Positions 1-64,000 of a DNA stretch of 64,000 nucleotides are shown here, one piece after another. The notes beneath the pieces were generated by a model, which worked only from the letters and a program-made list of their open reading frames with translations, did no database searches and was not told the DNA's origin. Position 1 is the first letter of the stretch; every line of letters starts with the position of its first letter. The position numbers and the translations under genes are program-made. This stretch comes from Thermoplasmata archaeon (GTDB lineage Archaea; Thermoplasmatota; Thermoplasmata; Lutacidiplasmatales; UBA184): positions 17,138 through 81,137 of the forward strand of contig JAKIWG010000001.1 of assembly GCA_022750155.1 (NCBI GenBank). The letters are read 5' to 3'.

Positions 1-91
1 GGATGGGCGGGTAGGGGGGCGGGGCACCCCCCGCGTGCCAATGAAGCATGAACCTTTATCCGAACCCCTCCGGTAATTCCACGGGCAGACG

Positions 92-508
92 ATGACCGAG
101 ACGCGCGAACAGGCCCAGATGCGCCAACACTGGTCGGAGATGCGCCAAGCGGCCTCCGGCCTCGGCAAGGATTTCTCCATCGAGCTGAGGCACCTCGAGC
201 GGAACATCGAGAAGCTCGGGACGGTCACCGGCAAGGAGGGAAAGTACCTCCTGTACGATATCCAGGACGAGGCCGCGCGCCTCCGACGGTCGATCGAGAC
301 CGAGGCCCGCGCCTTCCCCGGTCGAGTCGCCAATGCCGTCAGCGATGTCGGGGAGCGGATCCAGGACGGGGCTTCGCGCGTCGGCGGGGCCACCCGGGAT
401 GTCCTCGAGAGCGCCGGCAAGAAGGCCAAGGACGGGACGAGGAACGCCTTCGCCACCGCCGCCGGGGTCAAGCGGACCCCGATGCGGGAGTGGAAGCCGG
501 ACCCGTAG
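92..508 (+). CDS. hypothetical small charged/helical protein
   Basis: 138-aa ORF with balanced K/E/I/L composition (MTETREQAQMRQHW...). The overlapping antisense ORF 56..565 is R/G/P-rich by contrast. No family recognised. Confidence 0.45.
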   Translation: MTETREQAQMRQHWSEMRQAASGLGKDFSIELRHLERNIEKLGTVTGKEGKYLLYDIQDEAARLRRSIETEARAFPGRVANAVSDVGERIQDGASRVGGATRDVLESAGKKAKDGTRNAFATAAGVKRTPMREWKPDP

Positions 509-613
509 GTCTGCGCCGCGGGCCACTCGGCCGGGGACCGCCCGATAGGGCGGCGGGGTCGCCACACAACGTTATTCCCCCGCCACGCCGGTAGGGATTC
601 CACCGGGGGGACG

Positions 614-1897
614 ATGACGGCCGGGGCGATCGCCGAGTGGCACCCGCTGAGGCGGGTCGTCGTCCGACCGCCGGGGATGGAGGCGTTCTTCGGGCTCCTC
701 GAGCCGTACACGAGCCTGTACGAGCGCGTCTTCTCCCTCCAGAAGGCCCGTCGAGAGCATGAGGAGCTCGTCGAGACCCTGCGGACCGGGTTCGGCGTGC
801 ACGTCCAGCTCCTCGACCAGCTCCTCCTCCAGGCGGCCGGCCGCCACAAGGCGGTCGCCACCGAGCTCATCGACCGGGTCGTGGAGACCGTCACGTTCGG
901 GGGGCCGGGTGCGGCTCGCGCCCGCCGGGAGTTCCGGGAGACCGCCCGGCACCTCGACGGGGAGCAACTGATCCAGACCCTCATCCTCGCCCCGTCGCTC
1001 CGCTTCGAGCGCGGACGCGGCGCCCGGTCCGTGTCGAGCTATACGACCCTGCACGTGCCGTTGACCAACCTGTTCTTCCTCCGGGACCAGCAGGCGGTGA
1101 CCGACCGGGGGATCGTCGTCGGACGGCTCGCCAAGCCCCAACGCCGCCGCGAGACCGAGATCACCACCTTCGCCTGGACCGCCTCGGGCGAACGGCCGGT
1201 GATGCGCGTCGAATCCGGGACGTTCGAGGGGGGGGACTTCCTGCCGGCCGGCGAGTTCGCGCTCGTCGGGACCGGCGACCGGACCAACGCCACGGGGGTC
1301 GCCGAGGTCCTCGCGCACGGGCTCGGGGTCCCGGAGGTGGGCGTGGTGCACCAGCCCCGGCACCCGCTCCTCCCGACCGCCGACCCGATGGTCAACATGC
1401 ACCTCGACACGTACCTCAATTTTCCGGGTGACGGGATCGCCGTCGGGTACCGGGAGATGCTCGAGGCCGCCCGGGTGGAGGTCTACCTGCGCGACGGGGG
1501 GGTCTACCGGCGCTCCCACGAGACCCGGCTCCTCCCGTACCTGGAGAAGGCGCACGGGTTCCGGGTCATCGGGATCTCCACGCTCGAGCAGCTGTGCTAC
1601 GCCACGAACTTTCTCACCATCCGCGACCGGTCGATCGTGGTGCCGGACGTGGGCCGCAACGCGGAGCGCGTCCTCGCCCGGCTGCGGGGGGAAGCGGAAC
1701 GAAGGCCGGCGCGCTACCACCGGCTGTACTTGCGCGCGGCCCGGGAGTTCGGCGAGCTGCGGGCCGAGGGCGGGTTCTTCCCGAACAAGCGGGCCGCGAA
1801 GGAGCTCGGACTGCAGAGCGTGCAGGTCCCGCTGGAGAACCTGACCGGGGCCTTCGGCGGGGCGCACTGCCTGACGGCCGCGCTGGAACGGGGCTAA
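614..1897 (+). CDS. arginine deiminase-like enzyme (guanidino-group-modifying / amidinotransferase fold)
   Basis: 427 aa. The N-terminus resembles ArcA (LRRVVVRPPGMEAF...AREHEELVETLR). Internal GGDFLP and HLDTYLN motifs, and a C-terminal catalytic-Cys motif FGGAHCLTAAL. Confidence 0.6.
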   Translation: MTAGAIAEWHPLRRVVVRPPGMEAFFGLLEPYTSLYERVFSLQKARREHEELVETLRTGFGVHVQLLDQLLLQAAGRHKAVATELIDRVVETVTFGGPGAARARREFRETARHLDGEQLIQTLILAPSLRFERGRGARSVSSYTTLHVPLTNLFFLRDQQAVTDRGIVVGRLAKPQRRRETEITTFAWTASGERPVMRVESGTFEGGDFLPAGEFALVGTGDRTNATGVAEVLAHGLGVPEVGVVHQPRHPLLPTADPMVNMHLDTYLNFPGDGIAVGYREMLEAARVEVYLRDGGVYRRSHETRLLPYLEKAHGFRVIGISTLEQLCYATNFLTIRDRSIVVPDVGRNAERVLARLRGEAERRPARYHRLYLRAAREFGELRAEGGFFPNKRAAKELGLQSVQVPLENLTGAFGGAHCLTAALERG

Positions 1898-2274
1898 TCG
1901 ATCAGCGTGCGGGGGGGGCGAGCTGGCGCCCGAACCCCTCTTCCGGGGTCGCGCCGCTCGATAGCGCCGAGGTCAGCCGGACGAGCGCGCGGGGCGATGG
2001 GGCCGGTCGCGCCCCCGTCAGCCGCTCCTCCATGGCCGTCAGCAGCCGGCGGCGCTGCCGTTCCGAAAGCCTCTGCAATAGGGAGAGGTCGGTCGCTTCC
2101 ACCGCTTCCCGGACGACCTTGAGGAGCGGAGCCTCGTGGGACGGCTCGAGCGTGGGCTCCACCTGGAGGCGGAGGAACCGGCACGCTTCCCGGTCGATCG
2201 GGCCGACCGAGGACGATGCGCTTCCCAACCCGATCCCGTCCCGCGGTGGCGTTGGGGGGAAATCGGCCGGTCCG

Positions 2275-3216
2275 CTACTTAACCGTGGGGCTTCGGCGGG
2301 GGCGGGTCGGGCCGACGGGTGTCGGCCGGGCGACACCCTCGGGCCGCCAGCCCTCCGCCAACAGCCGGTCGCGCGCCACCCCGAGGTACCCCGCGTCGAG
2401 ATCGATCCCGGTGAAAGGGACCCCCAGCCGCGCCGCCGCGAGGGCCGAGGCCCCGATACCCAGGAACGGGTCGAGCGCGAGTCGGATCGAGGCGAGCCCA
2501 TGCAGCTTCAGGCAGCGCTCCGGGAGCTCGGTGGGGAACGCGGCCGGATGGGGCCGGTCGGTCGTCCTGCGTCGGATCGTGGGATACGGCAGGAACCAGG
2601 TGTTCCCCCGGCAGCGGAGGTCCGATGCGCTGCCCTTCCAACGGCGGACGTTGCTCTTGTCCTGGTAGGGCACGCCGACCGCCAGCCGGTCGAGCAGGAC
2701 GTCCCCCCGGTGCGAGAAATGGAAGACGTACTCGTGGGCACTGTGGAGATACCGGCGGGAGCCGACCGGCTTGTAGTGCCCGACGGCCAGGTCGCGGTCC
2801 AGTCCCGCGAGCGCTCCGGCCGAAGCCCGGTCGATGACGATCGACTTGACCCAGTGGAGCACGTTCTGAAGGACGAGGTGCCGCCCGACCTCCCGGGCCA
2901 CGTCCCAGGGGAGCCAGGGGTCGCGGGGCGGGCCCCCGACGTTGAGGAAGAACGACCCGCCCTCCGAGAGCACGCGTCCCACCTCCTTCCCGACCCGGCC
3001 GCACCACCGGAGGTACTCGGCCCTCGGGCGGTCGTCCCGATAGGTGGAGTACCGGACCCCGAGGTTGTATGGCGGCGAGGTGACCACGACGTCGACCGAA
3101 CCGTCGGTCAGGAGGCGGGGCATCAGGGCGAGGCAGTCGGCGCGGTAGAGGGTGATGGGGGTCTTCTCGCCGTGCACGAGGCGGGAGTACGGCTGCGGAC
3201 CCCGTCGCTCCGCCAC
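2275..3216 (-). CDS. DNA methyltransferase, N4-cytosine/N6-adenine (PF01555-like, beta class)
   Basis: Catalytic motif VVTSPPYN near the N-terminus and AdoMet-binding motif DPFLGIGAS near the C-terminus. No adjacent nuclease recognised. Confidence 0.85.
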   Translation of the reverse strand: MAERRGPQPYSRLVHGEKTPITLYRADCLALMPRLLTDGSVDVVVTSPPYNLGVRYSTYRDDRPRAEYLRWCGRVGKEVGRVLSEGGSFFLNVGGPPRDPWLPWDVAREVGRHLVLQNVLHWVKSIVIDRASAGALAGLDRDLAVGHYKPVGSRRYLHSAHEYVFHFSHRGDVLLDRLAVGVPYQDKSNVRRWKGSASDLRCRGNTWFLPYPTIRRRTTDRPHPAAFPTELPERCLKLHGLASIRLALDPFLGIGASALAAARLGVPFTGIDLDAGYLGVARDRLLAEGWRPEGVARPTPVGPTRPRRSPTVK

Positions 3217-3279
3217 ACGGGCGCACCGGGCGTGTCGCCCAAAAGCTGAGCGATACGCGCCCCGGGGGGCGGGGCCCGG

Positions 3280-5031
3280 TTACGAGCGGCCGGGGGTCTT
3301 GGACGCGGCGATCTCGGCGCGCGCTTCGGCGAGGGCCTTCTCCGGTTCCTTGTAATAGAAGGAGACGAGCCGACCGACGTCGCGGTGGGTGAACGGCTTC
3401 TGGCGCGTCGCCTGCCCCTCCCTCCACTGGAGGTACTCGAGCATCTCGACGCGGTTTCGCACCTCCCGCTCCATCTCCTTCATCGTCCAGTTCTTCATGA
3501 TCGCGACGCGCTCGTAGACGTAGGAGTGCCCGCTGAACAGGAACGTGTCGTCGGCGGCGTTCCACGAGTAGACGGAGTTCGTGATGAGCTCGTTCGTCTC
3601 CGGGTCGAGGCCGACGATCTCCGTCAGGGACTGCACACGCCGGGTCATCTTCGTGCCGACCTTCACCTGGCGCTGGAGCAGCACCAGGTTGAGCGCGCTC
3701 ACCAGCGAGCGGGGGAGGGAGATCGGCGGGTTCTCCATCCGATGGACCATCGCCGAGACGCTTTCCGCGTGAAAGGTCGTGTAGCAGGTCTTGCCGGTCG
3801 CCATCGCCTGGAAGACGATGAACGCCTCGGCGCCCCGCACCTCCCCGACCATCAGGTACTGGGGGCGCTGGCGCAGCGCCGCCGCGAGCAGGTCGAACAT
3901 GTCGATCTCGCCCGGCGCCTTCCCGCTCGTGATGTTCTTCGCCCCGAACCCGGCCCGGGTGAGCGAGGGGACCCAGTTCTCGTGGGGGAGGTTCAGCTCG
4001 CGCGTGTCCTCGATCGAGACGATCTTCATCTGGGGGGGGATGAACAATAGCGTCGCGTTGAGCGTCGTGGTCTTGCCGCTCGCCGTGCCGCCGCAGACCA
4101 TCATCGACTGGCCCGTCTCGATGGCGATCCACAGGTACGCCATCATGTCCGGGCTCATCGTGCGGAACTTCAGCAGGTCGACTGGGGTGAACGGGTTGTC
4201 GCGGAACCGACGGATGGTGAAGGAGCTCCCGCGCTTGGTGACGTGCTTTCCCAGCGTCGCCTGCAGGCGCGAGCCGTCCGGCACGGTGGCGTCCAGCATC
4301 GGGGTCGCCACCGAGATGTGCTTGCCGGAGCGCTGGGCGAGCCAGACGACGTAGCTGTCGAGCTCCTCGGCGGAGCCGAACTTGAGGTTCGAGCGGATGG
4401 AGCCGTACTTCCGGTGATAGATGTAGAGCGGGATCCCCACCCCGTCGCACGAGATGTCCTCGACCTCGCTGTCGGTCATCGGCACGTCGACGATCCCGTA
4501 GCCGATGAAGTTCCTCTCGAGGTAGTAGACGATCCGGCCCTTCGTCGTCTGGCTCGGGGAGATCTCCCAGGCCTGGAACTGGTCGTCGACCATGCGGCGC
4601 AGCTCGCGACGCTTGGTCTCCGGGTCGAGCTCCGGCAGCGGCTCGAAGGCGTCGACGAGGACGACCTTCAGCCGGTCGAGGAGCTCCTTCTCGATGGGGG
4701 AGAGGGGCGGCTCGATGACCTCGTACAGGTGCTCGTTGTGGGTGTTGTGGTAGGTGATGCGGACGAAGGAGAAGTTCTCCCGGATGGGGGCCAGCTCGAG
4801 CTCCTTGAGCTCCGGGTCGTCGAGCGGGGGGACGGGGGTGACCGGTCCCTCGCTCCCCTGGCCGGAGACGCCGAGGCGGGCGAGCTTGACGGCCCTCGGG
4901 TCGGCGGTCCCCTTCCGCATGGCGGCACCGACCTTCAGCCACGTCGGGAAGCGGCCGCTCCCCCGGCGCGGGGTGGACGAGCCCGGGTATTCGGATTCGG
5001 GGATGAGGACCGGTTCCGCTTCGCCTGCCAT
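3280..5031 (-). CDS. archaeal type IV pilus/secretion ATPase (FlaI/TadA/VirB11 family), copy 2
   Basis: 583 aa. Walker A GGTASGKTTTLNA, EDTRELNLPHENW, and Walker B/His-box region MVGEVRG...TFHA. Last gene of the pilus operon. Confidence 0.9.
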   Translation of the reverse strand: MAGEAEPVLIPESEYPGSSTPRRGSGRFPTWLKVGAAMRKGTADPRAVKLARLGVSGQGSEGPVTPVPPLDDPELKELELAPIRENFSFVRITYHNTHNEHLYEVIEPPLSPIEKELLDRLKVVLVDAFEPLPELDPETKRRELRRMVDDQFQAWEISPSQTTKGRIVYYLERNFIGYGIVDVPMTDSEVEDISCDGVGIPLYIYHRKYGSIRSNLKFGSAEELDSYVVWLAQRSGKHISVATPMLDATVPDGSRLQATLGKHVTKRGSSFTIRRFRDNPFTPVDLLKFRTMSPDMMAYLWIAIETGQSMMVCGGTASGKTTTLNATLLFIPPQMKIVSIEDTRELNLPHENWVPSLTRAGFGAKNITSGKAPGEIDMFDLLAAALRQRPQYLMVGEVRGAEAFIVFQAMATGKTCYTTFHAESVSAMVHRMENPPISLPRSLVSALNLVLLQRQVKVGTKMTRRVQSLTEIVGLDPETNELITNSVYSWNAADDTFLFSGHSYVYERVAIMKNWTMKEMEREVRNRVEMLEYLQWREGQATRQKPFTHRDVGRLVSFYYKEPEKALAEARAEIAASKTPGRS

Positions 5032-5043
5032 GTTCCATTCCTC

Positions 5044-6018
5044 CTAGGTCGAGAGCGGCGGGACCACGAAGCGCATGATCGCCCAGCCGGTCACGAGCAT
5101 GATCGTCGCGTGCTGCATCCCGTCGGCCAAACGGCCGTTGAACAGTACCCCGGCCATGATCCCGTCCCCCACCGCGTGGACGATGACGGCGACCATGAAC
5201 GCGATGAACAATACCGGGACGAAGGTGAACTGCAGGCTGACGGCTCCGCTGCTCCCCAGGTTGGAGGTGGAGATCCCCTTCCCGGCGAGGATCATCTGCG
5301 GCAGGAAGACCGCCGCCATGATGTAGATCGTGACGAGGAACACGAAGAACGCGATGTAGATGACCGTCACGTAGGTGAGCATCGAGATCTGCCGAGCCTG
5401 CATCGAGAGCTGGACCTCGCGGGTGTCGTGGGCGACCATCGTCAGCACGTCGGCGACGTTGCCCCCGGCCTCGTTGGCGCGGGTGATGATCGACACGACG
5501 CGCCCGACGAGCGGGGTCGGCACGCGCTGCTCGAACAGGGTAAGGGCCGTAGCGACCGGGACCCCCCACTCGAGCTGGCTCGCCATCTTCTTGATCTCCT
5601 CGGTGAGGAGGCCGTAGCGGCCCCGGCTGGCGACGATGATCGCGTCCGGCAGCGTCATGCCGAAGCGGCCGGCCTCGGCGACGTCCCGAAGGAAGTCCGG
5701 CAGCCGGTCCTCGATCTTCTGGATGCGGCGCAGTTTCGCGCTCGCCACGAACCCGTACGGGCCGAGGACGGCGAGCAGGCCGAGGACGATGAAATCGAGC
5801 CCGGGATTCCAGCCGCCGCCCTCTCCGGGCCGGATCTCCCAGTCGACGGAGCCGAGGACGTTGAGCGCCGCGATGAGGAAGAGCACGGCCCCGGCGGCGG
5901 TGCCGATGAGGAGGACGATCGTCTCCTTCGGGAGGCTCGGGGTCTCCGCCGATTTCCCCAGCTGGGGGACGAGGGTGCGGTGGGCGACGGCGGAGGAGGA
6001 GGCGCTCGCCGACGCCAT
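5044..6018 (-). CDS. TadC/FlaJ-like polytopic membrane platform protein (T2SS-F domain)
   Basis: Start set at the internal ATG (MASASASSSAV...), which overlaps the upstream stop (TGATG). The R/G/P-rich N-terminal 280 aa of track ORF 5044..6864 overlap gene 6018..7004 in another frame. Multiple TM helices and a T2SS-F-like soluble domain (PDFLRDVAEAGRFGMTL). Confidence 0.8.
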   Translation of the reverse strand: MASASASSSAVAHRTLVPQLGKSAETPSLPKETIVLLIGTAAGAVLFLIAALNVLGSVDWEIRPGEGGGWNPGLDFIVLGLLAVLGPYGFVASAKLRRIQKIEDRLPDFLRDVAEAGRFGMTLPDAIIVASRGRYGLLTEEIKKMASQLEWGVPVATALTLFEQRVPTPLVGRVVSIITRANEAGGNVADVLTMVAHDTREVQLSMQARQISMLTYVTVIYIAFFVFLVTIYIMAAVFLPQMILAGKGISTSNLGSSGAVSLQFTFVPVLFIAFMVAVIVHAVGDGIMAGVLFNGRLADGMQHATIMLVTGWAIMRFVVPPLST

Positions 6019-7004
6019 CAGATCTCCTGCGCGAGGCTGTACATGAAGAAAATGAACCCGACCTGGGACATCGGGATCATGAGCCCGACGATCGCGTAGA
6101 GGATCTCGATCATGAAGGCGCCGCTGCCGCCGATGATCGCGAAGATGGCGATGATGATGACCAGGAACAGCGGGAAGGCGACGACGACGGTGACGAACGT
6201 CTCGGCGAGCAACCCCATCGTCTCCACGCGCTGCAGGCTCTCGAGCTTGTTCTCGCGCTCGTACTGCTCGGCCTTGACCAGGAAGTACGGCTTGAGCTGC
6301 CCGCCGGAGGTCGCCGTCGTGACGACGCCCTGCAGGAAGTCCTGGAAGCGCTTGGAGGGGGTGCGCGCGGCCCCGTTCTTGATCGCCGTCAGGATATCGA
6401 CCCCGAGGAGCTCGGTGTCGCGCGTGATCCACGCGGCCTCCTCGGCGACGTCCCCGTAGATCTTCTGCTTGGAGAGCTCCTTGAAGATCTGGTCGATGTT
6501 GACGTCGGCCGACGCCATCGCCGAGACGAAGCTCATCGAGGCGGAGATCCTCCGGTCGATGTTCTTCCCGCGGGAGGACGCCTTCGATCCGGGGAGCCCC
6601 CGCAGCACCATGAAGGCCCCGAGGCTGCCGCCGACGGGGATGACGACCCCGAGGACGGCCCCGACGAGCAGGGAGCCGCCCGTGGCGGCCAGCAGGGCGA
6701 CGATCCCGCCGACGACGGCGAGCGCGGCGGCCGCGATCAGGGTCGTCGCGTAGACCTTCGCCATGTACTCGTCGGCGCGGATGCGCATGTGCGCCTTGAC
6801 CAGGTTGTCCTCGAGCGTGGGGTCCTGGGGCTTCGCGGTCACGCGGTCCCGGAACGTCCTCCACGCGAACTGCTCGAAGGGGGTGAGCGGGGAGTGCGTC
6901 GGCTGGGCTCCGCGCTTGACCCGTACGGTCCGGGCCGCTTCGGCGAGCGGCTTGGGGCGGCCGTCGGCCGCCGGGCGCAGCGCCGGCAGGGTAACGCTCG
7001 CCAT
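6018..7004 (-). CDS. TadB/FlaJ-like polytopic membrane platform protein (T2SS-F domain)
   Basis: 328 aa with TM helices flanking a soluble helical domain (SMSFVSAMASADVNIDQIFKEL). Abuts the upstream ATPase stop. Confidence 0.8.
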   Translation of the reverse strand: MASVTLPALRPAADGRPKPLAEAARTVRVKRGAQPTHSPLTPFEQFAWRTFRDRVTAKPQDPTLEDNLVKAHMRIRADEYMAKVYATTLIAAAALAVVGGIVALLAATGGSLLVGAVLGVVIPVGGSLGAFMVLRGLPGSKASSRGKNIDRRISASMSFVSAMASADVNIDQIFKELSKQKIYGDVAEEAAWITRDTELLGVDILTAIKNGAARTPSKRFQDFLQGVVTTATSGGQLKPYFLVKAEQYERENKLESLQRVETMGLLAETFVTVVVAFPLFLVIIIAIFAIIGGSGAFMIEILYAIVGLMIPMSQVGFIFFMYSLAQEI

Positions 7005-8654
7005 CTACTCGGCCTCCTTCGGGAGAGGCAGCTGGATGCGCTCCATGACCTCTTTCGGGTCCTTGTAGTAGGCCGTCACGAGCTTCCAGAGCTGCCGGTA
7101 ATCGTTGATCTTGGCCGCGGCGAGGTAGTGGACGACAGCGACGCGTCGCTGGAACTCCGCGTCCATCTCGTCATGGGTGAGGTTCTTCAGCTCCATGATC
7201 TTGTCAAAGAGGAAGGAGTGGCCCTTGAACACGAACCGGTCCGTCCCCGGCTCCCATTCGTAGACGGTGTTCGTGATGAGCTCATTCGTCTCGGGTTCGA
7301 ACCCGACGATCTCGAGCACCTGCTTGAGGCGCCGGACGACCCCCTTGTCGGTCCGGGCCTGGATCTGGATGATGACGTTGTTGAGGGCCGAGAGCAGGAT
7401 CCTCGGGGTGTTGATCGGGGGGTTCTCGAGCCGGTTGACCATCGATTTCACGCTGTCGGCGTGCATCGTGGAGTAGGTCGTGTGGCCCGTGGCCATCGCC
7501 TGGAACATCGTGTAGGTCTCCTTGCCCCGGACCTCCCCGACGATGATGTAGTTCGGGCGCTGCCGCAGCGCGGCGCGGACGAGGTCGAACATGTCGACCT
7601 CCCCGGCGGCCTTCCCGTCCGGGCCCCGGTCTCCGGTGCCGCTGCGCGTCGCACCGGGGATCCAGTTCTCGTGCGGGAGGTTGACCTCCCGGGTGTCCTC
7701 GATCGAGACGATCTTGGAGGTCGGGGGGATGAACAGGGCGATGGCGTTGAGGGTGCTCGTCTTCCCCGCGGCCGGACCCCCGCAGATGATGAGCGACTCC
7801 CCCTGCTCGGCCGCGAGCCAGAAGTAGGCGATCATCTCCTCGCTCGCGCTGCCGGTCAGGACCAGGTCGACCGGGGTGAACGGCTTCTCCTTGAACCGTC
7901 GGATCGTGAAGCTTGCGCCCCGTGTCGTGATCTCCCGGGCGTACGTCGCCTGGACCCGGTGCCCCTCGGGCGTGGTGCCGTCGAGGATCGGGGCGGAGAC
8001 GGAAACGGCCTTTCCGCAACGCTGGCCGAGCGCGACGATGAACGAGTTGAGCGAGTCCTCGTCGGAGAAGACGACGCTGGTCTTGACCGACTCGTAGCGG
8101 CCATGGTAGATGAACAGCGGGACATCGACCCCGTCGCAGGAGATGTCCTCCACCAGCGGGTCGAGGATCAGGGCATCGATCGGCCCGTATCCGACGAAAT
8201 CGCGCTGGATGTAGTAGACGATCCGCTCGGTGGAGAGCGGGCTCAAGGTGATCTGGCGGGTCCGGAAGTACTCCTCGACCTCGCCTCGCAGGTAGGACTT
8301 CTTCTCGCCGGAGGTCAGCGTCGAGGTCTCCGAGCCCAGGATCTTGGCGAGGGTGACCTTCAGGTGGGTCACCAGCTCCGCCTCGTGACGGGAGAGCTGG
8401 GGTTCGATCACCTCGTACAGGTACTCCTTGGTGCGGTCGTTGTAGCTGATCCGGGAGTACGAGTACGGCGGGTTCACGGCCGCGACCTCGAGCTCCTTCA
8501 TCTCGACCTCGGCGAGCGCGGGCATCGCGGTGATGAACGTCCCCGGCACGTCGGTCGTGGATTCGGCGGAGGAGGTCGCGTTCGCCGCCGTCAGCGGGTT
8601 CGACTCGGCGGGCGCGGCACGCGGGATCTTCACCCGGAACGAGGTGCTCCCCAT
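7005..8654 (-). CDS. archaeal type IV pilus/secretion ATPase (FlaI/TadA/VirB11 family), copy 1
   Basis: 549 aa. Walker A GGPAAGKTSTLNA, EDTREVNLPHENW and IVGEVRG...TMHA. Clear paralog of 3280..5031. Confidence 0.9.
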   Translation of the reverse strand: MGSTSFRVKIPRAAPAESNPLTAANATSSAESTTDVPGTFITAMPALAEVEMKELEVAAVNPPYSYSRISYNDRTKEYLYEVIEPQLSRHEAELVTHLKVTLAKILGSETSTLTSGEKKSYLRGEVEEYFRTRQITLSPLSTERIVYYIQRDFVGYGPIDALILDPLVEDISCDGVDVPLFIYHGRYESVKTSVVFSDEDSLNSFIVALGQRCGKAVSVSAPILDGTTPEGHRVQATYAREITTRGASFTIRRFKEKPFTPVDLVLTGSASEEMIAYFWLAAEQGESLIICGGPAAGKTSTLNAIALFIPPTSKIVSIEDTREVNLPHENWIPGATRSGTGDRGPDGKAAGEVDMFDLVRAALRQRPNYIIVGEVRGKETYTMFQAMATGHTTYSTMHADSVKSMVNRLENPPINTPRILLSALNNVIIQIQARTDKGVVRRLKQVLEIVGFEPETNELITNTVYEWEPGTDRFVFKGHSFLFDKIMELKNLTHDEMDAEFQRRVAVVHYLAAAKINDYRQLWKLVTAYYKDPKEVMERIQLPLPKEAE

Positions 8655-8657
8655 GGC

Positions 8658-9587
8658 CTACTCCACCCCGACGCCGACGACGACGCTGAACTGCGCCACC
8701 ACGAGCGTGAAGGAGTTCACGCTGTTGAAGTTCAGGCGGACCGGGTGGGCGAAGCCGTTGGACGCCGTGCAGGTGGAGGGCGTGAGCGTGTAGTGGGCCG
8801 CCCCCAGGCCCGAGTTCCTCAGGGTGGTGGACAGGAACGTCGACCAGGCGCACGGGAAATGGGTCCCGATCTGGAACACCGCCGCGAACGGGGCGGCCCG
8901 GACGGTGGTGAACGACTGGGTGTTGATGAAGTGCGAGTAGACCTCCTGCGAGCCGCTTGAGACCGTTTGCGACGCGTTGCCGTACATCTGGAGGAGGACC
9001 AAGGTCACCCCGGTCTGGTTCCCGGTGACGTTGATCGTGATCGGTGGGGGGTAGGCGAGGATCTGGTGGGTGTCCGACTGGCTCTCGATCACCGCGTCGT
9101 CCTCGTACTCGAACACCTCCGGGGAGTAGTAGCGGTTGGGGAGCTGGACCTGGAGCGTGCCGAGCGAGAAGTTCTGGTAGAATGCAGGTCCTCCTCCGGG
9201 GCCGACGCTCACCGAGACATTGGCGTAGACACCGGGCTGGCTGGGGATGAAGTTCATGATGGCGGTGGTAGGCTGGGCGATCAGGGGGATCCCCTGCGAC
9301 GCCATGACGAAGGGGGTGGCGAAGACGGGCGGGCTGCCGAGGGCGACCTGGGTGTCCATGTTCGACTTCAGATCGGCGAAGGAGACCTGGGCTTGGGCGG
9401 TGAACTGGGATTCGTTGTCGGTCATCCAGAGCGGCACGTACTGGGTCAGGAAGATCCCGAAGAGCGCGAAGAAGACGAGCAGGGCCAGCAGGGTGCCGAC
9501 GACCGACACCACGCCCCTGCGGTCGTCGCGCAATCGACGGGCACGGCGATAGCGCCGCCCGTCGGCTGGACCGAAAGCACTCCCCAT
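8658..9587 (-). CDS. archaeal type IV pilin-like protein (class III signal peptide)
   Basis: The N-terminus RRG|VVSVVGTLLALLVFFALFGIF matches the archaeal prepilin (K/R)G-cleavage site plus hydrophobic helix. First gene of the operon, 3 nt upstream of the ATPase. Confidence 0.6.
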   Translation of the reverse strand: MGSAFGPADGRRYRRARRLRDDRRGVVSVVGTLLALLVFFALFGIFLTQYVPLWMTDNESQFTAQAQVSFADLKSNMDTQVALGSPPVFATPFVMASQGIPLIAQPTTAIMNFIPSQPGVYANVSVSVGPGGGPAFYQNFSLGTLQVQLPNRYYSPEVFEYEDDAVIESQSDTHQILAYPPPITINVTGNQTGVTLVLLQMYGNASQTVSSGSQEVYSHFINTQSFTTVRAAPFAAVFQIGTHFPCAWSTFLSTTLRNSGLGAAHYTLTPSTCTASNGFAHPVRLNFNSVNSFTLVVAQFSVVVGVGVE

Positions 9588-9739
9588 GACGTGGACCGCC
9601 CGGGGCCGAACGCCCCAGACAACGAGAATTTAGCCGAGTCCGTGTATAAAAACCCGCGCAGTTGGTGGGTGAGCCGCCCTCGTCCCGGGAGCATTCTTTT
9701 AGGGCGCGGGCGCGTCGGCAGCCCGGGTCTCCCGCGTTC

Positions 9740-10228
9740 ATGGTGCTCAAGCAGCTTTCGATGCGACTTCCCAACCGACCCGGAGCGTTGGCCGGGGTCG
9801 CACGCCTTCTCGCCGAACAGCGGATCAACCTGGCCGCGATCTCCGTCGACTCCTCCGGGGAGAAGGGGAACGTCCGTCTGGTCGTGAGCGACCCGGACCG
9901 GGCCCAGCGGACCCTGAAGAAGGCGGGCTACGCAGTAGTCTCCAAGGAGCTGCTAGCGATCCATCTGGAGGACCGGGCGGGCAGCTTCCTGCGGGTCCTG
10001 GAGGTTCTCGCCCTCGCGAAGGTCAACATCCGCTCGGTGGTGATCCTCGTCGCCCGCGAAGGCTCCGAGACGTTGGTGGCGATCGAGGCGGACAACCTTC
10101 CCAAGACCCGGAAGTCCCTCTCCCAATCCGGGTACATCTCCCGTACGGCGGAGCGGCTCGTGACGAACGCCGACCTGCTGGCCGGCGTACCGGCGATTCC
10201 CGCCGAATCGGTCGGCCTGTTGCTCTAG
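9740..10228 (+). CDS. ACT-domain protein (two ACT-like repeats)
   Basis: Start set at ATG 9740 (MVLKQLSMRLPNRPGALAGVARLLAEQRINL...). A second repeat reads LAIHLEDRAGSFLRVLEVLALAKVNI. Confidence 0.65.
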   Translation: MVLKQLSMRLPNRPGALAGVARLLAEQRINLAAISVDSSGEKGNVRLVVSDPDRAQRTLKKAGYAVVSKELLAIHLEDRAGSFLRVLEVLALAKVNIRSVVILVAREGSETLVAIEADNLPKTRKSLSQSGYISRTAERLVTNADLLAGVPAIPAESVGLLL

Positions 10229-10282
10229 GACGGGTCCATCGGCCCAAAGGCTGATGAGTCGCGACAACTCCGGGGCCGGCGC

Positions 10283-10355
10283 GCGGTTGTGGTCTAGCGG
10301 TCTAGGACGGTAGCTTCCCAAGCTACCTACTCGGGTTCAAATCCCGACAACCGCA
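10283..10355 (+). tRNA. tRNA-Gly (anticodon CCC)
   Basis: Manual cloverleaf: acceptor GCGGTTG/CAACCGC, D arm GTCT-AGCGGTCTA-GGAC, anticodon arm GTAGC-TTCCCAA-GCTAC, T arm TCGGG-TTCAAAT-CCCGA, discriminator A. Confidence 0.9.
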
Positions 10356-10357
10356 CT
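10342..10357 (+). repeat. attL core: 16-bp direct repeat TCCCGACAACCGCACT (3' end of tRNA-Gly)
   Basis: An exact second copy lies at 59907..59922. Confidence 0.8.
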
Positions 10358-10398
10358 CCCCTCTTGTTCATATCCCGTGAAGGCCCTACGTCAGAGCG

Positions 10399-11886
10399 AT
10401 GGCGAGGCGGAGAACCCCTCCGGACGACTCGTTCACCGACGTCCACTTCGTTCGGACCTACATCGGACACCGATTTGAGCAGCTGAACTCCGATGGTCCG
10501 GTGGGGGAGGAGAGCCGCCTCGGGCGAGCCGAACGCGACGCCATCCTGGAGTTCGTCAAGGAGCGCCAGGGTACGGTCGGGGAGCTCCGGGTCAGGACCT
10601 ACCTCGCTTGGCTTCCCCTTGCGTGCGCTCGACTTGGGGGCCAGTTCCTCGATCCCGGTCGCGAAGCCCCGGCCAGATTCAACGAGGTGTTTCCCACCAC
10701 CTCTTACGCCAGGGCGTCCCGTACTACGGTCGCTCAGTGTCTCGCCTCGTTCTGGCGTTGGCGGTTCGCGCGGATGGGGAAGGAGTACCCCTCCTGGCTA
10801 CGAATCAAGTTCGAGAAATGGAAACCGGTCAGCGGCGCCTCGGACATGCTCACTCGGGAGGACGTAGCCTCGATCGTCGAGCACGCGCAGAACTTCAGAG
10901 ACCGGGCATGGATCTGGACGCTCTTCAATTCCGGATGCCGCCCCGGGGAGATCTATCAACTCCGCGTGGGCGACGTGGTGCCCCATGACGAAGGGTACAT
11001 CGAATTGCGTGTGAACCGCGAGAAAGGCTCGGCTCCCGAACCTGCCCCGATCTACGAGGATGCCGTTCCGGCCCTTCTCGCCTGGCTGAACGCGCATCCG
11101 AGGCGCGAGGACCCCAAAGCCCCCCTTTGGGTCGACTTAGGGGGGAAACGGGGCGGGAAGGCGGCCACGTATCGAGCGATGTACAAGGCGCTCGAGAGTG
11201 CGGCACGACGATCGAAGATCGCCAAGCCGGTGACCGCCTATGCGCTCCGCCGGTCTCGCTTGACGATCCTGGCAAAGGACCCAGCGGTCTCGACCTCTAT
11301 TCTCGAGAAGGTCGCGGGTTGGGTCCCCGGCAGCAATGTTGCGCGACACTATGTCCACCTCAGCGGGAAAGACGTCATCGGAGCGTTAAATGCTCGATAC
11401 GGAGTGAAGACGGTCGGGTCCGGTGGGCGGACCGAAGTCCCACGGACTCCCTCCAAATGTGGGCGATGCAAGACGATCAATCCGGCGGGGGCATCATTCT
11501 GCTCGACCTGCGGCGGACCACTATCGCTTCCTGCGGTCAAGCAGATTGAAGAGGCGAGGGGCGCCGAGGAACGGCTCGCAGAACTCTTGAATCGGCCGGA
11601 AGCAGTCGAATTCCTGGCCAAGCTTCTGGCTGAGAACGGTGGGGACGCCCGGGTTCGTCATTCGGGAGGATCGGGCAGCAAGAGTGCAGTGGCCGAGAGC
11701 GGTGTCCCGGGTCCCGAGACCCATTCCCCAGGGGCACGGTCCCCTTCACTGCAACGGGTGGTTTCCCTAGCAGAGGCCGAGAGGCTCATCGGGTCGGGTT
11801 ACGAATTCGTGGCACCCTTGGGTTCGGATCGGGCCATACTCCGCTCCCCAGGTGGCCGAGCAGGAGACGGGGACAATACGACGTAG
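10399..11886 (+). CDS. tyrosine recombinase / integrase with C-terminal zinc-ribbon
   Basis: 495 aa. Catalytic-domain motifs CRPGEIYQLRVGDV (Arg I), YALRRSRLTILA (box II Arg) and NVARHYVHLS (Tyr region). Zinc ribbon CGRCKTINPAGASFCSTCG. Confidence 0.85.
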   Translation: MARRRTPPDDSFTDVHFVRTYIGHRFEQLNSDGPVGEESRLGRAERDAILEFVKERQGTVGELRVRTYLAWLPLACARLGGQFLDPGREAPARFNEVFPTTSYARASRTTVAQCLASFWRWRFARMGKEYPSWLRIKFEKWKPVSGASDMLTREDVASIVEHAQNFRDRAWIWTLFNSGCRPGEIYQLRVGDVVPHDEGYIELRVNREKGSAPEPAPIYEDAVPALLAWLNAHPRREDPKAPLWVDLGGKRGGKAATYRAMYKALESAARRSKIAKPVTAYALRRSRLTILAKDPAVSTSILEKVAGWVPGSNVARHYVHLSGKDVIGALNARYGVKTVGSGGRTEVPRTPSKCGRCKTINPAGASFCSTCGGPLSLPAVKQIEEARGAEERLAELLNRPEAVEFLAKLLAENGGDARVRHSGGSGSKSAVAESGVPGPETHSPGARSPSLQRVVSLAEAERLIGSGYEFVAPLGSDRAILRSPGGRAGDGDNTT

Positions 11887-12535
11887 GGGCAGCGGTCAGT
11901 CCGCTCCTTCGCGTCCGGACTCATGCTCCGGGGCCAGGAGGGCCGTGGTCACATTCCCAGTGGTGCTCGAAGGCCCCGTCCGCTGTCCTCTCGGAGGCCT
12001 CGGCCGCTTCACCCTCCCAGCCCGCTCGTCAGGAATGAAGTGTGCCGCGCAGGAGACTCCCTCGTGGGCGTTCGGATGAAAGGCCACGCCCTTGTGGGGA
12101 AATCCGGCGATAGACTCCGGGGGTTATACAATCCCGACGCTCCGCAATGGTCCTGGGCACCGGCGGTCCCCTAGGGGGTCACGAAGGGCTCGCGTTGGGG
12201 GCGAACTCCCCCTCGCGGGAATGCTCGGGGGCTCTCTCCAAGTACCTACAGGCGACCGTGATCGAAGAGCGCCCCCCGTTCTCGGCACTCGTCTTTCGAC
12301 ATGACCCCTAGGGCCGAGCCGGAAGGGCTGACCTCGTGTCCGGTGCAGCCGGCGGATCACCGCCGGTAGGAGTACCGACCTACGTACAAAAACTACCGCG
12401 TAGGTGAGCAACCTGAGGATTCCTTGCGAGTCCCGAGCCATCACCGGGACAGACCACACCTTCCAAAGAGGCCTCAAGGAGTTAAACTACCTCGTCCATG
12501 ACCGAGATCGATCCGGACCATGTCGCAGGGCTAAA

Positions 12536-13558
12536 ATGAATCCAGTTGAGATCCTGACTGAACTAGTCGAAAGACGGGACCTGCCACATGAGATCGCGCG
12601 TGATCTAATGGACCAAATCACCGAGGGGAAGGAAACCGCTCCTCAGATCGCAGCCATTCTAACTGCGCTGAGAATGAAAGGAGAGACCGCGGAAGAGCTT
12701 GCGGCCTTCGCGAGCGTGATGCGATTGAAGTCGTCTCACATCTCCCCCAAGGTGAGCGGGATTCTTGTCGACACCTGTGGGACAGGAGCGGCCCCGTTGC
12801 GCACGATCAACATATCGACGATAAGCGCCTTTGTTGTGGCCGCCGCCGGGGTGCCGGTGGCGAAACATGGGAACCGGTCGGTCACCAGTATCTGCGGAAG
12901 CGCCGATCTGGTCGAGGCGCTTGGAGCCAGAATCACTTCGACTCCCGCGGAGGTCCAGAGCGTGATTGAATCCGTCGGCATCGGGTTTCTCTTCGCCCCC
13001 TCCTTTCACCCTGCGATGAAGTACGCCGTTGCCCCGCGGAGGGAGATGGGCATCCGCACTGTCTTCAACATGATCGGACCTCTCACGAACCCTTCGGGAG
13101 CCCAAGCTCAGCTGCTCGGCGTGTATTCGCCCGACGTGATAGACCGAATGGCGGACGCACTAGGTCGGCTCGGCACCGGCCACTCGATGGTGGTGTATGG
13201 AGAGGGCGGTCTCGATGAACTCTCGACGATTGGGCCCTCACAGATATGCGAGGTGGAGGGCCACTCAGTGACTCGGCGGTACACTGTGACCCCTGAGGAC
13301 TTCGGATTCGCAGTGGCATCACCTGAGGATCTCACCGGCACAGCGCCCTCCGCAAGCGCTCGAATAACGAGGGAGATCCTGGGGGGGGAGCGAGGACCTA
13401 TGCGCGATGTGGTTGTACTCAATTCCGCCGCTGCCATCTACCTCGGAGGCAAGTCCGGGAGCATCGGCGATGCCGTTCCTCACGCCATCGAGAGCATAGA
13501 TTCCGGACGCGCTCTGGAGAAGCTCGATCAGTTTATCGCGGCGACCCAGCGAGCCTGA
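12536..13558 (+). CDS. anthranilate phosphoribosyltransferase-family protein (TrpD-like, divergent PRPP loop)
   Basis: Start set at ATG 12536 (MNPVEILTELV...). Family motifs VPVAKHGNRSVTS, CGSADLVEALG and GGLDELS are present. The canonical GTGGDG loop reads GTGAAP. Confidence 0.8.
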   Translation: MNPVEILTELVERRDLPHEIARDLMDQITEGKETAPQIAAILTALRMKGETAEELAAFASVMRLKSSHISPKVSGILVDTCGTGAAPLRTINISTISAFVVAAAGVPVAKHGNRSVTSICGSADLVEALGARITSTPAEVQSVIESVGIGFLFAPSFHPAMKYAVAPRREMGIRTVFNMIGPLTNPSGAQAQLLGVYSPDVIDRMADALGRLGTGHSMVVYGEGGLDELSTIGPSQICEVEGHSVTRRYTVTPEDFGFAVASPEDLTGTAPSASARITREILGGERGPMRDVVVLNSAAAIYLGGKSGSIGDAVPHAIESIDSGRALEKLDQFIAATQRA

Positions 13559-13561
13559 GCC

Positions 13562-14611
13562 GTGACGCCAGGCGCGCTCGCCGCGGAGCTCACGCCGCCC
13601 ATCCGGCAGATTCTGGATACGTTTCGGGACTATGTTGTGGTTTTGGATGCCGAGCGCAACATCCTGTTCGTAAATTCACGTTTCGAAGAAAAACGAGTTC
13701 TACCGGATCGCGACAAAATCGTGAACGAGCCTTTCTTCGGAGCAGTCGACTCATTCGCCGCCTTTCGAGATGAGGAATCGTTTCGGACGGCGTTCGATTT
13801 AGCGCTCGAACAGCGGAAGGAGCAGTTCGTACCGTTCTTGGGTCACGAGAGCAAGAGTGGAGAAAAGCACTACGATTTCACCATCGCCCCGATCTTCTCA
13901 AGCAAGGACCTCATCGGGTATGTATTGATCTTCCAAAGTCTGACGAAACTGCTGGACGAGATGTCCGACAATCTCGAGGTGGTCACCGCGATGGCTCACA
14001 CGCTCAAAAACGTCGTAAACAACATCGCCACTGAGATCGCCCATTTCCGGCAGGCGAGGGACGATGCGGTGCTCGACACCGTGTTCATCGAACTCCATCG
14101 GATCGAGAAGCTCGTCGAGAACATCGACCGACTGGGCCAGAGGCGCGCGCCGACCAAGACACGGTTCCTCCTCAGCACGCTCGTGTCGAACCTGAGGAGT
14201 CACTACGCGTCCTCCTTCAGACGGGAAATCCAAGCCGACATCGATGCCCAGCTGACCCTAAATGCTGACGAGGGCCAGATCGACGCGGTGCTAACCAATC
14301 TCATCGACAATGCATTGGAGGCCTCCCAGCCGGGGGACAAGGTGAACGTTCAGGGAACGACCGCCGGTGGCTTGGCGATAATCACCATCTCCAATTCCGG
14401 CTGTCTGGTCGAGGAGTCAATTCTTGCTAGGCTCAATGCGGGTGAACCATTCGTATCGACGAAGTCCATGCGGGGGAAGGGCGCGGGGCTCGGGTACTAC
14501 GTCTCTAAGCGGATAGTGGAGGGCCTCTACGGAGGTAAGTTGATCATTTCCAACGACGTGGAGAACACTGCGGTCATCGTAACGCTCGAGCTTCCCCTCG
14601 ACAGGGCTTGA
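13562..14611 (+). CDS. cytoplasmic PAS-domain sensor histidine kinase
   Basis: GTG start 3 nt after the trpD-like stop and no TM segment. PAS-like N-terminus, H-box MAHTLKNVVNNI, N-box LTNLIDNALEA and G2 box GKGAGLGYYVSKRIVE. Confidence 0.8.
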   Translation: MTPGALAAELTPPIRQILDTFRDYVVVLDAERNILFVNSRFEEKRVLPDRDKIVNEPFFGAVDSFAAFRDEESFRTAFDLALEQRKEQFVPFLGHESKSGEKHYDFTIAPIFSSKDLIGYVLIFQSLTKLLDEMSDNLEVVTAMAHTLKNVVNNIATEIAHFRQARDDAVLDTVFIELHRIEKLVENIDRLGQRRAPTKTRFLLSTLVSNLRSHYASSFRREIQADIDAQLTLNADEGQIDAVLTNLIDNALEASQPGDKVNVQGTTAGGLAIITISNSGCLVEESILARLNAGEPFVSTKSMRGKGAGLGYYVSKRIVEGLYGGKLIISNDVENTAVIVTLELPLDRA

Positions 14612-14614
14612 ACA

Positions 14615-16240
14615 TTGATTGGCCTCAAATTCCTACTGGTCGACGACGAGGATGACTTTTCGGATCATCTCGGGCCTCTACTCCGGGGATTCGGACTCGA
14701 GGGCTTTAGTCGAGTAACGAACGCCCAGTCCGCAGTCCGTGCGATCGAGCAGGAACAACCGGACGTGGTCCTCCTGAACTGGCACATCCTCGAGAACGAG
14801 ACGTCAACCGGGACGGCCAGCTTTCGACGCGATTATTCCGAGTCCGTTCTCCGGTTCGCCCTGGATTTCAGGGCCAAACATTCCATCGAGATGCGGGTAG
14901 GCCTCATATCTGCAGAACCCAAGCCCGAATCGGGTGCTCCCGGTTCCCGACCTCCATTGAGGGTGACAGACATCTCGGCGATCTACGGCGAGACGGACTT
15001 CTTCTTAGATAAGGGAACAGGACCTAGCTCCGTCTATCAGAGATTGGAGACATCCGACGACCAGTTCAAGAAATTCATCAGCGCCGAGGTGCGCTATAAT
15101 CCGGCCCTGGTCGTGAACTTCCGGGGGAAGCTGGCATCCAGCGTCGGGGTCGAACGGCTCCTGATGCGCCTTCTCCACGAGTTTGATTCGGCCGATGTCT
15201 TCCCGATTTCTTCGCGTGGAATGAGCGGGGCCGGAGTACTCCGTGTCGTTGCGTTTAGGGGAGGGGAACCCGCGAAAAACTTTCTTCTGAAGTACCACGG
15301 CGACTCGGTCAAGGTGAAACGAGAGCTTGACAACTACAGGAACAAGGTGTACGACGTTCTCCCAGCCGGGTCGTACTCCATCTACGACGAGCGACTCGGC
15401 ATGCGTTCGGATCGAGGGATCTCTGGATTCCTAAGCTCCTTCTTGGGCGAAGACTCTGCCCAGGTGAAACCCCTCAGCGACTACTGTGCGAGCGGCCGGG
15501 GAACTCCGGCCAAGACCGTGAAGCTTGCTCTGGACTACATGGAGCCGTGGTCGCGGGAGCTGGAGAATCCGCCTATTCGGCCCCGGATGTTCCAGGACCT
15601 CTACTTTCCAATCAATTTCGTCACCGGCAGCCAACTCTCCACGGCGTTTGACAATTCTCCGCTCGCCGCGGAGCTCACTCCGCTGTCGAGCATGGGTGGC
15701 GGCGGGCCCAAAATCAATGATCCGAGTCAACTCTTTGCGAGACTGGGGGACCTTCGCGGCACCGTCACGTGCCCCACGAGATTGTGCCACGGGGATCTCA
15801 ATTGCGAAAACGTCATGGTCAATTTTGCGACCGGGATCCCGTTCCTGATCGACTTTGCGGGAGTTCGGATGATGCCCAGGTATTGGGATCACATCGAGCT
15901 CGAATCAACATTGAAGCACCGCTTCATGAACGGGACTCCTGCCGACGCTGTCGAGCTCGAGCGAGTCATGTTGGAAGAGCCGTACTTCAAGACTCCACCT
16001 CCCTCGAATTCGGGCAAACGGGCCCTCACGCCTCTGTTGGCATCCCTCTGTCAGACGATCCGTCACCACGCCCTCGGGGACCGGGCTGTCTACGCCGCGC
16101 ACTGCGAGTATGTCTTCGGTCTCGTCTACTACACTCTTATCTATGCAAAGTACGACTCGCGGAAACCCGAGGAAACACAGTCTCTGATTCGCGCCCTGGC
16201 CTCCGCAACGTCCCTGGTGGATTGGCTCGAAGCGCAATAG
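14615..16240 (+). CDS. receiver-like domain fused to protein-kinase-like (APH/ChoK fold) domain
   Basis: TTG start 3 nt after the HK stop. REC-like FLLVDDEDD...PDVVLLNWHI, with Asn where the phospho-acceptor Asp is expected. Kinase-fold motifs GMSGAGVLRV, LLKY, CHGDLNCENVMV and LIDFAG. Confidence 0.75.
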   Translation: MIGLKFLLVDDEDDFSDHLGPLLRGFGLEGFSRVTNAQSAVRAIEQEQPDVVLLNWHILENETSTGTASFRRDYSESVLRFALDFRAKHSIEMRVGLISAEPKPESGAPGSRPPLRVTDISAIYGETDFFLDKGTGPSSVYQRLETSDDQFKKFISAEVRYNPALVVNFRGKLASSVGVERLLMRLLHEFDSADVFPISSRGMSGAGVLRVVAFRGGEPAKNFLLKYHGDSVKVKRELDNYRNKVYDVLPAGSYSIYDERLGMRSDRGISGFLSSFLGEDSAQVKPLSDYCASGRGTPAKTVKLALDYMEPWSRELENPPIRPRMFQDLYFPINFVTGSQLSTAFDNSPLAAELTPLSSMGGGGPKINDPSQLFARLGDLRGTVTCPTRLCHGDLNCENVMVNFATGIPFLIDFAGVRMMPRYWDHIELESTLKHRFMNGTPADAVELERVMLEEPYFKTPPPSNSGKRALTPLLASLCQTIRHHALGDRAVYAAHCEYVFGLVYYTLIYAKYDSRKPEETQSLIRALASATSLVDWLEAQ

Positions 16241-16259
16241 GCCACCGATCTCGGGCTCC

Positions 16260-16934
16260 TCAGCCAAATGCACCCCCGCCAACCACCTCGCCCAGGGCTA
16301 GGTGAGAGGTGACGTTGAGGGAAACCAGGCGTACTCCCTCCGGTTCTATGGCAATGGTCGTGATGCTCGCAGATTTCGTGTCGTGAGGAGCATACCTGTC
16401 GTAATCGAACTCGTTGCCGAGGGTGGCGATGTTGATAAGCATGTTCAGTGAAGAGCGAGTCAGGATGGCGACGATCGCTGGGGTGGGTGTTCGCATCCAG
16501 TCGGACCACACTGCTCTGACTCGTTCCTCGAAGTGGTGAATGTCCTCCCCCCCCGGTAGGGCGAGCCGGTCGACACGGAGATTACCCGCTCTCCACGCCT
16601 CCAAACGAGCGGCCGCCCCGGGGTCTGCGGCCGCTGCCTGAGCCCGCGATAGCCCCGCGAGTAGCCCGAGAGAAATTCCGCGCAAGCGCTCGTCTAGGAC
16701 AGTCTCAACCTTGAGCGCTGAGTAAAGATACTCAAGCGTCTCCAACACTTGGGGGACTCGGTGGCCATAGACCTCGAGCCGCCGCATCGCACTCTGGTAG
16801 GGCCTGAGGTATCGAGCAAGCCCCTCGCACTGCCGGATGCCGGTCGGAGTAAGTGAGGTGCCTCCGCCCCCGTGCCGATCCTCAAGATTCTTCTGTGCCT
16901 CGGGATGCCTAACCAAAAGGATCTCTCTCACCAT
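16260..16934 (-). CDS. histidine-phosphatase superfamily (PGAM-like) protein, tentative
   Basis: N-terminal LLVRHPEAQKN resembles the RHGE(T/S)xxN motif, and LPGGEDIHHFEERV resembles the GGES...R region. Convergent with the kinase operon. Confidence 0.5.
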   Translation of the reverse strand: MVREILLVRHPEAQKNLEDRHGGGGTSLTPTGIRQCEGLARYLRPYQSAMRRLEVYGHRVPQVLETLEYLYSALKVETVLDERLRGISLGLLAGLSRAQAAAADPGAAARLEAWRAGNLRVDRLALPGGEDIHHFEERVRAVWSDWMRTPTPAIVAILTRSSLNMLINIATLGNEFDYDRYAPHDTKSASITTIAIEPEGVRLVSLNVTSHLALGEVVGGGAFG

Positions 16935-17376
16935 GATCCGGATCCGACATTAGCAGGGCTGATAACGAACTGACCCGCCACAATTCGGAACCTCGGGTAG
17001 GGTTATCATCCCGGTGGTGAGGTCCTCGAGGGCGTGCCGGGGGGTTGCGTCGCACCCTCCGGAGGGCAAGCGGGTTTCGTTCTCCTAGTAAACTGGCCGT
17101 CCCTCACTTCGGGCCCCGTGAGCTACGAAAAAGTCTCTGACGCTGGAGGTACTCGGGAGTTGGCGTCCGGAGTCGATCTCCTTGTCCTCAAACTCACGAT
17201 ATCCTCCCGTTTTCGTCGCCGCCCTCACGCCAGTATTCGTAGTTCATCGGATCATCTGGCCGACTAGCTTGCCAGGGCTTCGGTCTCACCTCCAAGGGCC
17301 GGTTTTCGTCAGACCGGTACCTACTGCCCCGAGCTCGAAGTGCTGGTTTTGTGGCCATGAGGGGCCGGGCAACTTG

Positions 17377-17964
17377 CTAGGCGCGAATCCGCGTGTGCCT
17401 CTTACGCCATCGCCCCCAGGCATACTCTACCTCGCTCACCTTCAGGGGATGGCGACGAGCCTCGGCCAAGAGGGCCCGAGCTGAAGCCTCCGTTATCGGG
17501 GTCGCTGGAAGTAAGAAGGGACCTCCCCAAATGATTGCTGCTCGAGCGACGCTCGAAGTCACACCCGTCGTGAATACCGAGACCCGCAGGCGTGGATCGT
17601 CCCATGCCACGTGGCGCGCTCCCCTGCGGAGGGTATCGATAGAGATTTGCGAGCGGCCGACGCACACCGCTGCAGCTCGGCTCCCCTCGAACCAGTAGAA
17701 AAGCCATCCGGCGGCGACCGCCTCGATCGGAGTGAGAGCGAGTCCAGCGTCCCAGAGGGGGTTTCGGACCCACCACTCGGACTCCCCCCGAAGGATGTAC
17801 AAGAACAACAGCGAAACAAGGACGACCACGAAACCAAGCCACGCTTCGATGAACACGAGACCCCATCGTTCATTCCAATCCCTCCGGATTTCGAGGGAGA
17901 CCGGAGCCGAGAGGTCATTCGCCGGAGGAGTCGACGGCCGGCTCGAGGCTGGATAAACCGGCAT
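17377..17964 (-). CDS. hypothetical membrane protein (2 TM + soluble C-terminal domain)
   Basis: Start set at the internal ATG (MPVYPASS...). TM segments are WGLVFIEAWLGFVVVLVSLLFLYIL and ALTPIEAVAAGWLFYWF. The upstream 75 codons of the track ORF are R/P-rich. Confidence 0.5.
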   Translation of the reverse strand: MPVYPASSRPSTPPANDLSAPVSLEIRRDWNERWGLVFIEAWLGFVVVLVSLLFLYILRGESEWWVRNPLWDAGLALTPIEAVAAGWLFYWFEGSRAAAVCVGRSQISIDTLRRGARHVAWDDPRLRVSVFTTGVTSSVARAAIIWGGPFLLPATPITEASARALLAEARRHPLKVSEVEYAWGRWRKRHTRIRA

Positions 17965-18193
17965 CGCGTGGCCAACCAAAGCTTTCAATCGCGTAAAACT
18001 CAGGCTGGCCCAGCGTGGGGTGGTGGGAGGGTTCGGCCGAGGGTCGGATGCTCGAGTCCGGGCGAGCCGTCGTCTGGGTTGGGTCCGCTGACTGCGCACC
18101 CGATTGCCGGCAACGGGTCGAGCCGTGCGGGGCCTTTTCGGATCTGAACGAGTCCATCCGGGTGGAGCGGGACTCCCAAGAGCCACCAACTGA

Positions 18194-19288
18194 TCAGGTC
18201 TGAGGAATCGCCCGATTTCGGATGAAGAGCATCGACTCCTTGGGCTCCGTCATCGGGGTCTTGGAGCGCTTCCGGATCGGGCGTTGAGCGATGACTTGGA
18301 CCTTCCGCACCCGATCCTCGGCAGCGTGGCAGTACTTCTCGCTCTGGTCGATATGGATGAAATGACGCCCGTTCGCTTTCGCTACGGCTGCCACCGTACC
18401 AGTCCCCCCAAACGGATCCATGATTGTGTTCCCGCGATAGGTGAAGAATAGGAGGAGCTGACGAATTAGTTGCTCAGGGAACGTCGCTGGGTGCCCTGCG
18501 ACCCTTCGGGTGTCGGGCGGTATCTCCCAGACCCCGTCGGACCAATCGCGGAACTCCTCCGGCGAGATATCGATAGTCGAGGGATCGCCTTCGAGCTTCC
18601 AGCTCTGCTTGTGGAAGACTTCGACGTACTCCCAAGACGGGATCACATGTGGGTGGCGGGGGCTCTTCCAGCTTCCCCAGGCCGTTCGCGGCGCGCTCAT
18701 GTTCTGCTTCGCCCAGAGGATTTCCGCGCGATGCGTGAACTTGGCGGCACGGATGTCTCGAGATAGATCGTGGTGAAGCGGCACGAACTCGGCGATCCCT
18801 GTGGGAGCGACTTCAAGGGCGAGCCGCCCGCCCCGCTTGAGAACACGGAAGCATTCCTTCCACACCTCGCTGAGCCATGCACGGTATTCCGAGTACTGTC
18901 GCTTGTCGTCGTAATCGGAGTACTCTATTCCGACGTTGTAGGGCGGGGAGGTGACCACCATGTGCACCGAACTGCCCGGGACCCTACGCAGCTCGTCGAG
19001 CACGTCCGCGCGGACAATTCGGTCGAGCGGATACGGCTTCGACGGCTCCTCGACCTTCGGCGGGGGTGATCGCGCGGGGCGCAGGATCAAAGCATCGTCT
19101 TCGATACGCGCCGTCAGGCGTTCTCCCACATCCCAGGAGAGCTCCTCCACCTGACCTTTCGGGAGGATAGCGTAGAAGGAGCCGTAGTCGGGACGCTCCA
19201 TCGCCGAGCCACTCTTCAGCCGGGTCTTCCAGCTGAGACTGACCGGCTGCTCGCCGGCGACGTAGGGCTTCGCGGATTCCTCCTCCAT
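18194..19288 (-). CDS. DNA methyltransferase (N4/N6, PF01555-like) with N-terminal AbrB/SpoVT-like domain
   Basis: MVVTSPPYN and MDPFGGTGT motifs. N-terminal segment FYAILPKGQVEELSWDVGERLTARIEDDALILRP matches the swapped-hairpin AbrB/MazE pattern. Confidence 0.85.
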   Translation of the reverse strand: MEEESAKPYVAGEQPVSLSWKTRLKSGSAMERPDYGSFYAILPKGQVEELSWDVGERLTARIEDDALILRPARSPPPKVEEPSKPYPLDRIVRADVLDELRRVPGSSVHMVVTSPPYNVGIEYSDYDDKRQYSEYRAWLSEVWKECFRVLKRGGRLALEVAPTGIAEFVPLHHDLSRDIRAAKFTHRAEILWAKQNMSAPRTAWGSWKSPRHPHVIPSWEYVEVFHKQSWKLEGDPSTIDISPEEFRDWSDGVWEIPPDTRRVAGHPATFPEQLIRQLLLFFTYRGNTIMDPFGGTGTVAAVAKANGRHFIHIDQSEKYCHAAEDRVRKVQVIAQRPIRKRSKTPMTEPKESMLFIRNRAIPQT

Positions 19289-19370
19289 GGATGGTGCAGG
19301 GTGAGTTCCGGACTTAAGGCTTGAGGTACCCCGGCACGAAGCGGGTAGGGGTACCCGCGTTACTGCTCCG

Positions 19371-20309
19371 TCAGAGTTTGCCCGTCACGAGTGCTTCGTC
19401 GAGCAAGTCGAGGAGCATCATCAGGCACCGATCGCAGAGACGTCCGGCATCAATCCCGAAGTACCCGCCGACGCGCTCGGTCTCCCTATCCCTGGACGCC
19501 CGCGAGAAGAACTCTAGCCGCTTGCGAGTCGGCCTCCATGTTCGGAGAGACCGCAGGGAGGCGAGTCGCAGTGCGAACGTGATCCTATCCTTCTCGGAGA
19601 GCTGCTCCGTGTGGAACTCGGGTGCGCGACGCCGGATGATCCGTTCCGCCAAGGCGACGTCCTTCATTTCGAGAACTAGATCGACAGTGGGTGACCGACG
19701 GACTTTGCTGCCGAGAATGTCGATCGCCGCGCGGAGGAGATCTCGGACCTCTTCCCGATAGACTAGGGCCAGTTGGGCCACGATCAGCAGCCCCACCCAC
19801 CACGAGCCTGCCCTCCGGTAGACTATCACAGTGTCCGGGGGGAGCCGCGCCTCCGGGAAGAGCGCCAGGAGTCGCTTCTGGAGCACCTCAGCTTCTTTGT
19901 CGCTGACATTCACCTCCACCCGAGGCGTGCTGCCCTCCTCGTACAGCCGCGCCCTAATCTCCCGGGCGTCGTGGAACAGCTCGTCCTCTCGACCTGCGTA
20001 GCGCTCGAAAACCTGCCGCGTGAGACGACTCGCGTGGGCGAGGCCGGCCTGGTCACCCTTCTTCAGCGTGAAGAAGTTCCCGAAGCGCTTCGAAATTGCC
20101 CCGGGAGACCGGCCAAGGAGATCCGCGAGCTCGATGACCCAGGGTCTCGTAGAGTCATAATCCTGGACTTGGGGAGGGCAGGCCGCGAGCGTCACGATCA
20201 ACTCGTAGTCCTCCCAGGGCTCGCCGTCCCTGCTGCCCCGCCCGAGCAGGGCTGCGAACCGATCCTCTCCCTGCCTCTTCAATCGCTTCACAGCCATCGG
20301 TTGATTCAC
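19371..20309 (-). CDS. hypothetical protein (upstream of the methyltransferase, same strand)
   Basis: 312-aa ORF with protein-like composition. No motif recognised. Confidence 0.55.
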   Translation of the reverse strand: MNQPMAVKRLKRQGEDRFAALLGRGSRDGEPWEDYELIVTLAACPPQVQDYDSTRPWVIELADLLGRSPGAISKRFGNFFTLKKGDQAGLAHASRLTRQVFERYAGREDELFHDAREIRARLYEEGSTPRVEVNVSDKEAEVLQKRLLALFPEARLPPDTVIVYRRAGSWWVGLLIVAQLALVYREEVRDLLRAAIDILGSKVRRSPTVDLVLEMKDVALAERIIRRRAPEFHTEQLSEKDRITFALRLASLRSLRTWRPTRKRLEFFSRASRDRETERVGGYFGIDAGRLCDRCLMMLLDLLDEALVTGKL

Positions 20310-20538
20310 TACCGATCCCGTGTTGGATGGCTGCTCGTTGCATCGGCCCCGACCCTCTGCCCGTCACGATAGTGGGCGGCGACGCGGGTCGACATCCGAC
20401 CGGGGGTCATCCTGTCCCGGCACAAAACTTCTGGGTACGTGGACGACGTTAACGTCCCGCTTCGCGCTCTTGTCCGAGTCGATGTACGCAGCGCGCGGGA
20501 GGCCGGCCCCTCAGCCAGCTCGCGCATTCGTTAAGCGG

Positions 20539-20908
20539 ATGGCGACCCTGGCGTCAACCCGCAGGACCCGCGGCGGAGAGGTGAACGGCAACGGTTTCGC
20601 GCGAGATCACGATCGAGCTTGCCGTACCGCCCGATGAAGCACTCGACATCTGCGCCCGGGCCCTCGATTCACCCGAGCTCAAGATCCAGCGGAAGACCAC
20701 AAACCCCGCGACCTACACTGCTGAGGGGGTGACAGGCGGGTCGTTCGCCTCCTGGAGCGAGGAGATCAAGCTCCGCGTCTCGCCGGGCACCCGACCTTCC
20801 TCATCGAGGGTCACTATCCGCTCGGAGTCCTGGCAGATATTCGACTGGGGCAAGAATCAGGCCAACGTCGAACACCTCCGGAGGCGGATCCAGGAGCTGG
20901 CGGGCTGA
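20539..20908 (+). pseudogene. possible frameshifted small ORF
   Basis: ATG at 20539 (MATLASTRRTRGGEVNGNGFAR) runs into a stop at 20637. The +1 frame, open from 20585 to 20908, encodes a protein-like sequence (EITIELAVPPDEALDICARALDSPELKIQRK...FDWGKNQANVEHLRRRIQELAG) with no canonical start before an internal GTG. Confidence 0.3.
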
Positions 20909-20912
20909 GGAG

Positions 20913-21227
20913 ATGCGACTCTACGTCAACTGCCAGGGGGGACCTCACAGACTCTACTTCATCTGGGTGGCACAGACCCGGGCCGACCTCCCGAACCCGA
21001 TTAACGTCACATGCAACCTCGACGGGACGGCCGCCGACTACCACCCCTGGGAGGTCTACGCGGAGGCCCAGGCGGGTGGCACGGCCGGCGGGGCGATCCT
21101 CGGCGGGCTTCTCGGAATCCTCGCCGGACCAGTGGGGGTCGTGCTAGGGGGAATCGCCGGCGGAGCCATTGGCGGAGGTGCCGAGCGACAGGACGCCGAG
21201 AACGCGCGGAGGTTCAATGGCAGCTAG
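20913..21227 (+). CDS. small glycine-zipper membrane protein
   Basis: 104 aa. C-terminal GGAILGGLLGILAGPVGVVLGGIAGGAIGGG glycine-zipper TM segment. Confidence 0.55.
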   Translation: MRLYVNCQGGPHRLYFIWVAQTRADLPNPINVTCNLDGTAADYHPWEVYAEAQAGGTAGGAILGGLLGILAGPVGVVLGGIAGGAIGGGAERQDAENARRFNGS

Positions 21228-21750
21228 CTCGGCCACGCCGGCCCCGGCTCCGCCTCTCCCGGTGTCGATTCTCGGTCGCGCGGGGTCGAAGTACCCGCTT
21301 AGCCAGATCGGAGTCGGCCTCGCGGTGGCGGTGATCGCCGCGGCGGCGTACCTGGGCCACGACCAACTCGGCGCGGCGGTTCCTTGGGTAGTGGGGCTGC
21401 TCGTCCCTGCGCTTGCGATTGGGTTGATCGCGATCTGGTCCACGATCATGATCTTTCATGGACCTCCGGACCACCTCAAGAGCATCCCGTACATCGGGCT
21501 GCCGGGCGCGATTTTCGTGTTCGCCCTCGAGGGAGTCGGACTCTACATCCTCGGCTGGGCCGGCCTCATCGAAGCGCTCTCCTCGCAGTCCGGCGGTCTC
21601 GCAGGTGTTCCTCCCCCCGAGTCGTGGGCGGTGCCGGCGGCCTCCGGGGGCTCGTGGTTCGCGATTAGCGTCGTGGTCATAGTGTACTATGCGCGCGTCA
21701 ACCTCTACGACCCGTGGCTCGTGCGGCGGGGGAGCAGCGGGTCGCCATAG
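21217..21750 (+). CDS. hypothetical polytopic membrane protein
   Basis: Start set at ATG 21217 (MAASSATPAP...), overlapping the previous gene by 11 nt. About 4 hydrophobic helices. Confidence 0.55.
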   Translation: MAASSATPAPAPPLPVSILGRAGSKYPLSQIGVGLAVAVIAAAAYLGHDQLGAAVPWVVGLLVPALAIGLIAIWSTIMIFHGPPDHLKSIPYIGLPGAIFVFALEGVGLYILGWAGLIEALSSQSGGLAGVPPPESWAVPAASGGSWFAISVVVIVYYARVNLYDPWLVRRGSSGSP

Positions 21751-21762
21751 TAACGGAGAGCG

Positions 21763-22386
21763 ATGGCGGACGTGGAAGTGGCCGTCGCAGGATGGGACCC
21801 GGACTCGGCCGCTCGGCTCCTCGAATATTTCGAGGAGGAGTTGGCCCGCAGAAGGGGCGAGGGAACCGAGCCGCTGCTCAGGGTAGCGATTCGGCTCTTC
21901 CGCCAGAGCATCCGGGCGTACATTGGAAAGGCGGTGGACCTCGCGGCCATGGGCTGCCGAGCCACGATAGAGAACGCTGGGTACGCCGTGTTGACCCACC
22001 GGCGGACCGGGCCCAGCGGTCGGAGCAAAATCCCACCGGGGGACCCCGACCGGCCGTCGTTGTACACCCTGGACGAGTGGGAGGGGGTGGTGGCTTTCGG
22101 CTGGATCATTCGAGAGCTCAGGGACCGCAAGGTTCTGGACAGCGCGCTGGTAGAGGCATCGTTCGTTGTCAAGGACCACGGCGACGGCGTAGCTCACTTC
22201 GAGGCACGGAGCGATCGCACTATGTTTCGTGAGTTCGCGAAACAGCACACGGCCCCCTGGGTCGCCCCCTCCGTCGCTGGAGACGAGGCTGGGATCCTCA
22301 TCGACCTAGGGACAACCGCTCGAGTTTTGTTAGACCTAGTCTCGTGGGACATAGCTGAGGGTCGGCGGATGACCCCGCAGCCTTGA
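21763..22386 (+). CDS. hypothetical protein
   Basis: 207-aa ORF with protein-like composition, 12 nt after the membrane protein. No family recognised. Confidence 0.5.
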   Translation: MADVEVAVAGWDPDSAARLLEYFEEELARRRGEGTEPLLRVAIRLFRQSIRAYIGKAVDLAAMGCRATIENAGYAVLTHRRTGPSGRSKIPPGDPDRPSLYTLDEWEGVVAFGWIIRELRDRKVLDSALVEASFVVKDHGDGVAHFEARSDRTMFREFAKQHTAPWVAPSVAGDEAGILIDLGTTARVLLDLVSWDIAEGRRMTPQP

Positions 22387-22410
22387 CCTTCTGTGGGATT
22401 CGGTCGCCCA

Positions 22411-22980
22411 TCACGGGGGTGTAGACGAGATGGAGCGCTTCGTCGCCTCGGCTCGACAGAACTGTCGCAGGTGGTCGCTGAACCCTTCCGCGAACGGGTT
22501 TGCCGTAAGATAGAGCTCGTAAATGTCGCGCGCCGTCTTGTCGAGTACGAAAGCCCCGTAATTTCCATGCACCATTCGGTTCCGGTCGTTCCCTATGTCC
22601 AGAAACGCCTGGATGGCCTGACCAAGCTGGGGGTTGGCTTTAATCCGAGTCCGCATGTAGCCGGCGAACTCCGCGCCGAAGAGACCAAAAAACTTGGAGG
22701 CGTTGTTGCCGTCCCAATCAAAGTAGGTGTGGAACTGGCGATTGACACCCTTGTTTCGTACGAAGCTGACCAAGGCACTGGAACTGTTAGACAGCTCGGA
22801 ACTCACTGCGAGAATGCCTTCGGTGATCAGGAACTCGAACCAGCTTGCCGCGGAAAGTAGGAGGGCCTTACTGTAGAGATCCTCAACGCTGCTTCGCAAG
22901 GAAATCTGCGTCACGTCCCCCAAGGCTTGGACGGCGGATTGAAGGTCCGCATAGACACGGTCCACAGGTGTACCGGCCAC
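22411..22980 (-). CDS. HEPN-domain protein (RiboL-PSP/Abi-like), putative RNase
   Basis: 189 aa, all-helical composition. C-terminal R-N-x-x-x-H motif in DIGNDRNRMVHGNYG (HEPN Rx4-6H signature). 11 nt downstream of the DUF262 gene. Confidence 0.6.
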   Translation of the reverse strand: MAGTPVDRVYADLQSAVQALGDVTQISLRSSVEDLYSKALLLSAASWFEFLITEGILAVSSELSNSSSALVSFVRNKGVNRQFHTYFDWDGNNASKFFGLFGAEFAGYMRTRIKANPQLGQAIQAFLDIGNDRNRMVHGNYGAFVLDKTARDIYELYLTANPFAEGFSDHLRQFCRAEATKRSISSTPP

Positions 22981-22991
22981 GGGAAGCCTCC

Positions 22992-24185
22992 TCAGCCGAG
23001 CATGATCCTCTCCGCAAGCTCGAGTCGCTTCCTCACGTTAATCAAGGAGGTTGTGCCACCGTAGGAGGCCGCGCTGAATTCGTTATCGCGCAGGAGCCGC
23101 CCGACCCGAGCCGGGTCGATCTTCGCGACCTCTGTATTCTGTGACGCGAATGCGCTCTTGCACAACACGGCGAAGCATGCCTCGAAGAGGCCGATCCCGA
23201 ACCGATGGGTTTCCGGATTGAAGAAGACGTCCTCCGGTAAAGACTTCGTTCTCGCAAGGAATGCTTCAAACAACCGCTTCAGGTACTCATTCTTCTCCGG
23301 CGTGTTCACTCCGGATTTCTTGGAGAAGCTGTTTAGAAACCTAATCATGGAAGGCTTGTAATTCTCTCCGTCAATCAAGACTGCGAAAGCTCGAAGGAGG
23401 ATCTCCACGTCCTTCAAGTGAAGATCGGGGCTGGTGCTGCCCAGCAGTCGTCTCCACCTAGGCTCCAGATTGAGCCGAGAGAGTGTTTCGTAAAACGCCG
23501 ACTGGAACATGCAGGTACGAATCTCCTGCGGGGTGAGGTTCACGCCGCCAGTGTTCAATCGACTGAAGATCTCGTAAATGGCGGAATCGTCACGCGACTC
23601 CTTGTTCTGCCTAATTATTACGACCCTGACGGGGCGTAACTTGAATTGATTTTGATACTGGTCCAAGGTGGCATAGGTTAGCCCCTGGAACCGGCTCTCA
23701 GTGACCTGGAAGCGGGTTGGAAGCTTGAGCTTGAAGTCAGCGAAGTAGTCATCATCGTCGAGAATCTTCTGGGGAATCTTTGACTTCTCCTCAAAGATAT
23801 CCCGCAGCTCGACTCGCTTCTCCTTGAGCGGAAACCTCCCCTTCATGAAGTAGTAGATTGACATGAGTCGTTGCTGACCGTCGATAACCTGGAAGACGTT
23901 TCGAGCCTTCTCGAAGAGGAAGACCTGCGGTACAGGCAGGCCAAGGATCAGAGACTCGATGAGCTTGGATGCGCGAGGCTGATCCCAGATGAAGTTGCGC
24001 TGAAACGCAGGGATCGTAACCGCCCCCGATTCGATGAAATCGAATATGGTCCCGATGTTGAAGTCGTTCGGAGAAGACGTCAGATCGAACTCGTCGATGT
24101 CGAACCCTTCCTCATCCTCCGCGTAGTCCTCAAACCACGGGGTCGGGACTTCCGGTGTCGATGGTCCTTTCGTCGGATTCGCCAT
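22992..24185 (-). CDS. DUF262 (ParB-like nuclease/NTPase, GmrSD N-terminal-type) protein
   Basis: IPAFQRNFIWDQPRASKLIESLILGLPVPQVFLF...VIDGQQRLMSIYYF is the DUF262 signature. Start set at ATG 24185 (MANPTKG); the track ORF extends to 24287. No DUF1524/HNH motif seen in the C-terminus. Confidence 0.85.
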   Translation of the reverse strand: MANPTKGPSTPEVPTPWFEDYAEDEEGFDIDEFDLTSSPNDFNIGTIFDFIESGAVTIPAFQRNFIWDQPRASKLIESLILGLPVPQVFLFEKARNVFQVIDGQQRLMSIYYFMKGRFPLKEKRVELRDIFEEKSKIPQKILDDDDYFADFKLKLPTRFQVTESRFQGLTYATLDQYQNQFKLRPVRVVIIRQNKESRDDSAIYEIFSRLNTGGVNLTPQEIRTCMFQSAFYETLSRLNLEPRWRRLLGSTSPDLHLKDVEILLRAFAVLIDGENYKPSMIRFLNSFSKKSGVNTPEKNEYLKRLFEAFLARTKSLPEDVFFNPETHRFGIGLFEACFAVLCKSAFASQNTEVAKIDPARVGRLLRDNEFSAASYGGTTSLINVRKRLELAERIMLG

Positions 24186-24810
24186 GGTGGTTCTGAGCTG
24201 GCATCCCGTCCCAGAATATAATCCGGGGGGCAGAGGGCCGTCGAGCCGCGGGATTACGCGCTCTTCCACCTCAGCTCGCGGGCCCATCGGTCAGAGCAGA
24301 GACTACTGATCGAAATTGACGCATGAGTCCATCGTCCGCATAGATCATCGCCGGCGGGGCGACTATGGGTCGAACGGCATGCGACGAAATCGGAACACCG
24401 CGACGGGGAGTGCAGGGATTGGATCATTCGGTGCTTGGCCGCTTTACCTCACTAAAGTGTCCCTGGACTCGTTGACCTAGGTGACGCCGCTTCCTCCCGC
24501 CGCACGAGTCGACTGCTGGCCGGGCCATCGGCGTCAACCAACTGACCGACGGGGCCTACAACACCCCGGCGTGCCAATGGTTCCCTGAGTGTGGAAGGCC
24601 ACGTCCTGGAAGCGGGAACGGTCCCGAGGAGCCGGCCGTCAAGTCAGCACTTCCGGCACACCACCAAGGGTCCCCTCATACGGCACGAGGGTGACCGAAA
24701 GGGCCTACTTCGGTCTCGGCCCCCCTCAGGTATTCCCGCTCGAGTGGCCTCCGCGTTGGGGAGGGGGAGTTCGTTCCCACTGGTTCATCTCCAGTGCAGG
24801 GAAACCATCG

Positions 24811-24821
24811 GGATTCGAACC
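24811..24821 (-). repeat. tRNA T-arm-like motif (reads GGTTCGAATCC on the minus strand), site 1
   Basis: Exact GGATTCGAACC on the plus strand inside a 760-bp ORF-poor gap. No complete cloverleaf could be built. Confidence 0.4.
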
Positions 24822-25049
24822 AACGGAGGATTCCCTGCGCAGGAAACCCACTACCGGATCGGTCTCCGACTGAGCACGCTGCCCCGGTCGGGGGACTCGA
24901 CATCCCGACTATCGGGCACTTCGTGGGACTCTCGATGATTCTCGGCGTCGTCCAACTCGTGTTTCCGGACGGCGCCGCTCGGCCCTCAACCACGCCCCGT
25001 CGAGCGTCAGGGCGACACGCTGATCCAGCCAAGCAATCGCTCGCTCGGT

Positions 25050-25340
25050 TCACGAGAACGGGTGGTCGACCACATACCCGTGTACGTCCGCCCGAGCCTT
25101 TCTCACCCAGTACCCGACGAACGCGGACAGGTTCCCACAGGCGGTCGAAGAGCTGCCCGCCTGGTAGCCGTTCAGCAGGTCGCGAACGGCATCAGGATGG
25201 GCTCGGTGGGACAGGGCGAGAATCTGGCCAGTGGCATCGCGACCGGCCAGCAGCTCATTGTACTGCACAATCGAGCCGATGTCCGCGATGACTACCTTCT
25301 TCGCCTCCTGGAAGGCTCGTTCGGCCGAGTACTCGGCCAT
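25050..25340 (-). CDS. hypothetical small protein
   Basis: 96-aa ORF (MAEYSAERAFQEAKKVVIADIGSIVQYNELL...) with protein-like composition. Confidence 0.45.
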   Translation of the reverse strand: MAEYSAERAFQEAKKVVIADIGSIVQYNELLAGRDATGQILALSHRAHPDAVRDLLNGYQAGSSSTACGNLSAFVGYWVRKARADVHGYVVDHPFS

Positions 25341-25707
25341 GTTCCTCGACTAATCGAGAAACGATAGATAAGGTCGACCCCCATCTCAATCAGCCGACGG
25401 GGGTCCTAGCCGTTGGCCGAGACGACGCGCGGCGCACGACGACCGGAACCTGCGGTCAAGGAATCCATACTGGGGGCGACCGATCCCTCATTGGCCCGAG
25501 GGGCGTCCACCGAAGGGCCTCCGGCTGGGAACGGCCTGGTCGGACAGTCCCTAATCCATAGGGAAGATCGCCCCGCCACGGAACGGGGCTCCACCTTTGC
25601 GGACGCGCTCCTCTTCGAACGAACCGGATTAGCCGCCGCATACCGGGCGATAGTTCACCGTGCCCGCGAACTCAGGTCCGTATCGGAGGGGGGCAAGGAG
25701 CGTAAGG

Positions 25708-26757
25708 ATGAGTCCATCGAAGAATAGCGCGAAAGCTGCGAGGGCAGTTGGAAGCGGGTTGGATCGAGCTTCGAAGCCGGCTATGAAGCGATCTATGACT
25801 CCAAGGGGTGACCCGATGCCAGAGGGCGCCTCCGTCCCGGTGTCTCCGGAGGCGCCGCAGACCACCCCCTGGAGGCCAGGTGACCGGCGTGAGCCTTCGC
25901 CGCAAGACCGAGCGATGGTGCAACGCCGCCATCCGGACATCCTACGCTGGCATGGCGAGGGTTTGTCCAACTCCAAAATCGCTCAACGACTACGTGTTCG
26001 AGTCAGAGCGGTCGACGATGCGCTGGAACGGCATCGTCAGGAACGTTCACAGAAAACCGCCCTCGCGGTTGTCCCTCCGGAGCCGACGCTTCCGGTCGAT
26101 TTCATTCCGAGTGTGGGGGGTCCCTTTGTCCCCCGGTTCCAGGAGGCCCCACCGATCCGGGTGGACCAATTTGCCGAATTGATCAGGCGCTACTCAGATG
26201 CCAACCGGCTCCGGACTGCGGAAGACCAATTCCAAGACCCTTGGGAGTTCGTGCGGTCCGAACTCGAACGTCTCGACGAGGTTGCCGAACAGCGCGAAGA
26301 TCTGCGGCTTGAACTCGGAGAAGCTGGAAGACGGCTCGCGCAGGCTCTGCAACAGATTGCTGGCCTAGACCGGAGTGTACGACAATGGGCCGCCGCCTAC
26401 GGCGCCATGGAAGCGGAGAGCAAGCAGCTGATGGAACGGAGCCGTCAGCAGTACGCGAGTCATCTAGATTGGCTGGAATCTGGCTGGCAAAAACATTCGC
26501 GACGGATGGCCTCCCAACTGGCCGAGAAGGAGGCGGCCCTCAGGGACGTCCATGCGCAACTCAGCTCGGAGAAGTCAGAAAGGGCTAGGATCGAACGACT
26601 CTTCCTGCTTCTCTTTGATGAGCGGGACCGCCTCATGAAAGAGTGCCGTTCCAGGCACAAGGAGCTTCTCGACGCCTACGATTTAATGGACGACCTGTTG
26701 AATCAAATCGAGAGTCCGGTATCGGGAGCATCACCATCGTCCGAGGGTTCTAACTGA
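25708..26757 (+). CDS. HTH + long coiled-coil protein
   Basis: LuxR/sigma-r4-like HTH (GLSNSKIAQRLRVRVRAVDDAL) followed by about 200 aa of heptad-like E/R/L/Q-rich sequence. The start is uncertain (the track ORF begins at 25660). Confidence 0.55.
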   Translation: MSPSKNSAKAARAVGSGLDRASKPAMKRSMTPRGDPMPEGASVPVSPEAPQTTPWRPGDRREPSPQDRAMVQRRHPDILRWHGEGLSNSKIAQRLRVRVRAVDDALERHRQERSQKTALAVVPPEPTLPVDFIPSVGGPFVPRFQEAPPIRVDQFAELIRRYSDANRLRTAEDQFQDPWEFVRSELERLDEVAEQREDLRLELGEAGRRLAQALQQIAGLDRSVRQWAAAYGAMEAESKQLMERSRQQYASHLDWLESGWQKHSRRMASQLAEKEAALRDVHAQLSSEKSERARIERLFLLLFDERDRLMKECRSRHKELLDAYDLMDDLLNQIESPVSGASPSSEGSN

Positions 26758-26996
26758 CTTGTAGCAGCCGACCCAAGGGGTCAGGACCCGATTCGAAGCC
26801 TTTGACGGACCCCCAACTGATTCCGCGAGTACGGGCGCGAACCTTATCCCCATCTCGAATCTGAACTTCCGGCGAATACCCGGTCAGGGCACTGATTGGT
26901 GGCACCCAGCACCTGAGCCGTGCTGCGTGGGTCTCGTTTCGGCCCGTCCAGATCCGACTCAGGGTCATGCGACGTTTCAATGAGTTCGAGCCGAAG

Positions 26997-27638
26997 CTAC
27001 CTGGCATCGATCCTCTTCAGGACCACGCCAGTCTCCAGCGGGATTCGGGCCCTCACCCACGCTGCGTAGTCAGCCAGGTTTTCGAGGTTGCACGTCTCTC
27101 CCGCGACTCGAACGTCCATGGTGTACAAGTTGACGTAACGAAATGCGTCTTTAGTCATCGACAGGTCTTCCTCCTCAAGAGGGCAGCAAGCGATGCACCA
27201 CCCAAGGGGGATAGCTTCGAGGACAGTCGGTACCCAATCGTCGAGGCGTTCATCCACATGCTCGAACGCGTTTCTTACTGCCCTCTGATAGATTGGCGGC
27301 TCTCCCCGAATTCCTAGGTGCTGCCGAAGCGCCTTGCCCCTGAGTTTGGTGCGTTCACGGGAGGTTGCGTCTCGCCCGGGGCTTGGGTTCGGCCAGAGGA
27401 GGTGTGAAATCGCTGAACTGGCCGAGAGTACGGCCTGAACTCTTGACCACGTCATTCGATTCCAGTCTCTGCGTCCATCATCTGAAGCGGGGGGGACCCT
27501 CTTCGCGAACCGCTCCAACTCTGCGAAGGCAAGCATGCAGAGGTGACATTGTTCAGTCAACTCGACGAGAAGGACCTCAAGGTGGCGGATGAATTGCCTG
27601 AGGGACTGCTTAGTGGCCAGCGACGAGTCGGAGGTCAT
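26997..27638 (-). CDS. hypothetical protein with HEPN-like RNxxxH motif
   Basis: 213 aa, helical N-terminal half, motif AVRNAFEHVDERL. Assignment is tentative. Confidence 0.5.
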   Translation of the reverse strand: MTSDSSLATKQSLRQFIRHLEVLLVELTEQCHLCMLAFAELERFAKRVPPASDDGRRDWNRMTWSRVQAVLSASSAISHLLWPNPSPGRDATSRERTKLRGKALRQHLGIRGEPPIYQRAVRNAFEHVDERLDDWVPTVLEAIPLGWCIACCPLEEEDLSMTKDAFRYVNLYTMDVRVAGETCNLENLADYAAWVRARIPLETGVVLKRIDAR

Positions 27639-27928
27639 CTTGCCTTGGCAGCACGAATGTAGTTGAAGAGAGTTGCAGGTGCGGACAGACCCTACTCTCC
27701 CCGTGATGCAACCGGGATGCGAGTTGTAGGGGTCCTCTCACGCAGTATGAATCGCTCGGGCTTCCGCTCGACGGATCCGGATCGTTTCACAGTCTCGACC
27801 ATTCAGCGAAACGCTGCCCACCTCGCCTCGGATTCGGATAGGGAGGTCGAACAGGCTGCAGCCGGGTCGCGAATCAGCAGCAGGCGCCGGAGTTATAGTT
27901 TCAGAGCCATGCGCTGAGGAGGCCACCG

Positions 27929-28873
27929 GTGCGCCTCTTCAAATTTCGACTACGGCCTCTCGGGCAGGGTAGCATACCGGCGAGCCACCTCGAGAGGATC
28001 TTCAGTTTCCCGAGAGCGCCGACTGCTTACGACCCGTCGATTGAGCCCGGGGCAATATTCGTAACCCCCGACGGCCAGCTCGACGCGAGACATGCGAGTG
28101 CCGAGCTATCGATCACCTACGATCCCGGATACCGCTACACGGTGGACGACAGCCAGGTCTTCAAGGAGGGCCTCGTCCCAAAGGATAACCTTGGGAACGC
28201 CCTCCCCAACTTGGACGTCCCCACGACTGCAATCCCAAGGGTCTGGCCCGCCTTCGGCCTGCCCGGCGGTCGACGAGAACTCTTGCTGGTATCCCATGGA
28301 CCTGGATTCTCTGCGACTACGGTAGCCAACTCGGAGGTCGCACTAACCGGCGGTGCTGCTTCTCTTTGGTATCAGGACGACGTCGTCACCGAAGCCGGTT
28401 CGGCGATCGGCGTCTCTGAAGAACTGGCGGCTGGCATCGCCGATGGCGTTCGCGGAGGAGTGCTCGCCGACTATGCCCGACCACCAAGTGGTGACGGGCC
28501 GTTGACTGTTCTAGTTAGGGATGGCACCGCGGTGTTGGCGGTAGCGCTTCGGAACCGGGCGAACTCCGAACGCTTCGCGTCGCTATCATCCGCCTTCGTT
28601 CAGGGGACTAAGCCGAAGTCACCTGTCGCCCTGCCGAACTTCGGGCTGCTTTCAGTCCGCTTTTGGGTAGCCCTATGGCAAGACATCGGACAGTCGCGCT
28701 GGCTCCTGAACGATGCCATCGAACCCTTGGGGTTCGATTGCCCGTGCTGCCTCGGCGCGGCGAATCCGAGGGAGATTGCGGCCCAAGCAAGCAGAGTTCT
28801 GCTGAGTAGGGCCCTGGAAGTATCGGACTCGGCATTCCTCTCGAGGGCCACGCAGCACGACCTCCCCCCCTGA
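27929..28873 (+). CDS. hypothetical protein
   Basis: 314-aa ORF with protein-like composition. No family recognised. Confidence 0.5.
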   Translation: MRLFKFRLRPLGQGSIPASHLERIFSFPRAPTAYDPSIEPGAIFVTPDGQLDARHASAELSITYDPGYRYTVDDSQVFKEGLVPKDNLGNALPNLDVPTTAIPRVWPAFGLPGGRRELLLVSHGPGFSATTVANSEVALTGGAASLWYQDDVVTEAGSAIGVSEELAAGIADGVRGGVLADYARPPSGDGPLTVLVRDGTAVLAVALRNRANSERFASLSSAFVQGTKPKSPVALPNFGLLSVRFWVALWQDIGQSRWLLNDAIEPLGFDCPCCLGAANPREIAAQASRVLLSRALEVSDSAFLSRATQHDLPP

Positions 28874-29398
28874 CCCCCTGGGCAGGCGTGGACTCGGATT
28901 CGAGAATTGCTCACTCGGGGAGCTCGAGTTGGCGAAGCTTGAACGATCTCCCCGGATTGGAACCTACTTGCGATGCGCCCTTCCAGCAGTCCCACGCCCT
29001 CCATAGGGTGGTCGCGGGAGCGCGCCCGGGGCCCCCGGGACTGGCCCAAAGGTCGGAATTCAACCCCGGGGGACCATCCGTGGGGGAAAGCGCCTTAGCG
29101 AGCCCTGCTGGGCCACATTCGGGCCCCCAGGGCAAGATTGCAGCTGGTTCAAGCGGGGAGCATGCGCATGGGAGACCTGGGCCCTCCTTGGGTAGGCGAG
29201 ACTGGCCGGGCCCGGTCGGAACGCTTCCAAGTCTAACGACACGAGGCTGTCCAATACACCGCGGGACCTACGCGGGTCACGGCCGCGGTCCGGACCCCGA
29301 GAATGGAGATCACCCGTTACGAGGAGCCCAGCGCCAAGGCTAGCCCCCGTGGCCGATTCCAGGGAACCCCGGCTCAGGCTCAGCGATGACCCACCTAG

Positions 29399-29887
29399 TT
29401 AACTTGGGTGGGCGTGGCGCTCGATCACGACTTCACCATGGACGTTGGTGGCCGTCAACACGTCCTTTTCGTTGATTTCGAGGACTAGGACCTCTCCCAC
29501 CGCCAGCTTGTGCGGGAGCGGGGCGACTGACGACTTCGAGCTCGCGAGCACAGGTTCAGCCGTTCGAGGAGCCACTGTGCCCGCCGCGACGACGGGGAAC
29601 GGAGCAGGGTTCGGGGCGGGAGCCTTCGCCCCGCGCATCGCCGTTGCGATAGAGTACAGTTTTTGCACCCCCTTCCGCGAGACCGCGACCTCCCCCCGCT
29701 CTACGAGCTTCCGAAGTGCGAGGTAGACCGAGTTCACGTGGAACGTCTTGCCGCTCGCCTTAGCGATCCGTTTGGCAATCTTCGAGGTGGAGATCTGAGC
29801 TCCCGCCTCGAGTCCACGAAGTTCAGCGACAATCCATTTCTGGGCTCCTCGTGGTGTTCGGGTGGTTTTCTCTGACTTCGGGGACAT
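29399..29887 (-). CDS. winged-helix DNA-binding-like protein
   Basis: 162 aa. N-terminal wHTH-like segment ISTSKIAKRIAKASGKTFHVNSVYLALRKLVERGEVAV. It lies next to the iteron-like repeats at 30004..30151. Confidence 0.5.
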   Translation of the reverse strand: MSPKSEKTTRTPRGAQKWIVAELRGLEAGAQISTSKIAKRIAKASGKTFHVNSVYLALRKLVERGEVAVSRKGVQKLYSIATAMRGAKAPAPNPAPFPVVAAGTVAPRTAEPVLASSKSSVAPLPHKLAVGEVLVLEINEKDVLTATNVHGEVVIERHAHPS

Positions 29888-30003
29888 GGTCGCCCTTCAG
29901 TCGTCGGGTTTTGTAAGGGTAACGGGCCCTGCGGGTGGGGCCACTCGCCGCCCAGACCGCCTCGGACCGCGTTCCGATCTTATGGCAGAAACCCCCCGCG
30001 CCA

Positions 30004-30151
30004 GCACCATCACTACGCGGGAAGCATCCGCAGTAGTGCGGGTGCCCGCGAGGCGGTCGGCGGTACGCGGGGCCTTTCTGGCGCAGTCACCACCATGCGG
30101 ACGCACCATCACGGCGCGCACCACTACACCAGCACGACCCCGCACCATCAC
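30004..30151. repeat. iteron-like short direct repeats GCACCA(T/C)(C/T)AC (4 copies) plus an imperfect hairpin
   Basis: Copies at 30004-30013, 30103-30112, 30118-30127 and 30142-30151. Inverted repeat CACTACGCGG...CCGCAGTAGTG lies at about 30010-30040. Confidence 0.45.
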
Positions 30152-30449
30152 TCCGCGCCGCATATCATATGCCCCGAGCGGCGCTTCGCGCGGCATCCTT
30201 CAGCCCTCCGTTAAAGACCGCGCCGATAGAACCTCGGGCTCAATATTCAATCACAGCGAGGTTCGCTGCAGTCGAGTCGGGATGGCGGCCCGGACCCCCC
30301 ATCCGGAGGAAGACGCCGTAGCTTCTCGGGGCTAAGCGTCCGGTCGAGGCTCGACTGTCTAACCCTACCAGCCGCAACGCCATTCGCAGGGACGGGAGTC
30401 GTACGGGTGCTCGGGAAAACGCGGCACGGGGCATCGTCAATGGATGATA

Positions 30450-30460
30450 GGATTCGAACC
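30450..30460 (-). repeat. tRNA T-arm-like motif, site 2
   Basis: Exact GGATTCGAACC on the plus strand in a 1.4-kb ORF-poor gap. On the minus strand an anticodon-arm-like hairpin GTTCC-ATTCTAG-GGAAT lies 5' of it, but no acceptor or D arm. Confidence 0.4.
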
Positions 30461-31282
30461 GATCGTGAATTCCCTAGAATGGAACTGACCCCTACCGGGG
30501 GGGCATGTGAGACCGAGGGCCCGAGCTGACTCGGAGGGATTTCCCCCGTCAGGTTTGGTCCCGGCGAGGAGCATCTGTGTTTTATTAGGCTGTTAACCCA
30601 AATGCCTTCCCCGGACCCTGCGAGGCCCCCGGTCGATGGGGCGCGCATCGGTTTCCTTCTGGGAGGTTGTGGACAAGCTGTAGGGGGCGCATCGCCCCGC
30701 TGGTTGAGTTAGCGAGTGGCCATGGGGAGTGGCTGGTGGGGGCCGGAGTGGCACTGGCCACCAGCAATGGCCGCCCGTGGCCGCTACTTCACGGCGCCGT
30801 TCTCTGGATCTCGGTGAGGAAGCGGTGCAGCGGACACCATCGGCTACCTCCACCATGACGCCTCCGGGCGACTCGAGCAGGGGTGGTGTGGCGACTCTGC
30901 CGACGTACTCCCATTTCGGGCGAAGTGATCGAATATCGCGAAGGAAGAGTTTCCGAGCTTCATCGGCTCGATCCCTGGCGCTCCCGTGGCCAGATAACCG
31001 TCCGCGCGTCGCGTCCGCAGCGGTCGGCCTCCGCATCCTCCGCGGCGTGATTCCGCATTGTGCATCCGCCGCGGGGTCCACGCGCCACGTACGGCGGAGA
31101 GGGTCGCCGCTTCCGCCTGAGTCCTCCGAGTGCTCGCGATGCGATGCCTCCTCCAGGCGGACGCGGAGATGGCTGGGTTTCGTAGTTTTCGAGCCCGAAT
31201 GGGGACCCTTTCTCCCGCGGGGTGCTTGTCTTGCCTCCCCGGGACGCTGCGACTCGCGAGGGCCGGTCGGTTGACCATCAAA

Positions 31283-31888
31283 CTATGCGGGGGGCCTCGC
31301 CTTGACAGTGTACAAAGTCCGGGTCCCGTTGGGACCGATCCGCCAAACGGAACTCTCGATGGGGAGACCCATTGCGCGCGCTCGTCCCAATGCCACCCGG
31401 AAGAGTCTCTCATCAACGGTGACCGTTTGGCCCTTGAGAGGATACACCCAGAATCGGTGCGAACGCGGGCTTAGGTCTGATGAGTCCAGGGGGGCTTGGA
31501 CATCTTCGAAGGAGAATCGGAGTCGTGGGCCGTCCCATCTGATGTCGATCTTACTCCCATCAGCGTAGAAGAATCGGAGCGCTCGCTCGTCTACACCCAC
31601 CCGAACTGGGCCAGGCGAGAGGGAGCCGTGAGTCAACTCCCAAGCCAAGAACGCGATAAGCACGGAAAGGATGCCCACGAATGCCAAGAGCACCGGATCT
31701 TTCGCCAACCGAAAGTCGACCACGAGGAGCAAGACTACGGATGACAAGGCAGCCCCAAACGCGAAGGTCATACCCGAGAGAACCCACCGGGTTTCACGGT
31801 CCCGCCCCGGATTCGGTCGATACGTGGCAGAGGTCCACGATTCCGGGAGGGAGGTTTCCCCCCGGCGGCTCTGTCCGGCCGCTCCCAC
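31283..31888 (-). CDS. hypothetical membrane protein (2 TM + soluble domain)
   Basis: TM segments FAFGAALSSVVLLLVV and VLLAFVGILSVLIAFLAW. Same architecture as 17377..17964. Start uncertain. Confidence 0.5.
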   Translation of the reverse strand: MGAAGQSRRGETSLPESWTSATYRPNPGRDRETRWVLSGMTFAFGAALSSVVLLLVVDFRLAKDPVLLAFVGILSVLIAFLAWELTHGSLSPGPVRVGVDERALRFFYADGSKIDIRWDGPRLRFSFEDVQAPLDSSDLSPRSHRFWVYPLKGQTVTVDERLFRVALGRARAMGLPIESSVWRIGPNGTRTLYTVKARPPA

Positions 31889-32143
31889 GGCGGAGATATC
31901 CGTCGCCGGCTTCTAAGGTTGGAGGTGACGTGCTGAAGGAGGTTGACACTCCTCAGGACGCGGTCAGAAGAGTCGGCACGCCGGCACGAACCTACAGGGA
32001 GTCCCACTCGTCGCGGAACGAGCGATCAAGCCAAGGCTTCGCCCCTCGCAGCTCCTATCGGGGCCTAGCGTCGATTGCCGATCTCGACTGGGGCCAGCGA
32101 CCGCGGGGGCTTTCGAGGTCGAAAGGGACGACCCGCGACCTGG

Positions 32144-32392
32144 TCACGCCTTGAGCTCAGAGGGGAGTGCTTCGGGGTCTTCGTCCTCATCGTCGTCGTC
32201 GTCAGTGCTGTACCGGCGGTAGGCGATGAACCAGACGGTCAGGACCGGGAGAACCAAAAGGAAGATACCCGGACCGGCAACTGTAGTGGAGAAGTAGAAC
32301 GCGAATACAATGCTGAGGAGCACCAGCAGCGAGATGAATATCAGTATCACTCGTTTGGAGGCCCGAAGACTCATCGGTTGAGTGTCGTTCAC
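32144..32392 (-). CDS. small 2-TM membrane protein with poly-acidic tail
   Basis: 82 aa: VILIFISLLVLLSIVFAFYF, then IFLLVLPVLTVWFIAY, then DDDDDEDEDPE. Confidence 0.5.
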   Translation of the reverse strand: MNDTQPMSLRASKRVILIFISLLVLLSIVFAFYFSTTVAGPGIFLLVLPVLTVWFIAYRRYSTDDDDDEDEDPEALPSELKA

Positions 32393-32492
32393 GGAGACCT
32401 CATTGGAATCTCGGATATTGAACTCTAGCTCCGGCGTCTCCCGCGTCTTTGGTTGGATGGCCGTTCGGAGTTCTAACGAAGGGAATCCCCCG

Positions 32493-33356
32493 CTACGTGG
32501 AGAATGAGATAAACCTCAGCTTTGCGCCGCAGCCGAGCGAGGCGAAGTTGACCGATGCGGTCGCATGGCCCCCCGAGATCGTGGTTCCGTATGCGTCCAT
32601 TTCCGCGTAGGCGACTCCGAAAAGGTCGACCTCGAGAACGAACGAGTCGTTCGGCTGGAGTCCGGACGCGTTGACAAAGAACGTCATCGTCTGGCTTCCC
32701 CCGAAGACTCCGCCCGCCCCACCATACACGGTCGTACTGCAGTTTGTCACGCAGTACGTGTCATTCGCGGATGCGCTGCTGAAACCTCCCCAAACGTGAC
32801 TGCTGGAGTTGCTGTTACCGGTGGTAAGGTCCAGCAGATAGGCTTGACCGTTGACGTAGGCCCGGGCCTGCTCCCAGCATTGGTACCACCCACCTGAGGC
32901 TGGGGCTGGGCAGGGGGTTGACGCGAAGGACTCGTTTCCCCGCACCGAAAAGGCCCATTTCGCAACTATCGACGTTCGATTGTGTCGGAGGTGGATCGGT
33001 TGGAGAATGGAAAGCTCGCTGGTCGCGTACGCCCAGTTCCCCTGCGCAACTCGCGACCCCGTGCACGTTGGAGCCTTCGCGACGTCAGAGAACCCACCAA
33101 AACCGCTGCGCAAGTCGAAGTGGGTGGCGGAGGGAATCCGTGCCACGCCACAGCCCGCGGCCGTCACGGAGTCGGCTTTCAGGGGGATGATGGTCCTGTA
33201 CGGGGCTCGAAGGACTACCAGCTTGGTGGGTGCAGTTCCGAAAGTCGACGGCGTCAAAACGAGGGTGGTTACCAAAGCGAGAATGATTGCGCCCGCCGGG
33301 CTTGAGAGGAGCGAGCGCCCGCCCCTCCTGCCATGACGGGCAACCCGGGCCCCCAC
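32493..33356 (-). CDS. secreted/anchored Cys- and NxS/T-rich protein, paralog A
   Basis: Collinear similarity to 33510..34352 (LQPIHLRHNRTSIVA / LQPIQLRHNQTSIVA; ASTPCPAPASGGWYQCW / ASTPCPPPSSGGAYFCY). Start set at GTG 33356 by analogy with the paralog's signal anchor; the track ORF extends to 33509. Confidence 0.6.
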   Translation of the reverse strand: MGARVARHGRRGGRSLLSSPAGAIILALVTTLVLTPSTFGTAPTKLVVLRAPYRTIIPLKADSVTAAGCGVARIPSATHFDLRSGFGGFSDVAKAPTCTGSRVAQGNWAYATSELSILQPIHLRHNRTSIVAKWAFSVRGNESFASTPCPAPASGGWYQCWEQARAYVNGQAYLLDLTTGNSNSSSHVWGGFSSASANDTYCVTNCSTTVYGGAGGVFGGSQTMTFFVNASGLQPNDSFVLEVDLFGVAYAEMDAYGTTISGGHATASVNFASLGCGAKLRFISFST

Positions 33357-33509
33357 GTCTGTTCTCAAAGCGCCAATCCTGCGTCGCGACCGGGGAACAG
33401 AGCAACCGCTTGGCCCCGGGAGATGATCCCCCAGCAGAGTAGGCCGTTTACACCGATCATGCCGGCCCATCCTCAACCCAGTGTGAGCAGAGCTCGTCGG
33501 ACCTCTCAC

Positions 33510-34352
33510 TCATGGAATGTACGAGATGTAGTTCAATCTCATCCCGTTCCCAAGGCTCGCAAAGTTCAGCGTGGCCGTCGCGCTGCCCCCCACCAAATTG
33601 GTGCCCAACGCGTCCATCTCGGCGAGGACTCCGCCGGTCAGAAGGATCTCAAACTCGAACGTGTCGTTGGAGAAGGCACCGCTAACATTGACATAGAATT
33701 TGAAGGACTGCTTCGCGCTGAACGCTCCTCCGGACCCCCCGACAACTGTTGTAGAGCATTTGCTGAGGCAGTATGTGGTGTTTTCTGAAAGCCTACTGAA
33801 TCCGGGCCACGAATTGCTGCCCCACCCCCACCCATTGTAAGTGTCGATCAGGTACGCTGCGGCGTTCAGATTGACCTCGGATTCTTCGTAGCAGAAGTAT
33901 GCTCCGCCGCTCGACGGGGGCGGGCAAGGTGTCGACGCGAGGGATTCGTTACCGGCCACGGAGATGGTGACGCTCGCTACTATGGAGGTCTGATTGTGCC
34001 TGAGTTGAATCGGTTGAAGGAGCAACAGTTGGTTCGAAACCAATCCCCAGTCCCCCAACGATCCTGGCGACCGCTTGCAAGTGGGTGCCTTCGCGCCATC
34101 CGCGAACCCCCCCGTCCCGCTACTCAGGCTAAATCGGGGTGCCACAAACATTCGACCCCAGCCACAACCACCAGCGGTCGATGCGCTCCAGTGGGAGGGG
34201 GCCATGCCCCTGAAGGGGGCGCTGATCACCACCGTCTTGGCCGGGGCGGCGGCGACTGAGGCGGGGACCAAGAGCATGAGGACGACAGCTGCGGCTAATC
34301 CCCCGCCCGTAAGGGTTCTGGCCGACGAGGACGCCCGAGCCCCAGGTCGCAT
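33510..34352 (-). CDS. secreted/anchored Cys- and NxS/T-rich protein, paralog B
   Basis: Start set at ATG 34352 (MRPGARASSSARTLTGGGLAAAVVLMLLVPASVAA). Tandem paralog of 32493..33356. Confidence 0.6.
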   Translation of the reverse strand: MRPGARASSSARTLTGGGLAAAVVLMLLVPASVAAAPAKTVVISAPFRGMAPSHWSASTAGGCGWGRMFVAPRFSLSSGTGGFADGAKAPTCKRSPGSLGDWGLVSNQLLLLQPIQLRHNQTSIVASVTISVAGNESLASTPCPPPSSGGAYFCYEESEVNLNAAAYLIDTYNGWGWGSNSWPGFSRLSENTTYCLSKCSTTVVGGSGGAFSAKQSFKFYVNVSGAFSNDTFEFEILLTGGVLAEMDALGTNLVGGSATATLNFASLGNGMRLNYISYIP

Positions 34353-34536
34353 GTTGCCGCCGCGCGATTCCGCTGCTCGGATGCTCCGAAGAGGCGCACC
34401 GCGCCCATCGGAATCCAGCGAGCGGTAGATAAACCAACCGGTTTGCCCTGAAGGTCGCGGTAAACCCCCTGTCGGTGGGAAGCGTCCAGGGCGCGGACAG
34501 AGGCCCACCCGTGGATATCGTGTGGCTTTCGATCCA

Positions 34537-35007
34537 TCACAGCATCACCTCTGGAGTTGCGGAGGCAGCGCGCGTCGTAATTCGAGTGAGCAGCCCAGAG
34601 AAACCCCCGCGGTGCCCCGGAACCGCTTGCCGCCGAACCTCGAACCCTCTTCGCACCGCCTCGAGAATCACCGCCTTTGCGTCCGTATCGGAGACTCTCG
34701 CGCGATGAATTTCGAGCCGACCGGTGGGTATGCTTACCCCCCCGGGGAGGGTTGTGTTCGTCAGGAGGACCTGGTCTGCGCCCGGGTCCTCGGGCAGCCC
34801 GAGAACTTGCCGATCCTGATCACACTGCGCCGATTGAAACGTGAGGACCCTTGGCTGCATTCGAGTCGCAAGGCCGTCCGGGGGAACCCGGGTGTCGAGG
34901 AGTTCGAAGGTCCAGTCGCCTGACCCCCAATGGAAGGTTACTGACTCGCCCGTCGGGGCAGTGATCGCGAATCCGTCAGACATCAGCTGAATGGCCCTGT
35001 CCTCCAT
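34537..35007 (-). CDS. hypothetical protein
   Basis: 156-aa ORF (MEDRAIQLMSDGFAITAPTGESVTFHWGSGDW...), divergent from the Roc-COR gene. Confidence 0.45.
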   Translation of the reverse strand: MEDRAIQLMSDGFAITAPTGESVTFHWGSGDWTFELLDTRVPPDGLATRMQPRVLTFQSAQCDQDRQVLGLPEDPGADQVLLTNTTLPGGVSIPTGRLEIHRARVSDTDAKAVILEAVRRGFEVRRQAVPGHRGGFSGLLTRITTRAASATPEVML

Positions 35008-35042
35008 AGACTTCGTGCCGCCGATGCCGTGAGTTCAGGGAC

Positions 35043-37358
35043 GTGGATAAGTTGTCCATCTGGGTCCTCGAATTCTCACCCCCCAGCCTCAAGGGGGCGT
35101 GCGCAAACTCCAAACGGCCGGGGCACTCTAAGCGCCGCCAAATGGCCAGTCAATCGCGCCGGGTTCTCAAGTTGCCGGATGGTTTCCCGAAGATCAGCTC
35201 CGGGACCCTACTCCGCGATGGCAAGACCCTCGTCACCGGCCACAAAAACGGCTACTTGGTGTCGTGGGATCTTACTCACTCAGAGCCTCGAGTTATCCTC
35301 AGAGCCAGTTCGGAGGTTCACTGCGTCGTTGCTTCGCCCCCGAACGGGGTGTTCGTCGGATGCAATGCGGGCGACCTCTACTTCGTGGCGAACGTCGCCA
35401 GCGGAGTGGCTGAAAGGATCTTTCCTCCGACCGACTCGAAGTACGACCGGGTGTTCCGCATCCATCCGATTCGTGCCTCAAGGATCCTTGTCTCCTCCAC
35501 TTATGGCGTCCTGAAGCTAGTCGATCGCACGGACGGCGGGTGGAAGGCCACCAACCTGTCCGGACACGCGAACGCGGTGTTCGCGATCGCCCAACATTCG
35601 TCGGGGTGGCTCGCTACGGGAGACTACCGTGGTAATGTTGTGATCTGGCGTGCTGCCGGCGAGACCTACGAAGTCCACCAACGGTTGCTCTTGGACTCGT
35701 ACGTCAGTGGGTTGACCTTCCTCGGCGAGGATCTGCTCGCCGCCGTGACGTACAACGGGAAGGTGCACGTCCACGAGTTTCAACCGGCGTCCAGACTGTG
35801 GAAGTCGGCCTTCGAAACGGACACCGCCTCAGGGATCGGGACCGACATTGCCCCCGCCCCCGATTCAAAGTCAGTTTTCGCAGCAACGATTGGTGAAGTG
35901 ATTCGGGTGGACCCGGGGTCCCAGCAGGTGGATTCGTCCCCGGTTAAGGGGTCTCTGAAGGTATTCCCAGGTGGCGAGGCGCTGCTCGCGCTCACGGAAG
36001 ATGGCGCCAGATTTGAGCCGATTCGCACCTTTCAGCCGACAAAAGACCTTGTCCGATTTAGCTATCTCAAGGTGGCTCTCCTCGGCAATACAGCCTTCGG
36101 CAAGAGCACGTTGAGCAGCGCCATCACCACCGGCAATCCGGGGAGCCACCTCTCAACTTTCGGCCGCCGCGTCTGGACTTGGCCCATCAACTCGGCTGAG
36201 GGCCGCCGGCGCATCCTTCTGAACGATATTGGCGGTCAAGAGCAAGTAATCGCGACTTCGCTGCATATGGCGGCAGACTCAGATGTCGTCTTGCTCTTTT
36301 TCAAACAGACAGATATCGGCGGGTTCAAAATGGCCCTGGAACTGCACCGAAGGCTGCGCCCGCGTCTTGGTCGAGGGGCAAAGTCCTACCTTGTGGAGAC
36401 TTTCACAGACCACACCTTGAAAGCGGTCTCCGATGAATTCGTCGTCCAGCAGGCGAAGTCCGCGGGGATAGATGGGGTCCTCAAAGTTTGCCCGCTTCGA
36501 GGGGATGACGTAGAAAGGTTCAAGGAGGATTTCGTTTCCGCAGTCGACTGGGGAAGATCAAGAAAGGCAGTCCAATCCGCGTCCGCCGAGGGTATCCTCA
36601 CCACCATCTCGACGCTGAAGCAGAAGGGCGCTACTGTAGTCGACCTTGATACCGTCAAGCGGGTCTTCGAGCAGACCACCGGCTCGTCGATCTACGTCTA
36701 CCACCTGAAGTTCCTACTTCAGAATTTGACTGACCTCGGCGAAATTGAGTACTATCCCGGCGTCAGCGATAAGATCGTCCTCGACGATCCAGAATTCAAC
36801 GAGTTGCGGACCAACATCCCGGTATTCGCGAGCGAGAGGGGAGGCATCGTTAGAGTTAGTGAGGTCAACCAGAAGTTCAGGTCTTCGAAGCCGGGGTACG
36901 TCGCCATGTTGGATCGCTACTACGTCGCGAATGGCATCGCGGTTCCGTTCGCCGACGACACCGGCCGCTTGTTCCCGATGTTTCTCGAGAATCGGCCCCT
37001 CCGGATCCCAGGCGACTTCGCCGCTGTCACCGACCCCGAAGCGATGATCCATACCCTAAGTTTCCCAACATCCGAGTTTGACCAGACTCGCTTCCTGCAG
37101 GGGGTTTGCGACCTCGCTCTGAATTGCGTCGACGCCACCTCAACCGAGGGCCTATTCTCGTGGGGCCTGAAAGCGGGGCTCTACTTCAGAGTCCAACTTT
37201 CCGCTAGTTCCATTACCGGACCGACACTTGCGTTCCAGTTCAAGACGGCGGGCCGCGAGAAGGTGGCGTATGAAGCTCTGGACGAGCGCTTCGCCAGACT
37301 CTTGGTCGCATTTTACGGTCAGCCGGAAGCACCGCCAGAACGAACTGACCGGCGATGA
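35043..37358 (+). CDS. WD40-like beta-propeller + Roc (Ras-like GTPase) + COR-like protein (ROCO architecture)
   Basis: - WD-like repeats: GHKNGYLVSWDL, LSGHANAVFAIAQHSSGWLATGDYRGNVVIWR, YNGKVHVHEF.
- GTPase G1 LLGNTAFGKST, G3 NDIGGQEQ, G5-like KVCPLRGDDV.
- COR-like LTDLGEIEYYPGVSDKIVLDDPEF.
- GTG start at 35043; an alternative ATG lies at 35142. Confidence 0.8.
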   Translation: MDKLSIWVLEFSPPSLKGACANSKRPGHSKRRQMASQSRRVLKLPDGFPKISSGTLLRDGKTLVTGHKNGYLVSWDLTHSEPRVILRASSEVHCVVASPPNGVFVGCNAGDLYFVANVASGVAERIFPPTDSKYDRVFRIHPIRASRILVSSTYGVLKLVDRTDGGWKATNLSGHANAVFAIAQHSSGWLATGDYRGNVVIWRAAGETYEVHQRLLLDSYVSGLTFLGEDLLAAVTYNGKVHVHEFQPASRLWKSAFETDTASGIGTDIAPAPDSKSVFAATIGEVIRVDPGSQQVDSSPVKGSLKVFPGGEALLALTEDGARFEPIRTFQPTKDLVRFSYLKVALLGNTAFGKSTLSSAITTGNPGSHLSTFGRRVWTWPINSAEGRRRILLNDIGGQEQVIATSLHMAADSDVVLLFFKQTDIGGFKMALELHRRLRPRLGRGAKSYLVETFTDHTLKAVSDEFVVQQAKSAGIDGVLKVCPLRGDDVERFKEDFVSAVDWGRSRKAVQSASAEGILTTISTLKQKGATVVDLDTVKRVFEQTTGSSIYVYHLKFLLQNLTDLGEIEYYPGVSDKIVLDDPEFNELRTNIPVFASERGGIVRVSEVNQKFRSSKPGYVAMLDRYYVANGIAVPFADDTGRLFPMFLENRPLRIPGDFAAVTDPEAMIHTLSFPTSEFDQTRFLQGVCDLALNCVDATSTEGLFSWGLKAGLYFRVQLSASSITGPTLAFQFKTAGREKVAYEALDERFARLLVAFYGQPEAPPERTDRR

Positions 37359-37792
37359 CTCGAGCGATAGACGTTGCTCTCACTTACGCCGGCGAGCAGG
37401 AGGGCTACGTTCGAGCTGTCGCCGTTGAGCTCCGGGAGCACGGGGTTCTGCTGTTCTTTGCCCCATTCGAGGAAGTGAACCTTTGGGGAGAAGACCTCAT
37501 TCCCTACCTCGAACGAGTCTACAGCGAGTGGGCACGGCTGTGCGTGATGTTCATCTCAAAGCAATACGTCGACAAGGCCTGGCCGAGACATGAACGGCAA
37601 GCTGCCCTGTCGAGGCAACTCACTGAGCAATCCGCCTACATTCTACCCGTTAGGTTCGATGATACTGAGGTCCCCGGTCTGAGCTCGTCCATTTATTTCG
37701 TTCGGGCCGAGAAGCACACTCCAGTTGAACTTTCCGCGATGATCATGCAGAAGCTGGCGTCGCCGACTCCAGCGGCGAGCTCAGGTGGCTGA
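37355..37792 (+). CDS. stand-alone TIR-domain protein
   Basis: 145 aa. DVALTYAGEQ (betaA), VLLFFAPFEE...WGEDLIPYL, and VMFISKQYVDKAWPRHERQAAL (the W...E region typical of TIR). The ATG overlaps the upstream stop (ATGA). Confidence 0.8.
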   Translation: MTRAIDVALTYAGEQEGYVRAVAVELREHGVLLFFAPFEEVNLWGEDLIPYLERVYSEWARLCVMFISKQYVDKAWPRHERQAALSRQLTEQSAYILPVRFDDTEVPGLSSSIYFVRAEKHTPVELSAMIMQKLASPTPAASSGG

Positions 37793-38242
37793 GCTGTGGG
37801 ATAATTCAACGACGTGCTGGGTCGCGCCTCCGCTGCTCCAAAAGTTGAGCGGCGGCACCTTTTCGTCCCGGCGGTGTCCCCATCTGCCCACCCCCGACAC
37901 CCTGATCAAGGGACACTTTGCCCCCGGGAGGTGTGAGTCGCCCCAGTGGGACCTTTTTCCCAACCGACCCGTTTCCCCGAGCGGGGCTCACGGGCCCTTC
38001 GATGCTCCCCTTGAGGTGGATCTAAGCGAAACCCGCTTTCCTCAGAGAGTCCAGAGTCCCGCCCCTGGGTGTGGGTTACGACAGGCTCCCCTGACTGGAC
38101 CCCTTCGGGCTTTTGCGCTTGACCGCCGGGGACTTCCGAGCGCTTCTCCGTGATTTGTTCGCGATCGCGCGTCGGGGGTCCGAAACAAGGAAAACCCAAG
38201 GGGCATACCGTCGGTCGCGATGGCAGCGGGGATGGACACGCT

Positions 38243-38764
38243 ATGAAGGCAACAACCAAACACTCTACGGAGACCCAGCGAAGGGCAATCCCGCCTACGA
38301 TGACTTACGTCGAGGACAGAGGGGCGGTCTACGACGCGCCACTCGAGGTCGTTTGGGACTTCATGGAGAAGGACGAGACGTTCCATCCCAAGGCTCACAC
38401 TGCTGCCGTGCGGAACTTCGAAGAGAAGGCCCTTTCCGAGGTTGCGACGCTCCTCAGCTATGAGCGCCGAAGTGGGGGCCGGTGGGAGAAGATGGTCTGT
38501 CGCATGACGGCGATGCGTCCTGCGGTGAGGATCCAGGAAGACCTCGATGGCCCGTACGCTGGGTCGAAGACGGTGTTCCTCTATACGCCCCAAGGCGAAC
38601 GAACGGTCGTCGATGTATTTGGCTACGTTCAGTCTCCCGAGCTCACCCCCGCGGAGATCAAACGGGACAGGAAGAAGACCTGGGCGAATGCCTACTCGGA
38701 GGACTTACCCTATTTCCGCCGCTTTGCCAAGCAACACCCCTCCGTTCAAGAGAGGCACCAGTAA
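38243..38764 (+). CDS. hypothetical protein, possibly SRPBCC/START-like
   Basis: Start set at ATG 38243 (MKATTKHS...). VYDAPLEVVWDFMEKDE resembles the SRPBCC N-terminus. Tentative. Confidence 0.4.
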   Translation: MKATTKHSTETQRRAIPPTMTYVEDRGAVYDAPLEVVWDFMEKDETFHPKAHTAAVRNFEEKALSEVATLLSYERRSGGRWEKMVCRMTAMRPAVRIQEDLDGPYAGSKTVFLYTPQGERTVVDVFGYVQSPELTPAEIKRDRKKTWANAYSEDLPYFRRFAKQHPSVQERHQ

Positions 38765-38945
38765 TCACCCCTCACCGGCCGGCCCACCGGAATCCGCCGC
38801 GCCTAGGAAACGCAGCACCGTTCGCACAGGGTACTCGTTGCAGGCGGGGTCAAGGGTTAGGTTGGGACCCTGGCGTTTTGCTACCGCCCGACCCAGCGTG
38901 GAGGACAAGCCAGTTCCGGGAGACGGCGTTCAGGGGATGGAATCC

Positions 38946-40178
38946 TCAGTTGAGCGGGAGGGTAAGCCCACCGCTGAACCTGCCGTCAGCGTTGATCTGG
39001 AGCGTGGTGTTGGGCACAGGGGGGCCGCCCGATAGCCAAACGACGAACAGTTCGCCTTGCGAAAGGTTGGCGGGGAGCGAGCCCACCGACGATGTGTTCG
39101 ACCCGCAGCGCGCCGGATCGCATAGCGCCCAACCGGTTCCACCCGAAATCGAGTTGTTGCCGAACTGGGCGATGCCAAGGCCCGAGGAGGTCCCTATCGT
39201 GACGTTAAATGACCAGCGGCTCGACAAGGGCGTTTGGACATCGAACCCTAGTACGGACGTATTGATCCCCGATTTAGCCTGAGTGATCTCGAAGACCTCA
39301 CAGTAGCTTGTCCCCGAAGTAGCGAGAGGGCAACCGAGCGTGGCCGGGCCCACCGTCGACGTCGTCTCCACATTCTTAAACGTCAAGTTCAATGCCTGGC
39401 CGATCGGAATCGGTGGAGGCGGGGGCGGACTTCCCACTCCGGGTCCCACGAGGGAAATATTGACCTGCCCCGGGGCATAACTCTCACCCCCGAAACTTCC
39501 GTACCCACCATACCAGGAAGTCGCGGAGGTCCGATTCACCGTAAAGACGTCTCCGGACGGATTGACGGCTCCCGTCCAGACAATGAATTGTTCGTAGGTG
39601 ACGAACCCCAACGGTGGGGCCAAGGTCCCCGTCGCCGCTGAGCCACAGGTCGAAGGAAGACAAGTCGTCCAACCGACGCTAGGACTGGCAGAAACCTCCT
39701 GGGCGATGCCGTATCCGGTTCCGTTGACCAAGGTCAGAGTTTCGAACGAGGCGGGGGTGCCGTTCGCGAAGTTGATTCGGAAGAGAGAGTTGTTCGTCGC
39801 AAAGTACCCGTCCCCAAACTCGATCGGGACCCCGACGCAGTAGCTAGTGCCCTGCTCAGGAACCGGGCAACCGCCCTTAGCGCTTCCCGTCGAGTTGATG
39901 GAGAATCCGTATGGGCTTCCAAACAATAATGGGGGAAGAGGGGGGGCTCCTGAGCCGGGGGTCGGTACCTTCCCCGGGTTCGACGGGGAGCGGGACAAGT
40001 CGACGTAGACGGCACCGGCGCTGAGAGCAATGGCTGCAAGAATAGCCGCAATCAGCCATCGGGGGATTTTCGTGGGACCTTCGGCCAGTGCCCGAAGTGA
40101 GAACCTGAGGGGCCGGCCGACCATAGTAGCGAGACCGACGCGGAGCGAACGTATCACCATGTCGACCGGAGCGGTCAC
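38946..40178 (-). CDS. membrane-anchored surface protein with an internal tandem domain duplication
   Basis: N-terminal anchor WLIAAILAAIALSAGAVYV and a Pro-rich linker. Two repeats (GCPVPEQGTSYCVGVPIEF...YGIAQ... / GCPLATSGTSYCEVFEITQ...LGIAQ...) and many NxS/T sequons. Confidence 0.6.
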   Translation of the reverse strand: MTAPVDMVIRSLRVGLATMVGRPLRFSLRALAEGPTKIPRWLIAAILAAIALSAGAVYVDLSRSPSNPGKVPTPGSGAPPLPPLLFGSPYGFSINSTGSAKGGCPVPEQGTSYCVGVPIEFGDGYFATNNSLFRINFANGTPASFETLTLVNGTGYGIAQEVSASPSVGWTTCLPSTCGSAATGTLAPPLGFVTYEQFIVWTGAVNPSGDVFTVNRTSATSWYGGYGSFGGESYAPGQVNISLVGPGVGSPPPPPPIPIGQALNLTFKNVETTSTVGPATLGCPLATSGTSYCEVFEITQAKSGINTSVLGFDVQTPLSSRWSFNVTIGTSSGLGIAQFGNNSISGGTGWALCDPARCGSNTSSVGSLPANLSQGELFVVWLSGGPPVPNTTLQINADGRFSGGLTLPLN

Positions 40179-40494
40179 CGCGGGCGTACTCGCGCGAGCC
40201 CTCGACTCGGTTTACAGCGTAGGCTCGGCCGCGATCGACCAGGTTCTCCCCGACGGCAGAAATGATTCTACGATTCCCAACGTCGGCGTTGGGGGCTCCC
40301 GTGGTTCGGCCAGCTGGACACTTTGGGACAGCGGGGATGGGCAAGCCTCCCCGGGTGGCGACAGCTGCCACCGTCGGGGGAATCCCTCCCATTCTACCCA
40401 CCTCTTGAGGCGACCCCTCGGGGGGAATCCTCGGAGGGTCGGTTCACTGACCTGCAATGGGGCGGACCTCTTCGCGGGACCCGTCTGGGTTGCG

Positions 40495-40505
40495 GGATTC
40501 GAACC
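40495..40505 (-). repeat. tRNA T-arm-like motif, site 3
   Basis: Exact GGATTCGAACC on the plus strand in an 870-bp ORF-poor gap. The neighbouring GGCC-GAAA-GGTCC hairpin (minus sense) has a GNRA loop. Confidence 0.4.
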
Positions 40506-41052
40506 AATCTGCGAATCTTGAGAACGGACCTTTCGGCCTCCTTCCCCTTCCTTGCCTCTCCCGCCAACCCGGCTAGGGTGGATGCGACGGAACACGAGGC
40601 TCATTGTGACGGGCCGGGGGCGGCGCTTCATCGGCCTCGCGGCAGTCCTGATGAACGACTGTTTCGACCTTTGGCGGCGCTTCATCCCTCTGCCGAAGGA
40701 GCTCCAGCTCACCGCCGTCGGAAGACGCTGGGACCTGACGCCCCGAACCGATGGACCACTTCGGACAACCCTACTACGAAACCCCTCAGGACCTAGCCGA
40801 CCGACCCTTTCATGATGGGGCCAGCCCGAGGCGCGGAGGGAATGGAGTCGACGCCCTGGACTCCGAGGTTCGAATCGGCCGGTTCCCTTACCGCGGAAGA
40901 CAACGAGGAAACGGTCGAGTGCCGAGTGGCGTTCAGAAGTTGAAGCAGAAGGTGCCGCGTTGCCCTGCCATGCGGTTTGGGAGCCGCTCAACCGGAAGCA
41001 CGACTCTGCGCGGGGCGGAGCCTACATCTAGCCGAGTCGAGTTGGGAATCCA

Positions 41053-41676
41053 GTGGATCGGAGGCTGCTCCGGGATTTGCATTACATCGCATCAATGGCG
41101 GACCTCCCGTCGATCCTGCAACGCGGACTGCTCTCGCATAACCAGGCGGCCGCACTTCGCCCCCATGCTATTTCCGACCCAGCAGTTCAGCTTCGAAGGT
41201 CCAGAGTCAGGGTCCCGGGCGGCCTTTGGCTCCACGATTACGTCAACCTCTACTTTGATAGCCACAACCCCATGCTCTCTAAAATTCGCCACATGAACCG
41301 GGACCTGGTCGTCCTGGAAGTCTCGAAGGTTGTCGTGGACTTGCCAGATGTCGTCATCGCCGACCGAAACGCCGCGAAGGAGATGGTCCGTTTCGGGACC
41401 TCCCCCCAGGGCCTTGAAATCATCGACGGGGGAATCGTCTACAAGGAGTTCTGGAAGGACCCCCTAGGAGACCCTTTAGAGGATGAGCGGCGTGACGGGA
41501 TTAAGTGCTCTGAAGTGCTGACTCCCTCGCCCCTTCTACCGAGGTTCCTGCGGGGGACTGGAATCGTCTGCAGTGAGGACGCGAAGGCCGCAATCGAAGT
41601 GATAGCACCCTCCCTCCGGCTCCGCGTAGGTTCGAGGCATTTCTTCTGGGGAGGGACGGCAGGGCCAAGGCCATGA
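41053..41676 (+). CDS. darT: DarT-like ssDNA ADP-ribosyltransferase toxin (DUF4433)
   Basis: N-terminal LHYIASMADLPSILQRGLLSHN and C-terminal KCSEVLTP...IVC match the DUF4433 pattern (YHITH..NL.SIL..GL; AE.LV). GTG start. Overlaps the macro-domain gene by 4 nt. Confidence 0.8.
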   Translation: MDRRLLRDLHYIASMADLPSILQRGLLSHNQAAALRPHAISDPAVQLRRSRVRVPGGLWLHDYVNLYFDSHNPMLSKIRHMNRDLVVLEVSKVVVDLPDVVIADRNAAKEMVRFGTSPQGLEIIDGGIVYKEFWKDPLGDPLEDERRDGIKCSEVLTPSPLLPRFLRGTGIVCSEDAKAAIEVIAPSLRLRVGSRHFFWGGTAGPRP

Positions 41677-42788
41677 TTCGGTCAAAGGTTGGGGACATCC
41701 TCGACTCGAGGATGCAGACGCTAACGAACACGGTAAACTGTGTCGGGATCATGGGCAAGGGAATCGCCCTCGATTTCAAGAAACGATTCCCCGAAATGTT
41801 CGAGGAATACGTCGGACGGTGTCGCACGGGCCAAGTAAAGCTGGGAGAGCCCTACCTGTACAAGGGCTACGGCAAGCCTTGGATCCTGAACTTCCCCACG
41901 AAGGATCATTGGCGGTCGATGACTAGACTCGCCGACATCGTCACGGGACTGGAGTACTTGGCTGCTCACTACAGGGAATGGGGCATCACCTCTTTGGCGG
42001 TTCCGCCACTCGGTTGTGGTAACGGTCAGCTAGACTGGAGGGTGGTTGGACCAACCCTCTATCGGCACCTATCTGAACTCCCGATTCCGGTAGAGATGTT
42101 CGCGCCCCGAGGAACTCCCCCCGAGCTCCTCTCAGAAGCGTTCCTGGCCCAGGAGAATGGTCCGAAGAGGACGAAGACAAGCGAGGTAATGCCTCACTAC
42201 ATCAATCCGACTTGGGTTCCTTTGGTGGCTGTTGTAGACCAAGTCACTAAGGAGAGATACCACCGGCCGATCGGAAGAATAGCGCTGCAGAAGATGGCCT
42301 ACCTTCTCACAGCGGTCGGGGTTCCGACTGGATTCGAGTTCGTCCGCGGGCCATTCGGACCCTTCTCCCCGGACCTCAAGGAGGCGCTCGGTCGGATGAT
42401 TAACAACGGGTTGTTGGTGGAGGAGCGCGACGGCCAGAGGTTCGTCGTCACTCCGGGTTCAACGTACGAAGACGCGCGGAAAGTCTATGCGGGCGAGCTC
42501 GAGAAGTGGAAGAAGGAGATCTCGAAGTTGACCGACCTTATGCTTCGGCTGACAACTCATGGGGCGGAAATCACGGCGACCGTGTTTTACTCGGCCCGAT
42601 CCCTTGCGGAGAGTCACGGTCGGACTCCAACCGAGCAGGCCGTCCTCGAGGAAGTCATGAAGTGGAAGCGGCGGCGACTTCCCACTTGGGATCGGAAGGA
42701 GGTTGCTCTCGTCATCCGGGATCTGAATGCGCTTCGGTTCGTCAATCTGGAGCATTCCGACGAATTGCTGCCCGTCCCGGCCGAGTAG
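41673..42788 (+). CDS. darG: DarG-like antitoxin: macrodomain + C-terminal DUF4065/Panacea-like domain
   Basis: Macro motifs NTVNCVGIMGKGIALDFKKRFP and SLAVPPLGCGNGQLDW. The C-terminal segment IALQKMAYLLTAVGVPTGFEFVRGPFGPFSPDL resembles SocA/DUF4065. Confidence 0.8.
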   Translation: MIRSKVGDILDSRMQTLTNTVNCVGIMGKGIALDFKKRFPEMFEEYVGRCRTGQVKLGEPYLYKGYGKPWILNFPTKDHWRSMTRLADIVTGLEYLAAHYREWGITSLAVPPLGCGNGQLDWRVVGPTLYRHLSELPIPVEMFAPRGTPPELLSEAFLAQENGPKRTKTSEVMPHYINPTWVPLVAVVDQVTKERYHRPIGRIALQKMAYLLTAVGVPTGFEFVRGPFGPFSPDLKEALGRMINNGLLVEERDGQRFVVTPGSTYEDARKVYAGELEKWKKEISKLTDLMLRLTTHGAEITATVFYSARSLAESHGRTPTEQAVLEEVMKWKRRRLPTWDRKEVALVIRDLNALRFVNLEHSDELLPVPAE

Positions 42789-42882
42789 GTGACCTCAACC
42801 CGAGAATCCCACTCCTCGTCGCGGGAAGGTCTTTCGAACGGCTCGGCACGACTTTCGGCGCGGTTCGCTCGCCTGCCCCAAC

Positions 42883-43542
42883 TTAATGGGGCCCCGGCCC
42901 CACGAGGTGTAGCTTCGCGAACAAGCGATGACATTCGGAGGAATCTGTGAAGTCCTCACGAGCTTCCTCTGAGTAGGCGACGGATGCTCGTTCAAGCTCG
43001 CCGTCAGCCCTCGCGAGCTTCTCTACGACGGGAAGAAAGCCCGAAAGGAACCCACGAGCGTGGGCGACAAACCGTTCACGGCAGAAGGATTCGATCTCAG
43101 CGTCGACGGGCTCCTTGCCCGGGGCAATGTCTGCAGCGAACTCATGACTGTAGCGCAACCGATTCCACGCGTGACCAAGGAGGTGATCGAACTCTCCCCT
43201 CCAATATTCGAGATTCTGATCAAAAGGGTCTGAGAGACCAGCCTTCCCCTCACGCACTAAGACAAGGCGCTTCGCCTCGAGCTCCTTGAGGCCCCGATGA
43301 GCCGTCACCCTTCTCCAACCTGCTTCTCGGGCGGCCGGGTTCTTGGAGGCCGCCCAGACTTTCTGAAGTGGGGTTGGCGGCTTCAGGAGTCCGGCCACTT
43401 CTGCCTGCCTCACGGGTCCTCTCGCATTCCTGAGCCCTGAAACTACGTCCTGCGCCGCACTCGAGAGGGAGTGGATGCCCCCGCCCGTGGCACCTCTCAG
43501 AGGTCGTCCTTTTCTCGATCGAAGCTCCCTGCCTGCAGACAC
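42883..43542 (-). CDS. hypothetical protein, possible wHTH regulator
   Basis: 219-aa ORF convergent with darG. The central RRVTAHRGLKELEAKRLVLVREGK is wHTH-like. Start uncertain. Confidence 0.4.
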   Translation of the reverse strand: MSAGRELRSRKGRPLRGATGGGIHSLSSAAQDVVSGLRNARGPVRQAEVAGLLKPPTPLQKVWAASKNPAAREAGWRRVTAHRGLKELEAKRLVLVREGKAGLSDPFDQNLEYWRGEFDHLLGHAWNRLRYSHEFAADIAPGKEPVDAEIESFCRERFVAHARGFLSGFLPVVEKLARADGELERASVAYSEEAREDFTDSSECHRLFAKLHLVGPGPH

Positions 43543-44045
43543 TTTTGTAACGCCCCGCTACTCGCGTTACAATTTGGTAACATTAAGGCTTGCCCACGGC
43601 CTTGGACAACCGGGGGGGGTTGGAATTCGGGCACGAGTCCGCATCGAACTTTCCGTTGAAGTTCGGCGCGATGCCTGCTTGGATGGCCGATTCTGTCCGA
43701 TGGGAGCGGGAGCTTCGCGTCAAGAGAATGTAGTTTCGGCCATTCGGGAAGGAACCTCGCTGGCCCGATGGGGGTTGCTTCTGTCCTCGATCTTCGGGGT
43801 CTGTGCCCTGGTCCTCACAATATTGCTCCACTAGACCTGGCACACGCCCCGCCGTCGGGCCCTTCAGGGCGCGGGTCTCGATTCGCAATCTCTGGTCCTG
43901 GACGAGAGGAGAACTCGACTCCTTGAGATTGCCCGGAGGGTCTTGGTGAGGGGAACGGGGTCGGAATCCCTGGGGCTGGATTCTTGGGCGGTGCGGTCGG
44001 GTCTTGGTGAGGGGTGTGCCTGCCCTTTGAAAGTAGGGCGGAGAA

Positions 44046-44055
44046 GATTCGAACC
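44046..44055 (-). repeat. tRNA T-arm-like motif, site 4 (GATTCGAACC)
   Basis: Lies in a 1.1-kb ORF-poor gap. Flanking sequence is collinear with site 3 (minus sense GTTCTC-N3-4-ATTCG-N7-8-GGTTCGAATC). Confidence 0.35.
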
Positions 44056-44640
44056 GAGATCGAATGCCCGAGAACCGACATCGCCTTGATTTCCCGGTAG
44101 CGGGTGCCGTGTTCCGTTCTCCAATCATAGTGAACAGAGGTAGATCTTCGTGATTGGCTAGAGGAAGCTCGATCCGAGTCGCTGACCCCGGTCCCTTATC
44201 CACTAGTTGACAAGGGTCAGGTACCAGTCACTCGAGCCGGGCTCCAGGGGCCTTGAACCCGGCGTTCCGCTCCTCGAGACCCAGATGGAGCGCCGCTCGC
44301 CTCCCCGATCCGCTGACCCGAATTCAACGTGAAGTCGCGTGCGGTCGCCACGAGATACCGAAGTGAAGTCCCGCTCCCACGGCAGGTCGGGCGGTCCACG
44401 ATATGCCGCAATCCATCGAATTGGTCGAAGGCCCCGGGCCGGACTCATGTGGAGGTTCGAGAACCGGTAGCGTGGCTTGTAGAGCGATGATACCGCATAG
44501 AGACCGATTGATGCAGTCAATACGCCCGGCATATTGATGATGTGTCCAATCCGGTCAACCAATGGTAACGGTTATTAACTCACCCGATCTTGGGGTTGCT
44601 GCAAAGCTGCCCCGCTAGGGGTGGAGTGAGCTCAGTGAGA

Positions 44641-45150
44641 ATGAAGGAGAAGAACGAGGCGGCAAGAATTGCGCCTGCAGAGGCGGTCGAGGACCCAGAA
44701 TTCGAGGTCATCATCCGCGGACCCGGGGTGTCTGTCGAGCGGAAGGTAGGGAGGTTGACCGCACAGCGGGCGGTCGTCGTGATACTCGGAGATGGTACCA
44801 CCGAACTCCCTCCGATGTCACCCTCCCCTACGCAGCTAGGCCCAGAGACCATTGAAGGCGACTCGCCTTCGCTTAGGGAGTATTGGACTCGGCTTAGGCT
44901 CGACTCGAACCCGGCGAAGATCGCCGCTATCGGCGCTCACTCGAGGGCGTATCACCGGAAGCCCACCTTCTCCCGGGACGACCTTCGTGCTGCGTTCGTT
45001 TCGGCGGGCGAGCCGATGCCGCGAAACCTACCTCGTGACATCAAGAAGGCGGTTCGCGCCGGGTACATCGCACCCAGCCCGGGAAACGACGCGGGCTACT
45101 ACGTGACCGCGACGGGACTCGCTCTCCTTCGACCCTCGGAGAGTCCTTGA
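44641..45150 (+). CDS. small protein, paralog family member 1 (C-terminal winged-helix-like module)
   Basis: Start at ATG 44641 (MKEKNEAAR), preceded by a GGAGTGAG Shine-Dalgarno-like sequence. C-terminus PTFSRDDLRAAFVSAGEPMPRNLPRDIKKAVRAGYI...YYVTATGLALL. Confidence 0.6.
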   Translation: MKEKNEAARIAPAEAVEDPEFEVIIRGPGVSVERKVGRLTAQRAVVVILGDGTTELPPMSPSPTQLGPETIEGDSPSLREYWTRLRLDSNPAKIAAIGAHSRAYHRKPTFSRDDLRAAFVSAGEPMPRNLPRDIKKAVRAGYIAPSPGNDAGYYVTATGLALLRPSESP

Positions 45151-45152
45151 GC

Positions 45153-45791
45153 ATGTCGGCCAGGTGGCTCGACGAGGCGATGCCTGCCATCCGAGAGATG
45201 GAGAGGGTCTCTGACCTTTGTGCCGAGCCTTACCGAGCGAGCTGCTTCGACCGCCTCCTTTCCCACTGGCTCTCCCAGCTGCCGGGGATTCGGTCGGAAG
45301 TCCAGATTCAGACCGGGCCGGCGCCGCCGTCAGAGGTGGCGGAGTCAACCGCTCCCGTGCGACGGCACGTGGCCGGCTTTCTGGCGAGCTACGGACTACC
45401 GAAAGATTCGGTCGAGAATCTGATTGACGTGAGGTCAGGAAAGGTGCTGGCCCGTGATCTCGGCCGAACCAAGCGCAGCATCCAGCAGCGCCTAGGGGTC
45501 CTTCTTGGTCTGAAGCACTTCGCCACAGACGGCGACTTCGCCTTCCCTCAGGACGAACTAGTCGAGTTGTGCAGGCATCACGGTGCGTATGACCAGGCCA
45601 ACTTCGCCAAGACGATGAAAGCGACGACGCAGGACTCGATCGCGGTGTTCGTGAAGGAGGGCCAATCTTGGCGACTAACGAAGCCTGGCGAGCGCTACCT
45701 TGCGGAAGTCATCCAGTCAATCGTTCAACCCCAGGCGCGTCCGATTCAGGCCCGCCTTGACATCGAGAGCCCTCCAGCGGGAGCCGGGTAG
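45153..45791 (+). CDS. small protein, paralog family member 2
   Basis: ATG 2 nt after the previous stop. C-terminus DFAFPQDELVELCRHHGAYDQANFAKTMKA...WRLTKPGERYLAEVI shows the same pattern. Confidence 0.6.
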   Translation: MSARWLDEAMPAIREMERVSDLCAEPYRASCFDRLLSHWLSQLPGIRSEVQIQTGPAPPSEVAESTAPVRRHVAGFLASYGLPKDSVENLIDVRSGKVLARDLGRTKRSIQQRLGVLLGLKHFATDGDFAFPQDELVELCRHHGAYDQANFAKTMKATTQDSIAVFVKEGQSWRLTKPGERYLAEVIQSIVQPQARPIQARLDIESPPAGAG

Positions 45792-45810
45792 GCGACAAGG
45801 AGCGAAAACA

Positions 45811-46209
45811 ATGGATGCAGAATTGAAGGCTTGGCAAGCGGAGATTGAGCGACGAATTGAGCGGCTGGAGGGTACGCCGGCATCACCCCCCCGTCTGAGT
45901 TCAAGCAAACCCACCTCAGTCGGGGAGTTCCTTCAATCTAAGGGTCCACGGAACGGATTGGAGAAGTCGGTTGTGGTCGCCTATCACATTGAGAAACTCT
46001 CGGGAAAGGGGGCCTTCACGCTAGCCGACATCCGGTTGGGCTTCAGGGAGGCGAAGGAGCCTCTTCCAGTCAACTCGCGAGACCTTGTCCACAAGGCAAT
46101 CAAGAAGGGCTGGATGATGGAAGCGGGGGGGCCGAAGAGGGACGGGTTTCGATCCTTGATGCTCACGAACTCAGGTGAGCAGTTCGTTCAAGGGCTGAAA
46201 TCGGGATAG
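45811..46209 (+). CDS. small protein, paralog family member 3
   Basis: Start at ATG 45811 (MDAELKAWQAEIERRIERLEG). C-terminus AFTLADIRLGFREAKEPLPVNSRDLVHKAIKKGWM...LMLTNSGEQFV. Confidence 0.6.
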   Translation: MDAELKAWQAEIERRIERLEGTPASPPRLSSSKPTSVGEFLQSKGPRNGLEKSVVVAYHIEKLSGKGAFTLADIRLGFREAKEPLPVNSRDLVHKAIKKGWMMEAGGPKRDGFRSLMLTNSGEQFVQGLKSG

Positions 46210-46787
46210 GACCGTGAGGTCCGCCGGTTCCCGTACCCTTTCCTCTGCGCCATCGGGTCTGCAATCGGCTTGTTGGTGGGTGCGTCACGAATCCCAGGGC
46301 GCAGCCACTTTCGACGAAAGCTCGGTGCGCTGTCGCAACATTGCCCCACCTTGGCGAAGGGCTCTCCTCGAGGGGGGCACCGACACACGGCTCCTATCCT
46401 GCGTGATGCCAAGCTTGAACCCTCGCGAGAAGGGGTTGCTGGCCGGAGGGGTTGAATCTTTCGAAAATGTCCGCCCCCGAGACCCCGACCGTGTTCGGAT
46501 CCTTGTCTAGGGCATCACTTTATCAGGACAATCGCGAGAGCGGATTTGAAGCAGGTTTGGATGCGCCTGCAGCATGAAGGTTTGGACCTGATCCCCCTGG
46601 GCCGAGGTGGGTCGACTCGATGAGTTCCGACGGCGAGCTTCAGCCCCCCATCACGGGCGTGACTCGGATTCAGTCGTACTGGAGCGCCACAGGAGTAATA
46701 TGCTGGGCCGCCTCAACCCGGCTGGGGCTACTTGAGGCCGTGGCGCGCCCGATCCCTCGGAGTGGGGTGTAGAGGCGGAGGACGAGC

Positions 46788-48704
46788 ATGAACACGTCAA
46801 GTGGTGGGCATTCGTATCGTCAGAGGGGCGTACGCCGAACGACCCTTCAAGGAGCAGTGCTCTGGGGGGTCGTGGTTTCTGCGGCCATAGCGGGCACGGC
46901 ATGGCTCTCCGTGTCCCCAGCCGCGGGGCAATCGCCACGCGTCGGTGCACTGGTGGTCGGTGCTGGCCCAACCGGCATTGCGTACGCGACCGACAACCAT
47001 AACATCTACCTCACGAACGCCTACTCGAACACGGTATCCGTGGTCTCGTCGACCACATTCGGATTGATTAAGACCATCTCGGTGGGAATATCTCCTGGAG
47101 GCATCGTGTATGATCCTTCGAATCAGCGAATCTACGTCGCGAACGCCAATTCGAGCAACTTGTCCGAAATCGACACGACCTCAAACACCGTCGCCGGGAC
47201 CCTCGCGACAGGGTTTCAACCAATCGGGGTTGCGTACGATCCGTTCAACCAGGGCATCTATGTCACGAATCGAGGGGATAACAATGTCTCCGTATTTACC
47301 AGTAACGGCAGCTCCTACAGCGCAAACGTTTCTGTGGGAACCGCTCCCACTGCGATTGCCTACGATCCGACGAACCAGGAGATGTACGTGGTCAATAGTC
47401 AAGACGGAACGATCGCGGTTATCGACAGCAGCAGCAACACGGTCAGTCAGTTGGTGGGCGTGGGGCGCTACGCGTCGGGGGTTGCGTACGACCCTGCGAA
47501 CACAGCAATGTACGTGACGAACAACCTGACGGGCAACGTGTCCATCCTCGACTCTGGAGGAAACTCCCTGGCGTTCAACGTTTCACTCGGGGGCAACCCT
47601 GGACCGGTCGCCTTCGATCCGATGGATCACGCAATGCTAGTCTCAATGAATCAGCTCCCCGGCCGTGTCGACGCCATTGGCAACCAGACCCTGGCCCAGA
47701 TTGCCGCCGTCACGGTCGGGAGTGATCCACGCGGTCTGGTATTCGATCAGAAGAACTCGGAGGTGTTCGTCGCGAACCTAGGCTCGGGGACCGTATCCTT
47801 CTTCGGCGCAGGTAGCTACATTGGCGTCGCCTCCGTTTCAGTTGACAACTCCACCTCGGCGGCGTATGACCCGACGACCCAAGAATTATACGTGGTCGAG
47901 AATACTGCGTACGGGAACGTCACCGTCCTGGGCGGGCACAATCTAAGCCTTATCACACGGATCGCTGTGGGCAGCTTCCCCGAGGCGGTTGCCTACGACC
48001 CGACTCAGGGGGAGGTATTCGTAACCAACTCGGTCTCAAACAACATCTCGGTTATCAATGCCTCCACGCACTTGGTGACGGGTTCGATTCCTGCATATGA
48101 CAACCCTTGTGGGATTGTGTACGATCCACATATGGGCCGCATTTACGTTTCTAATATGAACAGCGACAACGTATCCGTGATCATTGCCAGTAACGGGTCA
48201 ATCATAGGCAATATTCTTGTGGGATCGAGCCCGGAGGGACTTGCGTATGATCCGTTGAACCACCATATCTACGTCACTGACTTCGGGTCGAACTCCGTGT
48301 CGGTAATCAGTGAAACCCGAAACTACGCACCGATTGCGACCATCGGTGTCGGCTCTGGGCCGGCCGGAATCGCCTACGACCCCTTCAATCGTGATGTTTA
48401 CGTGGCAAACTCCCTGAGCTCGAATCTGTCGCTGATCAGCAGCCAGTTCAATAGGGTTGTTGGGACGGTTGCCGTTCCATTCTCTCCAGCTGGAATCGCG
48501 TACGACCCCTTGAGCAGGACGATCGCCGTTGCTGGCCTCGCGATTTCGAGTGTCAATCTCACCCTCGTTTGGGTGGGGCATGGAAACCAAGTAGTCGCGC
48601 TGAGTTTCGGGGACGGACCGGGCACGTACGCGACATACGATCAAGCCGACCGAACCATGCTGGCTGCTACACCTCTGGACATCATCGACTCTTTCACTAG
48701 CTAG
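46788..48704 (+). CDS. secreted YVTN-family beta-propeller repeat protein
   Basis: Signal/anchor AVLWGVVVSAAIAGTAWLSV. More than 12 repeats of the P.G(I/V)AYDP...(I/M)YV(T/A)N...N.VSVI type. Confidence 0.8.
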   Translation: MNTSSGGHSYRQRGVRRTTLQGAVLWGVVVSAAIAGTAWLSVSPAAGQSPRVGALVVGAGPTGIAYATDNHNIYLTNAYSNTVSVVSSTTFGLIKTISVGISPGGIVYDPSNQRIYVANANSSNLSEIDTTSNTVAGTLATGFQPIGVAYDPFNQGIYVTNRGDNNVSVFTSNGSSYSANVSVGTAPTAIAYDPTNQEMYVVNSQDGTIAVIDSSSNTVSQLVGVGRYASGVAYDPANTAMYVTNNLTGNVSILDSGGNSLAFNVSLGGNPGPVAFDPMDHAMLVSMNQLPGRVDAIGNQTLAQIAAVTVGSDPRGLVFDQKNSEVFVANLGSGTVSFFGAGSYIGVASVSVDNSTSAAYDPTTQELYVVENTAYGNVTVLGGHNLSLITRIAVGSFPEAVAYDPTQGEVFVTNSVSNNISVINASTHLVTGSIPAYDNPCGIVYDPHMGRIYVSNMNSDNVSVIIASNGSIIGNILVGSSPEGLAYDPLNHHIYVTDFGSNSVSVISETRNYAPIATIGVGSGPAGIAYDPFNRDVYVANSLSSNLSLISSQFNRVVGTVAVPFSPAGIAYDPLSRTIAVAGLAISSVNLTLVWVGHGNQVVALSFGDGPGTYATYDQADRTMLAATPLDIIDSFTS

Positions 48705-49622
48705 GGTTGGGCGTTACCACCTCACAGGCAGCTGCCGGCCCGCCCCGTGAGAGGACCGAGAAACCCCACGCCGGCTCGAATCGGTCCGCGGGCCTGACTC
48801 TGGCACCAGTGCCCCCGGTTTGTGGTGTAATCGGGACTGCCCCCGCGGCCAGGGAATTGCCTGGAAAACTCCCGCAGGAAACGTGATAGAGCCGGGAGGC
48901 GAGTTTGCGAGCGGCTCCACGCTTGGACCATGACCATGGGAATGAATTCCGGTCGCAGGGACTGCCATCGACCGCTCGGGAGGGCTGAGGATCGACCGCA
49001 AGCTCGCGGTCGGATGTCCGGGAGGATGGACCCCCTGGCTGCCTCAGCTTTGCTTGAGAATCTCGGTGCGGCCCAAGAGCCGAGTTCGATCACCCTATCG
49101 ACCGAGGCATAGCTTGTCCCTTCGCCGAAAAGGGAATCCAAGTGTTGGTAATACTCCCCTTCCCACTCCGGGTCGGGGGTTCGAACTTTCATGCCATTCC
49201 CCCTCCCCGCACATCGGGGAATACTAGGAGCGGAGTTACTTGGCCGACCCCGCTCCTCTGCCGGGCGAAGCGGCTCCCAGTTCCGTTCGCCACCTTCCGA
49301 AGGTTAGTCGTCTCTAAGACTTGGTTCGCCGGCGACTATGGAGACCCTCCGCCTCGGGTGGGGGTGGCCGTGGTTTGATTGGCGGAATCGGCTCTGTTCC
49401 CGAGGGGCCCGGAGGCGCGCGGGGCCATGGCTTGGGCGCTGCCATAGCCGGGCATGCGGGAGCCCGGTCGCGGATCCCTCCACTCTCAAGGGCCTTTGAG
49501 GGTCTGCCTACATCAGGGGCTGGGGCTTCCGGCCATCGTTCGGGGGGCGAGATGGAAATTGGGGGACCACGCGCTGAGATCTCCAGTTCCCGGCGTTTCT
49601 TGTCCTGGCTCATGGCACCGAC

Positions 49623-50123
49623 CTATCCACCGGAGGAACCTATCTCGTTTAAGATTTCGTTTTGGCAACGCTCTCTAAGGGCATCATCCACTGGAACCCC
49701 CACTTCGGCCTCTATTGTCGGCAGCAGACTCGATTTCACGGCAGCCAGCTCGTCGACGGTTACCGTTCCGCCCGTTTGGAGGCGATCCCAAAGGCTCTCG
49801 ACCTTGACTTCGGCTTGGGCCCATCGACCGTACCCAACTCCCAATTGCCCAAGCAAGGTCGAGTATCCGAGTATTGGCGTGACAATGGCCACCACCGCTG
49901 TCGCAGCCGTCAGGGTTTGCCAAAGAGTGGGAAACGAGGACCAGAACGCGAGTCCCGTGATCGCCGAGGAGGAGGTTATGGCAAGGATGGCACGGAGGAC
50001 CTGGTCCCTGAGGAGGTAGCGCCGCCGAAGCTCTGTGTAGTACCGCAAATTGAATCGGCAGGTGAGCCATTCATCCCAAACAAGCTGACGAATTCCAGTC
50101 GAAATCCCAGTATGCCCGCTCAC
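49623..50123 (-). CDS. 2-TM protein, SLATT/DUF4231-like (tentative)
   Basis: 166 aa. An N-terminal helix (RFNLRYYTELRRRYLLRDQVLRAILAI), two closely spaced TM helices (TSSSAITGLAFWSSF / LTAATAVVAIVTPILGY), then a helical tail. Confidence 0.45.
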   Translation of the reverse strand: MSGHTGISTGIRQLVWDEWLTCRFNLRYYTELRRRYLLRDQVLRAILAITSSSAITGLAFWSSFPTLWQTLTAATAVVAIVTPILGYSTLLGQLGVGYGRWAQAEVKVESLWDRLQTGGTVTVDELAAVKSSLLPTIEAEVGVPVDDALRERCQNEILNEIGSSGG

Positions 50124-50480
50124 AATCCAGACTTCTCCTCAGACGACCGAATCTCGGATTGGGGCGTAAACCTATCGCCAGTCGTGGGGCCGGGCCACGG
50201 GGTGGCCCGAGGATCCAGAAGGTCCCGGCAGCGTCCCCAAAGGTTCACGCAAAAGCGTCCAGAGCTCCGCGATTCCGATTTCTCACTCTTGGCCGAGCGC
50301 CGCGATCCTCCCAGGGTCGACGCCCTGCCGGGATGCCAGGCTCGTAAATCACATCACCCCGCCAATACTCCCGTCAGAGGACCCCTCGACAACGACAATC
50401 CTGGGCCACCGTGTGTTTTGATTTTTGGCTAAATCCACCCGAGAGTCGGGGCTTTTCTGTCAAGGCGGGTCCTCTCCGGA

Positions 50481-50489
50481 GATTCGAAC
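50481..50489 (-). repeat. tRNA T-arm-like motif, site 5 (GATTCGAAC)
   Basis: Lies in a 1.25-kb ORF-poor gap. The minus-sense hairpin GTTCC-GTTACCG-GGAAC lies 10 nt 5' of it. Confidence 0.35.
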
Positions 50490-51373
50490 TTCATTGCGGT
50501 TCCCGGTAACGGAACTGAAGCCGATGCAAACGCCCTCTACGACATCGCGGGCGAGGCAAATCTCTACCTTCGCAGGCGCTTCGTTGCCTCCCCATGGTAC
50601 ATGGATGCGGCTATGGGCGGGTCGAACCTGGCATCCCCGGCGACCTGAGGGGCGGAGACATCCTGCACCTCGGTTGGCAGGCCATCCTGGGGTCCTCAAA
50701 GAGCGAAGCGCAGACCCCCACAAGGTCGGTAACGGAATATGTCTCCACGCCCGGAACCTACGGCGTCAACAGGTCGGTGACGATTGAGGAAATGACCGCG
50801 TCGAGCGGTGCAGGGGACGCGCGGTTCGTCTCGCGGAACCAGACGGCCTCGTTCTCGCAGTCTGGCCTCCCCCGGTGCTGAGGGAGACTCGTCTCGAACC
50901 CGGGTTGGAATGGGCCCCGGTTCCCAACCTTTTCGAGCGTGCCGTCCAGGTCACCCTATCGCTTCACCTGGGCCGCGATCCATAGTCGGTCCGTTAACTG
51001 CGGGGAAACAAGTTGGCGGCTGGAAGGATTGCCGAGTGCCCGGTAGGCATTGCGCGCTTCACACGAGTCACTCGGCCGTAGGTGAGGATGGAAAATTGCG
51101 GCGGCCGGCCAACTGAATGCAGCCATCGAGACTGCACCGGGATTGAAGGAGCTCCAAGGAACCGTCGGAGCACGGAGTCGTCAGCGGGGTGCCACGGCGC
51201 TCGGGAGCCTATCCATGGGGAGGCCGGCTAGAACTCAGTGCGTACCGGCGGGTGAATGAGCCCCCATTCCTCGGGGCTCCCGGCTGGCCCCAATTCGGCG
51301 CCGCTTGCCACCGCCGCTGGGTGCATCGGCCATGGAAAGCGCCATTGCCCGTCATCGAGTGGACTGACCCCTC

Positions 51374-54300
51374 CTACACCCTGAGCACCAGGCTGATCGT
51401 CGCCGTCTCCGTGGCGTAGGGGTTGCCATTGGGACCCGAGCAGCCCCCAGTCTGATTAACTTGCCAAACGCAGAGCACTGCTTGAGTTACAAAAGTAACA
51501 AGGTAGACCCCGCCGTAAGGGCCACCCGAGCTGCAGGTTCCCGATCCACCATCCAGGCAACCCGCGAACAGTTGGAGCCTAGATACCGAGGCCTCCGCGA
51601 CGCTTGAATGGCTCAGATTGCCCCCGGCCACAGTACCCCCCGAGAGTACTTCGGTCCACAGATTGCTTCCCGACATGGTGCAGATGGACGTGCTCCCGCC
51701 TAACGAAGACGTCCCAAATAGATTCTCGAGGAGCCCCACGGCCAATTCAAGGGCCAACCCCGCGACCGCTTCCATGACTATGGTCAAGCCGAACGTTTCG
51801 ATGCCCAGGCCGACCTCGATTGCCATTATTGTAATCTCCTCGGCGGCCGACACGGCGAAGTCCTGGGCTGTGAACTCCTGGCTGACCAATTGTGCGGTGG
51901 CCGGTGACGAGGAGCCGAGACCTAAGGTATTCTGCGTCGCTGCCGAGTCGAAACCTGGCCATGAGCCATAAATCGAATTGCCGGACAGCTTCGTCTCCTT
52001 GACCCCCATGCAGAGTGTGGCGACATCGGCCTCGCCATAGCTCGTACCGGTCACGGTTGCGCCACTTGGTGGAGTGATCGGTCCAGTGGCATTTGCCATC
52101 GCCGTTATGCTGAGATCAAGTGTATCCTCGACATTGCCACAGACGTGGTTAAGCTGTTGGAAATCAACAGCCAAGGTCAGATTGCTGGTCATATAGGTCG
52201 GTCCGCCGCTACTCCAATCATTGATCTTCCAGCTGTTGTTCGCGGCCGCTTCGTATGGTGCGGCGAACACGTAGGTGTTCGAATTCCCGCCGCTGTTGCA
52301 CGAGGGATTATACGTCGCCGTTGGTAGGTTGAGCTGGCCGGTATACAGTCGATGAGCTGTGCTTCCGTTCTCCTCCATGAAGGAGCCCTTCGGCAACACC
52401 TTGAAGTCGTCGAAATAGGCGTTGACCGTGCCGATTGTGTGGCTCGAACTCCCTAGCGCAGTAACGCCGATGTGCAGCTCAATGACGTGGCCTTCGAACC
52501 GAGTGATATTCATCGAAACCTGGCTCCAACCGGCCGTCGCTGACGTGAAGTTTGTATTGGTTTCATAGTAGTCATAGGTCTGATCAAGTATGGTCACGTT
52601 TGCGGCCTGATAGGTTGGACAATTAGGAGAACTACAGGAGATGCCAAAATTCACCTCGCCGACCAGGTTCATCGCAAAATTCACGGGACCCGAGTTATCG
52701 ATGTTGTTCGGAACACGGAACTGTTGCCAAGCCTGCTCGGTGTAGCTGCACCCGTGGTCATTCCCGCAGGTCCCGGGGTTAAGCTGCATTTGCATCGATT
52801 GATTCCCCGCGAAGACGGTCGAAGTCGAAATCGTTGGGGATCCTTGGGTCACCCAGCCATACAACTTGGCATCCTCAAAATTCCCGTTCGTGATGTCCTT
52901 CGCGTAAGGCGCGTTGACCAAGCGTATCGAATCGAAATAGGCGACGAACGTTCCGGGAGTTGCTTTGTTCCAGCCATTCACATAGTCGACCATAAACTGG
53001 CTAATGTAGAGGTTTTGCGTGAGGGAGAGGTCACAGACTACTTGAACCCAGTTGCCACGAGGAATGGAAATGGTGGGTGCGGCGCACTGCTCACCCTTTC
53101 CATCCAACGGACCGACTTGGTTCGTAAACTTCTGTGTTTCCCCTGACAGGAAGTTTCCGTCAGAAAGCAAGGCGTCGACGGAAAAATTTGCCGAAGCCGA
53201 GGACGTCGGAACATAGACATAGAATTCAAGGAACACTGGACTCGAGAGGGCGGGAAACAGGGCTGTCCCCGTGATGCCGATGTTCGGAGCTGGCGGGGTT
53301 CCCAGACCAACGTAGGACACGGCGAGGGGATAGGAGGTCGACGATCCGTCCGTGCCTGTGAACTTCAGGACCGTCGAATCCCCGCTGGGGAGACCTGAGG
53401 GTATCCCCGTCGTCACGAGCGAGGCGGATACACCAGTCGTCTGGTATGAGATCTCTGAGGAATCAGACACCGTCCAAGTACTCCCCAAATCCCCCGGATA
53501 GCTGAGGTTGTAGTCACTGTCCCCCCCCGGGGAATTGTAGAGGCCAAAGTCGTTGGTTTTTGTCAGGTTGATGCTGGCGTTCAACCAGGTGGTCTGATGT
53601 GGCGACAGCGCGGCGTTCCCCGTGGTAAACGTGACATAACCCATCGCTCGGGCGGTAACAGTAACTATGGCCGATCCCGTCGAACAGGAGAATGCGAATG
53701 CATAATGGCCGTTCGCGTCAGTGATGTTTGTCATGGCCCCTCCAATCGGGACCACTCCGCCCGAGAGCGTCACGTACGCGTAGTACACAGGGCCTAGAGT
53801 CGGATATATAGTGACGTAACCGGTCAGCTCTGTCGGTGTGCAAGCGTCGCTGAACTCTGCCGAAATGGTTGCGGTGGACCAACACGGGGCTGACGCGCTG
53901 ATGGTGACGACGTAGGTCGTTAGGGAGAGACCAGTTTGGGTAAGCGGGGAGACTGGGTTTGTAACGCTCTTCCACACCCCCGATCCAACCGGTGAGAATG
54001 TCACAGTAACTGTGGTCGTAGGGCCTGGGGAAAGAGAGGGTAGGCTGCTAACGCTCCACGAGACCGTCGCCATTCCTCCGCCGGATGGCACCCCGTACAC
54101 TTGGGCATTCTTGATGACAAGAGTTCCCTCTGGGCAGGATCCGCCGCCGGTTGTAGTCGTGTAGATCGAGCCGGTGCGGGCGTAGGTATTGTGAGGGGTC
54201 TGACAGGACCCCGTCAGCCCGATTTGGTAATAGTAAACTGAGTTCGTGGACAACGAGCTCAGCGTCACAGAATTGCTGGATGGAGTAACGGAGCTCCAAC

Positions 54301-54748
54301 CCGTTCCAGTGGGGTTCGTGCCGTAGGAGAAGTTTGCCGAAACCTCAGTCCCTTCCACTGACCAACTGATGACTCCGTTGGTGCCGGAGCTCCCAATGGA
54401 GACCGCCACGGCAAGGATGCTGATACAGCCGAATTGTTTCTTGATATGGGTCGTGGCGTGCCCACCGGTCATTCGACCCGCGTGGGCACCCGCCCCCAAC
54501 CCCATGCTGGAGCGGAGGTGCGAATCACTACTGACACCGGTGTTGGCCGATGAGGTCGCGACGAAGTGGGACCCCCCCACCGAATTCCGGTCGACAGCGA
54601 CCTCCCGATTTTGGGTTCGCGAAAGTGCGGACATGCCGGGGTTGATCAGGAGCAGGAGCACGCCGATTGCGCCTGCTGCGCCGATGACCCTGGCAAATCT
54701 TTTCGGCGAAAGGGTCCACGATTTCCGGTTGACTCGGAGTACTCCCAT
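51374..54748 (-). CDS. very large membrane-anchored surface protein (adhesin/S-layer-like)
   Basis: 1124 aa. N-terminal anchor VIGAAGAIGVLLLLINPG, FN3-like and carboxypeptidase-regulatory-like segments (TNITDANGHYAFAF), and abundant NxS/T sequons. Confidence 0.75.
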   Translation of the reverse strand: MGVLRVNRKSWTLSPKRFARVIGAAGAIGVLLLLINPGMSALSRTQNREVAVDRNSVGGSHFVATSSANTGVSSDSHLRSSMGLGAGAHAGRMTGGHATTHIKKQFGCISILAVAVSIGSSGTNGVISWSVEGTEVSANFSYGTNPTGTGWSSVTPSSNSVTLSSLSTNSVYYYQIGLTGSCQTPHNTYARTGSIYTTTTGGGSCPEGTLVIKNAQVYGVPSGGGMATVSWSVSSLPSLSPGPTTTVTVTFSPVGSGVWKSVTNPVSPLTQTGLSLTTYVVTISASAPCWSTATISAEFSDACTPTELTGYVTIYPTLGPVYYAYVTLSGGVVPIGGAMTNITDANGHYAFAFSCSTGSAIVTVTARAMGYVTFTTGNAALSPHQTTWLNASINLTKTNDFGLYNSPGGDSDYNLSYPGDLGSTWTVSDSSEISYQTTGVSASLVTTGIPSGLPSGDSTVLKFTGTDGSSTSYPLAVSYVGLGTPPAPNIGITGTALFPALSSPVFLEFYVYVPTSSASANFSVDALLSDGNFLSGETQKFTNQVGPLDGKGEQCAAPTISIPRGNWVQVVCDLSLTQNLYISQFMVDYVNGWNKATPGTFVAYFDSIRLVNAPYAKDITNGNFEDAKLYGWVTQGSPTISTSTVFAGNQSMQMQLNPGTCGNDHGCSYTEQAWQQFRVPNNIDNSGPVNFAMNLVGEVNFGISCSSPNCPTYQAANVTILDQTYDYYETNTNFTSATAGWSQVSMNITRFEGHVIELHIGVTALGSSSHTIGTVNAYFDDFKVLPKGSFMEENGSTAHRLYTGQLNLPTATYNPSCNSGGNSNTYVFAAPYEAAANNSWKINDWSSGGPTYMTSNLTLAVDFQQLNHVCGNVEDTLDLSITAMANATGPITPPSGATVTGTSYGEADVATLCMGVKETKLSGNSIYGSWPGFDSAATQNTLGLGSSSPATAQLVSQEFTAQDFAVSAAEEITIMAIEVGLGIETFGLTIVMEAVAGLALELAVGLLENLFGTSSLGGSTSICTMSGSNLWTEVLSGGTVAGGNLSHSSVAEASVSRLQLFAGCLDGGSGTCSSGGPYGGVYLVTFVTQAVLCVWQVNQTGGCSGPNGNPYATETATISLVLRV

Positions 54749-55005
54749 TGTGGGACGCCTGCGCGAGATGGTGCAGCACGATTAGGGTTATGTATTTTCG
54801 TACACGTATCTGTAGGGCTGCTGTACGCGGGGTGGGAGCGAATGGGGTACGACTCGCTCAGATTTGGCGGATTCAGTTGGGTCATTGGTCGCGACTTCGG
54901 ACTCAGCGTCGATGCAGTCGGGAGCGGGCCGCCAGGGATATTTATCGTGGGACAGCTCCTCTCCCTTGGGGAGCCTCCGAAGTGGAGGTGGCTTAGGCAA
55001 CCTGC

Positions 55006-56289
55006 ATGATGCGAATGACGAGAGGTTGGAACGGACTGGCGGTAGGGATGGTCAACTCGGTCCTGGTAGGTTGCCTACTCGGATCAGGGGTCTGGATCTA
55101 CGGGCTCACCCAGGGGGCTGGTGAGAGCCCCCCGCTACATTCGTTGACCAGCCTCGGGAGTTGGGTACGACCTCTCTGTCCTGATCCCCGAAACTGCCCG
55201 AATTATCTCAGCGCAGGGGAAACACCTAGATTGGCGGCTGTTTCATATGTTTCGCTTGGGAATCTGTGGATTGCTGCGGTCACCAACGGACCGCTCGTCG
55301 AACTCAGCCAAAATGGGCAGGTGCTTCTATCGAGTACGGCGCTCGGGTGTTACCCATCTCAAGTATTTTACCCTGGCCACGGCCAGCTCGTCTACATCCC
55401 ATGCTCGGGCAGCGGGCCCTCCGCGAATTCCACAATCATCGTATGGAATTGGGGGTCAAACTCTTTAGTCTCCCGGTTCGAGGGGCCCGATACGTGCAAC
55501 GGACCCCTGACCATGGACTCTAGAGCCAATCGCTTGTACTGTCCAATAATGGCCACCCAGGACCCCGCATGGGTAGTCGATCCACTGAATGGCTCGATTT
55601 CGCGTTTTCCTGCCCCCGGGGGACCTGGAGTCAGCGTGCTTTACGACGACTCCGCCGGGAGCTTACTCTTCGCTGGGGAAAATAGCACCACAATTGAGTC
55701 CCTCAATCCGACCTCCGGTCGTGTAGTCGCCCTAATTCCGGTCGGTGGCTACCCGATAACGATGGTACAGAGCCCGAACACTAAGGAAGTTCTGGTCGTC
55801 ACCAGTTCCTCCCCGTCCAATCTCCCCTCCGATCAATCCCGATTGCTAGTCCTTAACAGCTCTACATTGGTCCCGACCTTTTCCGCAAACCTGCCGTCGC
55901 CGGTCTCATGGGGTGGCGAGCCAATCACCTTCGATGGGGCAAATGATGAGGCTTTTCTCGCTTCTCGGGGGGGATTAGTCGTGTTCGATCTCGATCGGAA
56001 TACGATCGTCCTGGCCAGCGTGGGAATCCAGTATGCTTTCGGCGAAATCGCGGTGTTCGGGTATGACCCGAATTCGAGCACCTTCGCCTATGCGCCGGAC
56101 CCTCAGAGCGGTGCCTACGTGGAGTTTGTGAACATAAGCCATATCCTCACCTCCGAACCGCCGTTCTCGACGGTCCCGTACTTCGGGATGTGGACCCCCG
56201 TGATGGCTGGGACGGCGGGATTCGCAATTTCGGGCGCGATCCTATCCCTCCGCCGGCAGAAACCGCCACGGGGGGCCAATCGCACATGA
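55006..56289 (+). CDS. membrane-anchored beta-propeller-like surface protein
   Basis: 427 aa. N-terminal TM (AVGMVNSVLVGCLLGSGVWIYGL), C-terminal TM + basic tail (AGTAGFAISGAILSLRRQK), and repeat-like strands. Confidence 0.65.
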   Translation: MMRMTRGWNGLAVGMVNSVLVGCLLGSGVWIYGLTQGAGESPPLHSLTSLGSWVRPLCPDPRNCPNYLSAGETPRLAAVSYVSLGNLWIAAVTNGPLVELSQNGQVLLSSTALGCYPSQVFYPGHGQLVYIPCSGSGPSANSTIIVWNWGSNSLVSRFEGPDTCNGPLTMDSRANRLYCPIMATQDPAWVVDPLNGSISRFPAPGGPGVSVLYDDSAGSLLFAGENSTTIESLNPTSGRVVALIPVGGYPITMVQSPNTKEVLVVTSSSPSNLPSDQSRLLVLNSSTLVPTFSANLPSPVSWGGEPITFDGANDEAFLASRGGLVVFDLDRNTIVLASVGIQYAFGEIAVFGYDPNSSTFAYAPDPQSGAYVEFVNISHILTSEPPFSTVPYFGMWTPVMAGTAGFAISGAILSLRRQKPPRGANRT

Positions 56290-59200
56290 ATCGGGGAGGT
56301 GCCGGGAGAGACCATGACCTGACCGACGACCATGTGTCGTCCGAACTATCCTGGCCGCTCAGCGGATTCCCCTTACCACGGGTTTCCCCCGCTCCCGTAG
56401 GCGGTCGGCGCCGCCTTTTCAACGCTATCAGGGCGACAGCGGCGACGGCCGTAGCGCCCGCTCCAGCAATCCAAAGATAGCCCACAGCCGACTGGGCCGG
56501 ATTGCTCGATTGATTCGGAAGTGGCAGAACCGCCACGAAGGAAACGGTGATGTATTGCGGCTGACCGACGACCTGGACACTTCCCCCCGCAGGGGTTACG
56601 TATCCTACGACCGAGGATATTGAGAACGGATAGGTCCCGTTGGGCACACGGACCGTGAGGGTGCTCGAGGACCCATTTAGATTGCTCCCATTCACCACAA
56701 CCGCCCAGGGAGTGCCCTTAATCAAACCGGACTCCTCAAAGGTCACCAAGTAATACGTCGTCCGTGGGTTTGACGAGAAGAGTATCGACCGGTTCAAATC
56801 GTTCCCGGCCACGGTGATGTTTCCACTCGTTGGAGTAGCCTGGAACGTGGGAACTTGGGACACGTTGAACGGGTAGGTTCCGTTCGGCTCGTTGAAGGTA
56901 AGCTGACCGGCCGTGGATTGCTGACTGCTTCCATTCAGGGTCACCACCCATGCCTTTCCTATCGGCAGCCCGGAGGCGATGAAATCCACGGAGTAGAGCG
57001 CGGGAAGAGTCTTCTGGAACTGAGTCGTGAGACTCCGGTTTGCGCCCGAAACGGTAACCGAGCCACCGGACGGACTTGCGAAATAGCCCGGAACCTGTCC
57101 AATGGAATAGTTATACGTTCCATCAGGGACGATTGTCGAAAAGGTTGTGCCCGTTCCGGCGAAAGAGACGTTCGCGATGGACGCCGACCAGGGACGCCCA
57201 GTGGGCAATCCGGACTCCGACAGGCTTAGGTTATAGGCACCGGGGCTCGTAACAACCGAAATAGTCCCAGACCGGGAGTCGACTACAGCCATGCACCCGT
57301 TCTCGGGATCGTAGGCCAGGCCTTCCGGATTCGCGCCTACTGATACAGATTGAGCGACGGAGAGGGTTTCGGGAGAGATGATCGAAACGTTATTCGACCC
57401 CGTGTTGGCGACGTACACCGCACCGTTCCCGGGGTCATAAGAGACCGGGCCCGGCAGGCTGCCTACGGGGATTGTACCTATCGTTAGATTGTCGGACGCA
57501 TTGATTACGGATACCGAGTCCGACCCCGCATTGGCGACGTAAAGTCGCCCATCAACGGCATCGAACGCCACGCCGTCCGGTTGACTACCCACCACAATGT
57601 TCTTCACCACCGAATTTGTCGCGGTGTTTATCGCCGTGACCCAACCGAAACCCGAGTCGGTGACGTAGACGTAGCCGTTGTTCGGGTCGTAGGCCATCGC
57701 GGTCGGATTCAGGGAGACCTTGATGGACTTCTGGACTGTGTTCGTTTGCGGGTCTATGAGGGTCACGTTCCCCACCCCAAACCACGACCCCGAAACGTAG
57801 ACCCCTCCGGTCGGAGCGAAGATGACGTTCGCCGGAATCTCACCGACAGGGATTGAGAGAAAGCCATTCGGGACACTCGAATTCGGGGTCGCCACGCTCT
57901 TCCCACCGATACTACTGAAGATTCCCGCGATCGCAGCGTACAGGGCGCCGTTACTGGGGTTCACTGCGACATCGACCGGTTGAAACCCTACTCGGATCGG
58001 GAGCCCAGGAAGCAAGCTGGTCGCTCCAACAGTAGTGAGGTTATTCGATCCGGTGTTCGCAATTACGAGTTGATGAGAGCTTGCGTCGTAGATGATCGCG
58101 TTGGGCTCGAATCCCAGGACGACCGACTTGGTAGCCCGAATGTTGGAACCTTGAAAAAGAGTCAGGTTGTCCGAGGCATAGTTCGGGACGAGCACCTGGT
58201 CGGTGCTCGGGTCGTAACTTAGGCCTGTCGGAGCCCCCCCGACGAAGACGTTTCCCCCGACGACTTGAATAGAGGTGGGGATGGCCGAAACAATCGAGCC
58301 ACCCGCGCTAGCGACGAAAAGTTGACTGTCGCGAGGATCAATCAGGATGCCGGACGGTGTGAAGGATGTCGAGACCGTGGCAGATAGGCGGTTTGATGAA
58401 ATATTGAGGACGCTGATATTGTCTGACGCCCGATTGGCGACATATAGGAGTCGAGCCCCTGAATCATATGAGGCCGATCCGGGGTCCTGTCCGGCTAGGA
58501 TCGAGGCTACCGGGGTACCCGTCGAGGTGTTGATCACGGTCACGTTTCCCCATGTGCCGGGATTCGAGTTGACAACCAACAGCCTGTGCGCGCCTGAGTC
58601 GACCGAAAGAGCCACCGGCCCCACCCCGGCTCCGTAGAATCCGACAACTCGGTTCAGGGTCAAGTTAACGATGCTGACGTTGCTGCCGAGGAGGCTGGCA
58701 ACGTAGAGCCTCGCCTTGGCGGGGTCTACCGCTAGGGCAGAAGGGGAGATCACGGAAATGGAAGCGAGAGGTGCCCAATTCGTCGTGTCGATTACGGTCA
58801 CATTGTCGGAGCCTTGATTCGCGACGAACAGCTCGCGACTTGATTCGACGTAAGCGAGGGAGTACGGCGGCGCCCCGACGGGGACAAACGCTACAAGTGC
58901 GTCCGTCGACAGGTTAACGACGGCGACATTGTCCGAAATAGAGTTCGCCACAAACGCGAGGCTCCTATTCGTGGCGACAGCACTCGCTTGCGGGCCCTGA
59001 CCGGTTGCCCCAATGGCTGAATTTCCCGGGGAAACGGCTCCGGTCAGCAAGCTTAGGGTTTGTCTCACCGAACCCGACTGAACGCCAATGCAATCCGGGG
59101 AGTTCGCTTGGTTACTTGAGCGACTAAGTGGGGGGTTCATAAACCACGAACTCAAATCGACGCTCGAATGGCTCGGGTGATCGGACATCCTCGCACGTGA

Positions 59201-59335
59201 GTCGCTTCCACCGAATTCGCTCGAAAACCCGACGAATAAGACCATCGCGACAGCGGCCACTTCAGCGGCCTGAGGCCAGTAATCCGTCCGCAATCTCCGC
59301 GGGTGATAGAATCGAGATGCTCGCCTAACTCTCAT
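56147..59335 (-). CDS. large YVTN beta-propeller repeat surface protein with C-terminal TM anchor
   Basis: 1062 aa. Many repeats (LFVANQGSDNVTVID, LYVANRASDNISVLN, VYVANTGSNNVSII), then Ig-like YNYS/YPFN repeats, then anchor YLWIAGAGATAVAAVALIALKRRRR. The low-complexity tail overlaps gene 55006..56289 convergently. Confidence 0.75.
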   Translation of the reverse strand: MRVRRASRFYHPRRLRTDYWPQAAEVAAVAMVLFVGFSSEFGGSDSRARMSDHPSHSSVDLSSWFMNPPLSRSSNQANSPDCIGVQSGSVRQTLSLLTGAVSPGNSAIGATGQGPQASAVATNRSLAFVANSISDNVAVVNLSTDALVAFVPVGAPPYSLAYVESSRELFVANQGSDNVTVIDTTNWAPLASISVISPSALAVDPAKARLYVASLLGSNVSIVNLTLNRVVGFYGAGVGPVALSVDSGAHRLLVVNSNPGTWGNVTVINTSTGTPVASILAGQDPGSASYDSGARLLYVANRASDNISVLNISSNRLSATVSTSFTPSGILIDPRDSQLFVASAGGSIVSAIPTSIQVVGGNVFVGGAPTGLSYDPSTDQVLVPNYASDNLTLFQGSNIRATKSVVLGFEPNAIIYDASSHQLVIANTGSNNLTTVGATSLLPGLPIRVGFQPVDVAVNPSNGALYAAIAGIFSSIGGKSVATPNSSVPNGFLSIPVGEIPANVIFAPTGGVYVSGSWFGVGNVTLIDPQTNTVQKSIKVSLNPTAMAYDPNNGYVYVTDSGFGWVTAINTATNSVVKNIVVGSQPDGVAFDAVDGRLYVANAGSDSVSVINASDNLTIGTIPVGSLPGPVSYDPGNGAVYVANTGSNNVSIISPETLSVAQSVSVGANPEGLAYDPENGCMAVVDSRSGTISVVTSPGAYNLSLSESGLPTGRPWSASIANVSFAGTGTTFSTIVPDGTYNYSIGQVPGYFASPSGGSVTVSGANRSLTTQFQKTLPALYSVDFIASGLPIGKAWVVTLNGSSQQSTAGQLTFNEPNGTYPFNVSQVPTFQATPTSGNITVAGNDLNRSILFSSNPRTTYYLVTFEESGLIKGTPWAVVVNGSNLNGSSSTLTVRVPNGTYPFSISSVVGYVTPAGGSVQVVGQPQYITVSFVAVLPLPNQSSNPAQSAVGYLWIAGAGATAVAAVALIALKRRRRPPTGAGETRGKGNPLSGQDSSDDTWSSVRSWSLPAPPRFMCDWPPVAVSAGGGIGSRPKLRIPPSQPSRGSTSRSTGPSRTAVRR

Positions 59336-59885
59336 CCCGCTCCGAAGCTCACCTGTGGGAGGTTAGCCATAGCGGGGCCCCTCCAAATAACTTTCAGGTT
59401 GGCGATGCGGCCCTGCTCAGAGCGAGACCTCGTCGGTTCGAACTCGCTGGCCGTCAGATTCGCGTCGCTTCGCCACCAGTCAAAGGCTGTAGGAAGCGTC
59501 CACAGGGGGGTCCCAGGGCCCGGCCCTTTGAATACGTAGCCCTCAGAATGAGCACCCCTCAGTATCTAAGGCCTCTGTGGAGTTGGCAGGGCCGCTCGGT
59601 GTTCGGCTGGCCCAGAGTTCCAATCGGCCCGTCACCCGAGCCAGACGCGCGGAGAAATGGGCTCCAGAATGGTCGAGCGGTTGGACCTCTGTCGCCGGTA
59701 ACCGCGACTGAGGCGACTGAGAGCTGAATGACTAGGAGTCCCACTGTACTGGCGAATCGTTGGGACATGGCGTGGATTTACTAGAAGCTTCGAGCTTCGC
59801 TGCGGGGGGCGGCTGAGGAAAATCGAACTGTTTCGGGCTGTCGCTCGCGCCGTCAGAGGGGGACCGTCTTTGCCCCCCGTGTAAA

Positions 59886-59896
59886 GGATTTGAACC
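59886..59896 (-). repeat. T-arm-like hairpin (minus sense AAAGG-TTCAAAT-CCTTT), site 6
   Basis: Perfect 5-bp stem plus 7-nt T-loop-like loop, 10 nt from attR. No matching acceptor or anticodon arms. Confidence 0.35.
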
Positions 59897-59906
59897 TTTG
59901 TGCGAG

Positions 59907-59922
59907 TCCCGACAACCGCACT
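59907..59922 (+). repeat. attR core: 16-bp direct repeat TCCCGACAACCGCACT
   Basis: Exact copy of 10342..10357 (the tRNA-Gly 3' end). Lies in an intergenic gap before the flanking genes. Confidence 0.8.
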
Positions 59923-60084
59923 AGAACCCCTTCAGCACAAGATTCGGACCCCATCGGTCGCGCTGGGTGCTGGGTTCAACCCGGCCTCGACGAGCCGGTC
60001 GGCATCCCCCGATGGCCGCCGAGCCGCCCACCCCCCGCATAGAATCACATGGTCTCATATAGCCGGATAGCGGTGTGATGGGCA

Positions 60085-60276
60085 ATGACGGTCACCACGA
60101 TTCAGCTCTCTCCCGACACTCGAGAGCACCTGAAAGCAGTGGGCCGGAAGGGCGAAACGTACGATCAGATCGTGCGTCGGCTGCTGAGGGCCGCGGAGTA
60201 CTCCGATTTCATGGACGAGCAGTACGAGGTCCTTCGTAGCGAGAAGAACTGGGTTCGACTTCGAGCCTCCTCGTGA
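60085..60276 (+). CDS. small antitoxin-like protein
   Basis: 63 aa. Overlaps the downstream RelE/ParE-like gene by 4 nt. Confidence 0.55.
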   Translation: MTVTTIQLSPDTREHLKAVGRKGETYDQIVRRLLRAAEYSDFMDEQYEVLRSEKNWVRLRASS

Positions 60277-60536
60277 ACCGCGCAGTCCTCCTGTCCGATC
60301 CTGTACAGAAAACCTACGACCCGCTTACCCTGGAGGTTCGGGCGAGAGTCCGGGAGACGCTGCTCGAATTCGTCGCTTCGGGCAGGGGCGACCTCAAGCG
60401 GCTTCGGGGAACTCGCGGCCGAGAGGACCTTTTCCGATTGCGCGTGGGCGACTACCGTATCGTCTTCGCCCGGTCCCCGAGGGAGATCCGGGTCACCCGG
60501 ATTATTCACCGAAGCGAAGGGTACGATTGGCTGTGA
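60273..60536 (+). CDS. RelE/ParE-family toxin
   Basis: 87 aa. LKRLRGTRGREDLFRLRVGDYRIVFARSPREIRVTRIIHRSEGY matches the RelE/ParE C-terminal pattern (RvGdYRiiy...i.i..i.hR...Y). Confidence 0.75.
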   Translation: MNRAVLLSDPVQKTYDPLTLEVRARVRETLLEFVASGRGDLKRLRGTRGREDLFRLRVGDYRIVFARSPREIRVTRIIHRSEGYDWL

Positions 60537-60754
60537 AGCTCGACCTCCGTCGGCGCCTGGCATGAACTCCGGCCCCCTAAGCCCCGCGGAGTGATTCTCT
60601 CCCCAACCGTTGCACCGCCAGCGACTCCGCCGCGGGCAGCTCAAAACGGTGGGACGACAATCCCGCCCTCCCTCCGAGAAGGACGGGATTGGGATTGGAA
60701 CGATTCCGGAACGCCCGGCACCCGCATCACCCCGGGAGCGTCCCGCCCCCCCGC

Positions 60755-61399
60755 TCACATCTTCTTTTCGAAGTCCAGCACCGTCGCGAAGAGGGCGGAG
60801 TAGAGGTGGTTCGTCGGTCCGTCAAACGCGAGCTCCCAGACGTCACGGATGGCGAGGATCTTGTGCCGAACGTGGCCGATCTGGGCCCCGTCGGGCCCGA
60901 CCAGGTTGTACTTCCGGCGGATGATGTTCCCCTTCGTGGTCATGAGCACCTGGCCGTTCGGGGCGACCCACGACGCTTTGAGTCCGCCGATCAGGCTCCG
61001 TTTCATCTGGATCGTTCCGATGACGGCCTGGGCGGCCGGGTCGACGACCTGGAAGGCCGCGGTATTGCCTCCGGATCCCTTGCGGATCTCGAGTGCGACC
61101 TGGTTCTGGGCGTCCCGAACGAGGTACGTGTAGGTCAGGCTGCGTTGAGCGAACCGTCCGATGTACTCCCCGGCCACCGAGGCGACCGCCGACCCCACAA
61201 GGGCCCCGGTCATGTTCTGGCTCGCGTCGAGTCCGATCTTGCAGATCACCCGCTCGTTGGCGTCCATGACATCGTAGTTCTTTCCCAACGAGAGGATCTG
61301 CATCTTCATCAGCAACTTCTGCTGCGGGGCGAGACCGGAGATGATCGACTGGGCGACGTTGTTCACAGGGGCAGCCATGGAATCCACCAGGGGCTCCAC
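60755..61399 (-). CDS. hypothetical protein, possibly LURP-one-related/tubby-scramblase-like fold
   Basis: 214-aa ORF with repetitive beta-strand pattern (YDVMDANERVICKI..., YLVRDAQNQVALEIRK, YNLVGPDGAQIGHVRHK). Family call is tentative. Confidence 0.45.
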   Translation of the reverse strand: MEPLVDSMAAPVNNVAQSIISGLAPQQKLLMKMQILSLGKNYDVMDANERVICKIGLDASQNMTGALVGSAVASVAGEYIGRFAQRSLTYTYLVRDAQNQVALEIRKGSGGNTAAFQVVDPAAQAVIGTIQMKRSLIGGLKASWVAPNGQVLMTTKGNIIRRKYNLVGPDGAQIGHVRHKILAIRDVWELAFDGPTNHLYSALFATVLDFEKKM

Positions 61400-61609
61400 C
61401 TAGTCAATCGTTCCTCAGGGTTCCGAAGGGAGTGCCGTACAGCGGTCGAGGGTTCCGCCCCACACTCCGACCAACGCCCAGGTCCTATTCCGCGCAGGTC
61501 CGCCTCCCGCCCCGATGACGAAGGGAGACGGCCCGCTGCGGGGGGTCCTTCCGGGGATGGCTCGAGACACGAACGCGGGACGCCGGCCGGACGAAAGTAC
61601 GCCTCAGGT

Positions 61610-61715
61610 CCCGGCTGCCTGACTCGAACAGGCGACCTGAGGATATCTACGGGGGCCGCCGGTTTCCGGCGGTCGCTACTACAGTCCCCCGCTCTACCAC
61701 TGAGCTAAGCCGGGA
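61610..61715 (-). tRNA. tRNA-Tyr (anticodon GTA) with a ~34-nt intron 3' of position 37
   Basis: Manual fold on the minus strand: acceptor CCCGGCT/AGCCGGG + A, D arm GCTC-AGTGGTA-GAGC, anticodon stem GGGGA/TCCTC, loop CTGTAG[intron]A, T arm GCCTG-TTCGAGT-CAGGC. Confidence 0.75.
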
Positions 61716-61769
61716 TGGCGATACGAGCGGCGGGACGGCTATAAGGCTTCGGTGGCCGGATCGGGGGGA

Positions 61770-62399
61770 TCAGCGGACGGCCTCGCGAATCCGCTCGGAA
61801 ACCACCTCGCGACTACCCTCGGCATCGATGGGGCGCAGCAGCCCGAGCCGCCGGTAGTGCTCGAGGAGGAGAGCCGTCTGCCGATGGTAGGTCTGGAGTC
61901 GCGTGTAGACCGGTTCCGGCCGGTCGTCCGGACGCTGGACGAGAGTGGCCCCGCACGCGTCGCACGTGTCGGGCTTTTTGGGAGGCTGGGTGACGAGATT
62001 GTAGACCGCCCCGCATTTTGGGCAGGAGCGGCGTTGGGTGAGCCGCTCCATCAGGATCGACTCGGGGAGATCGAAGGAGATCACCCGATCGATGGGAGCG
62101 AAGCCGGTGAGGGCCTCCGCCTGGACGAGGGTCCGAGGGAATCCGTCGAGCAGATAACCGGACGCTGCGTCCGGGGCCGCGAGACGCTCCTGAAGCATCT
62201 TCAGCACGAGGTCGTCCGGAACGAGCATGCCGGCGCGCATGTAGGCGTCGGCCTCGGTACCGAGCGGAGTGTGCTGGGCGACCGCGCTCCTGAGGAGGTC
62301 CCCGGTCGAGATGTGCGGTATCCCGAGGGTTCGGGAAAGTTCGACCGCCTGGGTGCCCTTCCCCGCGCCGGGGGGACCGAGGAACACGATGCGGTGCAT
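61770..62399 (-). CDS. adk: adenylate kinase
   Basis: P-loop FLGPPGAGKGTQ, LLDGFPRT, and zinc-lid CPKCG...CDACG. Confidence 0.9.
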   Translation of the reverse strand: MHRIVFLGPPGAGKGTQAVELSRTLGIPHISTGDLLRSAVAQHTPLGTEADAYMRAGMLVPDDLVLKMLQERLAAPDAASGYLLDGFPRTLVQAEALTGFAPIDRVISFDLPESILMERLTQRRSCPKCGAVYNLVTQPPKKPDTCDACGATLVQRPDDRPEPVYTRLQTYHRQTALLLEHYRRLGLLRPIDAEGSREVVSERIREAVR

Positions 62400-62442
62400 G
62401 GGGGGCGCGAGGGGCCATAGGGTATAGCGATTCGGGGGCCGG

Positions 62443-63153
62443 TCAGCCGATTCGCGTCCCGACGAACTTTTCGCCGCGCAAGGCCGAACGCACGGCCTTC
62501 AGATCGCGACCGTGAACGACGGACAGCGGGATACGGGCACGGGCGAGGAGTCCGGCGCCGAGACGGTCAAAGATCGCCTGCTGTCCGGCCTCCTCCACGC
62601 GGGTCGTCTCGGCCACCATCCGGCCGAAGCTCGCCCAGTCGAGCACATCGATCCGGTGGGCCCCCGGAAAGGTCCGTGGGTCCCGGTCGTAGACGCCATC
62701 GACGTTGGTGGCGTTGACCAGGCGCGCCGCGCGGAGCCGTACGGCGAGGAGGGCCGCGACCCCGTCGGTGGTGTGGCCGGGCTCGGTACCCCCGAGGATC
62801 ACCGGAGACGCGTGGTGGAGCTCGTGGACCGCCTGAGCGATGGTGGCGGGGACGTGGGTCGGGGTGGGCGGGCCCACCTGGGCCGCGAGGAGGCGGGCGT
62901 GGAGCCGGGTCACGTCGATTCCGATATCGTCGAGCTCGACCTCGGTCAATCCGAGCTCCCGACCGATCCGGATGTACTCTCGGGCGGTCCGCCCCCCACC
63001 GGTCGTCACCGCGAGCGAGCTGCGCTGCCCCTCGGCCTTCAACAAGGTGGCGAGCTCCCGAAGGTACCCTACGTCGTTATCGCCCGTGACCAGGACCGAA
63101 CCTCCGACGGAGAGCACGACGGTGGGCTTCGGCGGGTCCGAGAGGGTGGGCAT
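62443..63153 (-). CDS. pyrH: uridylate (UMP) kinase, archaeal type
   Basis: Amino-acid-kinase fold motifs VVLSVGGSVL, VTTGGGRTAREY and ILGGTEPGHTTD. 236 aa, as in archaeal PyrH. Confidence 0.8.
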   Translation of the reverse strand: MPTLSDPPKPTVVLSVGGSVLVTGDNDVGYLRELATLLKAEGQRSSLAVTTGGGRTAREYIRIGRELGLTEVELDDIGIDVTRLHARLLAAQVGPPTPTHVPATIAQAVHELHHASPVILGGTEPGHTTDGVAALLAVRLRAARLVNATNVDGVYDRDPRTFPGAHRIDVLDWASFGRMVAETTRVEEAGQQAIFDRLGAGLLARARIPLSVVHGRDLKAVRSALRGEKFVGTRIG

Positions 63154-63252
63154 CGGGCCGGGACGGGGGCGAGCCCCGTCTTAGTTCCTGCGGTCCCCCG
63201 ACGCCTCAGCCCTCGGCAGGATTATCTGCCTGCTCTCCCCCGGGGGCCCTCG

Positions 63253-63972
63253 GTGTCCGCCGACCTCGATTCCGAGAAGCTGCTGGCCGCGACCGCCGCG
63301 GTCCGCAGGGTCCGACCGGGGATGCGCATCGCCCTCGGGACCGGGTCGACGACCGCCTACGCCGTTCGGGCGCTCGTCGACCGCTTCCCGGAGGGCGGGG
63401 GCATTTCGGCCGTCGCGAGCTCCTCCTTGACCGAGCGTCTCGCGCGGGAGCTCGGTCTGAAGGTCGGTCCGCTGCTCGCCTCCGACCGTTTCGACGTCAT
63501 GATCGACGGGGCCGATGAGGTGGCCCCGACCCTCGACCTGACGAAGGGGGGAGGGGGGGCGCTGTTCCGGGAGAAATTCCTCGCGCGGCTCTCGCGCGAA
63601 CTCATCATCATGGTCGACCATACCAAGCTCGTCCCCGCCCTCGGCACCCGGTCGGCGATACCGGTCGAGGTGGTGCCGTTCGCCCGCCCGGTGCTCGTCG
63701 AGCAGCTGGCGCTGCATCGGGTCGCCTCGGTCGTCCGGACCCAATCCGACGGGGAGCGTCCCTTCCTGACCGACAACGGGAACGAGATCCTCGACCTTCG
63801 GCCCCCCGACCCGGTCACCGACCCGGCACGGCTCGACGATCAGCTCCGCTCGATGCCCGGGGTCGTCGAGACCGGGCTCTTCTGCGGGCTCGCCCACCGC
63901 GTCTTCGTCGGGCTCCCCGACGGCACCGTCCAGGAGATCCTCCCGTCGCATCCGGTCCAGGCCGTGTCGTAG
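63253..63972 (+). CDS. rpiA: ribose-5-phosphate isomerase A
   Basis: GTG start at 63253, in frame within track ORF 62512..63972. Motifs IALGTGSTTAY, IDGADEV and KGGGGALFREK. The upstream part of the ORF is antisense to pyrH. Confidence 0.8.
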   Translation: MSADLDSEKLLAATAAVRRVRPGMRIALGTGSTTAYAVRALVDRFPEGGGISAVASSSLTERLARELGLKVGPLLASDRFDVMIDGADEVAPTLDLTKGGGGALFREKFLARLSRELIIMVDHTKLVPALGTRSAIPVEVVPFARPVLVEQLALHRVASVVRTQSDGERPFLTDNGNEILDLRPPDPVTDPARLDDQLRSMPGVVETGLFCGLAHRVFVGLPDGTVQEILPSHPVQAVS

Positions 63973-64000
63973 TCGAACGGGCTTCGCCCCCGGCCCCGGC

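What the first reader, a model, noticed from the sequence alone, without database searches (positions are those of the whole stretch)
12536..16934. Three-gene operon TrpD-like / soluble PAS histidine kinase / pseudo-receiver-kinase-fold protein, with a convergent PGAM-like phosphatase
The three genes are separated by only 3 nt each (13558/13562 and 14611/14615), so they are almost certainly co-translated. No other trp genes are present. A lone anthranilate-PRT-fold (nucleoside-phosphorylase-II-like) enzyme is wired to a cytoplasmic sensor kinase. The third protein joins a receiver-like domain to an aminoglycoside/protein-kinase-like domain (HGDLNCEN, DFAG). I do not recognise this combination as a described system. 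By analogy with defensive two-component systems (Detocs: HK + receiver + nucleoside-phosphorylase effector), it could be a signalling-controlled nucleotide- or PRPP-depleting module, or a small-molecule-modifying module. Its location in a defence-rich island fits that idea.
Basis: inference. Interest (0 to 1): 0.7.

Follow-up and report, generated by a model that had tools for sequence, protein, structure and literature searches.

The report
Mobile TrpD–sensor kinase–pseudo-receiver kinase cassette
A tryptophan-pathway enzyme (TrpD), a soluble sensor histidine kinase and a kinase with a phosphorylation-dead receiver domain form a rare three-gene cassette, conserved in three unrelated mobile regions, that is probably a new signalling-controlled conflict or defence module, although its function is untested.

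Summary
Three same-strand genes with 3-nt spacers encode:
- a near-canonical anthranilate phosphoribosyltransferase (TrpD);
- a PAS histidine kinase (HK);
- a receiver-like domain fused to a TCAD9/APH-fold kinase.

The same trio, and only these three genes, recurs in two other very divergent contigs (TrpD 51–60%, HK 32–33%, kinase about 25% identity). It is therefore a functional unit. The convergent PGAM-like gene is not conserved and is not part of it.

In the window the trio is the first cargo of a 49.6-kb tRNA-Gly-integrated element that also carries DarTG, an NsnA-like/HEPN pair and a methyltransferase.

The third protein belongs to a small family of receiver–TCAD9 kinases. This family has no PADLOC v2 model and no description in the literature I could search. 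Its members always follow a soluble GAF or PAS histidine kinase and are often accompanied by REC-TIR, REC-SIR2 or CHAT effectors. In all three trios the receiver's phospho-acceptor Asp is Asn.

The TrpD keeps every PRPP, Mg and anthranilate ligand except the Asp of GTGGD. That loss also occurs in genuine trp-operon TrpDs.

Best reading (about 0.4): a Detocs-like but non-homologous conflict module whose effector drains PRPP. No experiment supports this, and small-molecule or metabolic roles remain open.

The parts
12536..13558 (+). Gene 1: near-canonical anthranilate phosphoribosyltransferase (TrpD), 340 aa. The signature motif is GTGAA (12779-12793) instead of GTGGD. NIST, KHGNR, HP...RRE and DE are all intact.
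   Evidence: Motif roles are taken from PMC9835598 and PMC5537072.
13562..14611 (+). Gene 2: soluble PAS_4 sensor histidine kinase, 349 aa. The H-box His146 lies at 13997-13999. The N-box is present, the G1 box is the 'NxG' variant seen in ThkA, and the G2 box is GKGAGLG.
14615..16240 (+). Gene 3: aspartate-less receiver (residues about 1-150; Asn55 at 14777-14779) fused to a TCAD9/APH-fold kinase (residues about 176-541). K226, E237, H392-G-D394, N399 and D413 are invariant in the family.
16260..16934 (-). Convergent His_Phos_1 (PGAM-like) gene. It is a neighbour only and is not conserved with the trio.
   Evidence: tblastn finds no homologue in L001 or L010. The genes at that position differ between loci.
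10283..10356 (+). Context: tRNA-Gly(CCC), the integration target. Its 3' end holds the left 16-bp direct repeat (10342-10357).
10399..11886 (+). Context: tyrosine integrase with a C-terminal zinc ribbon, immediately upstream of the trio.
59907..59922 (+). Context: right 16-bp direct repeat (TCCCGACAACCGCACT) closing the roughly 49.6-kb integrated element. GC content returns from about 0.60 to 0.70 shortly after it.

Best explanation
The trio is a self-contained, horizontally mobile signalling-plus-enzyme cassette. It is a derived branch of an apparently undescribed family of two-component modules in which a soluble GAF or PAS histidine kinase is followed by a receiver-fused TCAD9 kinase with a choline/aminoglycoside-kinase fold.

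Proposed working:
1. The PAS histidine kinase senses an intracellular cue, most plausibly one linked to infection.
2. The partner's receiver has Asn in place of the phospho-acceptor Asp. The signal therefore cannot pass by canonical His-to-Asp transfer at that site. It would pass instead through a kinase/pseudo-receiver complex that switches the TCAD9 kinase.
3. The kinase then controls the catalytically intact TrpD, or acts alongside it.
4. Without TrpF, the TrpD runs PRPP + anthranilate -> PR-anthranilate + PPi. PR-anthranilate decays spontaneously back to anthranilate + ribose-5-phosphate. The net effect is PRPP drain, which starves nucleotide and NAD synthesis.

Shown: the gene unit and its conservation; the domain identities; Asn at the acceptor site; intact catalytic motifs in all three proteins; the mobile and defence-island setting; and the association of the family with TIR, SIR2 and CHAT proteins.

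Inferred: the cue, the kinase's substrate, the direction of control, PRPP depletion, and any antiviral role.
For: **Conserved unit**
- TrpD + PAS histidine kinase + receiver-TCAD9 kinase occur in the same order in L001 and L010.
- Identities to the window are 51/32/25% and 60/33/25%.
- No other flank is conserved.

**Asn at the receiver acceptor**
- It is present in all three trios, against Asp in every other family member examined.
- The acidic pair and the Ser/Thr of the receiver are retained.

**The histidine kinase looks active**
- The His, N-box and G2 box are invariant.
- The NxG form of the G1 box is shared with the solved kinase ThkA, 3a0r.

**Third protein**
- The catalytic residues of the kinase domain are invariant.
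- The AF2 model has pLDDT 76. The best PDB matches are choline kinase, APH(2''), MTR kinase and NahK.

**Contexts of other family members**
- GAF histidine kinase + REC proteins + CHAT (L002).
- GAF histidine kinase + REC-TIR (L003-5).
- GAF histidine kinase + REC-SIR2 + MBL (L006-8).
- STAND-like ATPase + GAF histidine kinase (L021).
- The SIR2 and TIR parts weakly match defence models.

**TrpD**
- All PRPP, Mg and anthranilate ligands are kept.
- PR-anthranilate is unstable and regenerates anthranilate (PMC3485032).

**Setting**
- In the window the trio is the first cargo after the integrase of a tRNA-Gly element that carries DarTG, an NsnA-like/HEPN pair and a methyltransferase.
- L010 is flanked by IS elements, and L001 lies near a PycTM gene.
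- No trpE, trpG, trpC or trpA genes are nearby in any of the three loci.
Against: - There is no experimental evidence for defence.
- None of the three proteins matches a PADLOC model. Neighbours in L001 and L010 gave no convincing PADLOC hits.
- The TrpD is so close to housekeeping TrpDs that an ordinary metabolic role is possible.
- Its nearest relatives, the low-GC lineage in L011-13, L019 and L020, are stand-alone genes in housekeeping-looking contexts without the two kinases.
- Only three trio loci are known.
- How a histidine kinase signals to an Asp-less receiver is unknown, and no canonical receiver is encoded in the window.
- The trio histidine kinases are ThkA/NtrB-like. They are not orthologous to the GAF kinases of the wider family, so the family link rests on the third protein and on shared architecture.
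- One relative sits next to an arylamine N-acetyltransferase and a TetR gene. This hints at small-molecule metabolism rather than immunity.
Confidence: 0.4

Rival explanations
1. The cassette is a small-molecule response or modification module. The PAS histidine kinase senses an aromatic amine or acid, or another xenobiotic or metabolite. The APH/choline-kinase-fold enzyme phosphorylates a small molecule. The TrpD phosphoribosylates anthranilate or an analogue, for detoxification, salvage or synthesis of a specialised metabolite.
For: - Foldseek places the kinase domain with small-molecule kinases.
- A homologous histidine kinase + REC-TCAD9 pair is followed by an arylamine N-acetyltransferase and a TetR gene (L022/L023).
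- The anthranilate site of the TrpD is fully conserved.
- TrpD is known to accept non-native amine substrates (PMC3485032).
Against: - Other family members carry REC-TIR, REC-SIR2 and CHAT proteins, which are conflict-type effectors and not detoxification enzymes.
- The cassette is rare, fast-evolving and located in mobile or defence islands.
- No transporter or other pathway genes are conserved with it.
Confidence: 0.2
2. The cassette is an accessory, regulated tryptophan-pathway gene. An island-borne extra TrpD does its normal job, and its activity is tuned post-translationally by the adjacent kinases in response to cellular state.
For: - It scores well above the TIGR01245 trpD equivalog cut-off.
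- It is 50-60% identical to TrpDs that sit in trpEGDC operons.
- Loss of the GTGGD Asp also occurs in those operon TrpDs.
- All ligands are conserved.
Against: - No other trp gene lies nearby in any of the three loci.
- It sits inside an integrated element next to the integrase, or among IS elements.
- Linkage to a rapidly diverging pseudo-receiver kinase, whose relatives accompany TIR, SIR2 and CHAT effectors, is hard to explain by pathway regulation.
- The clade is distinct from operon TrpDs, though support is only moderate (68% NJ bootstrap).
Confidence: 0.15
3. The TrpD generates a signal rather than acting as an effector. It makes a phosphoribosylated small molecule that the TCAD9 kinase phosphorylates further, or that the PAS domain senses. 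The true output is the kinase or a target encoded elsewhere.
For: - The receiver-TCAD9 kinase and the histidine kinase are the constant parts of the wider family, while the third component varies.
- Structural neighbours of the kinase include ribose- and sugar-1-kinases: MTR kinase and NahK.
Against: - No evidence bears on this directly.
- In the wider family the variable components are classical effectors (TIR, SIR2, CHAT), which puts the TrpD in the effector slot.
Confidence: 0.1
4. The adjacency is fortuitous: three unrelated genes happen to be packed together in an island.
For: Only three loci are known so far.
Against: - The same order and tight spacing occur in three loci whose proteins share only 25-60% identity.
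- The flanks of those loci are unrelated.
- The Asn substitution in the receiver is lineage-specific and shared by all three loci.
Confidence: 0.02

Closest known systems
Detocs (DtcA histidine kinase, DtcB buffer receiver, DtcC receiver-PNP effector; Rousset et al. 2023, bioRxiv 10.1101/2023.01.24.525353)
   Same: - An intracellular sensor histidine kinase is wired to an enzyme that would deplete a nucleotide-related metabolite.
- Effectors are modular and swappable.
- The wider receiver-TCAD9 family carries extra stand-alone or effector-fused receivers, much like DtcB and DtcC.
- Both occur in defence islands.
   Different: - There is no sequence match to the PADLOC models.
- The sensor is a PAS domain, not TPR repeats.
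- The effector candidate is a class III/IV phosphoribosyltransferase (TrpD), not a PNP-family ATP nucleosidase, and it is not fused to a receiver.
- The only receiver lacks the phospho-acceptor Asp that Detocs needs (DtcC D58A abolishes defence).
- There is an additional APH-fold kinase.
TCAD9 (PF19974) kinase domains of vWA-MoxR-VMAP ternary conflict systems (Kaur et al. 2020, PMC7159879)
   Same: - The kinase domain passes the Pfam TCAD9 gathering threshold (45.6 against 40 bits; 88.9 bits in L010).
- It is an APH-superfamily, catalytically intact kinase found in conflict-system contexts.
   Different: - No vWA, MoxR or VMAP genes occur in any of the trio loci.
- The partner is a histidine kinase. 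That paper reports no histidine kinase domains among its vWA-associated effectors.
Anthranilate phosphoribosyltransferase TrpD (TIGR01245; structures 9ucw, 1zvw, 1zyk)
   Same: - The fold and length are the same.
- It is up to 60% identical to TrpDs in the protein database.
- NIST, KHGNR, H...RR and DE ligands are all present.
- It scores 383.7 bits against a cut-off of 199.
   Different: - The signature GTGGD is GTGAA. The Asp is lost throughout the nine-member clade, although this also happens in some operon TrpDs.
- It is never linked to trp genes.
- It is carried on mobile DNA and is tightly packed (3-nt spacers) with two kinase genes downstream.
ThkA/TrrA-type soluble PAS histidine kinases (Thermotoga maritima, PDB 3a0r)
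   Same: - It is the best PDB match (E 8e-14).
- The PAS-DHp-CA architecture is the same.
- The 'NxG' variant of the G1 box is the same.
   Different: ThkA phosphorylates a canonical receiver (TrrA). Here the only adjacent receiver has Asn at the acceptor site.
Aspartate-less receiver (ALR) domains, e.g. RitR of Streptococcus pneumoniae, which has Asn at the acceptor position (my own knowledge, not checked here)
   Same: - It has a receiver fold with Asn replacing the phospho-acceptor Asp.
- It is presumably regulated by means other than His-Asp transfer.
   Different: - Here the ALR is fused to a kinase output domain.
- Here the ALR gene lies 3 nt downstream of a seemingly active histidine kinase gene.

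Membership tests
Anthranilate phosphoribosyltransferase (TrpD, TIGR01245) | Score above the curated equivalog cut-off, with the two-domain Glycos_trans_3N + Glycos_transf_3 architecture | tested here: met
   383.7 bits against a cut-off of 199. PF02885 and PF00591 are both above threshold.
Anthranilate phosphoribosyltransferase (TrpD, TIGR01245) | GTGGD signature loop | tested here: not met
   The window has GTGAA, L001 has GTGGG and L010 has GTGGA. However, trp-operon TrpDs P0128 (GTGGA) and P0111 (GTGAG) also lack the Asp, so this feature is not strictly defining.
Anthranilate phosphoribosyltransferase (TrpD, TIGR01245) | PRPP, Mg and anthranilate ligands. In M. tuberculosis numbering: N117, S119, T120, K135, N138, R139, S142/S143, H183, R193, D251, E252. 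| tested here: met
   The alignment to 2bpq/1zvw shows all of them conserved, with S142 replaced by Thr. Residue roles are from PMC9835598.
Anthranilate phosphoribosyltransferase (TrpD, TIGR01245) | Genomic linkage with other trp genes, or a role in tryptophan synthesis | tested here: not met
   No TrpE, TrpG, TrpC or TrpA homologues occur in the window, L001 or L010. The rest of the host genome is not available, and activity is not testable here.
Detocs | Homology to DtcA, DtcB or DtcC | tested here: not met
   PADLOC-DB v2 gives no hit for proteins 1 and 2. Protein 3 gives only a receiver-level hit to PDC-M60B at E 0.006.
Detocs | Effector fused to a receiver with a phospho-acceptor Asp | tested here: not met
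   The TrpD has no receiver domain. The only receiver has Asn55 at the acceptor position.
Classical two-component system | Histidine kinase with H-box His and N, G1 and G2 boxes | tested here: met
   His146, the N-box and GxGxG are invariant in the three trio histidine kinases. The G1 box is NxG, as in ThkA.
Classical two-component system | Cognate response regulator with a phospho-acceptor Asp | tested here: not met
   Asn is present in all three trios. No other receiver was detected in the window with a family-specific HMM or in the Pfam scans.
vWA-MoxR-VMAP ternary conflict systems (source of TCAD9) | TCAD9 domain | tested here: met
   PF19974 scores 45.6 bits (cut-off 40) in the window and 88.9 bits in L010.
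vWA-MoxR-VMAP ternary conflict systems (source of TCAD9) | Presence of vWA, MoxR AAA+ and VMAP genes | tested here: not met
   None appear among the genes called around the trio in L001 and L010, or among the window ORFs scanned.
Choline/aminoglycoside kinase (CAK/APH) superfamily | Kinase fold with HxDxxxxN and a downstream Mg-binding Asp | tested here: met
   HGDLNCEN and IDFAG are present. K226 and E237 are invariant. Foldseek top hits are choline kinase and APH(2'') with probability 1.00. The substrate is not testable here.

The most novel reading that the evidence does not exclude
An archaeal antiviral system of a new type. A PAS histidine kinase and an aspartate-less-receiver kinase switch on a recruited tryptophan-pathway enzyme (TrpD). 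The TrpD, cycling on catalytic anthranilate, drains PRPP and so blocks nucleotide and NAD synthesis. To my knowledge this would be the first PRPP-depletion immune effector. It would be one branch of a wider, undescribed family of histidine kinase + receiver-TCAD9-kinase defence modules that also deploy TIR, SIR2 and CHAT effectors.
Probability: 0.25. Interest if true: 0.8.

Novelty: new variant of a known kind. Interest (0 to 1): 0.6.

Why it matters
If the defence reading is right, three things follow:
- PRPP would join the metabolites that immune systems deplete (NAD, ATP, dNTPs).
- A barely modified housekeeping enzyme could be shown to serve as an effector.
- An archaeal, Detocs-like signalling logic would be revealed that works without a phospho-acceptor Asp.

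Whatever the trio does, the survey exposes a coherent family: a soluble GAF or PAS histidine kinase followed by a receiver-fused TCAD9 kinase, often with REC-TIR, REC-SIR2 or CHAT proteins. This family is absent from PADLOC v2 and from the literature I could search, and it is directly testable.

If instead the trio is a small-molecule or metabolic module, it is still a rare example of a histidine kinase paired with an aspartate-less receiver fused to a kinase output.

Tried and rejected
1. **G1-box Asp-to-Asn in the histidine kinase as a sign of inactivation.** Rejected: the best solved homologue, ThkA (3a0r/3a0t), has the same 'NSG' box.
2. **Loss of the GTGGD Asp as evidence of a new TrpD activity.** Rejected: P0128 and P0111 lack it and sit in trpE-G-D-C operons. 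Only three strongly canonical positions distinguish all nine clade members: M29T, D86 lost, V208A.
3. **The PGAM-like gene as a fourth component.** Rejected: it is not conserved.
4. **The genome-contig scan with alignment A2.** It chose receiver-derived patterns and returned one irrelevant locus, L009. Alignment A1 was too diverse to use.
5. **A clade-specific DNA pattern**, validated on the known loci.
   - It found only three short low-GC contigs in the JGI metagenomes, none with a histidine kinase downstream.
   - It found nothing in the viral contigs.
6. **Searches of plasmid records.**
   - The kinase protein gave no match.
   - The whole-region DNA matched only a haloarchaeal trpD.
7. 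**A profile of the three trio kinases against 5.8 billion proteins.** It found only canonical Asp-bearing relatives.
   - The L010 kinase is hidden behind a 44-aa cluster representative.
   - The representative-based search may therefore under-count trio members.
8. **A PHROGs scan of ten unknown island ORFs.** No hits, so there is no evidence that the element is a provirus.
9. **PADLOC on neighbours in L001 and L010.** Nothing convincing.
10. **Conserved small ORFs or flanks around the trio.** None found.
11. **Burroughs et al. 2015 (NAR).** I wanted it for possible earlier predictions of receiver-effector systems (my recollection; not confirmed as the Detocs preprint's cited source), but it is not held in the library.


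Full report
**1.

The window has four ORFs at the stated coordinates: 12536-13558(+), 13562-14611(+), 14615-16240(+) and, convergent, 16260-16934(-). The junctions read TGA-GCC-GTG and TGA-ACA-TTG, so both spacers are 3 nt.

Domain scans give:
- Protein 1: Glycos_trans_3N + Glycos_transf_3, and 383.7 bits against the TIGR01245 trpD equivalog (cut-off 199).
- Protein 2: PAS_4 + HATPase_c.
- Protein 3: sub-threshold Response_reg (17.8 bits), TCAD9 (45.6 bits, cut-off 40) and APH.
- Protein 4: His_Phos_1.

The ATG at 12536, rather than the upstream GTG at 12404, fits the homologue alignments. NCBI names the source a Thermoplasmata archaeon metagenome-assembled genome.

**2. Setting**

- tRNA-Gly(CCC) lies at 10283-10356, and a tyrosine integrase follows at 10399-11886.
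- The last 15 bases of the tRNA plus the next base (TCCCGACAACCGCACT, 10342-10357) recur once, at 59907-59922. No such repeat appeared in 100 shuffles.
- GC content falls from about 0.70 to about 0.60 between these points.
- The trio is therefore the first cargo of a roughly 49.6-kb integrated element.
- The element also carries:
  - a type II methyltransferase at 18194-19288;
  - an NsnA-like GmrSD_N protein (PADLOC 196.9 bits) with a RiboL-PSP HEPN neighbour at 22411-24287;
  - DarT/DarG at 41053-42788 (DarG 288 bits);
  - a WD40-Roc GTPase and large NHL beta-propeller proteins.
- Ten unknown ORFs gave no PHROG hit, so there is no evidence that the element is a provirus.
- The flanks are ordinary chromosome: arginine deiminase, type IV pilus-type ATPases and an amino-acid kinase.

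**3. The three genes are a conserved unit**

An exhaustive phmmer search of protein 3 against 1.84 billion cluster representatives gave only 49 hits at E<=0.001. The best non-self hit, P0002, is 27% identical.

| Locus | Source | Gene order | Identity to window (TrpD / histidine kinase / kinase) |
|---|---|---|---|
| L001 | contig carrying P0002 | TrpD (338 aa), PAS-HATPase_c (351 aa), TCAD9 protein (511 aa) | 51 / 32 / 25% |
| L010 | contig carrying P0057, the closest long-contig TrpD relative | same trio | 60 / 33 / 25% |

- Nothing else is shared between the three loci by tblastx.
- The PGAM-like protein has no homologue in L001 or L010. L001 has an alpha/beta hydrolase at that position and L010 has a DUF6946 gene.
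- L010 is surrounded by IS21, rve and Mutator transposases. L001 lies about 8 kb from a PycTM gene.

**4. The third protein and its family**

*Architecture and fold*
- Seventeen relatives align over the full length as a receiver followed by a kinase. K226, E237, H392-G-D394, N399 and D413 are invariant.
- An AF2 model (pLDDT 76, pTM 0.75) shows a (beta-alpha)5 receiver and a bilobal kinase.
- Foldseek against the PDB ranks choline kinases, APH(2''), 5-methylthioribose kinase and N-acetylhexosamine kinase first. This is the small-molecule-kinase branch of the kinase fold.

*The acceptor site*
- In the family at large, beta-strand 3 of the receiver ends in 'LLD'. In all three trio proteins it ends in 'LLN'.
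- Asn55 aligns with the acceptor Asp of RR02 and YycF.
- The acidic pair (D10, D11) and Ser99 are retained.
- 'Pseudo-receiver' is therefore right, and the substitution marks the trio lineage.

*Genomic contexts of Asp-bearing relatives*

| Locus | Genes around the receiver-TCAD9 kinase |
|---|---|
| L002 | GAF histidine kinase, REC, REC-TCAD9, REC, CHAT |
| L003-L005 | GAF histidine kinase, REC, REC, REC-TCAD9, REC-TIR |
| L006-L008 | GAF histidine kinase, REC-SIR2, REC-TCAD9, MBL/Apyc1-like |
| L021 | STAND-like ATPase, GAF histidine kinase, REC-TCAD9 |
| L022/L023 | GAF histidine kinase, REC-TCAD9, arylamine N-acetyltransferase, TetR |

- In every context examined, a soluble sensor histidine kinase lies just upstream.
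- The SIR2 and TIR parts weakly match defence-type models. PADLOC v2 has no model for the kinase or the histidine kinase.
- I found no description of this family in the searchable literature.
- TCAD9 is mentioned only as an accessory of vWA-MoxR-VMAP systems. No components of such systems occur in the trio loci.

**5. The histidine kinase**

- The three trio histidine kinases share the H-box His146, the N-box, a G1 box of the form 'NxG', and GxGxG.
- I first suspected that the Asn in G1 meant loss of ATP binding. However, the best PDB match, ThkA of Thermotoga (3a0r, 3a0t), has the same 'NSG' box.
- The kinase is therefore most likely active.
- It belongs to a different histidine kinase subtype from the GAF kinases of the wider family, which have 'DxGxG'.
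- No canonical receiver is encoded elsewhere in the window.

**6. The TrpD**

*How canonical it is*
- It is 50-60% identical to thousands of TrpDs and matches solved TrpDs at E 6e-91.
- Against M. tuberculosis TrpD, every ligand listed in the 2023 review is conserved. This covers the PRPP pyrophosphate and 5-phosphate contacts, Mg1/Mg2 and anthranilate site 1. S142 is replaced by Thr.

*The GTGGD motif*
- The one exception is the Asp of the GTGGD 'signature': GTGAA in the window, GTGGG in L001, GTGGA in L010.
- Among the 120 best hits, 105 have GTGGD.

*The clade*
- The trio TrpDs, P0053 and a low-GC lineage (P0051, P0052, P0054, P0055, P0056) form a nine-member clade. All nine lack the Asp.
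- NJ bootstrap support is 68% for the clade and 88% for L010 plus the low-GC lineage.

*Two controls that temper this*
- Asp-less TrpDs P0128 and P0111 lie inside trpE-G-D-C operons. The loss is therefore compatible with normal function.
- The low-GC members are not next to the kinases. They sit beside diphthamide synthase, YjbQ, a MiaB-like enzyme or small unknown ORFs.

*Conclusion*
- Only three strongly canonical positions separate all nine clade members from the rest.
- The enzyme is therefore predicted to be a competent PRPP:anthranilate phosphoribosyltransferase, not a nucleoside phosphorylase.
- No TrpE, TrpG, TrpC or TrpA homologue is present in the window, L001 or L010.

**7. How it most likely works**

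*Shown*
- It is a mobile three-gene unit.
- It combines an apparently active PAS histidine kinase, an aspartate-less receiver fused to an apparently active small-molecule-type kinase, and an apparently active TrpD.
- Relatives of the kinase sit in histidine kinase operons with NADase and protease effectors.

*Inferred*
- The histidine kinase senses a cue.
- It signals to the kinase through a complex with the pseudo-receiver rather than by His-to-Asp transfer.
- The kinase controls, or cooperates with, the TrpD.
- The TrpD occupies the effector slot that TIR, SIR2 or CHAT fill elsewhere.

*A chemically grounded effector activity*
- PR-anthranilate is unstable and breaks down to ribose-5-phosphate and anthranilate (PMC3485032).
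- An unbalanced TrpD would therefore hydrolyse PRPP catalytically with respect to anthranilate, starving nucleotide and NAD synthesis.

I put about 0.4 on this conflict/effector reading as a whole, and less on the PRPP-drain detail (0.25 in the novel case).

*Rivals*
- A small-molecule sensing or modification module (0.2). It is supported by the kinase fold, the N-acetyltransferase neighbour in L022 and the known promiscuity of TrpD.
- A regulated accessory TrpD (0.15).
- The TrpD as a signal generator (0.1).
- Chance adjacency (about 0.02, effectively refuted).

**8. Comparison with known systems**

- It works like Detocs in logic: an intracellular histidine kinase controls a metabolite-depleting enzyme.
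- It fails every Detocs membership test run here: no homology, no Asp acceptor and no receiver-fused effector.
- It has a TCAD9 domain but none of the ternary-system genes.
- Its first gene meets the sequence definition of TrpD but not the genomic one.
- I therefore class it as a new variant of a known kind (a two-component-type conflict module) and not as a member of any named system.

**9. Limits**

- Only three trio loci are known.
- The representative library can hide members. The L010 kinase is represented by a 44-aa fragment.
- The taxonomy of L001 and L010 is unknown.
- The rest of the host genome was not available.
- Nothing about function has been tested.

Noticed in passing
window 10342-10357 and 59907-59922 (element 10342-59922): A roughly 49.6-kb integrated element sits in tRNA-Gly(CCC). 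It is bounded by a perfect 16-bp direct repeat and has a tyrosine integrase (with a C-terminal zinc ribbon) at 10399-11886. Its GC content is about 0.60, against about 0.70 in the flanks. Ten of its unknown ORFs gave no viral hallmark hits.
   Followed up: partly
window 41053-41676 (+) and 41673-42788 (+): A DarT/DarG toxin-antitoxin and anti-phage pair. DarT scores Pfam 102 bits. DarG has a Macro domain and scores PADLOC 288 bits. The two genes overlap by 4 nt.
   Followed up: partly
window 22411-22980 (-) and 22992-24287 (-): A RiboL-PSP HEPN protein lies next to a GmrSD_N/DUF262 protein that matches PADLOC NsnA (196.9 bits) and PD-T4-2_A. This is a likely restriction-like defence pair.
   Followed up: partly
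window 18194-19288 (-): An N6/N4 DNA methyltransferase (PADLOC MTase_II, 203 bits) with a weak N-terminal AbrB/MazE-like match. No cognate endonuclease was identified. The adjacent ORFs 17377-18189 and 19371-20309 have no family hits.
   Followed up: no
window 35043-37358 (+); 46788-48704 (+); 51374-54748 (-); 56147-59335 (-): A WD40 + Roc/Ras-like GTPase protein (771 aa) and three large NHL/YNCE beta-propeller or unknown proteins (638, 1124 and 1062 aa) occupy the distal half of the element. Their function is unknown.
   Followed up: no
L002, L003-L005, L006-L008, L021, L022-L023: These loci show a recurrent operon type that I could not find described. A soluble multi-GAF histidine kinase is followed by a receiver-fused TCAD9 kinase. 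It comes with REC-CHAT, REC-TIR, REC-SIR2 + MBL-fold, a STAND-like ATPase, or an arylamine N-acetyltransferase + TetR. It looks like a Detocs-like family of candidate defence systems and has no PADLOC v2 model.
   Followed up: partly
L011/L012/L018, L013, L019, L020 (about 32-34% GC contigs): The closest relatives of the trio TrpDs (57-58% identity, GTGGA or GTGGT) are stand-alone genes in low-GC contigs. The diphthamide synthase neighbour in L013 suggests these are archaeal. They lack both trp genes and the kinases. What a lone TrpD does there is unexplained.
   Followed up: partly
window 16260-16934 (-): The convergent His_Phos_1 protein has the N-terminal 'RHP' catalytic motif. Where the family usually has its second catalytic His ('SHG'), it appears to read 'TRSS'. 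I judged this by eye and did not align it. It matches cobC and phosphoserine-phosphatase models only below their cut-offs.
   Followed up: no
L014/L015 and L016/L017: Bona fide trpE-G-D-C operon TrpDs with GTGGA or GTGAG show that the 'signature' Asp of GTGGD is not universally conserved in functional-context TrpDs.
   Followed up: yes
cluster of L010:10101-11687: The 90% cluster holding the L010 trio kinase is represented by a 44-aa fragment from a 543-bp ENA contig. Representative-based searches can therefore miss full-length members. The same or a near-identical system also exists in a second sample.
   Followed up: no

Follow-up and report, generated by a model that had tools for sequence, protein, structure and literature searches.

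The window analysed here, a stretch of 64,000 nt from a soil archaeon of the Thermoplasmata, carries a tRNA-Gly(CCC) gene whose 3' end recurs as a direct repeat in the same orientation, with 16 of 16 nt identical between 10342-10357 and 59907-59922. The gene of a tyrosine integrase starts 43 nt past the end of this tRNA. Since one of the att-type sites described below (s6) contains the 16-bp repeat of the tRNA-Gly(CCC) 3' end, it is therefore the attR of a 49.6-kb island. Judged by its sequence features, the segment 10342-59922 is an integrative defence island with its own integrase, located in the 3' end of tRNA-Gly(CCC). Its GC content is about 0.60, compared to 0.70 outside, and its cargo includes DUF262/HEPN genes, a methyltransferase, WD40-Roc and TIR genes, a DarT/macrodomain module and a TrpD-kinase cassette, whereby approximately 7 kb of the island is non-coding. 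The limits of the island are marked by the following features.

10283-10356, + strand: tRNA-Gly(CCC), the integration target, attL side (ARAGORN; Rfam RF00005, 65.3 bits)
10342-10357, + strand: left copy of the att core, TCCCGACAACCGCACT, which is the tRNA 3' end (exact 16-nt match to 59907-59922)
10366-10375, + strand: GTTCATATCC box, 8 nt past the core and about 30 nt ahead of the integrase start
10399-11886, + strand: intact tyrosine integrase, 495 aa (PF00589, E 4.5e-13)
59336-60084, no strand: gap around attR (s6), without coding signal (codon-usage scores)
59884-59929, + strand: s6, the island attR, with the GGATTTGAAC box and then the exact 16-bp core at 59907-59922
60690-60735, + strand: apparent older att-like relic beyond the live repeat, GGATTGGAAC ... 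CGCCCGGCACCCGCA (cmsearch, 11.6 bits)
61609-61714: real tRNA-Tyr (Rfam)

The integrase ORF is continuous and aligns end to end with six homologues, which indicates that it is not split by integration and that attP lies outside int. A tblastn search of the window and the genome identified the family in a single copy. The integrase adjoins a full tRNA in 17 of the 17 loci examined, which represent six tRNA species (Gly-CCC, Thr-GGT, Leu-CAG, Leu-CAA, Cys, and Met), and all nine metagenome copies are likewise integrated beside a full tRNA. Neither a free attP form nor an excision product was found: no viral contig carried the integrase, and all 17 other copies of the family were integrated. The GTTCATATCC box is equally placed in all 17 integrase loci and is likely the TATA box of the integrase gene and/or a P' arm site. 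We also considered the GGATTCGAAC box introduced below and this post-tRNA box as two inverted arms of attP; this idea was downgraded because the GTTCATATCC box occupies the expected TATA position of the integrase. In relatives the locus can be short: the distance from tRNA-Gly to tRNA-Tyr is 2.4 kb in G113 compared to 51 kb in G000, and in G114 approximately 3.2 kb separate tRNA-Gly from the flanking core genes. In G113 the integrase is decayed, with only residues 3-184 left between tRNA-Gly and the attR of that genome. With an integrase adjoining the tRNA, a distal repeat, an unsplit int gene and a short locus in relatives, the island can, on these sequence grounds, be assigned to the non-suicidal type of tRNA-targeting tyrosine-integrase islands.

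A sequence-only reading of the same DNA had pointed to an 11-nt motif that recurs in long ORF-poor gaps between the functional modules. The motif GGATTCGAACC does occur exactly at 24811, 30450, and 40495, one-mismatch copies are present at 44045 (AGATTCGAACC) and 59886 (GGATTTGAACC), and further copies at 50481 (GATTCGAACT) and 49179 (GTTCGAAC). Allowing one mismatch at most, 13 matches were counted in the window, compared to 2.37 +/- 1.57 in shuffled sequences, and 13 was reached in 0 of 100 shuffles, which bears out the claim that the motif exceeds chance. Its common orientation could also be reproduced, with all six main sites on the + strand. The motif belongs to a larger block of about 46 nt, which consists of a GGATTCGAAC box, about 9 nt, and a core that resembles a tRNA 3' end. 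A lack of alignment past the 9-11-nt motif had been named among the refuting conditions; all six sites, however, align without a gap across 46 nt. In leave-one-out nhmmer searches, the omitted site was the top non-training match in the 2.13-Mb genome in 6 of 6 cases (E 5e-5 to 0.13), with far lower scores for the genome's 13 further exact 11-mer copies, most of which are T-loops of real tRNAs. Beyond this block, no similarity was detected in pairwise comparisons of the gaps, nor were shared motifs found in the 300-nt arms flanking the sites. The internal sites and the gaps around them, the latter assessed by codon-usage scores, are as follows.

24288-25049, no strand: gap around s1, without coding signal
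24645-24841, + strand: arm of about 200 nt on the left side of s1, shared with the sister genome G105 (198 nt at 76% identity)
24809-24854, + strand: s1, GGATTCGAAC box and palindromic core TTCCCTGCGCAGGAA, not Gly-like (3/12)
29888-31282, no strand: gap around s2, without coding signal
30448-30493, + strand: s2, box and apparent diverged tRNA-Gly-type core (7/12)
40179-41052, no strand: gap around s3, without coding signal
40493-40538, + strand: s3, box and apparent diverged tRNA-Gly-type core (8/12)
43543-44589, no strand: gap around s4, without coding signal
44043-44088, + strand: s4, box and apparent diverged tRNA-Gly-type core (8/12)
48705-49622, no strand: gap around the weak Leu-type site, without coding signal
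49175-49220, + strand: weak site, GGGTTCGAAC box and core CCCCCTCCCCGCAC (cmsearch, 8.3 bits)
50124-51373, no strand: gap around s5, mostly without coding signal, with a possible 95-aa ORF at 50594-50881
50478-50523, + strand: s5, box and apparent diverged tRNA-Gly-type core (8/12)

The codon-usage score was trained on the Pfam-supported genes of the island, which reach 0.10-0.24 per codon. Almost every ORF in the gaps stays at or below 0.06, in agreement with the earlier description of the gaps as ORF-poor; exceptions are the ORF at 25050-25340 on the - strand, just beyond the first gap, and possibly the one at 50594-50881 on the + strand.

Comparison of the cores with the tRNAs of the host showed that the s6 core matches the tRNA-Gly 3' end at 16 of 16 positions, and that tRNA-Gly(CCC) is also the best host tRNA 3' end for the cores of s2-s5. 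In a fixed register these four share 7-8 of 12 positions with the Gly core, with an empirical P of 0.016 for 7 and 0.003 for 8 matches. The core CCCCCTCCCCGCAC of the weak site matches the 3' end of tRNA-Leu(CAG) at 13 of 14 positions. Cores of the s1 type recur in three genomes only, and in one of these the element is located at tRNA-Leu(CAA). The relic at 60690 lies approximately 0.9 kb from tRNA-Tyr, and Gly-core sites of G047 and G113 are similarly far from their own tRNA-Tyr. Altogether, the + strand of this one tRNA locus carries directly oriented att-type sites, six of them strong and at least two weak. In s1-s5 the GGATTCGAAC box shows at most one mismatch, whereas the cores are only about 60-70% Gly-like. 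Selection on the box could account for its stronger conservation, although the difference is partly due to ascertainment, since the sites were found via the box and weaker sites with a degenerate box exist. No GTTCATAT box follows the internal cores, and no integrase remnant was detected in the internal segments at E<=10; any integrases that these units may have possessed would thus have disappeared completely. Partner direct repeats for the orphan cores were absent from G000, G056, G033, and G184.

Sites were also compared among relatives; no claim is based on the unpublished genomes G019, G178, and G179. Applied to the genus, model R1 identified box-plus-core sites with a Gly core in G114, G047, and G113, with a Thr core (CCCTCCCGCGGCT) in G154, G006, and G056, and with a Met core in G114 and G142. 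G114 has two Gly-core sites, +1.05 and +1.95 kb from tRNA-Gly. The core found with this model in G157 is that of an intron-bearing tRNA which is intact in G105:C9. As the distance from box to core is the same at Gly, Thr, Met, and other tRNAs, the box belongs to the arm of the element and not to a tRNA fragment. The 11-mer is accordingly not a piece of a tRNA on the minus strand, as the sequence-only reading had it, but the conserved box of the element-side att arm. The sister genome G105 has flanks that are 83% identical and shares the integrase, a small gene and the 200-nt arm left of s1, and it carries its own series of + strand sites. The shared arm stops within the s1 core, and the cargo to either side is different. 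A search for this arm as a wider RNA gene among 150 genomes found it in G105 only. Almost no homologues of the cargo were found at the DNA level in the genus, so that module boundaries can be compared only with G105.

We consider it probable that the internal sites are relic att junctions left by serial accretion. According to this model, the tyrosine integrase encoded at 10399-11886 would have inserted the island into the 3' end of tRNA-Gly(CCC). For this family of Thermoplasmata integrases, the element-side (P) arm would bear the conserved GGATTCGAAC box; identity to the tRNA would begin about 11-13 nt to the right of the box, at the 3' strand of the T-stem, and continue through the 3' strand of the acceptor stem. 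After integration, box and core would come to lie together at the distal junction (attR), s6 presumably being the live one, while s2-s5, the Leu-type site at 49175, and the relic at 60690 may represent older junctions of the same kind. These might have been left by related elements that integrated beside resident ones, whereby the additional integrases would later have been lost and the cores would have mutated. The composite would now be mobile only via the two outer, still identical 16-bp repeats, and the ORF-poor DNA around the sites could consist of non-coding arm DNA and eroded element backbone. The GGATTCGAAC box is presumably a protein-binding site, either for the integrase or for an accessory factor. 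We infer both this order of events and the present inactivity of the internal sites. Several findings speak against the model: the internal segments lack integrase remnants and GTTCATAT boxes, the box is better kept than the cores, the s1 core is not Gly-like, and neither a free attP form nor an excision product was seen. In addition, several genomes contain a CCCGAGAAC/GGAAC variant whose inverted repeat is TTCC(C)...(G)GGAA, sometimes far from a tRNA or integrase, a recurrence that simple independent decay would not predict. Core decay is no greater with distance from the tRNA, and the history was therefore not a simple stacking in this host. Tandem integration, CIME accretion, and partial tRNAs strewn through islands have been documented elsewhere (PMC8371274, PMC5704250, PMC4383910, bioRxiv 10.1101/2020.12.28.424599). 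The proposal of recombination sites made in the sequence-only reading was right as to their origin, and its idea of a mosaic of serial-integration scars is the one that the evidence favours. The anatomy is different, however: what derives from the tRNA is the core, which follows the motif after about 12 nt on the + strand.

It might also be that the internal sites are secondary att sites that still work, with the integrase, be it that of the island or one supplied in trans, taking up, losing or swapping integrase-less cargo cassettes in a loose tRNA-anchored array. This would fit the intact box in 5 of 5 internal sites (perfect or one-off), the recognisable gene modules that the sites separate, and the complete site block that directly adjoins tRNA-Met in G142. 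Homology to G105 stops exactly within the s1 core, with different cargo on both sides, and s3 and s4, which are collinear as had been described, bracket the DarT/macrodomain module and have a central GAGAAC in common that is also present in G105 and G184. However, tyrosine recombinases normally require identity in the overlap region, and no two cores of the island are identical beyond about 6-8 nt, s6 alone matching the tRNA core. In addition, no internal core has a partner repeat, the spacers are long non-coding stretches instead of compact cassettes, and neither a junction nor a circle was observed. We therefore regard still-functional sites as unlikely. Quite unlikely, too, is the more specific proposal that the box-plus-core blocks form a working class of secondary att sites through which this integrase family captures and exchanges integrase-less defence cassettes such as the DarT/macrodomain module. 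If it were true, archaea would possess an equivalent of the cassette-array systems that is anchored at a tRNA and in which the T-loop-like GGATTCGAAC box serves for recognition.

Another possibility is that the block constitutes cis-regulatory DNA, e.g., a promoter or operator of the adjacent leftward gene, and not a recombination relic. To the left of every site, at a distance of 315-560 nt, a minus-strand gene starts, the G056 site is 245 nt away from the start of a Fic gene, and on the minus strand the box reads GTTCGAATCC, similar to the GTTCATATCC box at the TATA position before the integrase. These distances to the start codon are, however, far above the approximately 30 nt of the integrase box, and the flanking genes are mutually unrelated. 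A word analysis of host promoters, uninformative in itself, showed no enrichment of TTCGAA-type words. In relatives the box goes with tRNA 3'-end copies at island ends, whatever genes adjoin, and a regulatory role of the block thus appears very improbable.

Hardly credible at all is the reading of the sites as decayed tRNA genes or tRNA-like structured RNAs on the minus strand, with an anticodon-arm-like hairpin and a T-arm: s2 and s5 show a spacing compatible with an anticodon arm, variable loop, and T-arm (GTTCC-N7-GGAAC-N10-TTCGAAT), the 5-bp T-stem of s6 is perfect, and s1 folds well (z = -3.46), but acceptor and D arms are absent, the outer stem of s1 is lost in G105, the "anticodon arm" of s6 is merely the reverse complement of the tRNA-Gly 3' end, 4 of 6 folds are no better than shuffles (z-scores mostly near 0), and the six-way alignment has no consensus structure (five predicted pairs, 0 compensatory, -0.95 kcal/mol). 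The real tRNA-Tyr excepted, Rfam yielded no tRNA in 22000-62000 even at E<=10, and the only model that ARAGORN proposed close to a site (24671-24803) is poor, so the earlier failure to fold a complete tRNA was well founded. Rfam searches at gathering thresholds and at E<=10, ARAGORN with introns, and single and consensus folds speak against a tRNA or tRNA-like RNA, and with it both the decayed island-borne tRNA genes and the family of tRNA-like ncRNAs that had been proposed. The expected match of the 3' fragments to host tRNAs was found for s6, by 16 nt, and failed for the other sites, where none extends past 11-15 nt. The TTCC-N7-GGAA hairpin at sites 1, 2, and 5 is as it had been described.

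Serial accretion of relic junctions would show how a 50-kb archaeal defence island was assembled and why approximately 7 kb of it is non-coding. In practical terms, a GGATTCGAAC box 11-13 nt ahead of a tRNA 3'-end copy may serve as a signature by which the ends and old junctions of islands can be recognised in uncultured soil Thermoplasmata, whose diverged cores escape standard searches for tRNA fragments. The att layout is herewith defined for an uncharacterised integrase family with at least six tRNA targets; in the literature examined, no prior characterisation of this 495-aa family was found. Accretion and decay at a tRNA hotspot are already well known in bacteria and have been reported for archaea, and are proposed here for a little-studied lineage.

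Among known systems, integron arrays (IntI and attC) resemble the island in that modules are split by sites of the same orientation beside a tyrosine recombinase. Unlike in integrons, there is no IntI signature (TIGR02249 23.8 bits versus a cutoff of 265), the sites lack attC architecture, the spacers are 0.75-1.4 kb of non-coding DNA and not compact cassettes, and the modules are multi-gene and lie in both orientations. The TIGR02249 score, the spacers, and the lack of a hairpin conserved across the sites thus speak against an integron. Closer are the ICESt1/ICESt3-type islands of Streptococcus, which, as reviewed in PMC5704250 (Pavlovic 2004; Bellanger 2011), consist of tandem integrative elements and CIMEs at tRNA genes. 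They share with our island multiple att copies, all directly oriented, at a single tRNA locus and integrase-less units between att sites, whereby the composite can move via its outer sites. In contrast to them, the host here is an archaeon, conjugation genes are lacking, the island is known from its sequence, and the internal att cores are diverged instead of intact, so that cis-mobilisation of sub-units is doubtful. Archaeal elements of the non-suicidal (lambda-paradigm, pNOB8-type) class also keep the integrase intact on integration and target tRNA 3' ends, and both tandem integration at one locus and integrase loss after integration have been reported ("Archaeal tyrosine recombinases", PMC8371274); our integrase differs in its 495 aa with a C-terminal zinc ribbon and extension, and in coming from uncultured soil Thermoplasmata. 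The tycheposon islands of Prochlorococcus (bioRxiv 10.1101/2020.12.28.424599) likewise have a tyrosine-recombinase element beside a tRNA, new arrivals that push older ones inward, and partial tRNAs and degenerate remnants strewn among cargo modules that include defence genes. Their integrase family and host domain are unrelated, fragmented integrases are not present inside our island, and the relics here combine a conserved arm box with a tRNA fragment. Finally, as in the T-stem class of tDNA islands in Islander (PMC4383910), compared to which there is a single integrase here, crossover takes place within the T-stem/acceptor portion of the tRNA and a displaced 3' tDNA fragment forms the end of the island.

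The sequence-only reading had proposed a T-arm-like motif that recurs in one orientation within ORF-poor gaps, and both observations were borne out. The 11-mer GGATTCGAACC occurs exactly at positions 24811, 30450 and 40495 of the window, with one-mismatch or shortened versions at 44045, 50481 and 59886 and GTTCGAAC at 49179. At ≤1 mismatch there are 13 matches in the window compared to 2.4 ± 1.6 in shuffles. The six main sites (s1–s6, at 24809, 30448, 40493, 44043, 50478, and 59884) all lie on the + strand and align over 46 nt with zero gaps, whereby each consists of a box GGATTCGAAC, a spacer of about 9 nt with GCGAAT or GGATT as its usual end, CCC, and a core of about 12–16 nt. When each site in turn was left out of an nhmmer model and the whole 2.13-Mb assembly was searched, the held-out site was the best non-training match, and 13 further exact genome copies of GGATTCGAACC, mostly T-loops of real tRNAs, scored much below s1–s6. 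Thus, the repeat is genuine and extends past the 11-mer first described. A codon-usage score trained on Pfam-supported genes of the island gave no coding signal in the gaps around the sites, with a 95-aa ORF (50594–50881) as a possible exception. The long ORFs at 25660–26757, 28888–29343, 17377–18189, and 37785–38153 scored around zero or lower and are possibly not genes, in which case the island would hold more non-coding DNA than these gaps.

The genome under study (G000) is a MAG with 68% GC, and the relatives recovered via the integrase are soil Thermoplasmata MAGs. The features that delimit the island are as follows:
10283–10356, tRNA-Gly(CCC), the integration target
10399–11886, tyrosine integrase of 495 aa, starting 43 nt past tRNA-Gly(CCC)
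59907–59922, within s6, exact second copy of TCCCGACAACCGCACT (the final 15 nt of tRNA-Gly(CCC) plus one flanking base)
61609–61714 (− strand), intron-bearing tRNA-Tyr, found by Rfam and missed by ARAGORN in default mode

The GC content is about 0.60 between the two direct repeats vs 0.70 outside, and the distance from tRNA-Gly to tRNA-Tyr is 2.4 kb in the relative G113 vs 51 kb in G000; in G114, about 3.2 kb lie between tRNA-Gly and the flanking core genes. The exact repeat, the integrase beside the tRNA, the GC step, and the short locus in relatives therefore identify 10342–59922 as an integrated island with s6 as its attR. The cargo is largely of defence type (DUF262/GmrSD-N with HEPN, a DNA methylase, WD40-Roc with TIR, and DarT with a macrodomain protein) and also includes large NHL/beta-propeller proteins. 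Since the core synteny of the genus restarts only at tRNA-Tyr, 59923–61600 is probably older island DNA. A 63-aa DUF7557 protein and an 87-aa ParE-family toxin overlap at 60085–60536 and likely form a toxin-antitoxin pair, which, placed between the live attR and an older att-like relic at 60690, looks like a tiny remnant module of an earlier element.

Applied to 150 genomes of the genus, a model of the block built from sequence only (R1) recovered the identical box-plus-core layout adjoining copies of tRNA 3' ends; the unpublished genomes G019, G178, and G179 entered the search tallies only and are the basis of no claim. The cores recovered were:
Gly core, in G114 (two copies, +1.05 and +1.95 kb from tRNA-Gly), G047 and G113
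Thr core CCCTCCCGCGGCT, as in the tRNA-Thr beside the integrases of loci L033 and L036, in G154, G006 and G056
Met core, in G114 and G142
Core of an intron-bearing tRNA that is intact in G105:C9, in G157

The integrase family was found at 17 further loci, in every case just downstream of a full tRNA, with Gly-CCC, Thr-GGT, Leu-CAG, Leu-CAA, Cys, and Met as targets. The box lies a fixed 11–13 nt from the start of tRNA identity. Because it keeps this spacing beside several tRNA 3'-end types in relatives, the box belongs, as judged by sequence comparison, to the arm on the element side of the attachment site used by this integrase family and not to a tRNA fragment. The T-loop likeness claimed before is real, the box resembling a T-loop read backwards, but it does not mark a tRNA piece; one possible meaning would be that a protein recognizing the box also reads the T-loop part of the target. 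No free attP form was found among viral contigs, metagenome integrase copies, and integrase-family loci. Every integrase locus examined carries an (A)GTTCATATCC box (10366–10375 and loci L031–L039 and L083–L091), 8–10 nt past the tRNA end, with the integrase starting about 30 nt further on; this box probably serves as the TATA box of the integrase and might double as an arm site. The integrase itself has an invariant CxxC...CxxC zinc ribbon (residues 354–372) and a conserved C-terminal extension (last 100 aa) beyond the catalytic domain, which is unusual among tyrosine recombinases. In G142:C88 (L071, 2746–3640), a full box-plus-core block of the CCCGAAGAGGGAGC type sits 3 nt past an intron-bearing tRNA-Met, with a Met-core block about 770 nt beyond it; a simple attR model does not account for this arrangement.

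Within the island, when the 12 nt that follow TCCC are compared with the Gly core in fixed register, 8 positions agree in s3, s4, and s5 and 7 in s2, levels reached by 0.3% (8 matches) and 1.6% (7 matches) of island 12-mers. Among the host tRNA ends, that of tRNA-Gly(CCC) matches all four sites best. Weaker att-like sites are also present, for example at 49175 and 60690. The core CCCCCTCCCCGCAC of the former (49175–49220) is identical to the 3' end of host tRNA-Leu(CAG) at 13 of 14 positions, which suggests that one island segment came from an element with another tRNA target. The latter lies about 0.9 kb from tRNA-Tyr, outside the live repeat, and G047 and G113 have Gly-core sites at comparable distance from their own tRNA-Tyr. 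A 3'-end copy of another tRNA type, TTCCCTGCCCCGCTA, without a tRNA gene there, at G000:C50:10978–10992 (L077) is probably another att relic elsewhere in the genome. We detected no integrase remnants within the island and no motifs common to the arms beside the sites, and none of the internal cores has a partner repeat.

Decay of such elements is directly visible in G113 (C4, ~117900–120480, L074/L075), where tRNA-Gly, an integrase fragment (residues 3–184 only), an attR with Gly core, and tRNA-Tyr follow within 2.4 kb, a clear case of an element that decayed at the hotspot used in G000. The sister genome G105 is 83% identical to G000 in the flanks and 79% in the integrase. Inside the island the two share only the integrase, a small gene, and a 200-nt arm that stops inside the s1 core; the cargo either side of this arm is unrelated, and + strand sites with Gly-like cores form a separate series in G105. 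The comparison, which the sequence-only reading had called for, favours the view that recombination once took place at the sites.

We consider it probable that related elements inserted again and again into the same tRNA hotspot, whereupon redundant integrases were lost and internal cores mutated, leaving a composite delimited by a single intact repeat pair. The serial-integration mosaic suggested earlier is favoured by the Gly-like cores of s2–s5 and the G105 breakpoint in the s1 core, albeit with the box as element arm and not as tRNA 3' fragment. Given its perfect outer repeats and worn internal cores, the composite probably arrived, or last moved, as one whole, although the order of events is inferred. 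Three observations sit less easily with this reading. The boxes are better preserved than the cores (partly ascertainment), and a CCCGAGAAC/GGAAC variant, which contains an inverted repeat (TTCC...GGAA), turns up in several genomes and at times lies a long way from tRNAs and integrases. The third is the s1 core, which is palindromic (TTCCCTGCGCAGGAA) and matches the Gly core at only 3 of 12 positions: its type, TC(C/T)CTGCGCA, occurs in 3 of 150 genus genomes (window 24809–24854, G105:C8:16331, and G058:C18:154339, the last in an element at tRNA-Leu(CAA)), and no G000 tRNA with such an end was found among 46 ARAGORN calls or by approximate whole-genome search. These points keep alive the alternative that the internal sites still function as cassette-exchange sites, which we regard as rather unlikely. 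That the block is a regulatory motif seems very improbable.

Least credible is a tRNA-like RNA, including the decayed tRNA genes or tRNA-like ncRNAs once considered, as Rfam (22000–62000, E ≤ 10) matched nothing except tRNA-Tyr, none of five pairs predicted from the six-way alignment was compensatory, single folds of four of the six sites were no better than shuffles, and host tRNAs matched the sites, s6 excepted, over no more than 11–15 nt. An intron-containing "tRNA-Arg" called by ARAGORN beside s1 was a poor model and was rejected.

Tandem integration with module exchange at a single locus has been described for archaeal elements (PMC8371274), accretion with integrase-less CIMEs for streptococci (PMC5704250), T-stem-class tDNA islands and tandem arrays in the Islander catalogue (PMC4383910), and scattered partial tRNAs in tycheposon-built islands (bioRxiv 10.1101/2020.12.28.424599). 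The G000 island is like these tandem-integration, CIME, and tycheposon islands in kind, here in a soil Thermoplasmata host; two things are new about it, a conserved box in the arm and an unusually long series of relics in one island.
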